From an uncultured Anaerolineae bacterium (GTDB lineage Bacteria; Chloroflexota; Anaerolineae; Aggregatilineales; J027): a stretch of DNA of 44,436 nucleotides. Positions 1-44,436 of this stretch are shown piece after piece. The DNA lies in assembly GCA_964557285.1 (NCBI GenBank), contig CAZKZS010000005.1, positions 1 through 44,436 of the forward strand, in the 5' to 3' direction. The notes under the pieces are model-generated. The model worked only from the letters and a program-made list of their open reading frames with translations, was not told the DNA's origin and ran no database searches. Within the stretch, counting starts at the first letter, position 1. Every line of letters begins with the position of its first letter. Position numbers and translations under genes: made by a program.

Positions 1-1582
1 CCGCCTGAATAATGGCATGTGTGCCAAAAACTACATGAATCTGACCACTGGCTAACCCTTCATAAATGATGCGGCGTTCACTTTCAGGAATGTCGCTGGT
101 CAGCAGGGCAGATTGGGCGTGTTCCAGACCGGGGAACTGTTGGAGCAGTCCCGCCAGTTTCTGGTAATGCTGCTCAGCCAGAATACCCGTTGGCGCCATC
201 ATGGCGGCCTGCTTACCATTCAAAACCGCCACTGCCAGCGCAATCGCCGCCACGATGGTTTTTCCCGACCCTACATCCCCTTGCAGCAGACGGTTCATCG
301 GCACATTTCGTGCTATGTCGCTGAGGATTGTGGAAATGGCATTGTCCTGTGCGCCTGTAAGCTGGAAGGGCAGTCCGGCTTTGACCGTATTCAGCCATTC
401 CTCAGAGACCGCGAGTGGCTGCCCCGGTTGTGAGTGCCATATCCGGCGGTTGCCCATGACACTTAACTGCAAGGTCAGCAGTTCATCAAAGGCCAGCCGT
501 TCTCTGGCAAATTCCAGAAAATCCATGTTTTCCGGAAAGTGCATCTGCCGGATAGCCCAGTTCAGGTCAACCTGTTCCGCCCGTTCACGCACATCGGGGG
601 GCAAAATGTCCGGCACTAAATCCGTATAGGTATCAACGACCTTTTTCATGATACGGCGCATGGTGCGGGCGCTGATTCCTTTAGTCAGGGGATACACTGG
701 AACAAGGCCACCGGTATGCAAACTTTTCTGGTCAATTGGCTCCCATTCAGGATTGGTCAGCGTGATACGCCCCTGAAACTGTCCGGTTTGGCCGCTAAAT
801 ACAAGCTGCATCCCCGGTTTAATCTGCCGTTTCAGCCATTCCTGCCCAAAAAAGCTCACTTCAATCGCTGCGGTGCTATCTTCCACAACAAAAACCAGCA
901 CGGTACGGTTGCCGGGCATTTTCCGTTCGGACATGCGCCGCACTGTCCCAATCACGGTGACGTTTTCTTTCGGTTTCAGGCGATTCAGAGGGAGGAGTTT
1001 GGTGTAATCGTCGTAGCGGCGCGGGAATACATATAGCAAATCCCGAATTGTGGCCGGCCCCAGACGTGCTAACTTTTCGGCCATTTTTTCCCCAATACCG
1101 GATAACACCGTCAGGGGCTGGTCAAGGATTTTCAGGTTTTCCAGTGCCGTTTCATCATCCACAGGGGGATGTTTGCGGAAACGGGGTTTGGATTTTCTGG
1201 GAACCGGAGGTTTTTCTTCGGGCGGTTTCACTTCTTCCCGTTTTACTGGCTGGGGGGGGAGTACCTCCTGGGGCGGGGTTTCATAGGGAGCGCTTTCCAC
1301 TTTGTACTGCGGACGTGCCTCCACGCGGCGGGTAATCCGGTCTAAGACGTACTGCGCCAGGTCGCGCCGTTGATCCATATTTTCGGTCTGCTGGTACTCG
1401 TGAATGACCAGCAGAATCTCCTCAATGAGCGCGTGCTGTTCGGGGCGCTTGGCTTCATTGTGGGCTTCCTTCGCCCAGTTGGGGCCATACGCTTCCAGCC
1501 CTCCATGTACTGCCCGGTTGGTATAGCCGTTTTGCTGTTCCAGCCGCACAATTTTTATTAAAGTTTCTAATGCAGAAGGCAT
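1..1582 (-). CDS. recG: ATP-dependent DNA helicase RecG, 5' part only (C-terminus lies beyond the left window edge)
   Basis: Missing from the ORF track because it is open at position 1. Hand translation of the minus strand from ATG 1582-1580 is stop-free to position 1. It reads ...LTVLSGIGEKMAEKLARLGPATIRDLLYVFPRRY... (RecG N-terminal/wedge region), FQLTGAQDNAI, Walker A LLQGDVGSGKT and AMMAPTGILAEQH. The start overlaps the stop of the upstream DegV gene (ATGA). Confidence 0.9.
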   Translation of the reverse strand, partial: MPSALETLIKIVRLEQQNGYTNRAVHGGLEAYGPNWAKEAHNEAKRPEQHALIEEILLVIHEYQQTENMDQRRDLAQYVLDRITRRVEARPQYKVESAPYETPPQEVLPPQPVKREEVKPPEEKPPVPRKSKPRFRKHPPVDDETALENLKILDQPLTVLSGIGEKMAEKLARLGPATIRDLLYVFPRRYDDYTKLLPLNRLKPKENVTVIGTVRRMSERKMPGNRTVLVFVVEDSTAAIEVSFFGQEWLKRQIKPGMQLVFSGQTGQFQGRITLTNPEWEPIDQKSLHTGGLVPVYPLTKGISARTMRRIMKKVVDTYTDLVPDILPPDVRERAEQVDLNWAIRQMHFPENMDFLEFARERLAFDELLTLQLSVMGNRRIWHSQPGQPLAVSEEWLNTVKAGLPFQLTGAQDNAISTILSDIARNVPMNRLLQGDVGSGKTIVAAIALAVAVLNGKQAAMMAPTGILAEQHYQKLAGLLQQFPGLEHAQSALLTSDIPESERRIIYEGLASGQIHVVFGTHAIIQA

Positions 1583-2421
1583 CAGGATTTCTTCCTTAGT
1601 GTGGCTACTCCCAGACCGCCGGGGCCGAAATGAATGGCGATGGCGGACGATGCCCACAGAGTCAGGATGTGGGGGGGAGCAATATCTTTGAGTTCATGTT
1701 CCATTTGTTGAGCAAGTTCGGGGTTATCCAGATGTAAAATTGCCAGCCGTTCCAGGGGGGCTTCATGGCGGGCTTTGGCGACCAGTTCCTTCAGCGCATT
1801 TTTGAAGGTACGGACTCGCCCATCCTGAGAAATTGCCCCATCTTTCACGATGACCAGCGGTTTAATTTGCAGGAGATTTCCCATCCCCGCGACCAGCCAG
1901 TTAATCCGCCCACTGCGGCGCAAAAAATCCAGGGTTTCGGGTGCTGCCCACAGCGTCGCCCGCTTTTTTGCGGATTCTACTTCTTCCAGAATCGTTTGCA
2001 GGTCAGCCCCCTGTTCGACCATTTCTGCCGCCATAATCACAATCCATCCCGCAGCCATGCTAACCACGCCTGTATCCACCACCGTGATTTTTTCCGGTGC
2101 AACCGCTTTAGCGGCCACCAGAGCGCTGCTAAAAATGCCGCTAAAATTGCTGGAAAGATGGAAGGAAATTACATGGTCGGCTTCCTGTAACAGTTCTTCG
2201 TAAATAATTTTGGCTTCCCCTGGGGGGAAGGCCGCCGTCGTGGGGGTAATCGTCGAGGTTCGCAGACGCTGATAAAAATCTTCTTTTGTGATGCTGACTC
2301 CATCATCCTTAAAACTTTCCAGCCCAAATTGAATATAAGCGGGCAGTTTACGGATGTTGTACCGACTGAGCAGATTTTCCGGCACGTCACAGGTACTGTC
2401 AGCCACCAGACGGATACACAT
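1582..2421 (-). CDS. DegV family fatty-acid-binding protein (FakB-like)
   Basis: 279-aa ORF with the DegV pattern: N-terminal IRLVADSTCDVP, TTAAFPPGE and HLSSNFSGIFSSA (the S-S-x-x-S-G motif region). TAATG overlap with the preceding DegV gene at 2421. Confidence 0.85.
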   Translation of the reverse strand: MCIRLVADSTCDVPENLLSRYNIRKLPAYIQFGLESFKDDGVSITKEDFYQRLRTSTITPTTAAFPPGEAKIIYEELLQEADHVISFHLSSNFSGIFSSALVAAKAVAPEKITVVDTGVVSMAAGWIVIMAAEMVEQGADLQTILEEVESAKKRATLWAAPETLDFLRRSGRINWLVAGMGNLLQIKPLVIVKDGAISQDGRVRTFKNALKELVAKARHEAPLERLAILHLDNPELAQQMEHELKDIAPPHILTLWASSAIAIHFGPGGLGVATLRKKS

Positions 2422-3305
2422 TAAAAATGATCCTCATCATCATTTTCCCCCTCCAGCACAAACAGGCCAGTAGCATCCGGCCCCAGGAACGACGCCAGCG
2501 TTGGCCCATAAAACAGCGTGGGGAAATTTCGCCGTGAAAGATGGGCGGCTAGCCTGTCCTGTAAAATTCGCACCGCTTCCGTCGTAAACGGTGAATTTTG
2601 AACAATAATTAACTTATCAATCGATTCAAATTCTGCTACATATTCTACCAACTTATCAATTGCCTGGGCGCGGCTGCGAACTTTTTCCATGGTCAGCAAA
2701 GTGCCATCCTCAATGGTCAAAAAGGGTTTAATGCCAAGCATAGTCCCCAGAACCGCCTGTGATTCGCTGATAAGGGCATGTTGTTGAATAGTTTTCAGGG
2801 AATCCACATAAAAAATACAATAAGTGCGAGAAACCGCCCCGCGTACCATTCGCACAATTTCATCAAACGAGTCGCCCTGTTCAACCGCCTGAGCCGCCAG
2901 TTCAACTAACATACCCAATCCGGCGCTGGTCGTTTTGCTGTCGATCACCGCCACGTCACAGCGCCCCATGACGGACTGTGAGGCGATTTTGGCATTATCC
3001 CATGAACGACCCATTGAGCGCGAATGATGCAGCGAAATGACTTTATCGGTTTCCTGTGCCAGACGGGTATAAATTTCGGTATACTGTTCAATGGTGGGGC
3101 TGTGGATCACAGGTGTGGGGATATTATCCCGACTCATGTGCCGCGAATAGGCTTCTGCATCCATTTCCAGCCGTTCAAGATAACTTTCTGTGCCAAAGTC
3201 AATACGCTGTGGGGCAATCAGGATGTTATACCGGTTGAGGATGGAAGGGGATGCAAAATCCGCCGCGCTGTCCACCACGACCCGAATTTTGCCCACGTTA
3301 TTCAA
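2421..3305 (-). CDS. DegV family protein, second paralog (FakB-like, motif partly degenerate)
   Basis: 294-aa ORF with IRVVVDSAADF, TPVIHSPTIEQY and LHHSRSMGRSWDNA in the DegV motif positions. The track start at 3305 is TTG and overlaps the DAK2 gene by 8 nt. GTG at 3296, just after the upstream stop, is an alternative start. Confidence 0.8.
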   Translation of the reverse strand: MNNVGKIRVVVDSAADFASPSILNRYNILIAPQRIDFGTESYLERLEMDAEAYSRHMSRDNIPTPVIHSPTIEQYTEIYTRLAQETDKVISLHHSRSMGRSWDNAKIASQSVMGRCDVAVIDSKTTSAGLGMLVELAAQAVEQGDSFDEIVRMVRGAVSRTYCIFYVDSLKTIQQHALISESQAVLGTMLGIKPFLTIEDGTLLTMEKVRSRAQAIDKLVEYVAEFESIDKLIIVQNSPFTTEAVRILQDRLAAHLSRRNFPTLFYGPTLASFLGPDATGLFVLEGENDDEDHF

Positions 3306-4971
3306 TCCCTAAAATGTAATAATAGTGGGGCTGACCGCCGTACACGGCCACAAATTCCAGAGTGTCGTATTTTTCACTTAATCTCTCGACCAGGGTTTCA
3401 ACGTTCTGAGGGGTAACTTCTGCTCCGTAATACAACGTCACCAGTTCGGCCTCATCCAGATTCGCCTCCTGAAGTACCCCTTCGACCACTTCTGAAAGTT
3501 CATCTCCGGCGCGGCGGATTTTCCCATCCACAATGCCGATATACTGTCCGTTTTTAACCTTTACCCCATCCAATTCAACCGTATCAATGGCTCTCGTGAT
3601 TTCGCCTGTGGTGATATTGTCTTTGGCTTCGGTCATGGCCGCCGTAATTTCTTCAAGGTCGCCATCGGGAAGGTAGGACAACATAGCCGCTACGCCCTGC
3701 GGGAAAGTACGGGTCGGCACAATCTCAACATCCATATCCTCACAAATAGCGGCTGCCTGTTTTGCCGCCAGGAAAATATTTTTGTTGTTGGGCAAAACAA
3801 TCACCCGGCTGGTTTTGGTCGCCCGTATCGCTTTAACGATTTCTTCCGTGCTGGGGTTGTTGGTTTGGCCGCCTTCCACAATGCCGGAAACGCCCAGTTC
3901 AGCAAAGACCCGCGCCAGGCCATCTCCGGCGGCTACTGCAACTACCGCAATTTCACCCGGCTGTACCTGATGCAGTTTAAGTTCCGGCGGGGCAGGTTGT
4001 TTCGCTTTTTGTTCTCGCAGCAGCGCTTCATACTGTTCCTGCATATTTTCGACTACTACATCGGCAAGGATGCCCTGCTGTACCCCGTAGCTGATGGGGA
4101 TACCGGGGTCGTCTACATGAATATGCACCTTGACCAGCGTTTCACTGCCGATGATGACACCAGAGTCGCCCATCGCTTCAATATCGGCTTTGATTTTTGA
4201 AACATTTAAGCCTTCCCCTTTAATAATAAACTGTACATCATAGTTGTAGCGTTCGGCTTCAAACAGGGAAAGGTCGCGCGAAATTGCATCAATGGCGGCC
4301 TGAAATTCATCCACTTCTTCCACAGGCGCGGCCAGCATTTCGCCGTGTGCAGCCTTGAGCATCCCCTCCATGATGTACATCAACCCCGCGCCGCCGGAGT
4401 CAACCTTGCCCGCCTCCCGCAAAATTGGCAGCAGTTGAGGGGTTTTTTCTACCGCCGCCCATCCTGCCCGCACCACATGTTCCAGAAGCGCGACCAGATT
4501 GTCCTCCGTTTCATCAAAGGCTTCGGCGGCTTCAGCCATTTCTCGAATCACAGTTAAAATTGTGCCTTCGACAGGTGACTGCACCCCCTGATAGGCTTTG
4601 TCCGCCGCCGCCCGCAGCGCCAACTTTGTCCCCTTGACATCCAACGTTTCCAAATCTTTGATGGTCTGCGAAAACCCCGTCCAGATTTGGGACATGATTG
4701 TGCCGGAATTTCCGCGCGACCCCATAATTGCGCCATGTGCAATTTTACGGGCAATTTCCCCCACATGGCGGCTGGGTTCATCGGCTACTTCGCGGTAGGC
4801 ATTCTGCATGGTGAGCAGCATATTCGTGCCTGTATCGCCGTCCGGCACGGGGAAAACATTCAGGTCATTGACCGTTTTATAATTGTGTTCCAGCCAGAGT
4901 TTCCCTGCTTCCGCAAGGCGCTTAAACGTTTGCCCATCACAGGTCGTAACGTGTTGAGTCGGTTCTGTCAT
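3298..4971 (-). CDS. DAK2-domain protein of the YloV/FakA type (putative fatty acid kinase ATP-binding subunit)
   Basis: 557-aa ORF. The N-terminal Dak2 motifs VFPVPDGDTGTNM and GSRGNSGTIMSQI are present, with a long C-terminal YloV-type extension. It sits in the conserved asp23-yloV-(degV)-recG arrangement opposite rpmB. Confidence 0.85.
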   Translation of the reverse strand: MTEPTQHVTTCDGQTFKRLAEAGKLWLEHNYKTVNDLNVFPVPDGDTGTNMLLTMQNAYREVADEPSRHVGEIARKIAHGAIMGSRGNSGTIMSQIWTGFSQTIKDLETLDVKGTKLALRAAADKAYQGVQSPVEGTILTVIREMAEAAEAFDETEDNLVALLEHVVRAGWAAVEKTPQLLPILREAGKVDSGGAGLMYIMEGMLKAAHGEMLAAPVEEVDEFQAAIDAISRDLSLFEAERYNYDVQFIIKGEGLNVSKIKADIEAMGDSGVIIGSETLVKVHIHVDDPGIPISYGVQQGILADVVVENMQEQYEALLREQKAKQPAPPELKLHQVQPGEIAVVAVAAGDGLARVFAELGVSGIVEGGQTNNPSTEEIVKAIRATKTSRVIVLPNNKNIFLAAKQAAAICEDMDVEIVPTRTFPQGVAAMLSYLPDGDLEEITAAMTEAKDNITTGEITRAIDTVELDGVKVKNGQYIGIVDGKIRRAGDELSEVVEGVLQEANLDEAELVTLYYGAEVTPQNVETLVERLSEKYDTLEFVAVYGGQPHYYYILGIE

Positions 4972-4994
4972 ACCAATAATCTACCAATAAAGCC

Positions 4995-5363
4995 TTAAAT
5001 TGACTGATTGGGTGAACTCATGCGTAAATCCTGCACATGAATATTCACCTGATGCACCTTTAAGCCGGTGCTGCTTTCCACATAGTAGCGTATCGAATTG
5101 ATAAGACTGTTAGCAACACTGGCGATATTCGTCCCATATTCAATGACCACATAGACATCAATCGTAAGGGACTGGTCATTTTCGTCAATAGTCACCTTCA
5201 CGCCGCGATTGGGGTCGCGGGTAATGGTGGCGGCAATCCCTCTCGCACGAGTCGAAGTGGTCATGCCGACCACACCATAGGTATGAGTCGTGGCATAACT
5301 GACCAGCGACCCAATTGTCTGTTTGGAGATTTCAATCATCCCTGAATCTGTGTGCTGAACCAT
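4995..5363 (-). CDS. Asp23/Gls24 family envelope-stress (alkaline shock) protein
   Basis: 122-aa ORF with an Asp23-like sequence (GMIEISKQTIGSLVSYATTHTYGVVGM ... VKVTIDENDQSLTIDVYVVIEYGTNIASVANSLI). It has the typical position upstream of the DAK2 gene. Confidence 0.85.
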   Translation of the reverse strand: MVQHTDSGMIEISKQTIGSLVSYATTHTYGVVGMTTSTRARGIAATITRDPNRGVKVTIDENDQSLTIDVYVVIEYGTNIASVANSLINSIRYYVESSTGLKVHQVNIHVQDLRMSSPNQSI

Positions 5364-5381
5364 GACTGAACAACTCTCATA

Positions 5382-5411
5382 TTGATTTTCAGCCTCTCTC
5401 TATGGTAGCAT
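5382..5411 (+). promoter_or_regulatory. Candidate sigma-70 type promoter for rpmB
   Basis: TTGATT (5382-5387), 18 nt, then TGgTAGCAT (extended -10, hexamer 5406-5411), about 35 nt upstream of the rpmB ATG. Sequence match only. Confidence 0.3.
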
Positions 5412-5445
5412 GACCTGGTTGCACCTGGAGAGAGAGATTTTAACG

Positions 5446-5628
5446 ATGGCTAAGTGTGAATACTGTGGTAAGCATACCCAATTTGGGCGCAACAAGAGCT
5501 TTTCGCAAAAGCGAACGCCACGTACTTTCCGTCCTAATCTTCAAAAGACGAAAGTGATTGAAGATGGCAAACTCGTCAAGCGTACCCTTTGTACTCAGTG
5601 TATCCGCACCGTGTCCAAAATGGACTAA
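5446..5628 (+). CDS. rpmB: 50S ribosomal protein L28
   Basis: MAKCEYCGKHTQFGRNKSFSQKRTPRTFRPNLQK... is a clear L28 sequence. ATG 5446 is preceded by GGAGAGAGAG. The track ORF start at 5410 adds 12 unlikely residues. Confidence 0.9.
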   Translation: MAKCEYCGKHTQFGRNKSFSQKRTPRTFRPNLQKTKVIEDGKLVKRTLCTQCIRTVSKMD

Positions 5629-5650
5629 AGCCGTGCTAACCACATAAGAA

Positions 5651-5684
5651 GCGCCGGAGCATTACCGCCCGGCGTTTTTGTTTT
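5651..5684 (+). terminator. Intrinsic terminator of rpmB, embedded in the 3' end of convergent rpe
   Basis: Stem CGCCGG (5652-5657) / CCGGCG (5669-5674) with an 11-nt loop, followed by TTTTTGTTTT. The right arm and T-tract overlap the last codons of rpe. Confidence 0.5.
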
Positions 5685-6327
5685 CTAAGGCTTCCCGCAG
5701 CAGGTTCATACTCGCCCGGATGCCCTGTGCTGCCCCAAAAACCGATGACCCCGCCACCATCACATTGGCCCCGTGTTCAAACGCCGTGTGAATCGTGCTG
5801 GCATCAATGCCCCCATCCACCAGAATGTCGATATTTCCGGCCATCTGCCGAATCTGTCGCAGTTTGGGCAGGGTTTCGGGCAAAAATGCCTGTCCGCCTG
5901 CCCCCGGATTCACGGTCATCACCACAATTTCATCCAGCAGGGGCAGCACTTCCTGAATCATCACGGCGGGCGTATGGGGATTCAACGCCACACCCGCTTT
6001 TAGCCCCAGTTTTTTAATCTGCTGTAAGGTGGCGTGAAGATGAGGGCAGGCTTCAACATGCACACTGATGGACACCGCGCCCGCTTTTGCCATTTTTTCA
6101 AGCTGATGGTCCGGCTCAACAATCATCAAATGCACATCCAGAGGCAGGGTCGTTACCCGCCGCGCCGCTTCGACCACCAGAGCGCCAAAGGAAATATTAG
6201 GTACAAATCGCCCGTCCATCACATCAATGTGAATCCAGTCTGCGCCGCTGGCTTCCGCCTCACGGATTTGCTCCCCCAGCCGGGTAAAATCCGCCGCTAA
6301 AATCGAAGGGGCGAGTTTAATCTTCAC
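5662..6327 (-). CDS. rpe: Ribulose-phosphate 3-epimerase
   Basis: 221-aa ORF with APSILAADF, HIDVMDGRFVPNISFG, VHLMIVEP, MTVNPGAGGQAF and VDGGI. GTG start at 6327. Confidence 0.9.
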   Translation of the reverse strand: MKIKLAPSILAADFTRLGEQIREAEASGADWIHIDVMDGRFVPNISFGALVVEAARRVTTLPLDVHLMIVEPDHQLEKMAKAGAVSISVHVEACPHLHATLQQIKKLGLKAGVALNPHTPAVMIQEVLPLLDEIVVMTVNPGAGGQAFLPETLPKLRQIRQMAGNIDILVDGGIDASTIHTAFEHGANVMVAGSSVFGAAQGIRASMNLLREALENKNAGR

Positions 6328-6399
6328 AAAAAATTCCCTATCAAATGTAGGGAGCTATGTTACATTTTATAACAGGAAAAATCAATAAATCGCCGCCAT

Positions 6400-7170
6400 A
6401 TGATTGAAGTCGAACATCTAAGCAAAACCTTCAAAAAATTTGAAGCCGTCAAAGACATTTCCTTTACTGCCCACGATGGAGAGGTTTTTGGGCTGCTGGG
6501 GCCAAACGGGGCAGGCAAAACCACCACGCTGCGAATGTTATCTACCGTCGTGACCCCAACGGCAGGAACGGCTCATATTCACGGCTATGATATTCGTCAT
6601 CAAAAAAATGAAGTGCGCTCTCACCTGGGGATTCTGGTCGAAAGCGCGGGATTATATGCTCATTCCACCACCCGCGAACATCTGCGTTTTATCGGGAATC
6701 TGCATGGCCTGAACGGAAACGGGCTGGAAAAACGTATCCGCGAGTTGATTGATGCGCTGGGCATGGGTGACTTTGCCGACAGACGGGCGGAAGGGTTTTC
6801 ACGCGGAATGGTGCGGAAGGTCGTGATGGGTATGGCACTGGTTCATAACCCGCCCAACGTCATTTTGGACGAGCCGACTCAGGGGCTGGATGTGGTCAGC
6901 ACCCGCGCCGTGCGTGAAATTATCCTGAAATTTAAAGCGGAGGGGCGCTGTGTGATTCTCAGCACGCATCATATGGATGAAGTCGAGCGCCTATGTGATC
7001 GGGTAGCGATTATTCACCGGGGACAGATTCTGGAAAGCGGCCGACCGCAGGCACTGGTTGAAAAATACCGTGCGGATAACCTGGAAGCGGCGTTTGTAGA
7101 AATTGTCGGCGCAGAAGCCCTGCTCGCCGAAGCCGAACGTGAAGTCCAACAGCATAAGGGTAAATCCTGA
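6400..7170 (+). CDS. ABC transporter ATP-binding protein (ABC-2/NatA-like subfamily)
   Basis: Walker A GLLGPNGAGKTT, signature-like FSRGMVRKV, Walker B VILDEPTQGLD and H-loop STHHMDE. The stop TGA 7168-7170 overlaps the ATG of the permease gene. Confidence 0.9.
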   Translation: MIEVEHLSKTFKKFEAVKDISFTAHDGEVFGLLGPNGAGKTTTLRMLSTVVTPTAGTAHIHGYDIRHQKNEVRSHLGILVESAGLYAHSTTREHLRFIGNLHGLNGNGLEKRIRELIDALGMGDFADRRAEGFSRGMVRKVVMGMALVHNPPNVILDEPTQGLDVVSTRAVREIILKFKAEGRCVILSTHHMDEVERLCDRVAIIHRGQILESGRPQALVEKYRADNLEAAFVEIVGAEALLAEAEREVQQHKGKS

Positions 7171-8402
7171 TGCGCCTCTGGGATGTATACCGGATTGTCT
7201 TTCGGAAGGAATTTCGGGAACTGCTGCGTGACCGCCGTTCGCTGTTCTGGTTATTTGCCCCACCGATTATCCTGCCGGGAATCGCGCTGTGTGCGGGGAT
7301 TTTTATCGGCACACAGGCGATTCGGATTGCCAGTGAAGGCTTTCCGGTAGTGGTCGAAAATGCCGATGAAGCGCCCGAACTGGTGCAGCGTCTGGCCGAT
7401 GAGGATAGCCTAGTACTGCTGGATGATGAAACACAGGAGGAAGCCGTCCTCATAATCACCCTGCCGGAAGATTTTCAGGAACGGCTGGCAAATCACGAAA
7501 CGGCCAGCATCAGCCTAACCAGCCGCAACAATTCGCTCATCACCTTTGTCGGTAAAACCGTCGTGCGCGGCGTGATTGATGCCTACAACGAGGATTTGTT
7601 AGATCAACGGCTGGCATCCCGCAGCCTGACCCGCGAATGGCTTACACCGATTCAGATTGGGGAGCGCACCGAAACTGAAACCGTAGGCAGCGACGAGAAC
7701 GGCGGCGGGCGAAGTGTGCTGGCGACGATTTTTTTGCCTCTGGCGGTGACTTCCTGGCTGCTGGGCGGTGGTATGGGATTGGTATTGGATTCTACCGTCG
7801 GGGAAAAAGAACGGCAGACGATTGAAAATTTACTCGTCACCCCTGCCAGCCGCGTTGGAATTGTCCTGGGCAAAATGACCGTAATTTTTATTGCATCCAT
7901 GGCCGTAATGAGTTTATGGCTGGTGGAAGGGGTGCTGTTGAATGCGCTTGGCAGCGCGGGGTCGGAAATTTCAGGCAGCCTCAGCACCGCCGACCTGCTG
8001 ACTCTCCTGCTGGTTAGTGGCAGCAGTGTACTGGGATTAATAACGGCGCTGGTGGTGCTGGTGGTTCCGTTTACTGTGATGCTCAACGCGCTGGTGATGG
8101 CGTGGTGTGCCTATGCTGCCAACTACCGGGAAGCCAATCTATTTATGGCGTTGATTCAATTGGGGCTGCCTGCCAGCGTTCTGCTGACCATTTTTAGCCT
8201 GCCGCCGGATATTGCTGACCCGATTTATGCTATCCCCTTTTTTGGCACTATCGTCGGAATCCGTGATTTATTCAGTCAATCGCTTTCTACAACGGCGTTG
8301 TTGATTTGTTTTGTGACCAGTACAGTCTATGCCGCCGCCGCGATTATCTTTGCCGCGTGGATGTTCGGGCGGGAATGGTCATTAACACGGGGTTTGCAGT
8401 AA
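7170..8402 (+). CDS. ABC-2 type transporter permease with a large extracytoplasmic loop (NatB-like architecture)
   Basis: 410-aa ORF. One N-terminal TM helix is followed by a hydrophilic segment of roughly 130 aa and then a C-terminal bundle of hydrophobic helices. It is translationally coupled to the ATPase. Confidence 0.75.
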   Translation: MRLWDVYRIVFRKEFRELLRDRRSLFWLFAPPIILPGIALCAGIFIGTQAIRIASEGFPVVVENADEAPELVQRLADEDSLVLLDDETQEEAVLIITLPEDFQERLANHETASISLTSRNNSLITFVGKTVVRGVIDAYNEDLLDQRLASRSLTREWLTPIQIGERTETETVGSDENGGGRSVLATIFLPLAVTSWLLGGGMGLVLDSTVGEKERQTIENLLVTPASRVGIVLGKMTVIFIASMAVMSLWLVEGVLLNALGSAGSEISGSLSTADLLTLLLVSGSSVLGLITALVVLVVPFTVMLNALVMAWCAYAANYREANLFMALIQLGLPASVLLTIFSLPPDIADPIYAIPFFGTIVGIRDLFSQSLSTTALLICFVTSTVYAAAAIIFAAWMFGREWSLTRGLQ

Positions 8403-8458
8403 TTTGGCAAGGCCAACAACCAGTTGTAGACTACAATAGGTTTTCGATTGAGGAAATT

Positions 8459-10246
8459 ATGCAGCAATCGGACAATGTATCTCCCGCAGAGTGGCGGTGG
8501 GTCGCTCTCATAAGCGGCCTCCTGGTAGCGCTGACTCTGCTGCCTTATGCCTGGGCATTGATTGCCTCGGTAGACTCCTCCTATACCTTCCTGGGGATTC
8601 TTCCGAATCCGAAAGATGGCGCTACGTATCTGTCGAAAATTCAGCAGGGGGTAGATGGTCACTGGCTGTTTGAACTGCGCCACACCCCCGAAAAACATGA
8701 TCCGGCAGGTTTCCATCTGTTCTATCTGATGTTAGGACAGGTCGCTAATTTGTTGGGACTGTCTACTGTAGTGATGTTTCATCTGGCGCGGGTAGCGACC
8801 AGCTTTTTTATGTTTGCTGCGTTATATAACCTCGGCGCGGCCATCTGGACTCGGATTCGCCCCCGCCGCCTGTTTTTCATTCTCATTTCTGTAGGGTCGG
8901 GGCTGGGATGGCTGGCGCTTTTTTTTAATTCAGATTCCCTTGCACCAGATTTAATTGTGCCGGAAGCCTTTCCTCTGCTGGCAGCATATACCAATCCTCA
9001 TTTCCCCCTGGCAATTGGCTGTCTGGCGCTGGTCACGGCGATTTTTATCCGTGTGTTTCGCCCCGGTTTTACCGAAGCACCTACGTCCGATAATGGCGGG
9101 CTGGTCCTAATTATTCTGTCGATTATTCTGGCAATCATTTCACCGCCCGCGATGGTGGGTCTGGGGGGGACACTGTTTTTTTATACGGTGGTACGGGGTT
9201 ACATCCTGACCCAAATGGTTCGTCAGAAACCCAAAGCGCAGCAAAAACTCAACTACACGCAGCAAACCCTTCCGATATATGGTTTTCAAGTGCCTTTGCA
9301 TGAAGCGCGTTGGGCCGCCATGTTTATTCTGCCTGCTGCTCCTCTGGCGCTGTATTATTTTATGGTGTTTCGCTTTAATGAGACTTTTGGCGCTTTTAAT
9401 GAACAAAATGTGACCCCTTCTCCCAATCCATTGTTATTCATTTTTGGTTATGGGCTGCTGCTGATTCTGGCGATTCCGGGGTTATGGCGGGCCTTTCGCC
9501 GTTTTGAACCGGACGGCGACCAGTTCATGTTTATCTGGTTTGTGGTCAATGTGCTGGCGATTTACGCGCCTTTTGCTTTACAGCGCCGCCTATTAATTGG
9601 GCTGATTATCCCCATTATTTATTTTGCGGTTCGTTCCATTGAAGATTACTGGATAGAACGTGTACCGGAACGTCTGCGCGTGCCAGCGCTAATTGCCCTG
9701 TTTGTGTTTATTCTGCCAACTCATGTATTCACGTTTGGAGCGCCGCTGGCTTTTGCAGTGTTCGATCAGGAAGCGGGCGCGGATAACCTGATTCTGGTGC
9801 ATGAGGATTATCGGAAGGCGTTCGATGAACTTCAGAAGGTGGCACAGTATGATGAGGTTGTGCTGGCTTCTCCCAATATCAGTCTGTGGCTTCCGGTGCA
9901 AACTGAACAGCGACCCGTTTACGGGCATGAGTTTGAAACCGTCCCCAACGAAGAACGCGCCGACCAGGTTTTTGATTTTTACCGGGGCAAAGATTGTGAA
10001 ACGCTGCTGGGGGAGGATTTGCCTTTCCGGGTGGCTTTTGTCCTGTGGGGACCGAAAGAGGATGACCTGGGGCTGTTAACCCGCAAAGAAGCAAAAGATG
10101 AGGGCATCCTGAACCTGGAAGATTTTGAAAAGGAAAACGGCGACAAAATTCGGCTGCCGAACGCAGATAAATGCCGGACTGTGGTCGAAGAACGGGCTGT
10201 TGAACGGTGGACATTTGGGGATGTCACCCTCTATCGCCTCCCTTAA
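8459..10246 (+). CDS. Large polytopic membrane protein 'A', putative GT-C-type glycosyltransferase with a C-terminal soluble domain; paralog of 12215-13765
   Basis: ATG 8459 is preceded by GAGGAA; the track start 8306 lies inside the permease gene. There are many hydrophobic helices. The first loop contains NPKDGATYLSKIQQGVDGHW. Shared motifs with gene C: PSPNPLLFIFGYGLL, LQRRLL and PVYGHEFET...FDFYRGK. Confidence 0.6.
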   Translation: MQQSDNVSPAEWRWVALISGLLVALTLLPYAWALIASVDSSYTFLGILPNPKDGATYLSKIQQGVDGHWLFELRHTPEKHDPAGFHLFYLMLGQVANLLGLSTVVMFHLARVATSFFMFAALYNLGAAIWTRIRPRRLFFILISVGSGLGWLALFFNSDSLAPDLIVPEAFPLLAAYTNPHFPLAIGCLALVTAIFIRVFRPGFTEAPTSDNGGLVLIILSIILAIISPPAMVGLGGTLFFYTVVRGYILTQMVRQKPKAQQKLNYTQQTLPIYGFQVPLHEARWAAMFILPAAPLALYYFMVFRFNETFGAFNEQNVTPSPNPLLFIFGYGLLLILAIPGLWRAFRRFEPDGDQFMFIWFVVNVLAIYAPFALQRRLLIGLIIPIIYFAVRSIEDYWIERVPERLRVPALIALFVFILPTHVFTFGAPLAFAVFDQEAGADNLILVHEDYRKAFDELQKVAQYDEVVLASPNISLWLPVQTEQRPVYGHEFETVPNEERADQVFDFYRGKDCETLLGEDLPFRVAFVLWGPKEDDLGLLTRKEAKDEGILNLEDFEKENGDKIRLPNADKCRTVVEERAVERWTFGDVTLYRLP

Positions 10247-12263
10247 AATTGGTGCTGCCTTTGCCTGCCTGCTGCTGATTTTCCTGATTCTAATCGGCTT
10301 TCGGTACACCAGCCTGCCATACAACCCCGGGGCAGATTTTTCCGACTCGACCATCAGCCGATGGCCGGATGCGCTGCATTTCCAGCGCAGTGTACGCGAC
10401 CATCACACTCTGCCTCTCTGGAATCCGCACCTCATGGCAGGCCAACCTTTTGCGGCAAATCCGGGAACTAAAGTCTGGTATCCTCTGACCTGGCTGCTGC
10501 TCATCTGGGATGCCGCGTTTCATATCAATATTATGATCGCGTTTCATCTGTGGTGGGGCGGCATGGGCATGTGGTTCTGGTCGCGCCGCACCGGATTGGC
10601 CGACTGGCCTGCGGTGCTGGCTGCCGTTGGATATTTACTTGCGCCCAAGTTACTGGCTCATGCAGGGGCGGGGCATCTGGATTTGTTAATAGTGATGGCC
10701 TGGCTGCCCTGGATGCTGTTTTTCCTGCACCGCACGCTGGTTTTTCCCAATGAAAGTGTATTCAATACGATTGCGCTGGCTTTTACAGGGGCAATGCTGT
10801 TCATAGGCGCGATTCAGCTTATGCTTTTTACCTTCGGGCTGAGTTTTGTCTATGCGTTATCGCTGGAACGCAAACCCCGCCGCTATAAAAATCTACTTCT
10901 GGTATCCGTTTTAGGCATAGGATTTGCGGCGGTGCAGTGGATTCCATTAGTGGAACTGCGGGAGGCGGTTTCACGGGGCGATATTCGAGCGCAGGACGCC
11001 GCTATTTTCAGCCTTGAGGCCGGACAGCTTGTAGGGATGCTCATGGGGGATCACAGTGGCAACGTTGAAACCCTGACCTATGTTGGTGTGAGCGTGCTAA
11101 TTCTGGCGCTGGCAGGGCTGATTCTGCGCCCGCGTCAAAATCGCTTCTGGTGGGCAGTGATTACTTTTGCGGCGCTGTACAGCCTGGGCGAAAATTTTAT
11201 GCTCTGGTCTGCGCTGGTGAAAATTTTTCCGCCCCTGCTGCTGTTCCGTGTCCCCAGCCGCGCCTGGTTTCTGGTGGCGCTGAGTATGCCCTATCTGGCC
11301 GGCTGGGGACTTCAGACTCTAGTAGAAAATCCACCCCATACCGCCCTCGCCCGTCTGGGGATTGTGGCGCTGGTAGGGCTGGGGCTGACATGCAGCGTGT
11401 CGAGTCTGGTCATTTTAAGCGAATTTGTCAAAACCAGCGCGATTCTTGGCACGTTTTTTCTACCGCTTACCGCCTTTTTTATCGCGCTCCTGATTTTTAA
11501 CCGGATTCCGTCGCATATCCTGATGCCCTTAATGACCATCGTTATCATTGCAGATTGTTTATGGATAGGGCAGGCAGTATTAGAAGGGCGTCCCCAAAAA
11601 GCGTGGCTGACAGAAAACCCGCCCGCGCTGCTGGAAAATCTAACCGGACGCATTTATACCCCCAGTTATGCGATTCCTCAGCAGGATACTGCTTACTGGG
11701 GACTTCAGCGTTTGGATGGCGTTGACCCGTTCCAGTTAAAAAAATTTGTCGAAAATAGCGAACATGCTACGGGCGTGCCGCGTGAGGGCTACAGCACCAC
11801 TGTTCCCGCCGAAGTTGTACTTGAACCGGATAAAGCGAATCTGGACATCCAGAACGCGCCAATGGATGCTGAACAATTAGGGCAGTGGGGTGTGGCCTAT
11901 GTTTTGACCAATTACCCGATTCACATTGATGGACTGAAACTGGCTAATCGGCAGGATGATATTTATTTTTATGAAAATACATTTTATCGAGCCTTTGATT
12001 TGAGTTGGGACGGTCCGAATCGGGTTACGCTGTCGGTAGAAAATCCTGATATTTATCCTGTTGTAAATGCCTCTGGCTGGCAAAAAGAAAATGGGGAAGC
12101 TGTCAAGAAGAATTTATTAAGCCTGCCTGCTGAAAATACAACTTTCGTTTACCGCCCCGTCGGAATCTCTATCGGATTGGCGGTGAGTGGTCTTACTTAT
12201 GGAGTGGCGCTGCTGTGGCTGGTAGGGGTGTCTGGCTTTTTGCGCTTCTCGTCGCTGCGCTAA
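10221..12263 (+). CDS. YfhO-like polytopic membrane protein 'B' (putative GT-C glycosyltransferase)
   Basis: ATG 10221 (MSPSIASLKIGAAFACLLL...) overlaps the end of gene A by 26 nt. The N-terminal signature LPLWNPHLMAGQPFAANPGTKVWYP and the motif AWLPWMLFF parallel gene D. The family call is by motif only. Confidence 0.6.
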   Translation: MSPSIASLKIGAAFACLLLIFLILIGFRYTSLPYNPGADFSDSTISRWPDALHFQRSVRDHHTLPLWNPHLMAGQPFAANPGTKVWYPLTWLLLIWDAAFHINIMIAFHLWWGGMGMWFWSRRTGLADWPAVLAAVGYLLAPKLLAHAGAGHLDLLIVMAWLPWMLFFLHRTLVFPNESVFNTIALAFTGAMLFIGAIQLMLFTFGLSFVYALSLERKPRRYKNLLLVSVLGIGFAAVQWIPLVELREAVSRGDIRAQDAAIFSLEAGQLVGMLMGDHSGNVETLTYVGVSVLILALAGLILRPRQNRFWWAVITFAALYSLGENFMLWSALVKIFPPLLLFRVPSRAWFLVALSMPYLAGWGLQTLVENPPHTALARLGIVALVGLGLTCSVSSLVILSEFVKTSAILGTFFLPLTAFFIALLIFNRIPSHILMPLMTIVIIADCLWIGQAVLEGRPQKAWLTENPPALLENLTGRIYTPSYAIPQQDTAYWGLQRLDGVDPFQLKKFVENSEHATGVPREGYSTTVPAEVVLEPDKANLDIQNAPMDAEQLGQWGVAYVLTNYPIHIDGLKLANRQDDIYFYENTFYRAFDLSWDGPNRVTLSVENPDIYPVVNASGWQKENGEAVKKNLLSLPAENTTFVYRPVGISIGLAVSGLTYGVALLWLVGVSGFLRFSSLR

Positions 12264-13765
12264 CCACGCTGCCCTATCTGGTCGGATGGGCGTCGGCGGG
12301 CGATGAGTGGGTTTTTAACGGCTTCACGATTGGCGTGGAAGATGGCAATGCTTACCTGGGCAAAATGCGACTCGGCGCACGTGGGGAATGGAAATTTTTC
12401 CTGTTTTACTCGCCAGAACAAACAGACAGCGCTTTTGGTTTATATCTTCCTTACATCGCATTGGGGCAGGGTGTCGGATGGGTGGTGGATGAAAATTCGC
12501 CGGAACTGGTCACGGCGCTGGCAATTGCTTTTCAGCTATTCCGTTTTGCTGCCAGTTTTTTGCTCATTCTGGCGACGGATGCTTTTATTGGAGAATTTAT
12601 CTCTGCGCCGCGCACGCGCTGGCTTGCGCTGATTCTGGTCACGTTGGGGGGTGGGTTGGGCTGGATTCTGCTGCTGGCGGGATACCAGCCCATTGAATTT
12701 TATATTCCCGAAGGCTTTTCCTTCCTGCTGATTTTTGCCCTTCCGCATCTCGCCCTTGCGCGGGCAGCACTTTTAATCGGCTTCATTTATATATTCCGCG
12801 CGTTAAAAAATCAGCGCTGGCAGGCGGCTGTCATAGCAGGGCTGTTGTGGAATATCGTCGGGCTGATGGTCACGTTTTATCTGGCGGTGATTTATGCGCT
12901 GCTAGGGGCGTGGGGGCTGGCACTCTGGCTTAAAAGAAAGCATTTTCCCGTTTCCTTTGCGCTGATGGGAGGAATCGCTGCTGGTTTCACCGCGCCCCTG
13001 TTTCTCTACAACACCTGGCTTTTTTCCACGAATGAAGCGTTTAAGCAGTGGTCGAGTCAGAATTATCTGCCCTCCCCTCATCCGATTTATTACGTCTTTG
13101 GATATGGTCTGCTGGCGGTGCTGGCAGGAGTAGGCGGCAGATGGGCATGGAAAAAAGGCACGGAAAAACATACGCTGCTGGTCGGATGGGTGCTGGTTGT
13201 GCCGATTCTGGTGTATTTACCGATTAATGTGCAGCGCCGCCTGCTGGAAGCCGTTTTTGTCCCTCTCGTGATTCTGGCCGTTGTAGGGTTGAAATTACTG
13301 ACACGCCATCGCTTCAAACTGGCACAGCGGTTGCTGCTGGTGGCGCTGCTGCCTTCCATGATTCTGCTGTGGGTAGGCAGCATTTTTACCTTAACTGTGC
13401 CGGATTATCCTGCCTTTCGCCCCAAAACCGAAACCCGTGCCATGGACTGGCTGGCAAAACACGTTGAACCCAATGCGGTGGTGTTGGGTGCGGCAGGGAC
13501 AGGAAATTATCTTCCCGCCAGAACCAATCTACGCCCGTTTATGGGGCATGGGCCGGAAACCCTTTATTCCCGTGAAAAAGCGGACATCGTAGAGAAATTT
13601 TATAAAGGCCAGCTTTCGCCCGCCGAAAGGCAGCAGTTGTTCAGCGATTTTAACATTCGATACGTGATGTTTGGGCCGTTAGAACGTAAAATCAATGAAG
13701 CGTGGAGCAGCGATTTAACGCTCATCTATGACCACGGCCAGTACCAGATTTTTGAGGTTAAATAG
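12215..13765 (+). CDS. Large polytopic membrane protein 'C', paralog of 'A' (putative GT-C-type)
   Basis: GTG start at 12215 overlaps gene B by 49 nt. Motifs: VEDGNAYLGKMRLGARGEW, PSPHPIYYVFGYGLL, VQRRLL and PFMGHGPET...VEKFYKGQ. All are collinear with gene A. Confidence 0.6.
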   Translation: MAGRGVWLFALLVAALTTLPYLVGWASAGDEWVFNGFTIGVEDGNAYLGKMRLGARGEWKFFLFYSPEQTDSAFGLYLPYIALGQGVGWVVDENSPELVTALAIAFQLFRFAASFLLILATDAFIGEFISAPRTRWLALILVTLGGGLGWILLLAGYQPIEFYIPEGFSFLLIFALPHLALARAALLIGFIYIFRALKNQRWQAAVIAGLLWNIVGLMVTFYLAVIYALLGAWGLALWLKRKHFPVSFALMGGIAAGFTAPLFLYNTWLFSTNEAFKQWSSQNYLPSPHPIYYVFGYGLLAVLAGVGGRWAWKKGTEKHTLLVGWVLVVPILVYLPINVQRRLLEAVFVPLVILAVVGLKLLTRHRFKLAQRLLLVALLPSMILLWVGSIFTLTVPDYPAFRPKTETRAMDWLAKHVEPNAVVLGAAGTGNYLPARTNLRPFMGHGPETLYSREKADIVEKFYKGQLSPAERQQLFSDFNIRYVMFGPLERKINEAWSSDLTLIYDHGQYQIFEVK

Positions 13766-13770
13766 ATAGT

Positions 13771-16083
13771 ATGAATCGTCGCGGAATTGCGACATGGTTT
13801 CCACTGGCGCTTCTGGCGGGGATGCTGGTGGTCTTTTTTGCGCCTTTGATTGTGGGGACACGTTCGTTGTTCTGGGGACTGCCCGCGCTGCAATTTTACC
13901 CCTGGCGCGAATTTGCCTTTGATGAACTGCGGGCAGGCCGGATTCCTTTTTTGAATCCCTATAACGGCGGTGGCGCTCCCCTGCTGGCGAATTATCAGAC
14001 GGCTGTTTTTTACCCCCCGAACTGGCTGCATCTTATCCTACCTGATGCCCATGCCATGAATTTAATTGCGGTGCTGCATATTTTCTGGGCGGGTTTTGGC
14101 ATGTGGAAATTGACGGGGCAGCTTGGGATTCGGGATTTTGGGCGGGGAGTCAGCCTGCTGGCCTACGCGTTTGCTGGATACAACATTGCCCGTATGGGGT
14201 CATTCCCGACAGCCAGTACAGCCGCCTGGCTTCCCTGGTTGTTATGGGTGCTAACAGGGCTGCTGGAAAAACGTACCGCAGGTTATGTGGGGCTGCTCGG
14301 TCTGATTTCGGCGATGCTGCTGCTGGCCGGACACGCGCAAACGGCGCTTTATGCATTTTTGGCCGCCGGGTTATATACCCTCTGGCAGCTTACCACCCTG
14401 CCGCGCCCTGTCCGCTTCAAAGCCTTTCTGATGGCAGGCGGCGGGGTGCTGCTTGGCACGGGTATTGCTGCCACGCAACTTTTATTCACGCTGGAATTGT
14501 TGGCCGAATCACAGCGTTCGGGCGGGGTCGATTACAACGAACTGACCAATCTTTCTTTTGCTCCGCTTCGGCTGCTGGTACTGGTCATGCCAAACTTTTT
14601 TGGGAGTCCGGTGGATGGATCGTATTTGACCCCCGACCGGGGGGTGTACTTTGAGGACATGATTTATATCGGCATCGTGCCATTTATTGCCGCCATTGCC
14701 GCCATTATTGGCTGGTTGCAACGGCGCACCCTGCTTGACCACTGGCAAAGTTATCGCAGTGTGCCGTTCTGGATGCTGCTTGTCGGGGTTGGATTTCTGC
14801 TGGCGATGGGGAAATACGGACCAGTTTACCGTACCTTGTACGACTATGTGCCGACCTTTGATGCCTTCCGTGAACCCGTGCGCTGGATGATCTGGCCGGT
14901 GTTTGCCCTGTGTGTGCTGGCCGGAATCGGGGTTCAGAACTGGGGCCGCAGCCCCCGCATTTTTTTCTGGTCACGGCTTTTAGCGGCGGGCGGTCTGGGA
15001 TTTGTCGTGATAGGGCTGGTTGTGCAGCAGACCAGTTCATCAGTAGATGCAACCGCGTCGGTTTTATTAGATGCTCTGACCGCTTTTGGGTGCTGGTTTG
15101 CGGGTGCAGCCATTCTCACGCTGGCTCAGCCGGATGAAACGTGGAATATCCCGTTCAGGCGCTGGGAGATGGCAGTCATCATTTTTGTGATGGCCGACTT
15201 GCTGTGGGCAGCACAGGGTTTAAACCCGACAGTGCAGCAACAGTTTTTCCGGGATGCCAGCGTGACCTATCCACAGGGGCGGCTGTACTGGTATAAGGAT
15301 TATGAAGAAGAAATCAAATTTGAAAAAACATTTGATTTAGCCGACTACCGCACCGCGACCCTGAACTGGCCGTATGTGCGTCACTCGCTGCTGCCCAATT
15401 TAAATATGCTGGATGAAGTTTCTCTTTATAACAATTTCGACCCCCTGCTGCCGCGTTATCAGGCCCGCTACATGGAACTGATTGAAAAATTAGGCCGTCG
15501 GGGAGGAAATCTACTTCGGGCGGCGGGCATTGGGCAAACGTTGGGGCCGGTGCGTCCTAACGGATGGGAAAAAATTCAGGGGGATGACCCCAGTTTTGAA
15601 GCGCCACAGGAGCCGCCTCTTGTCTGGCTAGTACCGCGTGCGATATGGGCAGCCGATGATGACACCGCCGAAGCCGAACTCCTTAAAGAAACCTGGAATC
15701 CGGATCAGGCAGTGATTCTGAGCGCAGAAGCGCCAACCGACGCGCTGGTACTGGAAACCTCCCCTCCCCTTGAAGAAGTGAGTTTTTTTGAAGTGGTGGA
15801 GGATACACCGACTCAGAAAAAATACCGTGTTGTAACCGATGGAAGCGGGTATCTGGTGCTGGCAACTTCATGGTATCCGGGATGGAGTGTGCATGTGGAT
15901 GGGGAAAAACAGACCCTTTACCGTGCGAATCTGGCATTTATGGCCGTTGAAATTCCTGAAGGCGGCGGTGAAGTCACCTTCCGCTATTTTCCATCCCTCA
16001 GTATTCCAGGGATTTTATTCAGTTTGCTTTCGCTGTTTGTCTGCATTGGTTTAATCGCCTTTAGTCAATTCCGTCAGCAATAA
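13771..16083 (+). CDS. YfhO family membrane protein 'D' (putative GT-C glycosyltransferase)
   Basis: 770-aa ORF with the N-terminal signature IPFLNPYNGGGAPLLANYQTAVFYPPNW and many TM helices. The C-terminus has a YfhO-style domain, SWYPGWSVHVDGEKQTLYRANLAFMAVEIPEGGGEVTFRYFP, followed by a final TM helix. Confidence 0.7.
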   Translation: MNRRGIATWFPLALLAGMLVVFFAPLIVGTRSLFWGLPALQFYPWREFAFDELRAGRIPFLNPYNGGGAPLLANYQTAVFYPPNWLHLILPDAHAMNLIAVLHIFWAGFGMWKLTGQLGIRDFGRGVSLLAYAFAGYNIARMGSFPTASTAAWLPWLLWVLTGLLEKRTAGYVGLLGLISAMLLLAGHAQTALYAFLAAGLYTLWQLTTLPRPVRFKAFLMAGGGVLLGTGIAATQLLFTLELLAESQRSGGVDYNELTNLSFAPLRLLVLVMPNFFGSPVDGSYLTPDRGVYFEDMIYIGIVPFIAAIAAIIGWLQRRTLLDHWQSYRSVPFWMLLVGVGFLLAMGKYGPVYRTLYDYVPTFDAFREPVRWMIWPVFALCVLAGIGVQNWGRSPRIFFWSRLLAAGGLGFVVIGLVVQQTSSSVDATASVLLDALTAFGCWFAGAAILTLAQPDETWNIPFRRWEMAVIIFVMADLLWAAQGLNPTVQQQFFRDASVTYPQGRLYWYKDYEEEIKFEKTFDLADYRTATLNWPYVRHSLLPNLNMLDEVSLYNNFDPLLPRYQARYMELIEKLGRRGGNLLRAAGIGQTLGPVRPNGWEKIQGDDPSFEAPQEPPLVWLVPRAIWAADDDTAEAELLKETWNPDQAVILSAEAPTDALVLETSPPLEEVSFFEVVEDTPTQKKYRVVTDGSGYLVLATSWYPGWSVHVDGEKQTLYRANLAFMAVEIPEGGGEVTFRYFPSLSIPGILFSLLSLFVCIGLIAFSQFRQQ

Positions 16084-17489
16084 TGTCTCGTAACGCGCCT
16101 CAACTTCAACTGTCGGAACGCCGTTTGCTGCTGCGTCTGGGGGATGCCGTTTGCAATTTTTTAGCGGTGCTAATTGCCCTGCGAATCTGGGCATTTGTAG
16201 CGGGACGGGATTACAATCTCGGCTTTATCCTGGCAAATTTCTTCTGGTTTGTGGTGCTGGAAACGCTGTGGTTTATGATTGCCAGCGCCAATGACTTTTA
16301 TGATTTAAAAATCGCCTCGCATGGGATACGTTCGGCGACCATCCTGTTCCAGATTGTGATTCAAATTACCTTTGTGTATCTGGTCATCTTTTTTGTGTCC
16401 CCACGAGATGCTCTGCCGCGTTTATTCATTCTTTATTATGCGATTACTTCTATTCTGCTGATTACCCTGTGGCGGGCATGGCGGCCTTTTTTAATCGGCT
16501 GGACGTATCAGCCACGACGGGCGCTGGTGGTGGGCAGTGGATGGGCGGCGCGGGCAATTCTGGAAGTGCTGCAAACAGAAGCCCGAAATGAGTACGAAGT
16601 AGTTGGCGTGGTATCACACCCCAGTACCCATGCTGAAGTTGACCAGACGGTGACGGTTTTACGCGACGGCAAGTTGCTGGCACAAACCGCCGAATCGCTC
16701 AATGCCTCCGAAATTATTCTTGCCTATGGCAGCGAAATGCCGGGGGATATGTTTCAGGGGCTGATGGATGCTTACGAACAGGGATACACCATTACACCGA
16801 TGCCGATTCTTTATGAACAGGTGACAGGACGTGTTCCCATTGAACACGTCAGCGAATCAAGCTGGATGGTGGTGCTGCCTGTAGAAACCAGTACCCTGTT
16901 TAACCCCTATCCCCTGCTTAAACGGCTGATGGATATTATTTTATCGCTGATTGGCTCGCTGATGTTTGCGCTGCTGCTGCCGTTTATCGCGCTGGCCGTA
17001 ACATTGGACTCGCCGGGACCGATTTTTTACCGTCAGGAGCGTGTGGGGAAAGGGGGCAAGCCGTTCAAAATTCTGAAATTAAGAACGATGATTCCTGATG
17101 CAGAAAAAATGAGTGGCCCCCAGTGGGCTGCTGATAATGACCCGCGTATCACCCGCACCGGAAAATTTCTGCGCCGAACCCGTCTGGATGAACTACCACA
17201 GCTTATCAACGTACTGCGCGGCCAGATGAGTCTGGTGGGCCCACGCCCCGAACGGCCTTTTTTTGTGGAAAAACTTTCGCAGGCCATCCCGTTTTACCGC
17301 ACCCGTAATATTATTAAACCCGGCGTAACCGGATGGGCGCAGGTGAAGTACGGATACGGCAATTCGGTAGAGGATGCGCTGGTGAAACTGCAATACGACC
17401 TGTATTACATCCGTCATCAAAGTATTCTTCTGGATGTGCTGATTCTGCTCCGCACTATCGGGAAAATGCTCAAATTCGCAGGGACATAG
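16083..17489 (+). CDS. Polyprenyl-phosphate phosphoglycosyl transferase (large WbaP/WcaJ-type 'bacterial sugar transferase')
   Basis: N-terminal TM helices and a Rossmann-like segment (RRALVVGSGWAARAI). The C-terminal catalytic domain reads LKRLMDIILSLIGSLMFALLLPFIALAVTLDSPGPIFYRQERVGKGGKPFKILKLRTM ... DELPQLINVLRGQMSLVGPRPERP. TAATG overlap with gene D. Confidence 0.88.
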   Translation: MSRNAPQLQLSERRLLLRLGDAVCNFLAVLIALRIWAFVAGRDYNLGFILANFFWFVVLETLWFMIASANDFYDLKIASHGIRSATILFQIVIQITFVYLVIFFVSPRDALPRLFILYYAITSILLITLWRAWRPFLIGWTYQPRRALVVGSGWAARAILEVLQTEARNEYEVVGVVSHPSTHAEVDQTVTVLRDGKLLAQTAESLNASEIILAYGSEMPGDMFQGLMDAYEQGYTITPMPILYEQVTGRVPIEHVSESSWMVVLPVETSTLFNPYPLLKRLMDIILSLIGSLMFALLLPFIALAVTLDSPGPIFYRQERVGKGGKPFKILKLRTMIPDAEKMSGPQWAADNDPRITRTGKFLRRTRLDELPQLINVLRGQMSLVGPRPERPFFVEKLSQAIPFYRTRNIIKPGVTGWAQVKYGYGNSVEDALVKLQYDLYYIRHQSILLDVLILLRTIGKMLKFAGT

Positions 17490-17493
17490 GTTT

Positions 17494-18648
17494 TTAGCCA
17501 ACCGTTAAAAACAGCAGAAGCACTATCCATAGCGTGCTGTACATCAACGGGCGGCGTAGATTTCGTTCGGCGCTGTACAACACCACCATCAGAACCAGAC
17601 CAGGAATAAAACGGAAAATCCCTAAAAATTCGCGGTAGGTGGAAAACGGCACGAACGGCATAATAGCGGCGCTGGTAAAAAGCAGACAGGTATAGAGGGA
17701 GATGTTGTGCTGTCGAAAATCCTGCACACTTTCCCACAGCCCCCACAGCGTTGGCAGCAGCACCGGAATCCCGACCAGCAGCACCCCTAACAGCAAAAAA
17801 GCAGCAAGCCCGCCTTCCGTCCAGATTTTGATCACCCCTAAAAAAGGGATTATTTCAAAGGGTGTCGCTTTTGCACCGCCTGAACCGATGCCTATTTCTC
17901 CCAACCAGATAGAGAGATACCCCTGCCAGAGCAAAAACGGAATACCTACTGTCAGAATCAGGAAAAATGCCTCCTGCCAGCGCCGATTGATGCCTAAATA
18001 CAGAACAAATCCGGCGGTCATGATGCCTGTGGTTTCTTTGGCGAGTCCTGCCAGCCCTAAGGCAGCAGCCATCAGCCAGAACTGCTGATGTTGAAACGCC
18101 CAGATACCCACGACGACCAGCCCATAGGCCAGAGGTTCGCTGGTGCTTAACCGCGTGGAAATGACCACTCCAAAAAAGAGGCCGTAGCTGAGAGCGAACC
18201 AGCGCTTACGGCCTTCTTTTTCAAGCAAATCTTCCAGCAGATAGGTGCTGAAAAGCAGGGACGCACCGTTGACCAGTACAAACACCCAGGGGATAAGTGC
18301 TTCTGTGCCAAAACTCAGCCCGTACCCCAGACTCGGCAGCAAAATGCGCTGGTAGCGGTATGCGGGCGCGTCGATGCACGGGGCAGCATGGGCAGGGTCG
18401 CGGGCGATGTAATAATTAAACTGCCCATCATAACCTTCGATTTTTAATTGTTCATCCAGCGTTGCGTCGTCAGGAATATCACAGGTTTCGCCATCTTCCC
18501 CCGTACACTGGCTAAAACAGCTTCCGATAGCAACAAACGTTTTCGGGTCATGGTGATTGCTGAAAAAAATAAATCCGAGATACCCCACCAGTACCAGCGC
18601 CACCACCATCCAGGGGCGGACGTTACGCAAAGACATTTTCCCAGTCAA
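17494..18648 (-). CDS. Polytopic membrane protein 'M' (possible GT-C-like glycopolymer enzyme)
   Basis: 384-aa ORF. One TM helix is followed by a Cys- and Asp-rich loop (CFSQCTGEDGETCDIPDDATLDEQLKIEGYDGQFNYYIARD ... YRYQRILLP) and then about 9 hydrophobic helices. The function is inferred only from architecture and context. Confidence 0.4.
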   Translation of the reverse strand: MTGKMSLRNVRPWMVVALVLVGYLGFIFFSNHHDPKTFVAIGSCFSQCTGEDGETCDIPDDATLDEQLKIEGYDGQFNYYIARDPAHAAPCIDAPAYRYQRILLPSLGYGLSFGTEALIPWVFVLVNGASLLFSTYLLEDLLEKEGRKRWFALSYGLFFGVVISTRLSTSEPLAYGLVVVGIWAFQHQQFWLMAAALGLAGLAKETTGIMTAGFVLYLGINRRWQEAFFLILTVGIPFLLWQGYLSIWLGEIGIGSGGAKATPFEIIPFLGVIKIWTEGGLAAFLLLGVLLVGIPVLLPTLWGLWESVQDFRQHNISLYTCLLFTSAAIMPFVPFSTYREFLGIFRFIPGLVLMVVLYSAERNLRRPLMYSTLWIVLLLFLTVG

Positions 18649-19033
18649 TATCCTTCGTCAGGCCGGAGCATAAAGTTTCGAGAAACGCCAGGGCTTCTTC
18701 GGCTGTTTCGCAGTCCTTATCCCGCACATTTTGCGTATCCGCAATTTTGGCGAATACTCCCGCCAGCGCTTTGGTTTTAGCATCACTGGAAAACGAGCAG
18801 CCACCCGAATATTTATCACTGCGGAGCAAAATTTGTATCAGTTGGCGGAGCGCTTGCAGGTCGCTAATGCGTCCCTTCCTCAGGTCGGAAATGAAGTAGA
18901 GTTTTCCTTCAGCTTCGTCCAGCGCTCGTTGAATATCCTTTAAAAAGGCGTCCCGTTCTTTTTCGTTTGGGGTTTTTTCCCAGCGAATATACACCAGTTC
19001 CTTAGAGAGCTTTTGGAATCGATACGCTGTCAT
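18623..19033 (-). CDS. Hypothetical cytoplasmic protein (136 aa)
   Basis: ORF without TM segments. Its stop region overlaps the start of gene M by 26 nt. I recognise no family. Confidence 0.5.
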   Translation of the reverse strand: MTAYRFQKLSKELVYIRWEKTPNEKERDAFLKDIQRALDEAEGKLYFISDLRKGRISDLQALRQLIQILLRSDKYSGGCSFSSDAKTKALAGVFAKIADTQNVRDKDCETAEEALAFLETLCSGLTKDIDWENVFA

Positions 19034-19125
19034 TTTACCTGCCCCCAGAAGCTGCCCTCAGCGTAACATGAAAATGCTTATTCAGCCAATGCATATTTTC
19101 AGGTAGCATTAAACATGGAGGGGTC

Positions 19126-20601
19126 ATGCTCACGATTGAACGCCTGATGTTGTGGATTTTATTTATTTTGCTGTTCACAATGGCCGTGCGTGTGCCAGTG
19201 GATACCGATACCTGGTGGCATCTGCGAAGCGGCGGCAGCATTTTAGACACAGGGGAAATCCCCAAAACAGACTCTTTTTCCTTCACCAAAAACGGAGAAA
19301 CCTGGGTGGACCACAGTTGGGGCGCTCAGATGCTGCTGACCTTAAGCTACCGCATTACGGGTGGGGCAGGCAAAACAGATGACGGAGGCGTGGTCGGGCT
19401 GGCGCTGTTTACGGCGCTGCTTGGCACGGCAGGCATGGCCTTTGTTTACCGGATGTGCGCGGGAACGGTCTACAGTCGTGCCTTTGTGATGGTGTTTGGG
19501 GCAGCTACCGCCGCCGTATTCTGGTCGCCGCGCCCGCAGATGTTTTCTTTTTTCCTCAGCGCAGTCGTTTTATATTTGCTCTACCTGTATAAATTTCACC
19601 GTCGGGATTACCTGTGGGCGATTCCGGTGCTGATGGCGCTGTGGGTGAATTTGCACAGTGGGTTTGCAATCGGGTTTATCCTCCTGATAGGTTTTATGAT
19701 AGGGGAAGCGGTAGGGAATCTGTTTAATCCTCAGGATGAATACGCGGTTCACTGGCGGCGGTTGGGTAAAATCGGGCTGGTATCTGTGGTTTCTGTGCTG
19801 GCCTTATCCATCAACCCCTACGGCCCGCGTATGATTTTATATCCGTTTGAAACGGCAGGATTACAAACCCTCAATCTGCTGATTCAAGAATGGCAGTCGC
19901 CAAATTTTAAACTTCCGCAAACCTGGCCTTTTCTGATGATGCTGGCAGCCACGATTTTGTTTGCCGGGCTGACCCAAAAACGCATGATATGGAGTGACCT
20001 GAGTTTAACCATCGGAACGATGCTGCTGGCGCTCTGGGCAGGGCGGAATATTGCCGTGTTCGCGGTGGCAGCCACTCCTGCCCTTTCGCGGCTGGTCGAT
20101 GCCTATTTAGACGAACGCGGCTGGCGGCTGCGCCCCATGAAAAGTATCAAAGGCACAAAGCTGCTCATCAATTGGATTTTGCTGGTGGTGGTTACTTTTG
20201 GTGGGCTGGCAAAAATTACTTCGGATTTGCTGCCGGAAAATGTCGAAAAAGTGCAGAACGAGCTTTTGCCCCTTAAAGCAGCCGCCTATCTGGAACAAAA
20301 TCCGCCGCAGGGGAATATGTTAAATTCCTATAACTGGGGCGGACTGCTCATGTTTTTACTGCCGGAAATTCCCGTTTTTGTGGATGGGCGTACTGATTTG
20401 TATGGAGATGATTTTTTGAAAGATTACTTTGGCACTTATCTAGGAGCATCGGACTGGCGGGAACTTTTAAATGACTATGCCATTCAGACGGTCGTGGTTG
20501 AAGACGAAACGGCGCTTGCGACCCTGCTGCGAGAGGATAACCAGTGGCAGGTGGTTTATGAGGATGAGCAGGCTGTGATTCTGGAAAAAATCAGTGACTA
20601 A
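19126..20601 (+). CDS. Polytopic membrane protein 'E' (putative GT-C-type; DxD directly after TM1)
   Basis: ATG 19126 is preceded by GGAGGGG. TM1 is followed by VPVDTDTWWHLRSGGSILDTGEIPKTDSFSFT. There are many helices and a C-terminal soluble segment VFVDGRTDLYGDDFLKDYF... Confidence 0.55.
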   Translation: MLTIERLMLWILFILLFTMAVRVPVDTDTWWHLRSGGSILDTGEIPKTDSFSFTKNGETWVDHSWGAQMLLTLSYRITGGAGKTDDGGVVGLALFTALLGTAGMAFVYRMCAGTVYSRAFVMVFGAATAAVFWSPRPQMFSFFLSAVVLYLLYLYKFHRRDYLWAIPVLMALWVNLHSGFAIGFILLIGFMIGEAVGNLFNPQDEYAVHWRRLGKIGLVSVVSVLALSINPYGPRMILYPFETAGLQTLNLLIQEWQSPNFKLPQTWPFLMMLAATILFAGLTQKRMIWSDLSLTIGTMLLALWAGRNIAVFAVAATPALSRLVDAYLDERGWRLRPMKSIKGTKLLINWILLVVVTFGGLAKITSDLLPENVEKVQNELLPLKAAAYLEQNPPQGNMLNSYNWGGLLMFLLPEIPVFVDGRTDLYGDDFLKDYFGTYLGASDWRELLNDYAIQTVVVEDETALATLLREDNQWQVVYEDEQAVILEKISD

Positions 20602-21808
20602 AAACGACCTTTTTTCCGATGTTCGTGTCCTGCTGTATTTGTTTATCAGCCTGCGGGTGATTTTATTGATTGTGTATCAGCCGCAGTTAGTGAAGGAGGC
20701 TGAGGTAGAACGTGGCCTCACCACCCTGGGCGATTACCATGAACATTATGAATTTTCCCGCAGCATTACCTCAGAAAATTTGCCCTACCGCGATTATTGG
20801 GTTGAATTTCCTCCGGTCTGGCCGGCTCTAACAGCGCTGGCAGCCGTTTTTTTCAAAAATTTCACCAACTGGGCAAGTTTTATTTTTCTCATTATGACGG
20901 CCTTTGATGTGGGCAATCTGATTCTGGTGCGGAAACTGGGCATTTTTTTTCATGAAGCAGAAGTAGGCGTCGCCCTGAGTTGGGTTTATGCGCTGCTGGC
21001 CGCACCCCTTATTATGACGGCATGGAATTTTGAAAGTATCGTCATATTGACCCTGCTGATGGGTTTCTGGTTGTGGACACAGGAGAAACTTCATCTTTCT
21101 GCCGCGTGGATCGCGCTGGGCATCCTGACCAAATATCTCCCCGTGCTGATTTTGCCTGTGGTCTGGCGGTTTATGCCGCGCCGGAATGCCATTTTTTACA
21201 CGGCGGTGAGTCTGGGTTTAACGCTGCTGGTACTGATTCCTCTCATAGTATGGGGCGAGGGAATGGCGGTAACTTCGCTTACGGTGCAGGCTGAAAAACC
21301 TTCCTATCAGACCGTATGGGCGCTTATTGATGGAAATTACGCAACAGGTAGTTTCCCCGGTGGTCAATCCCGTTATGATGCCGATGCGGAAGCTGTCCAA
21401 CGCCTGGGAAATGAGGCTATTATCCCCGTTTGGCTGCGCTTGATACCCTTTGCCACCTTCGGGTTATGGTTGTTCATGCGCCCCATGCCTGCCGATGAAT
21501 CGGTCCAATTTGCTTTTCTGAGTGTAACTGTACTTCTTTTTATGCTGTGGTCGCAGGGCTGGTCGCCGCAGTGGACGGTGATCCTGCTGCCGCTTTTGCT
21601 GCTGAATTTTCCGTCACGGTTGGGGGTGCTGGCGGCGGTCACGCTAATGGTGGGAACATTTATCGAGTACCCGATGTTGTTTCGTTATGGGGCGGAATCC
21701 GGCAATGTCATTGGGGAAGCCTATCGCCTGCCCTTTGCCATGCTGATTCTGGCCCGGACAGTTTTTCTGATGGGGTTTGTTGGCGCATTAACGGGAAAAC
21801 TCAAATGA
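20594..21808 (+). CDS. Polytopic membrane protein 'F', GT87/DUF2029-like (putative polyprenyl-phosphate-sugar dependent glycosyltransferase)
   Basis: GTG start at 20594 overlaps the stop of gene E. The motif GDYHEHYEF...LPYRDYWVEFPPVWPAL resembles the DUF2029/GT87 first-loop pattern. About 10 hydrophobic helices. Confidence 0.5.
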   Translation: MTKNDLFSDVRVLLYLFISLRVILLIVYQPQLVKEAEVERGLTTLGDYHEHYEFSRSITSENLPYRDYWVEFPPVWPALTALAAVFFKNFTNWASFIFLIMTAFDVGNLILVRKLGIFFHEAEVGVALSWVYALLAAPLIMTAWNFESIVILTLLMGFWLWTQEKLHLSAAWIALGILTKYLPVLILPVVWRFMPRRNAIFYTAVSLGLTLLVLIPLIVWGEGMAVTSLTVQAEKPSYQTVWALIDGNYATGSFPGGQSRYDADAEAVQRLGNEAIIPVWLRLIPFATFGLWLFMRPMPADESVQFAFLSVTVLLFMLWSQGWSPQWTVILLPLLLLNFPSRLGVLAAVTLMVGTFIEYPMLFRYGAESGNVIGEAYRLPFAMLILARTVFLMGFVGALTGKLK

Positions 21809-23325
21809 GCCGACGCGATTATTTTATCCTTATCATCATCGGTTCAGTGATAAGTTTTCTCGTGCTGGCACAACGAGATTCTCCGGGTTATACCGATGCT
21901 TATTATTATTACAATGCGGGCGCAAAATTTGCTGATGGGGACGGGCTGACGGATATGTACCTGTGGAATTACGTCAATGCGTCAGACAGCCTCCCTACGG
22001 AAAGCCACCGTTACTGGATGCCGCTAGCATCAATTGTAGCGGCCCTACCGATGATTCTGCTGGGAACAAATTTTCACGCGGCAGCGCTGGCTTTTGTGCC
22101 GTTTTATCTTGGACTGGCCTGCCTGGGCATGGTTTTAGGGGCAAAATTGGGAAAAAATCGTCGCCATGCGTGGGCTGCCGGACTCAGCGTTTTGTTGGGC
22201 GGCATGTATTTCCCCTTTTATTTCACCACAGATACCTTTGTTTTATTTGGGCTAATCGGTGCGGTAGCTTTAACCGCCTTCGGTTTTGGGCGTGAATCCC
22301 ATCACTGGAAATGGTATGCGCTGGCAGGCATATGCAGCGCTCTGGCTCACTGGACACGGGCAGACGGGTTGTTATTTTTTATCGTCGGGCTAATGGTTCT
22401 CTGGTGGCCGATTCCGATGGAAAATAGGGGGAAAAACACAACTGTGTTTATCCTTGCCTATACTGTTACTATGCTGCCCCTCTTTATCCGTAATCTGGCC
22501 GCTTTTGGCGCTCCCCTGCCCACAGGTGGAATCGGGACGGCTTTTTTAAAAGGCTATAATGACCTGTTTAGCTATCCTGCCGAATGGCCGATGTCCGATT
22601 TTTTGGACTGGGGGATGGGCAATATTGTTCAATCACGGATTGAAGGGCTTACAGGCGCATTTGGCACATGGCTGGCGGTGGAGGGGTTTGTCTTTTTAAC
22701 TCCTCTAGCGTTGTATGCCCTTTGGAAGCGGCGGCACGAGGGCTTTTTTGCTGGCCTTATCTGGTATGCGGTGGGGCTGCATCTTGCCATGTCGCTGGTT
22801 TTTACCTATCCGGGCATACGCGGCGGGCTGTTTCATTCTTCAACGGCGCTGCTGCCGTTCTGGGTAGCGCTGGGGCTGGTTGGTTTAGACGATGTGATTG
22901 CCAGACTCGCCCGATTTCGCAAATGGAATACCCGCGAAGCACAAACGGTTTTTGGCACAGCCGTTGTCTTTTTGCCTTTGTTTCTGGGCCTCTGGTCATT
23001 TAGCCAGCAGCAGTGGAATCAACCAGATTTAAAAAAATATGTGGAAAATTTGCCCACCAATGCCCGTCTGATGGTCAACGACCCCGCAGAATGGTATTAC
23101 TGCACGGGGCGAATCGGTGTCACGCTGCCCGATGAATCCCTGGAAACCGCTTACTCCATTGCACAGCGCTATTGTATTCAGTATTTAATCATTGATGAAA
23201 ATGTGACCGACCCATTGAAGCCGCTTTTTGAGAAAAAAATGACACTGCCGCCGTTTTTAACCGAAATCCAGACGTTTGATGAAGGGGTTCAGGTGTATGA
23301 ATTTTCCGTTAGCTGCACACCGTGA
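21805..23325 (+). CDS. Polytopic membrane protein 'G', GT39/PMT_2 (ArnT-like) candidate
   Basis: ATG 21805 forms an ATGA overlap with the stop of gene F; the track start 21547 lies inside gene F. Motifs: SPGYTDAYYYYNAGAKFADGDG after TM1, and HWTRADGLLFFIVG. C-terminal soluble domain. Confidence 0.5.
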   Translation: MSRRDYFILIIIGSVISFLVLAQRDSPGYTDAYYYYNAGAKFADGDGLTDMYLWNYVNASDSLPTESHRYWMPLASIVAALPMILLGTNFHAAALAFVPFYLGLACLGMVLGAKLGKNRRHAWAAGLSVLLGGMYFPFYFTTDTFVLFGLIGAVALTAFGFGRESHHWKWYALAGICSALAHWTRADGLLFFIVGLMVLWWPIPMENRGKNTTVFILAYTVTMLPLFIRNLAAFGAPLPTGGIGTAFLKGYNDLFSYPAEWPMSDFLDWGMGNIVQSRIEGLTGAFGTWLAVEGFVFLTPLALYALWKRRHEGFFAGLIWYAVGLHLAMSLVFTYPGIRGGLFHSSTALLPFWVALGLVGLDDVIARLARFRKWNTREAQTVFGTAVVFLPLFLGLWSFSQQQWNQPDLKKYVENLPTNARLMVNDPAEWYYCTGRIGVTLPDESLETAYSIAQRYCIQYLIIDENVTDPLKPLFEKKMTLPPFLTEIQTFDEGVQVYEFSVSCTP

Positions 23326-24844
23326 CGGAATATTTCTTGTACTGGCGGCGCTGGTGGTCAGTTTTTTTGTTTTTCTGGCTGACCAGCGCCACGACATTGG
23401 CTTTCCACTGGATGATTCATGGATTCATCAGACCTACGCCCGCAATTTAGCCAACTACGGCGAATGGTCATTTGTGCGGGGCGAACCAAGCGCCGCTTCC
23501 ACTGCCCCCCTGTATTCGCTGCTGCTGGCGGTTGGGCATGGGCTGAATCTCGCGCCATATTTTTGGGCGCATCTCCTGGGGGTGATCAGCCTGACGGTAG
23601 GCGCGATTTTTGCCGCCCGCATTAGCCAACAGCTTTTTCCTAAAATACCCTATATTGGTTGGGCAACCGGATTGTCGGTGCTGCTGTCGTGGCATCTGGT
23701 CTGGGCGGCGGCGTCTGGCATGGAAACCATGCAGTTTATGGCCTTGAGTCTGGGGGTCATCTGGCTCACCTTCCGCGAACTGGATGAAAATCTCAGCGCT
23801 AAATCTGTTTTTTTACGGGGTGCTGTTCTGGGCGGGATAGGCGGGCTGCTTTTCCTGACGCGACCGGAAGGAATTTTACTCGTGGGGCTGGCTGGACTTT
23901 TATGCCTTGCGGTTTTTGGTCTAACAAACCGTTATTTTTTATGGGCATGTGGTGTAGGGATATTCTGGCTGGTGATAGTTGCCCCGTATGTGGCCTATAA
24001 CTATGACCTGACGGGCGACCTGCTCCCCAGTACCGCCGCCGCCAAAATCGCGGAAAACGCGCCCGCCCGTGCGGAGTCGATTCCGACCCGTTATGCAAAA
24101 CTGGCTGCCCCGCTTTCCGCCGGAGCGCAGTTGATGGGGCTGCCCGGCATCCTCTGGGGAATCTGGCTGACGCTGAAAAAAATACGGGGAAACCGAAAAT
24201 ATTTGCTTTTTTTGCTGCCTTTGCTCTGGGCATTAGCCCATATCACGGTGTATGTGCTGCGGCTGCCCGCCCCTTATCAGCATGGACGTTATGTGATGCC
24301 TGCGCTGCCGCCGCTTTTGCTATATATGGCGGGCGGCCTGCTGGATATGGTACAGCGTTTTAAATTTTCCATGATAGGACGGGTTTTAACGCGCACACTG
24401 GCACTTGGCACAGCGCTGACCCTCCCCGGCTTTTTGTGGATTGGCGGGCAGGCGTATGCCAATGATGTGCGAATCATCAATACGGAAATGGTAGAAACGG
24501 CGAGGTGGGTCGCTGCCAACGTACCGCCTACTGATATTTTTGCGGTGCATGATATTGGCGCATTGGGTTATTTTGCCCCGCGCCCGATCATTGACACAGC
24601 AGGGTTAGTCACCCCCGAAATTGTGCCTCTGCTGCTGAACGGGGAAAAAATGATGGCCTTTTTGTGCGAAAAAAATGCCAGGTGGCTGATGGTGCTGCCC
24701 GACCAGCGATTAGTTCCTGCCGATGACCCACGCCTTTCTCTGGCCTATGAATCGCCTTATGATTTTGCAGACAAGGCACGCGGCGGCGCGGATGAACCCT
24801 GGAAAATGCGGGTTTATCGGCTCAACTGCGATTCAAACCATTGA
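23297..24844 (+). CDS. Polytopic membrane protein 'H' (putative GT-C-type; DD motif after TM1)
   Basis: ATG 23297 (MNFPLAAHRDGIF...) overlaps gene G by 29 nt. TM1 is followed by FPLDDSWIHQTYARNLANYGEW. There are many helices and a C-terminal segment VHDIGALGYFAPRPIIDTAGLVTPE. Confidence 0.5.
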   Translation: MNFPLAAHRDGIFLVLAALVVSFFVFLADQRHDIGFPLDDSWIHQTYARNLANYGEWSFVRGEPSAASTAPLYSLLLAVGHGLNLAPYFWAHLLGVISLTVGAIFAARISQQLFPKIPYIGWATGLSVLLSWHLVWAAASGMETMQFMALSLGVIWLTFRELDENLSAKSVFLRGAVLGGIGGLLFLTRPEGILLVGLAGLLCLAVFGLTNRYFLWACGVGIFWLVIVAPYVAYNYDLTGDLLPSTAAAKIAENAPARAESIPTRYAKLAAPLSAGAQLMGLPGILWGIWLTLKKIRGNRKYLLFLLPLLWALAHITVYVLRLPAPYQHGRYVMPALPPLLLYMAGGLLDMVQRFKFSMIGRVLTRTLALGTALTLPGFLWIGGQAYANDVRIINTEMVETARWVAANVPPTDIFAVHDIGALGYFAPRPIIDTAGLVTPEIVPLLLNGEKMMAFLCEKNARWLMVLPDQRLVPADDPRLSLAYESPYDFADKARGGADEPWKMRVYRLNCDSNH

Positions 24845-24868
24845 CAGGGAGTTCGGCCTGCATATAAT
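24841..24868 (+). promoter_or_regulatory. Consensus sigma-70 type promoter for the tRNA gene
   Basis: TTGACA (24841-24846, overlapping the stop codon of gene H), 16 nt, then TATAAT (24863-24868). The tRNA starts 13 nt downstream. Confidence 0.65.
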
Positions 24869-24880
24869 AAAATGCTGGAT

Positions 24881-24952
24881 GCCGACGTAGCTCAACGGCA
24901 GAGCAAGCGAATCATAATCGCTGGGTTACTGGTTCAAATCCGGTCGTCGGCA
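24881..24952 (+). tRNA. tRNA with anticodon CAT (elongator Met, or Ile2 if C34 is lysidinylated); CCA not encoded
   Basis: Hand-folded cloverleaf: acceptor GCCGACG/CGTCGGC, D arm GCTC-AACGGCA-GAGC, anticodon arm AGCGA-ATCATAA-TCGCT, variable GGGTT, T arm ACTGG-TTCAAAT-CCGGT, discriminator A. It lacks the initiator features (no C1-A72 mismatch, no GGG/CCC anticodon stem). Confidence 0.9.
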
Positions 24953-24956
24953 CAGG

Positions 24957-24989
24957 AAGCTCACTTTTTCGAGTGAGCTTTTTATTTTT
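24957..24989 (+). terminator. Intrinsic terminator after the tRNA gene
   Basis: AAGCTCACT (24957-24965) / AGTGAGCTT (24972-24980) with loop TTTTCG, then TTTATTTTT. The T-tract overlaps the last codons of the convergent ABC ATPase gene. Confidence 0.75.
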
Positions 24990-26007
24990 CCTCCTCAAGT
25001 GGAATAATGCCTTTCCATCGGATATAGATTTTTTGATGAAGCGGCAGGGCGCAGGTTTTTTCCTGAATAGTGAGCAAAATCCCACTTTCATGGCTCAGGG
25101 TTAATTCATACTGGCTGCCCTGAAAAACTTTTTTAACCAGCATCACCGGAATCGCACCTTCGGTATTTTCAGACATAAGTTCCGCATAGGCAGGGTGAAG
25201 CAAAATGAACGGTGTGGGGCGCTCAACAGGAAAATCCCCCAATATTGTATGAGCCACATGTCCGCCGTTGATGGCAGTGAGTGAGTCTACCGGAAGAATA
25301 TTTTCCAGTCCTAAAAACCGCGCTACAAAAACGGTCTGCGGGCAGAGGTAAAGCGGTTCTGGCGGTGCGATTTGTTCAATACGTCCGGCGTTCATCACCG
25401 CGATTCGGTCTGCAATGGCAAAGGCTTCCTGCTGGTCATGGGTCACGTAAATGGCGGTCACATGAGTGGCCTTTAAAATCTCACGCAAATCCACGGCCAG
25501 CCGTTCGCGCAGGGCAGCATCCAGCGACCCCAACGGCTCATCCAGCATCAGCACACGCGGATTCGGGGCCAGGCTGCGCGCCAATGCGACTCGCTGCTGT
25601 TCCCCGCCAGAAAGCTCAGTCACAGGACGTTTTTTGAAATGTGCCAGCCCGACCAGTTCCAGCACTTCATCCACCCGTTTTTGAATTTCCGGCGGGCTTT
25701 TTCGCTGCATTTCCAGCCCAAAGGCGACATTTTTTTCCACGCTCATATGGGGAAACAGGGCAAAATCCTGAAACATCAGGCCAAAATCGCGCTGGTGAAC
25801 CGGAAGGCGGGTGATATTTTCCCCATTGAGCAGGACTGCACCCGACTCGGCGGTTTCCAGTCCAGCAATAATCCGTAAAAGGGTCGTTTTTCCGCAGCCG
25901 CTTGGTCCCAGCAGGCAGATAATCTCTCCGGCTGCAATGTCCAGTGAAACCCGCTTTAAAACAGGGACATGATTAAAGGTTTTGATGATATTTTGCGCCT
26001 GAAGCAT
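24982..26007 (-). CDS. ABC importer ATP-binding protein with C-terminal regulatory (TOBE-like) domain; ThiQ-equivalent of the riboswitch-controlled thiamine transporter
   Basis: Walker A GPSGCGKTT, signature LSGGEQQRVALAR and Walker B LMLDEPLGSLD. ATG 26007 overlaps the permease stop (TGATG); the track start 26010 is a TTG one codon upstream. Confidence 0.85.
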   Translation of the reverse strand: MLQAQNIIKTFNHVPVLKRVSLDIAAGEIICLLGPSGCGKTTLLRIIAGLETAESGAVLLNGENITRLPVHQRDFGLMFQDFALFPHMSVEKNVAFGLEMQRKSPPEIQKRVDEVLELVGLAHFKKRPVTELSGGEQQRVALARSLAPNPRVLMLDEPLGSLDAALRERLAVDLREILKATHVTAIYVTHDQQEAFAIADRIAVMNAGRIEQIAPPEPLYLCPQTVFVARFLGLENILPVDSLTAINGGHVAHTILGDFPVERPTPFILLHPAYAELMSENTEGAIPVMLVKKVFQGSQYELTLSHESGILLTIQEKTCALPLHQKIYIRWKGIIPLEEEK

Positions 26008-27689
26008 CAAAATTCCCCTATAACTGCCCGGTTGAGCCGTTCAATGAGAACAAATCCGGCCGCGCAAACCGCCATTAGAAGCACACTCATGGCAAGCGCC
26101 TGCCCATAATTGGCGACTCCGGGCTGCCCTAAAAAGCGAAAAATGACAATCGGGATGGTTGGCTGGTTGGGACGAGCCACAAAACTGGATGCGCCAAATT
26201 CGCCCATACTGATGGTAAAAGCAAAAGTTGCCCCAACTGCGATGCTGCGTGTGATGAGGGGCAGTTCAATCCGCCACCAGCGCGACCAGCGATTTGCCCC
26301 AAGCACCGCCGCCGCTTCACCAATCGACGGTTTTATCGCTCGTAACGAAGGTAATACACTCCGCACCACAAACGGCATGGCGACCAGTGTATGAGCAAGC
26401 GGCACAATCCAGTACGAACTGCGTAAATTCAACGGGGGTTCATCCAGGGTGATAATAAAACCAAAGCCCAGTGTGACCGCGCTGGCGGCCAGAGGCAGCA
26501 TAAAAATGGGATCAAGCCAGCGTGACAAACGGCTTTTCTGGCTGAGCAGATAGGCCGCCAGCGTCCCCAGAATCACAGAAAAAAGGGTGACAAAAAAAGC
26601 GTATTCCAGCGAATTTTGAATCGCGGTGAGAGGCGGCACGGCGCGAAATGAACCACGCGGATTCTCCTGCAACAGTTCATAATAACGGGTGGTGAATTTG
26701 TTATCCCCTACCGTAAACGAACGTTCAACCAGCGCTAGAATCGGAGCAAAAATGAGCAAACTCATCACCAGCAGATTCAGAACCAGCCACGATTTTTCAT
26801 ACCACAGTCGCGGCGGACGGCTCATCTGTGCCTGTAAATTGATGGGTTGGGTCGTGCGGCGCTGTAGCTGCGTGTACACGACCATCATCAGGAGCGTCAC
26901 CGTCAGTTGAATCACCGAAAGCGCTCCGGCAGTGGGCAAATCAAACAGGGAAAGACTCTGGTAATGAATTTCAACTTCCAGCGTGGCATATTTTAAGCCG
27001 CCTAGAATCCGTACCACGCCAAAACTGGTAAAACAAAACATGAATACCAGCGCGGCGGCGGCAGTCACGGCAGGCATGAGGAGCGGCAGGGTAATCCGGT
27101 AAAACACGACCCAGCGATTTGCCCCTAACATCTGGGCAGCTTCCTGAATCCGGCGGCTCTGGTTGCTCCAAAAACTGCTGATGATTCGCAGCACCACCGC
27201 ATAGTTATAAAACACATGTGCCAGCAGAATGATTTCCAGCGAACGTTCCATCTGAATGGGCGGCTCATCTCGATTGAGGAGGGACATCAGCAGCCTATTA
27301 AGCGTGCCGTCCTCCCCCAGCAGCGCGATAAAAGCCGCCGCCACAACCACCGTCGGCAGGACAAACGGAATCGTTGCCAGCGCCAGTAGCAGCGATTTTC
27401 CTGGAAATTGATATTTGGCAAACACATGGGCGGCGGGAAAAGCCAGTGCCAGCGTTAAAACCGTCGAAAGTGCAGCCTGCCAGGTGGTAAACCACAACGT
27501 TTCGCGGTAGTAGGGGCGGCTGAAAATCTCTTGAAAAACTGCAAAATCCAGACGGCCATCCGGTGCAAGACTGAACTGCAAAATTGACCCCAACGGGTAA
27601 AAGAAAAAAAGCAGCAAAAACAGCAGGGGCATGAGCAGCAGCCCACGCCCTGCCGCCCGCCCAATTAGCGTAGTACGGCTTCTGTCCAT
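26007..27689 (-). CDS. thiP: Thiamine ABC transporter permease (fused double permease domain)
   Basis: 560-aa ORF with two tandem ABC importer membrane domains, as in ThiP/FbpB-type permeases. It lies between the binding protein and ATPase genes in an operon preceded by a TPP riboswitch. Confidence 0.75.
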   Translation of the reverse strand: MDRSRTTLIGRAAGRGLLLMPLLFLLLFFFYPLGSILQFSLAPDGRLDFAVFQEIFSRPYYRETLWFTTWQAALSTVLTLALAFPAAHVFAKYQFPGKSLLLALATIPFVLPTVVVAAAFIALLGEDGTLNRLLMSLLNRDEPPIQMERSLEIILLAHVFYNYAVVLRIISSFWSNQSRRIQEAAQMLGANRWVVFYRITLPLLMPAVTAAAALVFMFCFTSFGVVRILGGLKYATLEVEIHYQSLSLFDLPTAGALSVIQLTVTLLMMVVYTQLQRRTTQPINLQAQMSRPPRLWYEKSWLVLNLLVMSLLIFAPILALVERSFTVGDNKFTTRYYELLQENPRGSFRAVPPLTAIQNSLEYAFFVTLFSVILGTLAAYLLSQKSRLSRWLDPIFMLPLAASAVTLGFGFIITLDEPPLNLRSSYWIVPLAHTLVAMPFVVRSVLPSLRAIKPSIGEAAAVLGANRWSRWWRIELPLITRSIAVGATFAFTISMGEFGASSFVARPNQPTIPIVIFRFLGQPGVANYGQALAMSVLLMAVCAAGFVLIERLNRAVIGEF

Positions 27690-28705
27690 GCCTCAATCCA
27701 CTGTTCGCGGCCTGCGTCAATTTCCTCAATGGTCATGCGGGCAGGGTTTTGGGGAATCTGCGCGTACTCGACAAAAAGTTCCGGTAGTTCCGCCTGCGGG
27801 TTGACGGGAAAAACGAACATTTGCAGGGGTATATCTTCCTGAAACGGTTGGCTGAGCAGGAAATCAATGAATTTTTGCGCCCCTTCGATGTTATCCGCGC
27901 CCTTGAGAATCCCTGCAAATTCAATCTGCCGGAAGCAAGTCCCATCTCCGACGACGCTGCCCGTCAGGGCTTCATCCACGGGCGGGTCGGCAAACAGAAC
28001 TTCAACAGGTGGGCTGCTGGCATAGCTCACCACCAGAGGATAATCCCCACCTGCCAGAGTAAATTCGCCGTAATAAGCACTTGACCAGTCCTCCACCACC
28101 AGCACCCCGTTATCGACCAACTCCTGCCAGTAATCGAGATAGGTATACTCGCCTTCCGTGCCAAATTCAGCAATTGTCGCCAGCAGAAAAGCCAGCCCGG
28201 GGGAGGAAGTCGCTGGATTCTGTACCACCAGCAAATTTTTGTAGGCGTCATCAGTTAAATCCTGTAGGCTATCGGGAACTTCGAGATTGTTTTCCGCAAA
28301 GTACCGAATGTCGTAGTTCAGGCAGACATCCCCATAATCAATGGGAGTAACGCGATTTTCTGGGTCAACCTTAAATTCATCCGGTACATTCTCCAGCGCG
28401 GGGGAAAGATACGGTTCAAAAATATCCCCTTCCAGCGCCCGCCCCAGAAAGGTATTGTCGATTCCAAAAATCACATCCCCAAGCGGATTATTCGCGCTCA
28501 GCACCGCCTGATTAGTAAGCGTTCCCGCGTCGCCAAGCTGCAAAACCTCAACCTTAAATCCCGTTTCATCCTCAAAGGCTTTTAAGACTTCCTCACTGAC
28601 ATTAAAACTGTCGTGGGTGATGAGCGTAACGGTGTCTTTCTGTGCTGCGCTGGTGGGCAGCCATAGGACAAATAAAAGCCAGCCTAACAAAAGGCGTTTT
28701 GCCAT
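27665..28705 (-). CDS. thiB: Thiamine/TPP ABC transporter substrate-binding protein
   Basis: Signal peptide MAKRLLLGWLLFVLWLPTSAAQ followed by a TbpA/FbpA-type binding-protein sequence (TLITHDSFNVSEEVLKAFEDETGFKVEVLQLGDAG...). ATG 28705 lies 8 nt after GAAGGAG; the track start 28723 is a GTG inside that RBS region. A TPP riboswitch lies directly upstream. Confidence 0.8.
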   Translation of the reverse strand: MAKRLLLGWLLFVLWLPTSAAQKDTVTLITHDSFNVSEEVLKAFEDETGFKVEVLQLGDAGTLTNQAVLSANNPLGDVIFGIDNTFLGRALEGDIFEPYLSPALENVPDEFKVDPENRVTPIDYGDVCLNYDIRYFAENNLEVPDSLQDLTDDAYKNLLVVQNPATSSPGLAFLLATIAEFGTEGEYTYLDYWQELVDNGVLVVEDWSSAYYGEFTLAGGDYPLVVSYASSPPVEVLFADPPVDEALTGSVVGDGTCFRQIEFAGILKGADNIEGAQKFIDFLLSQPFQEDIPLQMFVFPVNPQAELPELFVEYAQIPQNPARMTIEEIDAGREQWIEAWTEAVLR

Positions 28706-28733
28706 TGTGATTTTCTCCTTCACCAGGCTATCA

Positions 28734-28767
28734 AAACAAAAAAACAGCCCTGTATTAAAGGTACTGT
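28734..28767 (-). terminator. Riboswitch expression-platform terminator
   Basis: The minus strand reads CAGUACCU-UUAAUAC-AGGGCUG (one bulged A) followed by UUUUUUUGUUUU. It lies between the TPP aptamer and the thiB RBS. Confidence 0.55.
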
Positions 28768-28791
28768 TTTAAGAGAGGCGGTTTAATTTCA

Positions 28792-28890
28792 TACCCACTT
28801 CCTTCCTACGCCAGTATGATCTGGGTCAGGTTTAAGGGTCGGTGCGGCGTCACGCACCCTCTCAGCCTGCTAGCGCAGACTCCCCTGGAG
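28792..28890 (-). promoter_or_regulatory. TPP (THI-box) riboswitch aptamer
   Basis: The minus strand reads CCAGGGGAGUCUGCGCUAGCAGGCUGAGAGGGUGCGUGACGCCGCACCGACCCUUAAACCUGACCCAGAUCAUACUGGCGUAGGAAGG. The conserved blocks GGGG.G, CUGAGA, ACCC, AACCUGA and CUGGCGUAGGAA are in the canonical order. Confidence 0.88.
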
Positions 28891-28903
28891 AACAGATATA
28901 GCT

Positions 28904-28932
28904 ATTTTAACAATGACTCAACTGGATACCAA
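28904..28932 (-). promoter_or_regulatory. Promoter of the riboswitch-thiBP(Q) operon
   Basis: The minus strand has TTGGTA (28932-28927), 17 nt, then TAAAAT (28909-28904). This places the transcription start just 5' of the aptamer. Confidence 0.55.
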
Positions 28933-28935
28933 ATA

Positions 28936-30063
28936 TTACTCAGCAGCAAGCAGCTTAAAGCTGAAAGTCGTGCCGACTCCTTCTTCGCTTTCGTACCAGA
29001 TGCGCCCGCCCATGCCTTCTACTTCGGATTTACACAAATAGAGCGCCAGCCCATACCCGTATTCCCGAATCACCTGCGGCTGCCGCGCACGCTGAAATGG
29101 CTGAAAAACACGTTCTGCTTCTTTGGCGCGGATGCCACAGCCCTCATCATTAACATCAAACTGCACATGCCGCCCCTGTGTAGCGGAAAAAACCCGCAGT
29201 TTCACCGGAGAAGGCGCTTCACTGTACATGAAGGCATTTCGCAGCACATCCCGCAGAATATCCCGCAGCATGGTTTTGGGGGCTTTCACTTTTAATTTGT
29301 CGTCCACATCCAGCACCAGCCTGTCGCGGTAAGCATCTGGCGCGATATTGGGATCAACCAGGGCTTCTTCGCTCAGTTCCTCGACAAAATCCTCAATAAA
29401 ATCTGCCACCTGAATCATGGTGCTGCGCTGCTCAATCTGGGCAGGAAGCTGTCCGGTGCGGATGATTTCCAGGCGGTGCAGCAAATCAATCAGCAGTTGG
29501 AGGCGGTGCATCTGGCTGGAAATGACATCTATCATACCCATTGCCCGCTTGCCGAGGTCTTCAACGGTGGTTTTTTTAGGCGGATTATTGAGCAGCTTAC
29601 GGACAAAATCGGCATGTCCGCTGGTGCTGGTGATGGCAGAACGGGCTTCCGCGCGGAATGTTCCCATCAGTTCCATCAGGGCGTGCCAGTCCGGTCGCTC
29701 AATCGAGATGATGGTCAGCACTTTTCCGTTGTCATCTTTCATGCTGGAAGCCCAGCAGGGTGCATTCACGCCGGACAGCAGCATATGAAAGCGAATGGGG
29801 GCGGCTTGATGGATGGCTTTGGCACGAATTTCACTGGCAGGCGGCTGCTCGCCCCGGTTGGCATCGGTCAGCATGGCAAAAGCCGACCAGCCTTCCGAAC
29901 GCATCAACACTAAATTGGGGCCAAGAATTTGTTGGGCAACCGGATTATCCAATATGAGTTTGTCCTGGGCATCAAAAATCAGCAAGCCAGTTCCCATATT
30001 TTGAACTACGGTTTGAAAATTCAAGGCGGCCAGCGCGTCCGACTTTGCCATCGTAAACTCCAT
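28936..30063 (-). CDS. Soluble sensor histidine kinase (PAS-like N-terminus, atypical H-box, HATPase_c)
   Basis: No TM segments. N box LRNAFMYS, G1 VNDEGCGI, F box VFQPF, G2 GYGLAL, and C-terminal GVGTTFSF. The putative phospho-acceptor region TSTSGHADFVRKLL is non-canonical. The second ATG at 30051 (MAKSD) has the better RBS (GGAG). Confidence 0.8.
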   Translation of the reverse strand: MEFTMAKSDALAALNFQTVVQNMGTGLLIFDAQDKLILDNPVAQQILGPNLVLMRSEGWSAFAMLTDANRGEQPPASEIRAKAIHQAAPIRFHMLLSGVNAPCWASSMKDDNGKVLTIISIERPDWHALMELMGTFRAEARSAITSTSGHADFVRKLLNNPPKKTTVEDLGKRAMGMIDVISSQMHRLQLLIDLLHRLEIIRTGQLPAQIEQRSTMIQVADFIEDFVEELSEEALVDPNIAPDAYRDRLVLDVDDKLKVKAPKTMLRDILRDVLRNAFMYSEAPSPVKLRVFSATQGRHVQFDVNDEGCGIRAKEAERVFQPFQRARQPQVIREYGYGLALYLCKSEVEGMGGRIWYESEEGVGTTFSFKLLAAE

Positions 30064-30133
30064 TTCAAAAGTATTGGATTAAGTCTACCACAGGGAGGCG
30101 CTGGCCGCTTATTTTTTAGGGCAAAATTTGATT

Positions 30134-30610
30134 TTATTCAATTGCAAGGATTACAAAATTAATTTCCCCATCGGGCGCCTGCACCTTCACCACGTCTTTC
30201 ACTTTATGATTCATTAGCGCCTGCCCCAGAGGACTTTTATAGGAGATTTTTCCCCGACTGGGATCGGCTTCGGCTTCCCCTACGATCAGATATTCTTCGT
30301 CGGTATCCGTACCTTTTTCGCGCACCCTGACCCGGCTGCCCATGCCCACAATATCTTTGGGGCGGTTTTCATCAATTAAAGTGACCTTGCTGAGGATTTC
30401 TTCCAGACGGGCAATTTCCCCTTCGACAAAAGCCTGTTCGTTTTTAGCATCCTCATATTCGGCATCCTCTCCCAGTTCGCCTCCTTCCGCAAGCGCATTA
30501 TGCAGACGCTGGGCAACTTCTTGACGACGCACGGTGCGAAGATAATTTAAGCGTTCTTCAACTTCTTTTAGACCCTCTTCCGTTAGATAATAGCGTTGTG
30601 GTTGAACCAT
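30134..30610 (-). CDS. greA: Transcription elongation factor GreA
   Basis: 158-aa ORF with an N-terminal coiled-coil (LTEEGLKEVEERLNYLRTVRRQEVAQRL) and a C-terminal domain ISYKSPLGQALMNHKVKDVVKVQAPDGEINFVILAIE. RBS GAAGGAAG. Confidence 0.92.
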   Translation of the reverse strand: MVQPQRYYLTEEGLKEVEERLNYLRTVRRQEVAQRLHNALAEGGELGEDAEYEDAKNEQAFVEGEIARLEEILSKVTLIDENRPKDIVGMGSRVRVREKGTDTDEEYLIVGEAEADPSRGKISYKSPLGQALMNHKVKDVVKVQAPDGEINFVILAIE

Positions 30611-30630
30611 GTTGACTTCCTTCGCAACCT

Positions 30631-30660
30631 AAAATAAAAGAAACCGCCACTAAAGGGCGG
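30631..30660 (-). terminator. Terminator-like hairpin inside the greA leader
   Basis: The minus strand has CCGCC-CUUUAGU-GGCGG followed by UUUCUUUUAUUUU. It ends about 20 nt before the greA RBS and lies downstream of the candidate promoter at 30691-30719. Confidence 0.45.
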
Positions 30661-30690
30661 GTATCCGTGTTTCTCTCCGTGTGGCAGGGC

Positions 30691-30719
30691 AATATATCAT
30701 AAACTCCCCCGCCTGTAAA
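30691..30719 (-). promoter_or_regulatory. Candidate greA promoter
   Basis: The minus strand has TTTACA (30719-30714), 17 nt, then TATATT (30696-30691), immediately after the stop codon of the upstream kinase gene. Confidence 0.45.
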
Positions 30720-30726
30720 GCATTTT

Positions 30727-31566
30727 TCACCCGCCCATCGTCGGTAAGAGAAGGCTGAAGGACGTTCCCTGCCCTTCTTTGCTCTCCCATGAGAGTTCCC
30801 CGTTGACCATTTTCATGCACTCTATCGCAATCGGGATGCCCATGCCGTAGCCTTTGGTCTGTAAAACCTGTTCGTGGTCGCCCCGGAAAAACAATTCCCC
30901 CAGATGCTGCTGGTCGGATTCGCTGATGCCGATGCCGTTGTCGCTGACCGTGACCCGCAGTTTGCCGTTGTCGCTGGTCGCGCTGACCACCACTTCGCCC
31001 TCCCCTTCAGGCGTATACTTAATAGCATTATCAATCAATTTACTCAGGGCGCGTTCTACCCGCCCCGAATCAAGATTTAACATCGGTAGCCCCTGAGGAA
31101 TATCGAACGTCAATTTGACCTGACGGGCTTCCGCTTTTTCAGCAAATTCTTTTTCCAGTTTCATGCCGATATTTTTGAACAAATCCATCTTAGGCTCAGG
31201 GAGCATCCGTCCGGTGGTCATCTTGGTCAGGTCGCTGATGTCGGACAGCAGGTTATCCATGCTAATCACATTATTCCGAATCGTATTGATAAACTGATCC
31301 TGCATGGCATTTAAATCACCGACTACTTTTTTGACCAGCATATCCGAATACCCGCGAATAGTGGTCATCGGCTTCCGAATTTCATGCACAACAAAAGAAA
31401 TAAACTGCCCATGTTCTTTAATGGTTTCATCCATTTTTTGATGTAAATCTTCCGTTTCCTGCTGTACCTGTTCAAGCAGGTGTTGGATTTCCATCAGGCG
31501 GGATTGCTGATCGGCGCTCACCTGGAGGGTATCTAATAATTCCAGCGCTTTAGTTATATGGCTCAT
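30727..31566 (-). CDS. Soluble histidine kinase (coiled-coil + HisKA + HATPase_c, no sensor domain)
   Basis: H-box FISFVVHEIRKPMTTIRGYSDML, N box KLIDNAIKYTP, G1 VSDNGIGI and G2 GYGMGIPIA. ATG 31566 (MSHITK...) forms an ATGA overlap with the PIG-L gene stop; the track start 31590 is less likely. Confidence 0.85.
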   Translation of the reverse strand: MSHITKALELLDTLQVSADQQSRLMEIQHLLEQVQQETEDLHQKMDETIKEHGQFISFVVHEIRKPMTTIRGYSDMLVKKVVGDLNAMQDQFINTIRNNVISMDNLLSDISDLTKMTTGRMLPEPKMDLFKNIGMKLEKEFAEKAEARQVKLTFDIPQGLPMLNLDSGRVERALSKLIDNAIKYTPEGEGEVVVSATSDNGKLRVTVSDNGIGISESDQQHLGELFFRGDHEQVLQTKGYGMGIPIAIECMKMVNGELSWESKEGQGTSFSLLLPTMGG

Positions 31567-32366
31567 GGATTGGATTCTCCTTTTACCCATAATCGCTCCG
31601 CAGCCGGCGCTGCTACTTCCTGAGCATACCTCCGTACCCGGACGGCCATATCTGCCGCGTCATCCCAGAAAGAACTGATTTGCGACTCGTAACACGCAAT
31701 CGCCGCAGTTTTGGCTGCAAGATCAGCCTCAGTCAGAAAAGTCAGCCGGGGCTGCAACTTCTGTTGAAAATACTTTAGCGCGGTCTGAACAGCCTGCGCC
31801 CCCACCTGCTGCTGCGATGAACCATCTGTAATTCGCCGGGCTTCGCCGCCGCTTGCACTATAAGGATACTCCTCATAGTAATAAACCACCAAACCGACGG
31901 GCAACTGCTGAACCAAATGCCGCACCACCAGATGGTCAACATGGCCGCCCACCCCTAGCGGCGCGTAAAGAATTGAAACCCCTTCAGGAATGGGAAGCTG
32001 GTAAAAAAGTGCCGGATCATCGGGATGAATCCTGCCAAAAAGGTGATTATTCACGGTATATAGGGGCTGCCCTGTGGAATCGGTGCGGTAGGGACAATCC
32101 AGCAGATGAAGATGCTGAATCTGCTGTACGCCTAATTTTTGTAGGGCATATTGGTCTTCCTGACGACGGGTTTCATAGGGGGATTCTCCGGCCTGCCAGC
32201 GCTGATGTAAATCACGAACAAGGGGCGTATCGGGTAGGGGGTCGGGCGGATCGCCCGTCATCACCGTGATAGAAATCACCTGTTCCCCACGCTGTACAAG
32301 CTGGTGAATCAGACCACCGCAGCTTAAGACCGCATCATCCAGATGGGGAGAAAGAAAAACGTGCAT
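31563..32366 (-). CDS. PIG-L/LmbE family N-acetylglucosaminyl deacetylase
   Basis: N-terminal MHVFLSPHLDDAVLSCGG (PIG-L zinc-site motif), a later GGHVDH, and C-terminal CYESQ. TAATG overlap with the upstream GAF kinase gene. Confidence 0.8.
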   Translation of the reverse strand: MHVFLSPHLDDAVLSCGGLIHQLVQRGEQVISITVMTGDPPDPLPDTPLVRDLHQRWQAGESPYETRRQEDQYALQKLGVQQIQHLHLLDCPYRTDSTGQPLYTVNNHLFGRIHPDDPALFYQLPIPEGVSILYAPLGVGGHVDHLVVRHLVQQLPVGLVVYYYEEYPYSASGGEARRITDGSSQQQVGAQAVQTALKYFQQKLQPRLTFLTEADLAAKTAAIACYESQISSFWDDAADMAVRVRRYAQEVAAPAAERLWVKGESNP

Positions 32367-34216
32367 TATTCCAGCACAGGCAGGCCAACCGTGAAGGTGC
32401 TGCCTTTTCCTATTTCACTTTCCACCACCAGCGTGCCGTGCATGAGTTCAATCAGGTTGCGCGTAATGCTGATACCCAGCCCCGTGCCGCGCTGTTTGAC
32501 GCTGTATTCATTGGAGGAGCGCCAGAATTTTGTTCCCAGTTTTGAAAGTTCCTCCTGAGACATCCCTACCCCTGTATCTTTGACTCCAATCATCACCTGT
32601 CCATTGTGTTGGTAAGCCCGAATCGTGATTTCGCCGCCTTCCGGCGTGTATTTGTAGGCGTTGCTCAGGAGGTTGATGAGAACTTGAACCACACGGGCGG
32701 GGTCGGCTTTGACGGGAGGCAGCGCATCATCAATTTGCTCAATCAACTGGTGGTCACGTTCCTGAACTTGAATCATGACACTTTCTTTGGCGCGGGCAAT
32801 AACTTCGGTTACATCCACTTCAGTAAGTTCTACTCGCAAATTGCCGCTTTCTATGCGGCTGATGTCACTTAAGTCATCCACAAGCTGGCGCATCCGCAGC
32901 GTACCATCTTTGATTCGGGTGACGTACCCCAATTCTTTTTCACTTAAGTTGCTAAAATGCAGCAGCAGGTCGGCATAACCGGAAATGCTGGTCATAGGGG
33001 CTTTCAGTTCGTGGGCGACAGTCCCCACAAAAACGGATTTGGCCTGATTCGCCTGTTTGACTTCATCGTACAGGCGGGCATTTTCAATCGCAATTGCGGC
33101 GCGGTCTGCGATTCGGGCGACCAATCCCTGCTCATCTGAGTCAAAAGCATCTCCCCGGTCAGCGTAAACCACAATCACGCCAATCGTGCGGTTTTCCCGT
33201 TTAATGGGAACACACAGCAGCGTTCCCGCCGCGTCAATACTGGGCAGGGAAGTCTGGACGATGGGCTGTCCGGTTTCAAAAACCTGCTCAATGAGGGGAT
33301 GGTGCGACGAAAGATACTGCTGACTGTGAATATCCTGCTCGCCTGCCTGTGACATGATTTGCAGTTCCCCACTGCTGTCAATCATGGCAAGGCTGGTGTT
33401 TTTGGCGCTGCACATCCTTAACGCCCATTCCACCGTTAAATCCATGGCTTTTCGCAGGTCAAGCGTTTCGTTTAACTGGCGGTCAATCCACTGGAGCATT
33501 TGCAGTTCCTCAACACGCTGCGCCAGTTTTTCATCCGTTTCACTGAACAGACGGGCGTTGTCAATGGCTACGGCTGCTTGCCCTGCGAAGGCTTCCATCA
33601 GTTCAAGGTCTTTTTCGCGGAACAAACCCGTCCGCACGCGGTTATCCACGTAAATCACCCCGATAATCGTTCCCCGCGCCCGTAATGGGGCAGCCATAAT
33701 GCTGCGGAGTTGATGGGTCACGATGCTGACCTGTCCGGCATAACGCGGGTCTTCGGCGGCGTTGGTCGTAACAATCGGAGTCCCATTTTCAAACACCTGC
33801 CGCGTAATCGTCCGGCTGACGGCAAATTCGCTGCTATCCAGCGTTTCCTGGTCAAGGTTGCGGGCGATGCGGAATTCCAGCACACTGTCATCGTTGAGCA
33901 ACATCAGATAGCCACGTTCCGCGCCAGTCAGCGCGATAATCGCATCCATCACCTGCTGCAACACTTCCTCTAAATCCAGCGTTGAGCCAATCGCCTTACT
34001 TACCTCGTACAACTTGGCAAAACGTTCAGTATCCACCTGACCCTGACGTTCGGAAATAATACTTTCCAGAATCTGGTTAATGGCATCCAGACGCTGCATA
34101 AAATAGGTACGGTCATACTGATTGGCGTTTACCTGACTCCGCAGCAGAGCAATCGTCTGGCGGGCATTGGTCAAACTGGCATCCATATCCGGGCGGCGCG
34201 GCTGGTCGATGGTCAT
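32366..34216 (-). CDS. Sensor histidine kinase with two GAF domains
   Basis: Two GAF-like repeats (…LTGAERGYLMLL… and …SAKNTSLAMID…). H-box FVGTVAHELKAPMTSISGYADLL, N box LLSNAYKYTP, G1 VKDTGVGM and G2 GTGLGISI. ATG 34216 (MTIDQ) makes an ATGA overlap with the nth stop; the track start 34270 lies inside nth. Confidence 0.88.
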   Translation of the reverse strand: MTIDQPRRPDMDASLTNARQTIALLRSQVNANQYDRTYFMQRLDAINQILESIISERQGQVDTERFAKLYEVSKAIGSTLDLEEVLQQVMDAIIALTGAERGYLMLLNDDSVLEFRIARNLDQETLDSSEFAVSRTITRQVFENGTPIVTTNAAEDPRYAGQVSIVTHQLRSIMAAPLRARGTIIGVIYVDNRVRTGLFREKDLELMEAFAGQAAVAIDNARLFSETDEKLAQRVEELQMLQWIDRQLNETLDLRKAMDLTVEWALRMCSAKNTSLAMIDSSGELQIMSQAGEQDIHSQQYLSSHHPLIEQVFETGQPIVQTSLPSIDAAGTLLCVPIKRENRTIGVIVVYADRGDAFDSDEQGLVARIADRAAIAIENARLYDEVKQANQAKSVFVGTVAHELKAPMTSISGYADLLLHFSNLSEKELGYVTRIKDGTLRMRQLVDDLSDISRIESGNLRVELTEVDVTEVIARAKESVMIQVQERDHQLIEQIDDALPPVKADPARVVQVLINLLSNAYKYTPEGGEITIRAYQHNGQVMIGVKDTGVGMSQEELSKLGTKFWRSSNEYSVKQRGTGLGISITRNLIELMHGTLVVESEIGKGSTFTVGLPVLE

Positions 34217-34887
34217 GCGTGTAAGTCTCCACCTGTTTGATAATACTTGCAGTAGTCCTTTAAAAAACACTGTTCGCAGCGCGGCCTTTGCGCTTTGCAG
34301 ATTTCGCGTCCGTGCCGGATGAAATTCAGATGGTCAGCATAAAAATTTTCTGGTTCAGCAAGCTGTTCCAGATGGTGATGCGCTTTGGTGGCATCCATTT
34401 TTTCATCCACCACCCCTAACCGTCGGGTCACACGATGCACATGGGTATCCACAGGAAAAGCTGGTTTGTTGTAACAGAATAGCAAAATAATAGAGGCCGT
34501 TTTTAACCCGACCCCTTCTATTTGGGTGAGCCATGCCCGCGCATTATTTACATCCATCTCCTGCAAAAAGTCGAGATGAATTTGTCCCTGCTCATCCGAA
34601 ATCTTCTGAAGCGCATTTTTAATGCGCGGCGCTTTCATGTGGGAAAGTCCGGCGGAATAAATGGCCTGCTGGATAGCCTCAACGGGGGCATCCCGCACAC
34701 TTTCCCAGTCAGAGAAACGTGCTTTTAAGCTATAAAAGCCTTTATCCCGATTGGTGTCCGATGTCGCCTGACTCAAAATCGTGCAGACCAGTTCATCTAC
34801 AGGCGGTAAATGCTGCCGCCATTCAGGATACCCGTAATGTTCTCTCAACAAATCGGCAATTTTTTGATAATGTTCTCGACGATCCAT
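34213..34887 (-). CDS. nth: Endonuclease III family DNA glycosylase (HhH-GPD with 4Fe-4S cluster loop)
   Basis: HhH segment IEGVGLKTASIILLF, then FPVDTHVHRVTRRLG, and C-terminal CKAQRPRCEQCFLKDYC (C-x6-C-x2-C-x5-C). ATG 34887 (MDRREHY) overlaps the PfkB stop (TAATG). Confidence 0.85.
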   Translation of the reverse strand: MDRREHYQKIADLLREHYGYPEWRQHLPPVDELVCTILSQATSDTNRDKGFYSLKARFSDWESVRDAPVEAIQQAIYSAGLSHMKAPRIKNALQKISDEQGQIHLDFLQEMDVNNARAWLTQIEGVGLKTASIILLFCYNKPAFPVDTHVHRVTRRLGVVDEKMDATKAHHHLEQLAEPENFYADHLNFIRHGREICKAQRPRCEQCFLKDYCKYYQTGGDLHA

Positions 34888-35822
34888 TAAACAACCAGTG
34901 ACCCATACAACATATCGGGGGTGAGTTCCGGTGAAACACTTTCTTTGCAACGCAGCGTAATCGAAGCGGCAGTCACGCCCAGGCGCATGGCTTCATCCAA
35001 TGGTAAATCATTCAGCAGGCCAAAAATCACCGCCGCCGTGAGTGCATCTCCCGCGCCCGTTTCATCGACAATTTTGGTTTTCACCGCCGGAATATGCCCA
35101 TGATTCGTGCCATCCGAATACGCCAGACCCCGTTCACCTAACGTCACAATGGCAATTTCTGTTCCCATTGAAATCAGGTTGTGGGCGGCCTGAATCGCCG
35201 TATCCAGATCATGGGCGGGAACATCCAGCCCACAAAGGGCGGTGGTTTCGGCAGCGTTAGGTGTTACCAGGTACAACTGGCTGAGTATGGGCTGTAAACG
35301 GCCAGCCCGCACCGGAGAAGTCGGGTCGGCTACCACAGGCAGGTTGTACTGGTCGGCTAGTTCCATCACATACCGCAGCGCATCATCGGTCAGATTTAAG
35401 TCAATCACGACCATCTGCGCTTGCGTAAATAAATCACGGTTGGAATCCAGATAGGCAACATCCACATAAGGCATAATTTCAAAGTCGCTGATGGCCGCTT
35501 CCATACTGTGATCTTTGTCAAACACCGCCATAAATTGACTGGTACGCGCCCCCGGACAGCGACGGGCATGGCTCATGTTAATGCCGGTACGGGTACAGTG
35601 AAAAAATACACTGTCTCCGGCAATATCTTCGCCTAATGCGGTGAGCAGGATGACATTCACATCCAGACGAGCCAGATTTTCCGCGATATTTCGAGCTACC
35701 CCCCCAAACGTGGAGTGAATAGAACCCAGATTATAATTTTTGGGGAGCAGACGTTGATGTGATGTTCCTTTTACATCAATGGCAGCCGCGCCAATCACCA
35801 GCACAGGACTGTCTTCAACCAT
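34887..35822 (-). CDS. PfkB family carbohydrate/nucleoside kinase (pseudouridine-kinase-like)
   Basis: VLVIGAAAIDVKG near the N-terminus, GGVARNIAENLARL, and C-terminal DETGAGDALTAAVIFG. I prefer ATG 35822 (MVEDSPVLVIG). The track start 35972 adds 50 non-conserved residues and would leave almost no divergent intergenic space before metK. Confidence 0.75.
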   Translation of the reverse strand: MVEDSPVLVIGAAAIDVKGTSHQRLLPKNYNLGSIHSTFGGVARNIAENLARLDVNVILLTALGEDIAGDSVFFHCTRTGINMSHARRCPGARTSQFMAVFDKDHSMEAAISDFEIMPYVDVAYLDSNRDLFTQAQMVVIDLNLTDDALRYVMELADQYNLPVVADPTSPVRAGRLQPILSQLYLVTPNAAETTALCGLDVPAHDLDTAIQAAHNLISMGTEIAIVTLGERGLAYSDGTNHGHIPAVKTKIVDETGAGDALTAAVIFGLLNDLPLDEAMRLGVTAASITLRCKESVSPELTPDMLYGSLVV

Positions 35823-35939
35823 GATCTTGCCCTTTAAACCACTATGCACACCTATTGTATCAAAATGCAGGATTTTGGGGACTATTGCCGCTAGGGGTGG
35901 TTTGTGGTAACATGCCGCCAATTTGTAACCTTCGCTTAT

Positions 35940-35965
35940 AACGTCCAGTGGCAGGGCGTTTTTTT
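35940..35965 (+). terminator. Terminator-like hairpin in the metK 5' leader (possible attenuator)
   Basis: AACGTCC (35940-35946) / GGGCGTT (35954-35960) with one G-T pair and loop AGTGGCA, running into seven Ts (35959-35965). No plus-strand gene lies upstream, so it can only act on a metK leader transcript. Confidence 0.35.
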
Positions 35966-36010
35966 CATGCAACAGTAAGGAGTTTTCCGTTGAGCAGCAA
36001 TATCACCTTT

Positions 36011-37207
36011 ATGACCTCACCGAGTTTCTTTTTTACCTCGGAATCGGTAACTGAAGGCCACCCGGACAAAATTTGTGACCAGATTTCTGATGCGATTTTA
36101 GATGCCATTTTGAAAGATGACCCGATGGCACGGGTCGCCTGTGAAACCGGAGTCACCACTGGCCTTATCGTGGTAATGGGAGAAATCACCACCAGCACGT
36201 ATGTCGATATTGGGACGATTGCCCGTGATGTGGTGCGTGATATTGGCTACACACGCGGTAAATTTGGCTTTGATGCGGACACCTGCGGCGTAATCGTGTC
36301 GGTTAAGGAACAGTCAGCGGATATTGCTCAGGGCGTGGACAAAGCGCTGGAAGCCCGCGAAGGGGAAATGTCAGAAGATGAAATTAACGCGGTGGGTGCT
36401 GGCGACCAGGGTATGATGATCGGGTTTGCCTGTGATGAAACCCCCGAATACATGCCGCTAACCATTATGCTGGCGCACAAACTCACCCGCCGTCTGGCAA
36501 CCGTTCGCCGCAATGGAACGGTCCCCTACCTGCGTCCTGATGGCAAAAGTCAGGTCACGGTTGAATATGCGTATGGCAAACCCAAACATATCGACACTGT
36601 GCTTATTTCCACGCAGCACGCTCCCGAAGTGTCCAATGAGCAGATTCGCACTGATGTAATTGAACATGTCATTAAACCTGTTATGCCTGCCGACCTGTTT
36701 GATGATAACACCACGATTTATGTGAATCCTACAGGACGTTTTGTGACGGGCGGCCCCATGGGGGATGCCGGGCTGACAGGCCGTAAAATTATTGTGGATA
36801 CCTACGGCGGGATTGCCCGACATGGCGGCGGTGCGTTTTCAGGGAAGGATGCCACCAAAGTAGACCGTTCTGCGGCATACATGGCGCGGTACGTAGCGAA
36901 AAATGTGGTGGCGGCAGGGCTGGCAGACCGTTTTGAACTGCAGGTTTCCTACGCGATTGGCGTCGCGCACCCGCTTTCCCTGGCGATTGAAACCTTCGGC
37001 ACCAACCGGATTCCCGAAGACCAGATTGAAGCCCTGATTCGGAAACATTTTGACATGCGGCCTGCCGCTATTATGCGAGATTTGAATCTGCGGATGCCTC
37101 AGTTCCGTCAGACAGCCGCTTACGGTCACTTCGGGCGAGATGATTTAAACGTGGCGTGGGAAAAAACAGACCGCGCCGACGCGCTGCGTCGGGATGCCGG
37201 ACTGTAA
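36011..37207 (+). CDS. metK: S-adenosylmethionine synthase
   Basis: [53 protein letters not shown] and [19 protein letters not shown]. Start is ATG 36011, or TTG 35991, which sits 7 nt after AAGGAG. Confidence 0.93.
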
Positions 37208-37223
37208 GAGCTATGGAATTGAT

Positions 37224-37252
37224 GTAGGGACACGGCAGTGCCGTGTCCCTAC
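37224..37252. repeat. Perfect 13-bp inverted repeat (hairpin) between convergent metK and the TPR gene
   Basis: GTAGGGACACGGC-AGT-GCCGTGTCCCTAC. There is no flanking T-tract on either strand. The right arm overlaps the TAG stop of the minus-strand gene. Confidence 0.8.
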
Positions 37253-38232
37253 TAAAGTGCCAGCAATACCCCCACCAGCGCCAGCACATTCAACACCGCC
37301 AGCACCCCGATAGCAATTACCAGACTGCGGCTGATTCCTTTTGCAGGCAGTTTTAGTTCGTCGGGAATCTGGCTGTAATACCGCGATGCCTCGCTCAAGA
37401 TACTGGTGCGCGGCTTTTCTGGTGCAAAGGGGTCAGTAGCAGGGGTGCTGTCAAAGCTGTCCAGCGCGCTGCCAAAAACTTCCCGTGCCTCGCTATCATC
37501 CTCAAAGGTAAACCCGCTATCGCCAATTTCATCGAACGTAAAATCATCTTCTATTTCCACAAACGGCATTTTTGCCGACGGTTTGGAGTCCTCCTCAAAA
37601 AAACGGGATGGGGTTTCGTCAAAAAAGCTGGCTGCAGGCGGTGGGCTGGATGTTGGCGCTGGCTCAGATTTTCTTTCAATGACGGGGGGTGGAGGTGGTG
37701 GTGGCGCGGCGGCACGACTGCCCCAGGGATCAGCGATATTTCCCCAGGGGTCAGTATCCCCAAACGGATTATCCTCTGGCGTAACGGCTGGTGTGGGGGC
37801 CGGCCCCACGTTCATCCAATCCGGTTCGGAAGCTGCCGGCGGCGGGCTGCCCCAGGGAGAACTGGTGTCCCCAAAGGGGTTATCCCCGCCGCTAAATGGG
37901 TCGCTGCTGCCGAAGCCCACATTTGCCCAGGGGTCATCTACGGGCGGCGGTGGAACTTCTATTTGTTTAGGGGGTGCAGACGGCGCAGGTGGTGTTTTAC
38001 CCAATTTCTGAAGTGCCTGCCGTGCAACCGTATGGTTTGGATTAATCGACAGCACATTTTCCAGACAGAGAATTTGTTCTTCTTTGCTGTCTACAACCCC
38101 ACTCATGTACAACCAGGCTTCCTCATTTCGCTGGTCAATATCAACCACCATGAGGAGGAGTTCTTTCGCTTTCTTTTTATCGGTTTTCATCAACTGCCGG
38201 GCTTGCGTCAGGAGTTGTGTGACTTCAGACAT
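37252..38232 (-). CDS. Tail-anchored protein: N-terminal TPR-like domain, Pro-rich DPW/NPF/DPF repeat region, acidic segment, C-terminal TM helix
   Basis: ATG 38232 (MSEVTQLL...) lies 11 nt after the ppk stop and is preceded by AAAGGAA. TPR-like segment EAWLYMSGVVDSKEEQILCLENVLSINPNHTVARQALQKLG. The repeats are DDPWAN, SDPFSG, DNPFGD (x2), TDPWGN and ADPWGS, and there is a PPPPPPP run. The last roughly 22 residues (LVIAIGVLAVLNVLALVGVLLAL) are hydrophobic. Confidence 0.65.
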   Translation of the reverse strand: MSEVTQLLTQARQLMKTDKKKAKELLLMVVDIDQRNEEAWLYMSGVVDSKEEQILCLENVLSINPNHTVARQALQKLGKTPPAPSAPPKQIEVPPPPVDDPWANVGFGSSDPFSGGDNPFGDTSSPWGSPPPAASEPDWMNVGPAPTPAVTPEDNPFGDTDPWGNIADPWGSRAAAPPPPPPPVIERKSEPAPTSSPPPAASFFDETPSRFFEEDSKPSAKMPFVEIEDDFTFDEIGDSGFTFEDDSEAREVFGSALDSFDSTPATDPFAPEKPRTSILSEASRYYSQIPDELKLPAKGISRSLVIAIGVLAVLNVLALVGVLLAL

Positions 38233-38243
38233 AGTTGATTCCT

Positions 38244-40370
38244 TTACTGTGCAGATTTGGCATGGTTGATAAACCAATACTGGCTGTCAAAGGGGATTTC
38301 GCCTTCAGCAAGCTGATGACGGATGTATGTGCCATCCGGCTGCAAAATGCGTACTTTGGCTGTATCTCCCAGATGTTTTAACAGCATATGCTCTATAATG
38401 TAATTTCGCAATTCGGGCGATTCAATAGGATAGATGGTTTCCACGCGCCTATCCAGATTACGCGGCATGAGGTCAGCGCTGCCCATGTAAATCTCCGGTT
38501 CGCCACCGTTGGAGAAGTAATAAATGCGCGAATGTTCCAGAAATCGCCCAACAATACTTGTCACTCGAATATTATCGCTGATTCCGGGCAGACCGGGACG
38601 TAAACAGCATATACCGCGCACCACCAGATCAATTTTGACCCCTTCCATTGAAGCGCGGTACAGACGTTTTATCATTTTAAAATCGACCAGCGAGTTCATT
38701 TTAAAAATCAAATGTGCTGGATGCCCGCGCTGCGCGTGTTCGATTTCGCGGTCAATGAGCCAATTGAAAGTAGACCGTAGGTGTTCCGGTGCAACGATGA
38801 GTGTATTGTAATCGACGCTGGGAGCGAATCCGGTCAGGCGGTTAAACAACTGCACCACATCATCGGCAATGTTATCCCGGCAGGTAAACAACGCAATATC
38901 CGTATACAGGCGGGCGGTGCTGGGATTGTAATTCCCCGTGCTGAGATGAACATAGCGCCGCAGCCCATCACTTTCTCGCCGCACCACCAGCACAACCTTA
39001 CTGTGGGTTTTGAGTCCGGGAAAGCCGTAAATGACATGCACGCCCTGGGCTTCCAGCGTTCTGGCCCAGCTAATATTATTTTCCTCATCAAAACGTGCTT
39101 TTAACTCGACCAGCGCCGCCACCTGTTTTTTATTTTCGCGGGCTTCCAGAAGCGCCTCCACAATGGGGGAATTGCTGCCCAACCGATATAGAGTGCATTT
39201 AATTGCCAGCACATCCGGGTCGGTGGCCGCCGCATTGATAAAATCAATGGTCGGGGTAAAAGAGTCATAGGGATGATGCAGCAGGACATCACGCTGCCGA
39301 ATCAGCCTGAACAAATCCTTGCCCGTGTTGATTCCATGCGGGCGGCGCGGCAAAAAACTGGGATAGCGGAGGGCAGGCGCATCGGCATTAGCATATAGAC
39401 TGAAAAGGTCAGACATTCCCAACGGGGCGGGGACTTCATAAACCCTGACTTTAGGGATTTTCATGTAATCCATCAACTGCTTTCGCAGTTCTTCCGGCAT
39501 CGTATCGACCATGGTCACGCGGGTAATTTGCCCAAAAGGACGCTGGCGCAGTCCGGTTTCGATGGTTTCCAGTAAATCGGAGGCTTCTTCTTCTGCGACT
39601 TCAATATCGGTATCGCGGGTAACACGAAACCCATAACTTTCAATGATTCTCATGCCTGTAAACAGCTTATCCAGATTGGCGGCGATAATGTCCTCCAGAA
39701 AGATAAAACTGTTTTCCAGACCGGAAATGTCTCTCTCCCCTTCATCTGCATATTTCATAATTTCGCGCATGGGGACAAAACGTGGAAACACCCCTATCGG
39801 CACTTTGACCCGTGCAAAACGCCGATGGCCTTTCGGGTCTTCTAAAATCACGGCCAGATTCAAACTCAGGTTGGAAATAAAAGGGAAAGGCCGTCCGGGG
39901 TCAACGCCAAGCGGAGTCAGTACCGCGATAATTTCTTCCAGAAAATAGCGGCCTGCTGCCTTACGCTGTGCGGGAGTCAGGTCAGACATATCAAAAATAT
40001 GAATATTCTGCTGTGCCAGCGCTGGACGAATTTCCTCATGAAAACATCGTCGTTGTTCAATCATCATTTCCAGACCCACCCGCCGGATAGCTTCAATTTG
40101 TTCAGTGGGTGTCATCCCATCGGGCGGCAAATCGGTTACTCCGGCGTCAATCTGACTCCACAGGCCAGCAACACGGGTCATAAAAAACTCATCCATATTA
40201 TTTGAAAAAATGGCGAGAAATTTAACCCGTTCCAGCAGCGGCACCTGCTCATCTTGAGCTTCTTCCAACACGCGACGGTTAAATTCCAGCCAGCTTAACT
40301 CCCGGTTGATGTAAAGATGGGGGTCGTTTAAATCCGGCGCTGTTTGTTCTAGTTGAACTTGTTCTTCCAT
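38244..40370 (-). CDS. ppk: Polyphosphate kinase 1
   Basis: YINRELSWLEFNRRVLEEA near the N-terminus, a PLD-type motif KTHSKVVLVVRRE, and C-terminal GSADLMPRNLDRRVE. ATG 40370 (MEEQVQLE) is preferred over the track start 40463. Confidence 0.92.
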   Translation of the reverse strand: MEEQVQLEQTAPDLNDPHLYINRELSWLEFNRRVLEEAQDEQVPLLERVKFLAIFSNNMDEFFMTRVAGLWSQIDAGVTDLPPDGMTPTEQIEAIRRVGLEMMIEQRRCFHEEIRPALAQQNIHIFDMSDLTPAQRKAAGRYFLEEIIAVLTPLGVDPGRPFPFISNLSLNLAVILEDPKGHRRFARVKVPIGVFPRFVPMREIMKYADEGERDISGLENSFIFLEDIIAANLDKLFTGMRIIESYGFRVTRDTDIEVAEEEASDLLETIETGLRQRPFGQITRVTMVDTMPEELRKQLMDYMKIPKVRVYEVPAPLGMSDLFSLYANADAPALRYPSFLPRRPHGINTGKDLFRLIRQRDVLLHHPYDSFTPTIDFINAAATDPDVLAIKCTLYRLGSNSPIVEALLEARENKKQVAALVELKARFDEENNISWARTLEAQGVHVIYGFPGLKTHSKVVLVVRRESDGLRRYVHLSTGNYNPSTARLYTDIALFTCRDNIADDVVQLFNRLTGFAPSVDYNTLIVAPEHLRSTFNWLIDREIEHAQRGHPAHLIFKMNSLVDFKMIKRLYRASMEGVKIDLVVRGICCLRPGLPGISDNIRVTSIVGRFLEHSRIYYFSNGGEPEIYMGSADLMPRNLDRRVETIYPIESPELRNYIIEHMLLKHLGDTAKVRILQPDGTYIRHQLAEGEIPFDSQYWFINHAKSAQ

Positions 40371-40514
40371 AATTAACTTACCTACCAGTACCTCATTGAT
40401 TCTAACCATTATAGGCCGATTTCTCGAAAAATTTGTGAACTTTGTTTGGGAATAACTTCTCATTCCAGTTGGGTTGTGCTATAACCGTGCTAGGCAAACA
40501 GGAGGGCGTGGACT

Positions 40515-40859
40515 TTGACAGATGAACACAACGACCTGAACTGGCTGAATGAATTTGAGGAGCTGGCAGAAGAAGTTTTAGGAGAACAGGAAACCCCCCC
40601 ATGCTATCAGGTGCATCCCCTGATAAGCGACTGGTATGAAGAAACCTTTGCGGACGAGGGGTTAGATTTGCGCCCTTCTGTAATGCAAGCGCTGGCGTGT
40701 CTGGTCACAGAAGTCATGGCCGATATGCCGGAAAATATTTTCAATATTCTGGCAGAAAATATGGATGAGGAAGAAGTCGCCGTCTGGCTGCATGAGGTTC
40801 TGCTGGTTGGCCGCGCTTTTGAGCGTGCGCTCACCACCGGACGGCTGGATGATTTATAG
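40515..40859 (+). CDS. Hypothetical acidic cytoplasmic protein (114 aa)
   Basis: TTG start at 40515, 10 nt after AGGAGG. The ORF is strongly acidic and I recognise no family. The coding call rests on the RBS, the length and its position in an otherwise empty divergent region. Confidence 0.5.
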   Translation: MTDEHNDLNWLNEFEELAEEVLGEQETPPCYQVHPLISDWYEETFADEGLDLRPSVMQALACLVTEVMADMPENIFNILAENMDEEEVAVWLHEVLLVGRAFERALTTGRLDDL

Positions 40860-40867
40860 AAAGTGAA

Positions 40868-40921
40868 CGGTTATCGGTTTTCAGTGACCAGAAAAAACTG
40901 ACGACTGAAAACTGATAACCG
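40868..40921. repeat. 18-bp inverted repeat (17 Watson-Crick pairs plus one G-T) with an 18-nt loop between convergent genes
   Basis: CGGTTATCGGTTTTCAGT (40868-40885) pairs with ACTGAAAACTGATAACCG (40904-40921). Probable bidirectional terminator or protein-binding palindrome. No clean T-tract. Confidence 0.75.
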
Positions 40922-40932
40922 ACACCTTCCCT

Positions 40933-41253
40933 CTAATCGGTCAGTTTGATTTCTTCTACGACTGGTCCGACGCGGTTTTCAAAAAAACCGTAGACCAGCA
41001 GCAGCAAAAAGGTTGTAATCGAAAAACTCAGGCCGCTGCCCACAATCCGCCAGAAATTTAATCCGGCAAAAAGTGCAATAAAAATCACCGGAATCAGGCC
41101 GGAAATGGTGGAACTTGCCAGATAATGGAAAAGTTCTGCCGCCGGCCCGCCGTGAATTTTTTTGCGTTTGCGTGATTCACGCTGCATAAAATATCCAAGT
41201 GCCAGCCCGACGACCAGCCCCGCCGCCAGCACCTGCATCCATTCTTCAGTCAT
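40933..41253 (-). CDS. Small membrane protein (106 aa, about 3 TM helices)
   Basis: ATG 41253 is preceded by GGAGGTGG, 13 nt after the upstream small ORF. Hydrophobic helices are separated by a basic loop, RESRKRKK. It is the last gene of the carbamoyltransferase operon. Confidence 0.6.
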   Translation of the reverse strand: MTEEWMQVLAAGLVVGLALGYFMQRESRKRKKIHGGPAAELFHYLASSTISGLIPVIFIALFAGLNFWRIVGSGLSFSITTFLLLLVYGFFENRVGPVVEEIKLTD

Positions 41254-41266
41254 ACCACCTCCGGCT

Positions 41267-41455
41267 TTAGAACAGGGTGTAAATCATGGGGCCAGCCGGA
41301 CCCGCGTTGGCAACCACAATCAAAATGGCAAACAGCAGCAGCGCCACCACCATCGGAATCAGCCACCACATTTTGGCACGCCACAGGAACACCAGCAGTT
41401 CGCCCACAATCCCCAAGCGGGAAACAAAATCATTCACACGTTCTCTCACCATCAT
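41267..41455 (-). CDS. Tiny single-TM protein of the type found next to NodU/CmcH carbamoyltransferases (DUF5989-like)
   Basis: ...ELLVFLWRAKMWWLIPMVVALLLFAILIVVANAGPAGPMIYTLF matches, from memory, the K-K-W-W-L...FIYTLF pattern of DUF5989. The SD GGAGGA abuts the first ATG, so ATG 41452 or GTG 41449 may be the true start. Confidence 0.6.
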   Translation of the reverse strand: MMVRERVNDFVSRLGIVGELLVFLWRAKMWWLIPMVVALLLFAILIVVANAGPAGPMIYTLF

Positions 41456-41462
41456 TCCTCCA

Positions 41463-43241
41463 CTACTTCTTCACCAGGTAAGGCCCTATCGCCAGGGCAT
41501 CGATTCCACTTTTCGTAAACGTAAACCAGGCGTTGTCCGGTGTATTTACAATCGGCTCGCCGCGCAGATTAAACGACGTATTCAAAATGACAGGTGTCCC
41601 TGTTTTTTCGCCAAAACGCCGGATCACCTCATAGTAACGATAGTTATCGTCGGCGGTGACGCTCTGTAAACGGCCTGTGCCACCTGCATGAGTCGTCGCG
41701 GGAACTTCTTTTTGTTTATCTTCCTTCACAGGCGTGACCATCAGCATAAAACGCGGTGGATACAGGTCAGGGCTGTTGGGAAAATCAAAATATTCCGTCG
41801 CACGTTCGGCCAGCACCACAGGGGCAAAGGGGCGGAAGGGTTCACGGAATTTAATTTTGACGTTAACCACTTCTTTCATTTCTTCGCGGCGGGGGTCGGC
41901 CAGAATACTACGGTTGCCCAATGCACGCGGCCCCCATTCAAACCGTCCCTGGTAAAACCCGATAACATTGCCCTGGGTGAGCATATCCGCCACTTCGTCC
42001 AGCATGGCCTCATCATTTTTGTAAGTCGTATAAGATGCGCCTTTGCTGTCCAGAAAACGTTTGATTTCATCGGGTGAGTATTCTTTGCCCCAGTACGCCT
42101 GAGTCATAACAAATTGGCGTGGTTTTTTGAGCAAAATATGATATGCCCAGAGTGCCGCCCCTAAAGCCCCGCCATCATCTCCGGCGGCGGGCTGCACATA
42201 GATATTTTCAAACGGCGTTTCCATCAGCAGGCGATAATTGGCAACACTGTTCAGCGCCACACCGCCCGCCATGACCAGATTTTTCTTGCCGGTGCGGCGG
42301 TGCAGTTCATTTGCCATCTTGAGCAGAATTTCTTCTGTGACTGTCTGAATACTGGCGGCAATATCGGCGTAATACTGATTTTTTTCCAGCGCTTCACGGC
42401 TGGTCGCCCGTTCAGGATTGGTTTTGCTGGTAAAAAATTCGCTTTCCTCAAGACGCGGTTCGCCAAATAGGTCAAGGAATTTCTGGTTGACGGTGCTTTC
42501 CGGCGAAAAATGGAAGGCAAAGTAATCCATGTTCAGCTTAAAACTGCCGTCGCTGCCAACCTCCAGCAGCTTATACACCTTATCCACGTAGCGGGGTTCG
42601 CCATAGGGCGCCATACCCATGACTTTGTATTCCCCACTGTTGACCTTAAAGCCTAGAAAACCCGTAAAAGCTGAATACAGCAGACCGAGCGAATTAGGAT
42701 AACGCTGTTCGGCAAACAGATTGATACTGTTGACTTCGCCATTTTCAAAACTGCCGCAGGCATCCCCTAAAGTGGTTGTTGTCCATTCGCCTACACCATC
42801 AATCGTCATCACCGCCGCATCATCAAATGGGGAGCAGAAAAAGGCGCTGGCGGCATGGGACATATGATGATCGCAGAACAGGATTTTGTTGGCTTTGACG
42901 CCCACCCGATTCATGATATGGGTTTTAATCCAGAGTTTGTCCCCCATCCAGGCAATCATGGCTTCCTGCCAGACGGCGGCGCTGCGCGGGTACGCACCCA
43001 GCGTATTCATCAAAATACGCCCAAATTTGACCAGTGGCTTTTCGTAAAAAACCACATAATCCAGATCATCTTTGGTGATACCTGCCGTCTGTAAGCAGAA
43101 TTCAATCGCGTTTTTGGGGAAGCTGTTATCGTGTTTTTTGCGGGTAAAACGTTCTTCCTGGGCAGCAGCAACCAGTTCGCCCTCTCGCAGCAGGGCGGCC
43201 GCCGCGTCATGGTAATAACAGGAAATACCGAGAATATACAT
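41463..43241 (-). CDS. Carbamoyltransferase, NodU/CmcH (TobZ-like) family
   Basis: 592-aa ORF with MYILGISCYYHDAAAALL, CDHHMSHAASAF, LVMAGGVALN, and the C-terminal domain motif VILNTSFNLRGEPIV. Confidence 0.9.
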   Translation of the reverse strand: MYILGISCYYHDAAAALLREGELVAAAQEERFTRKKHDNSFPKNAIEFCLQTAGITKDDLDYVVFYEKPLVKFGRILMNTLGAYPRSAAVWQEAMIAWMGDKLWIKTHIMNRVGVKANKILFCDHHMSHAASAFFCSPFDDAAVMTIDGVGEWTTTTLGDACGSFENGEVNSINLFAEQRYPNSLGLLYSAFTGFLGFKVNSGEYKVMGMAPYGEPRYVDKVYKLLEVGSDGSFKLNMDYFAFHFSPESTVNQKFLDLFGEPRLEESEFFTSKTNPERATSREALEKNQYYADIAASIQTVTEEILLKMANELHRRTGKKNLVMAGGVALNSVANYRLLMETPFENIYVQPAAGDDGGALGAALWAYHILLKKPRQFVMTQAYWGKEYSPDEIKRFLDSKGASYTTYKNDEAMLDEVADMLTQGNVIGFYQGRFEWGPRALGNRSILADPRREEMKEVVNVKIKFREPFRPFAPVVLAERATEYFDFPNSPDLYPPRFMLMVTPVKEDKQKEVPATTHAGGTGRLQSVTADDNYRYYEVIRRFGEKTGTPVILNTSFNLRGEPIVNTPDNAWFTFTKSGIDALAIGPYLVKK

Positions 43242-43245
43242 GAAA

Positions 43246-43464
43246 TTAGCCCTGCCTCTGTGCTTCTTCTAAAGTCGTGCCAACGGGCGGGCGTTCTACC
43301 CAGTGGACAGGCTGCTTTAGCGCCAGGGTATCTCCAAAAAGACGCGCCCCAAGGCCAAAGGGAATCATAATCGTGACGTAGAAGAGAAAGGCGATCGCGT
43401 GCCCTTGAAAATCTCCCAGGATTTCGCCAAAAAGTTTCCAGCGTTGGTATGCAAGTCGAAACAA
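43246..43464 (-). CDS. Small membrane protein (72 aa), first gene of the carbamoyltransferase operon
   Basis: TTG start at 43464, 8 nt after GGAGA. One hydrophobic helix (AIAFLFYVTIMIPFGLGARLF). The stop lies 4 nt before the carbamoyltransferase ATG. Confidence 0.55.
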   Translation of the reverse strand: MFRLAYQRWKLFGEILGDFQGHAIAFLFYVTIMIPFGLGARLFGDTLALKQPVHWVERPPVGTTLEEAQRQG

Positions 43465-43498
43465 ATTTCAGGTCTCCGACCAGTAGACAATCGCAGAA

Positions 43499-43526
43499 AT
43501 TATACTTTGCGCCTGCAAGGGGTCAA
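43499..43526 (-). promoter_or_regulatory. Near-consensus promoter of the carbamoyltransferase operon
   Basis: The minus strand has TTGACC (43526-43521), 16 nt, then TATAAT (43504-43499). Confidence 0.55.
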
Positions 43527-43566
43527 GGCAACGTCAGATTCTTGTAGAATGTTAACAGGCTAAGGC

Positions 43567-43595
43567 TTCAAATTTGATTCTTTGGGTGGTATAAT
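43567..43595 (+). promoter_or_regulatory. Promoter of ssrA (extended -10)
   Basis: TTCAAA (43567-43572), 17 nt, then TGgTATAAT (hexamer 43590-43595). The mature tmRNA 5' end lies 14 nt downstream. Confidence 0.55.
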
Positions 43596-43608
43596 AGAAG
43601 CATAACCC

Positions 43609-43992
43609 GGGGGTGAATTAGATTCGACGGGGAAGCTGGACTGAGTGATGCAGCAGAGGTGTCTTTCCTCTATAAACCGGACAAGCACATTAAGTGCCAA
43701 CAATAACACCTATGCTTACGCTGCTGCTGCTTAAGCAGTAAGCACGTAGCAGGATACCTTGCGAGGTGTCCCGTCCCTGCGCTCACTTTTTCCGGTAGTA
43801 GCGCTGTGGGCGTCACCAAACCGGAATGCGTGGTGCTGACACCGATACTGCACCCTTAAGGTTCATCGGTTAGCCGCAGCACGTACCCACGTCTGACGGG
43901 GCTGCCTGTGGCGAAATCAAATAGTCGGACTAAGCTGTAGACGCATTCAGGGGGGCTTTTTCGGACGCGGTCCGCAACGGCCGCCACCTCCA
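43609..43992 (+). ncRNA. ssrA: tmRNA (one-piece), tag ORF GCC..TAA 43696-43734 encoding ANNNTYAYAAAA
   Basis: The 5' end GGGGGTGAATTAGATTCGACGGGG pairs with the 3' end CACCTCC-A, giving the G3-U alanine identity pair. The resume codon GCC is followed by a tag ending in YAAAA and TAA. CCA is not encoded. Confidence 0.9.
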
Positions 43993-44009
43993 TGGCAGAA
44001 TTGCAGAAA

Positions 44010-44038
44010 AGCGGGATAAAATTCTCGCTTTTTTGTTT
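44010..44038 (+). terminator. Intrinsic terminator of ssrA
   Basis: AGCGGGA (44010-44016) / TCTCGCT (44023-44029) with one G-T pair and loop TAAAAT, then TTTTTGTTT. Confidence 0.7.
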
Positions 44039-44092
44039 CCATTTTCCCTCAAAATTGTGTTATGCTAACTGTATACTTAAAGGAATTTTTCC

Positions 44093-44436
44093 GTGATTGT
44101 CCGTGAAAATGAATGGTACTGGTTTGCAGGATTGTACGAAGGTGAAGGCAGCGTCTCCAAACCTCCAGCATCAGAACCGAGAAGATTTCGCTTATCAATA
44201 GAAATGACGGACTTGGATGTTTTACAAAGAGCAGGTCGAATGCTTGGGCATAATTACATTAATTGCCGCAAGCACAATGATGGTATCCGTAAAGACTTGT
44301 ATAAACTTTTGCTAAGAGGAAAAACAGCTATTAGAACTATGATGACCATCTTTCCAGTCATGGGGGAAAGACGGCAGCAGCAAATCCAGAAAATGCTAGA
44401 TTTATCTGATTGGGAGGTAGAACCCTTTTTACAGCT
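44093..44436 (+). CDS. LAGLIDADG-family homing-endonuclease-like protein, free-standing (3' end beyond the window)
   Basis: Not in the ORF track because it is open at the right edge. GTG 44093 lies 7 nt after AAAGGAA. Hand translation: MIVRENEWYWFAGLYEGEGSVSKPPASEPRRFRLSIEMTDLDVLQRAGRMLGHNYINCRKHNDGIRKDLYKLLLRGKTAIRTMMTIFPVMGERRQQQIQKML... This has the LAGLIDADG-type motif FAGLYEGEGS and the usual downstream pattern (S-I-E-x-x-D-x-D-V-L ... G ... Y-K-L ... R). Confidence 0.7.
   Translation, partial: MIVRENEWYWFAGLYEGEGSVSKPPASEPRRFRLSIEMTDLDVLQRAGRMLGHNYINCRKHNDGIRKDLYKLLLRGKTAIRTMMTIFPVMGERRQQQIQKMLDLSDWEVEPFLQ

Follow-up and report, generated by a model that had tools for sequence, protein, structure and literature searches.

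What does a bacterium build with a run of genes that code almost entirely for membrane proteins? We analysed a 44,436-nucleotide stretch of DNA from an uncultured Anaerolineae bacterium (hereafter the window, or 44-kb window), in which positions 8459-24844 code for eleven proteins, ten of them polytopic membrane proteins and the other small and soluble. On balance, we read this region as a composite envelope-glycan locus of two conserved modules, and we infer that it serves to assemble a glycan outside the cytoplasm, on the outer face of the membrane, from lipid-linked sugars. The layout suggests an uncharacterised route of cell-surface glycan building at this face, and both gene modules recur in many uncultured relatives.

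All 11 open reading frames lie at the coordinates first given for them, and each begins with a start codon and has one stop, at its end. By hydropathy analysis, every one of the ten membrane proteins has 5-11 strongly hydrophobic segments and the 136-aa frame has none, in agreement with the preliminary description of the region as ten polytopic membrane genes and one non-membrane ORF. The motifs quoted there were found in the translations, most of them at positions that vary little or not at all in the ortholog alignments. Reading frames overlap at A/B (26 nt), B/C (49 nt) and D/PGT (1 nt), and again at E/F (8 nt), F/G (4 nt) and G/H (29 nt). Because the junctions overlap or nearly touch, we assigned three transcription units: A-B-C-D-PGT on the plus strand, S136-M on the minus strand and E-F-G-H on the plus strand. 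The E-H unit lies between a tRNA-Met gene, which has a consensus promoter of its own, and a strong terminator at 24954-24983.

We could link nine of the ten to the GT-C superfamily; the tenth is a priming phosphoglycosyl transferase (PGT). Six of the ten window proteins have no direct Pfam match. The hhalign links between families were weak (40-86% probability), which counts against our reading. Profile and structure searches nevertheless assigned GT-C folds, not the transporter or protease folds that had been named as the adverse outcome. The earlier calls of D as YfhO, B as YfhO-like, F as GT87-like, G as PMT_2-like and 16083-17489 as the priming PGT all hold.

A point absent from the preliminary description is that A, C and E are specifically oligosaccharyltransferase (OST)-like. 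They belong to two large families without a Pfam or NCBIfam model. C (516 aa, 12215-13765, plus strand) carries a C-terminal alpha/beta domain, and its AlphaFold2 model had a pLDDT of 94.9 and a pTM of 0.93. The best 22 Foldseek matches of C in the PDB (E 1e-8 to 1e-5, TMq 0.50-0.58) were STT3, AglB and PglB structures, except for DPY19 at ranks 15, 17 and 19; AftA and ArnT followed. Only GT-C proteins appeared up to E 0.02, and the probability of non-GT-C matches never exceeded 0.21. In a profile search, the C-terminal domain of C gave a weak match to AglB-S2 (3vu0, E=0.039). Clustering at 50% identity gives 6356 clusters for the C family. Its 862 database homologs all bear the name hypothetical, and none has a Pfam domain.

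A (595 aa, 8459-10246, plus strand), a polytopic GT-C-like protein, gave no match in Pfam and NCBIfam scans. It is a paralogue of C (BLASTP E=9e-27; hhalign 100% probability), through which we assign it a putative GT-C fold. Among 32 orthologs, D53, H108, R111, E169, H181, Q375-R376-R377, H490 and E534 of A are invariant. E (491 aa, 19126-20601, plus strand), the first gene of module 2, is OST/DPY19-like. Its AlphaFold2 model (pLDDT 93.7, pTM 0.92) matched DPY19, STT3, PglB, ArnT, AftA, AftD and ALG9 at E 3.5e-8 to 8e-4, with the top non-GT-C match at E 0.12 and probability 0.08. Its C-terminal domain also matched 3vu0 (E=0.03). There is no Pfam model for the E family, and each of its 2087 homologs is either unnamed or labelled hypothetical. 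In this family D26, D28, W30-W31-H32, E255-W256, R307-N308, N403-W404-G405-G406 and V419-D420-G421-R422 are invariant. The OST-like members would be the best candidates for steps with diphosphate-linked glycans, such as en-bloc transfer or polymerisation.

D (770 aa, 13771-16083, plus strand), the anchor of module 1, matched Pfam YfhO with 48.9 bits (cut-off 28.5) over residues 680-750 only. Its orthologs have precomputed PF09586 matches, and its C-terminus weakly matches PgfM1/PgfM2. B (680 aa, 10221-12263, plus strand) is a paralogue of D (BLASTP E=4e-21; hhalign 100%). The window protein itself gave just a weak PTPS_related match, and 13 of 22 B orthologs matched Pfam YfhO (best 2.5e-13). 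Two natural B-C fusion proteins exist (P0399 and P0501).

The PGT (16083-17489, plus strand) is polytopic and of WbaP/WcaJ/EpsB type. It matched Pfam Bac_transf at 9.7e-67, CoA_binding_3, and TIGR03025 with 391.7 bits (cut-off 295.55); in many related loci it follows D. M (384 aa, 17494-18648, minus strand) is GT87/DUF2029-like. It matched NF046093, the NCBIfam model named [quoted passage not shown], at 1.6e-60 and 204 bits (cut-off 150), and about 20 of its 120 best homologs contain PF09594. M is convergent with the PGT in the window and in many other loci. It adjoins a priming enzyme here and in L004, where it lies immediately behind a Glycos_transf_4 priming enzyme. S136 (136 aa, soluble, 18623-19033, minus strand) shares a transcription unit with M and lies 5' of it. 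It has no TM segment and no Pfam or NCBIfam family, it is kept at its position only in L001, L002 and L006, and its membership is uncertain.

The rest of module 2 consists of F (404 aa, 20594-21808), G (506 aa, 21805-23325) and H (515 aa, 23297-24844), all on the plus strand. The F window protein had no Pfam match, and two of six F orthologs matched Pfam GT87 (best 1e-6). G orthologs matched Pfam PMT_2 in five of nine cases (best 4.2e-11), and those of L090 and L091 have precomputed PMT_2 matches; G also weakly matches the putative glycosyltransferase LA_3751/LA_3752. H is GT-C-like and a distant paralogue of G (hhalign 97% probability, E=1.9e-11, 455 columns), with a sub-cut-off match to NF047440 (LA_3751/LA_3752, 7e-6).

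In ortholog alignments, an invariant Asp or Glu lies in the first outside loop of eight of the nine GT-C families. In that loop, D42 of B, D74 of M, D47 and E71 of F, and D39-D40 of H are invariant; D31 of G is invariant as well. The preliminary description had extended this acidic loop to all nine proteins. The rule covers eight and fails for D, because the first outside loop of D has no conserved acidic residue. No invariant Asp or Glu was seen there in 47 D orthologs, which counts against our reading.

Gene order was compared in 80 metagenome loci, selected on the sole criterion of a D relative (29-60% identity). Upstream counts were made on the 31 loci with enough flank, with an A/C-family gene sought within 6.5 kb. 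Such a gene was found in 29 of the 31 and B in 22, and downstream of D the PGT and M were found in 11 and 13 of 37 loci, respectively. Synteny persists to about 30% identity. The whole order is retained in two Anaerolineae MAGs (L001 and L002, D identity 71-82%). Composition varies in relatives (A-D, A-B-D, C-C-D, additional PMT_2 copies), a 3.68-Mb contig carries the compact form A-C-D-PGT-x-E-G-H, and E-F-G-H occurs as a stand-alone operon in L090 and L091. Many relatives share the gene order, and the layout is more than a chance juxtaposition. The run of ten genes is real, but it consists of two separately conserved modules that abut, A-(B)-(C)-D-(GT2)-PGT/M and E-F-G-H. In other genomes the two modules, and M, can occur apart from one another, so the genes need not form one assembly line; this counts against our reading.

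An ABC ATPase (6400-7170) and an ABC-2 permease (7170-8402), both on the plus strand, lie upstream of A at 6400-8402. This exporter had been proposed as a partner, a proposal that did not survive: the pair lies outside 8459-24844, stands beside A only in L001 and L002, the two closest relatives, and is not Wzm/Wzt-like. Its domain match is ABC2_membrane_3, with sub-cut-off resemblance of the ATPase to DrrA and of the permease to ABC_perm_CPBP. At 22-32 other loci, a divergent Zn_ribbon_9/HEAT pair is the neighbour instead. The ABC-2 pair is probably outside the system.

The reported lack of GT-A transferases and polyprenyl-phosphate-sugar synthases is correct for the 44-kb window, but the loci of relatives carry GT2 genes. 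In the closest relative, a GT2 gene sits between D and the PGT. One kind (345 aa) occupies this D-PGT interval in L001 and relatives. The other (248 aa) has its best matches among polyprenyl-phosphate sugar synthases, namely PpgS, ArnC and Dol-P-hexose transferase. The absence of cytoplasmic glycosyltransferases is therefore a trait of the window lineage and not of the system. Likewise, Wzy is missing from the window, whereas Wzy_C genes or proteins occur in some relatives' loci. No donor synthase, nucleotide-sugar enzyme or flippase was found in the 44-kb window, which counts against our reading, and no flippase recurs near the related loci. As the preliminary description had supposed, we found no characterised locus with a matching layout and no published description of one.

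According to a review, lipid-phosphate-linked donors serve GT-C enzymes at the extracytoplasmic face (PMC8035078). In our proposed scheme, module 1 comprises A-B-C-D-PGT and the convergent S136-M unit. The WbaP/WcaJ-type PGT would prime by forming polyprenyl-diphosphate-hexose at the cytoplasmic face, and module 1 would couple it to the OST-like A and C, the YfhO-like B and D and the GT87-like M. Module 2 adds a string of four GT-C proteins, the OST/DPY19-like E, the GT87-like F and the PMT_2-like G and H. After flipping of this primed lipid, extension, polymerisation and/or transfer of the glycan would fall to the GT-C enzymes, working at the outer face. The donors would be polyprenyl-phosphate-sugars from GT2 synthases, encoded inside the locus in relatives and presumably elsewhere in the genome of the window organism. 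The product may be a secondary cell-wall or surface glycoconjugate.

The same genes could instead glycosylate proteins, which we consider unlikely. The PGT would start a lipid-PP-linked glycan, the OST-like A, C and/or E would pass it en bloc to proteins that are secreted or belong to an S-layer or sheath, and the YfhO-, PMT_2- and GT87-like enzymes would attach O- or C-linked sugars to proteins, as do PMT, DPY19, TMEM260 and the streptococcal PgfM1/PgfM2. C and E are structurally closest to N-oligosaccharyltransferases and the C-mannosyltransferase DPY19 and share an AglB-type C-terminal domain, and the weak matches of D are to protein-glycosylation GT-Cs. OSTs use a diphosphate-linked donor, the substrate type that the PGT would supply. 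The E family also has a DxD in EL1, and "YNWGG...VDGR" at the place of the OST motif WWDYG...(L)VD(G/N), which is visible in the 3vu0 alignment. However, conservation does not extend to the sequon-binding WWDYG motif, in place of which C has "xxTGN", while A shows no counterpart. Pfam scans of the window proteins and searches of family profiles against the PDB reached no OST beyond the weak match to the 3vu0 C-terminal domain. No candidate acceptor protein was found in the locus or recurring beside it, and the significant matches also include ArnT, AftA and AftD, whose acceptors are not proteins.

It is quite improbable that each GT-C enzyme is the outer-face part of a separate GT2 synthase/flippase/GT-C system, the enzymes modifying different existing polymers with no joint product and clustering for co-regulation. 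Whole modules or single genes are indeed found by themselves in other genomes (M, E-H, fused B-C), locus composition varies, and characterised bacterial YfhO and PMT_2 enzymes decorate teichoic acids and wall polysaccharides (PMC8035078). Against this stand the very tight A/C-D pairing, the B-C fusions, the overlapping frames inside each unit, a priming PGT that has no role in pure decoration, and fewer cognate GT2 synthases than GT-Cs at every locus seen. Accidental clustering, or a mere polytopic scaffold of transporters or other non-glycosyltransferases, is largely refuted and very hard to credit. The missing direct Pfam matches and the weak links between families would fit it, but the synteny, the orthologs' matches to GT-C Pfam models, the invariant first-loop acids and the Foldseek results (GT-C only, probability 1.0, E down to 1e-8; transporters at most 0.21) speak against it.

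The envelope-glycan reading can be compared with known systems. Mycobacterial and corynebacterial arabinogalactan and LM/LAM assembly uses WecA priming, Emb/Aft/Mpt/PimE GT-C enzymes and Ppm1/PpgS-type polyprenyl-P-sugar synthases. Shared features are a lipid-PP-sugar primer with many GT-Cs that would act outside from polyprenyl-P-sugars, the GT87-like F and M, significant structural matches of C and E to AftA and AftD, and a PpgS-like GT2 in relatives. In contrast, the window organism belongs to Chloroflexota; its locus has YfhO-like and OST-like cores, no GT53/GT85/GT89 Emb/Aft families, a Bac_transf rather than WecA-type primer, no cytoplasmic GlfT-like polymerase and no conserved ABC exporter. 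STT3/AglB/PglB (GT66) share with C (best matches) and E (among the best) the GT-C_A fold and a C-terminal alpha/beta domain that resembles AglB-S2, as well as the acidic first loop, with DxD in E, and the genetic link to an enzyme for diphosphate-linked donors. Beyond the weak 3vu0 match, there is no sequence match to the STT3 model or OST chains. A, C and E lack a conserved WWDYG, are far shorter (490-600 aa), and number three paralogues per locus, always with YfhO-like partners.

Multi-component transmembrane glycosylation systems (CsbB-GtcA-YfhO, GtrA/B/V, Csd, Gac/Rgp side-chain) resemble the locus in YfhO- and PMT_2-family members (D, B, G, H), in the polyprenyl-P-sugar-synthase-like GT2 of relatives and in general logic (PMC8035078). 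In those systems each GT2 works with a single GT-C and a GtrA flippase to modify a polymer that is synthesised elsewhere, whereas the window locus has nine GT-Cs and a priming PGT, with no GtrA or GT2 in the 44-kb window. Streptococcus mutans Pgf O-glycosylation (PgfS, PgfM1, PgfE, PgfM2) likewise has two YfhO-like GT-C paralogues in one operon. D scores far under the equivalog cut-offs (24 versus 1400 bits), and the window locus has no PgfS or PgfE but extra OST-, GT87- and PMT_2-like members. The eukaryotic ER-lumenal N-glycan pathway (ALG3/9/12/6/8/10, then OST) shares no sequence families with the locus, whose priming enzyme comes from a different superfamily. The likeness would be conceptual, a lipid-PP-glycan extended by several GT-Cs from lipid-P-sugars and passed to an OST-type GT-C, and in structure E matches ALG9 significantly.

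The GT-C region of the window comprises nine genes for GT-C-type membrane proteins (A to H and M), a gene for a priming phosphoglycosyl transferase (PGT) and an ORF of 136 amino acids (S136). By ORF listing and translation, A (8459–10246), B (10221–12263), C (12215–13765), D (13771–16083) and PGT (16083–17489) lie on the forward strand. They are followed on the reverse strand by M (17494–18648) and S136 (18623–19033), and again on the forward strand by E (19126–20601), F (20594–21808), G (21805–23325) and H (23297–24844). This map is exactly the one drawn in the preliminary description. Overlapping or abutting frames group the genes into three units: A-B-C-D-PGT, S136-M on the opposite strand, and E-F-G-H. 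D and PGT overlap by 1 nt, and 4 nt separate PGT from M. On the Kyte-Doolittle scale, the ten large proteins have 5–11 strongly hydrophobic segments each and S136 has none. Arg or Lys is found at the N-terminus of eight of the nine GT-C proteins; B has neither before TM1.

The tRNA-Met(CAT) gene (24881–24953, forward strand) follows directly past the stop codon of H. Its promoter, TTGACA-16-TATAAT (24841–24868, forward strand), starts within the last codons of H and agrees with the sigma-70-type consensus at 12 of 12 positions. A terminator with a 13-bp stem (24954–24983, forward strand) lies directly 3′ of the tRNA gene. The promoter and terminator of tRNA-Met close the GT-C region, and the terminator may also serve a convergent ABC-importer operon. 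A promoter scan returned 11 matches against 17.6 expected, so there was no excess over chance.

S136, a soluble protein without a Pfam or NCBIfam family match, shares its transcription unit with M. Among the related loci from other genomes and metagenomes, which we number L001, L002 and so on, it is present only in L001, L002 and L006 (35% identity). In L088, the gap between PGT and E holds a different small protein, HEAT-like and 241 aa long.

Direct scans of the ten window proteins against Pfam and NCBIfam placed only D, PGT and M above the curated cut-offs. PGT matched PF02397 (Bac_transf) at 9.7e-67, PF13727 (CoA_binding_3) at 9.6e-11 and TIGR03025 with 391.7 bits (cut-off 295.55). It has the Bac_transf catalytic domain together with an N-terminal TM and CoA_binding_3 region. 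Scores against the WcaJ and WbaP models were under cut-off and did not discriminate sugar specificity. M covered the whole 232-position model of NF046093, the [quoted passage not shown], with 204.2 bits (cut-off 150). D scored 48.9 bits against YfhO (PF09586; threshold 28.5), with only its last ~70 residues aligned. B gave a weak sub-threshold match to PTPS_related only, and none to YfhO. G and H had no Pfam match and matched NF047440 (LA_3751/LA_3752) far under cut-off. A, C, E and F had no match whatsoever in either library, and neither F nor M matched any Pfam model at E ≤ 1.

Because most window proteins lacked matches above cut-off, we used their orthologs from related loci. YfhO was matched by 13 of 22 B orthologs (best 2.5e-13), PMT_2 (PF13231) by 5 of 9 G orthologs (best 4.2e-11) and GT87 by 2 of 6 F orthologs at 1e-6. 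About 20 of the best 120 M homologs carry PF09594 (GT87/DUF2029), and E orthologs had no Pfam match. In local mode, hhalign gave strong links only for A with C (100%; BLASTP about 1e-26), B with D (100%; BLASTP 4e-21) and G with H (97%, E 2e-11), the last being distant paralogs. Searched against PDB sequences, the family profiles of A, C, E, F, G, H and M gave no significant match, and those of F and M retrieved no chain; matches to AKT kinase and pp71 were rejected as chance. The preliminary description had called D and B YfhO-type, F GT87-like, G PMT_2-like and 16083–17489 a priming transferase. Those of D and PGT hold by their own scores, and that of B by its orthologs and its kinship to D. 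F is probably GT87-like and G probably PMT_2-like through some of their orthologs, the window copies themselves being without a Pfam match.

C and E were modeled with AlphaFold2 on alignments of their homologs, with pLDDT of 94.9 and 93.7, respectively. Each model is a bundle of helices whose first loop is structured. When they were compared with the PDB by Foldseek, a probability of 1.0 was reached by GT-C enzymes only (STT3, AglB, PglB, DPY19, ArnT, AftA, AftD and ALG9; E down to 1e-8, TMq 0.44–0.61). The top 22 matches of C (E 1e-8 to 1e-5) were STT3, AglB and PglB save for three DPY19 entries, followed by AftA and ArnT. E matched DPY19, STT3, PglB, ArnT, AftA, AftD and ALG9. Transporters reached a probability of at most 0.21, so this check, proposed earlier and run here on C and E, identified GT-C enzymes and not transporters.

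The C-terminal domains also resemble that of an oligosaccharyltransferase (OST; STT3/AglB/PglB, GT66). The C-terminal domain of C gave a weak sequence-profile match to the C-terminal globular domain of AglB-S2 (3vu0, E 0.039), and that of E matched 3vu0 by Foldseek (E 0.03, TMt 0.50). On these models, C and E, and A through its paralogy to C, are OST-like in the fold of the transmembrane domain and of the C-terminal globular domain.

We rejected membership of A, C and E in GT66, as the fold is alike but the sequence tests fail. None of the three matched the STT3 model in Pfam at E ≤ 1. Family profiles searched against PDB sequences retrieved no full-length OST chain, and 3vu0 was the sole match, in its C-terminal domain. 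The WWDYG motif, which in OSTs lies in the C-terminal domain and binds the sequon at its +2 Ser/Thr, is absent: the aligned site is xxTGN in C-family proteins and YNWGG in those of the E family, and A has no equivalent. A first-loop DxD is retained in the E family, as are an invariant E-W in a loop of lower confidence and a YNWGG...VDGR stretch. The last recalls what we take to be the OST pattern WWDYG...VD(G/N), and is offered as a lead.

An invariant Asp or Glu follows TM1 in eight of the nine GT-C families (A D53, B D42, C D43, E D26/D28, F D47/E71, G D31, H D39/D40 and M D74). The exception is D, whose first loop (residues 29–100) has no invariant Asp/Glu across 47 orthologs; the window protein has Thr at the column where 27 of the 47 have Glu. 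An acidic first loop had been described for all nine proteins, which is correct for eight families but does not extend to D. Structure comparison covered C and E; A was assigned by paralogy, and B, D, F, G, H and M by sequence profiles. From the family matches of orthologs, the paralogies and the Foldseek results for C and E, all nine proteins are GT-C-type and three of them OST-like.

To survey conservation, we combined tblastn with ORF mapping over 3 genome loci, 80 metagenome loci picked by D alone, and several contigs reached through M, C or E homologs. D was chosen for the metagenome scan because M homologs at ~50% identity or less fall outside the cluster, and M was rejected as a synteny anchor on the same ground. 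Two MAGs of uncultured Anaerolineae are the closest genomes: WBUL01000001 (82% identity in D) and CAZXCU010000020 (71%). The recurrent order is [HEAT< Zn-ribbon<] A (B) (C) D (GT2) PGT M< (Wzy_C) ... E F G H, where < marks the opposite strand. Among D-selected loci with enough flank, A or C lies within 6.5 kb upstream of D in 29 of 31 and B in 22 of 31. Within 4 kb downstream of D, PGT was found in 11 of 37 loci and M in 13 of 37; any of E to H occurred within 10 kb downstream in 8 of 25. In other genomes (L090 and L091), E-F-G-G′-H forms a separate operon.

The ten genes do stand in a row as first mapped, but they represent two conserved modules, A-(B)-(C)-D-(GT2)-PGT/M and E-F-G-H, joined in this lineage and some others. 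The neighborhood check suggested in the preliminary description gave a positive answer, since the gene order recurs and A or C is nearly always upstream of D. It is highly probable that the nine proteins are GT-C enzymes in conserved modules.

In L004 (8879–11143), on a 3.68-Mb Anaerolineae contig, a Glycos_transf_4 (WecA/MraY-type) gene is followed directly by an M homolog, far from the A-C-D-PGT-E-G-H locus of the same genome. M thus stands beside a priming enzyme in both arrangements, since the window M adjoins PGT.

In two independent proteins, P0399 of 1391 aa and P0501 of 1216 aa, a B-like (YfhO-like) and a C-like (OST-like) part are fused in one polypeptide. P0399 (L092, 8001–12176) belongs to MAG GCA_027021705.1, where its gene stands alone and a TMEM260_N-type GT-C lies a few kb off. 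These natural fusions suggest joint action of the YfhO-like and OST-like partners. There is a small chance that they are frameshift artefacts at the naturally overlapping B/C junction.

Upstream of A, most related loci (L008–L088; for example L020 2884–3591 and L055 1103–3526) carry a divergent gene pair. One gene, present in 32 loci, encodes a CT398-like coiled-coil/Zn_ribbon_9 protein; the other, present in 22, encodes a large HEAT-repeat protein. The window lacks both and has an ABC/ABC-2 pair (6400–8402; DrrA-like and ABC_perm_CPBP-like, ABC2_membrane_3) in their place. The preliminary description had made this pair an export partner of the locus. We rejected it as a glycan exporter: of all relatives, only the two closest have it beside the locus, and it is DrrA/CPBP-permease-like, not Wzm/Wzt-like.

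Other partners were reported as missing. By tblastn, the window has no polyprenyl-phosphate-sugar synthase (GT-A/GT2), which agrees with that report, but the absence is lineage-specific, as relatives carry a GT2. In L001, the closest relative, a 345-aa membrane GT2 (12282–13319) lies between D and PGT, and a SAM methyltransferase (14751–15482) between PGT and M; the window has neither. The GT2 was probably lost in the window lineage, because its position between D and PGT is also kept in the distant loci L007, L009, L010 and L031. A second GT2, of 248 aa, occurs in 8 loci and matches polyprenyl-phosphate-sugar synthases best, namely PpgS, ArnC and Dol-P-hexose transferase. The window also has no Wzx, Wzy or Wzz/PCP gene, and Wzx is missing from the recurrent neighbors of related loci too. 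The reported absence of Wzx/Wzy/Wzz therefore stands for the window only, as 9 related loci carry a Wzy_C+TPR protein. No flippase, GtrA-type or other, was found in the window or among the recurrent neighbors of related loci; the preliminary description had noted the lack of a GtrA-type one in the locus.

The data establish a priming PGT, of the type that makes polyprenyl-PP-hexose, nine GT-C-type proteins and their conserved genetic coupling. The rest is a proposed mechanism. GT-C enzymes are known to act on the outer face with lipid-linked donors (PMC8035078), and by analogy the window GT-Cs may do the same. Working on the outer face, they would carry out the bulk of the glycan chemistry outside the membrane, with donors supplied by GT2 synthases. 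Relatives encode such synthases within the locus; here they would be encoded at another site in the genome. The GT87-, PMT_2- and YfhO-like members would be single-sugar adders, and the OST-like A, C and E are natural candidates to handle diphosphate-linked species, by en-bloc transfer or polymerization.

We somewhat favor the reading in which these proteins form a pathway that assembles or transfers an envelope glycoconjugate outside the cytoplasm. Chance clustering, or a function other than glycosyl transfer, is very improbable beside the recurrent gene order and the Foldseek results. A system serving chiefly for protein glycosylation would suit the OST-like fold of A, C and E, but their families are without the sequon-binding WWDYG, and we consider it unlikely. 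A set of independent decorators would agree with the occurrence of modules and single genes apart in other genomes and less well with the tight A/C-D pairing and the B-C fusions; we hold it slightly less likely still.

A bolder form of the envelope-glycoconjugate reading is put forward tentatively, and we would not bet on it. Here A/C and E would be widespread Chloroflexota OST-like enzymes, absent from curated libraries and without sequence kinship to PglB. An “ER-lumen-like” pathway would unite them with PGT and the YfhO-, GT87- and PMT_2-like GT-Cs. A polyprenyl-diphosphate glycan would be built almost wholly outside from polyprenyl-phosphate sugars, and then be transferred en bloc or polymerized onto protein or cell wall by the OST-like enzymes. 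If true, surface glycans would have a third assembly route in addition to the Wzx/Wzy-dependent and the ABC-transporter-dependent one. To our knowledge, the current bacterial en-bloc glycan transferases are PglB and the unrelated Wzy_C-type ligases. Their range would be widened if the OST-like members handle diphosphate-linked glycans, and these members might be of use in glycoengineering.

Compared with the characterized loci that we found, this locus has paired OST-like and YfhO-like cores and a Bac_transf primer, and no Emb/Aft families. Our literature search found no description of the locus, of NF046093, of Chloroflexi OST-like proteins or of matching Chloroflexi envelope glycans. The sole remark that bears on the subject notes an abundance of GT83 in sponge Chloroflexi. 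We regard the locus as putative GT-C-based extracytoplasmic glycan assembly, a known kind, and as new the two large GT-C families without a Pfam or NCBIfam model.

These families, A/C and E, are defined here as GT-C with an OST-like architecture. Database homologs number 862 for C and 2087 for E, none with a precomputed Pfam domain; the few that are named are “hypothetical protein” from Chloroflexi/Anaerolineae. An exhaustive profile search gave 6356 clusters at 50% identity for A/C, and E comprises over 2,000 clusters at 90% identity. In the exhaustive C-family search, the best 150 listed matches were all close and none bridged to a known family, but the search brought up the B-C fusions. Anaerolineae and related Chloroflexota are plentiful in sediments, sludge and sponges, and their envelopes are barely characterized. 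The locus is a concrete and widely conserved candidate for building their surface glycans. Even the conservative reading annotates thousands of membrane proteins that had no annotation, and it yields a gene set open to testing.

Two further genes of the window are candidates for carbohydrate modification, and they are the only ones outside the locus. Both lie 7–17 kb downstream of it on the reverse strand. They are a PIG-L-family de-N-acetylase (31563–32366) and a NodU/CmcH-type carbamoyltransferase (41463–43241). The convergent ABC-importer operon (24982–28723, reverse strand) consists of three genes, for a binding protein, a fused permease and an ATPase. A TPP riboswitch (28786–28896, reverse strand) lies upstream, and the operon presumably serves thiamine uptake. 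A complete tmRNA gene (43609–43995, forward strand) was detected with Rfam RF00023 at 125.8 bits and was unreported by ARAGORN.
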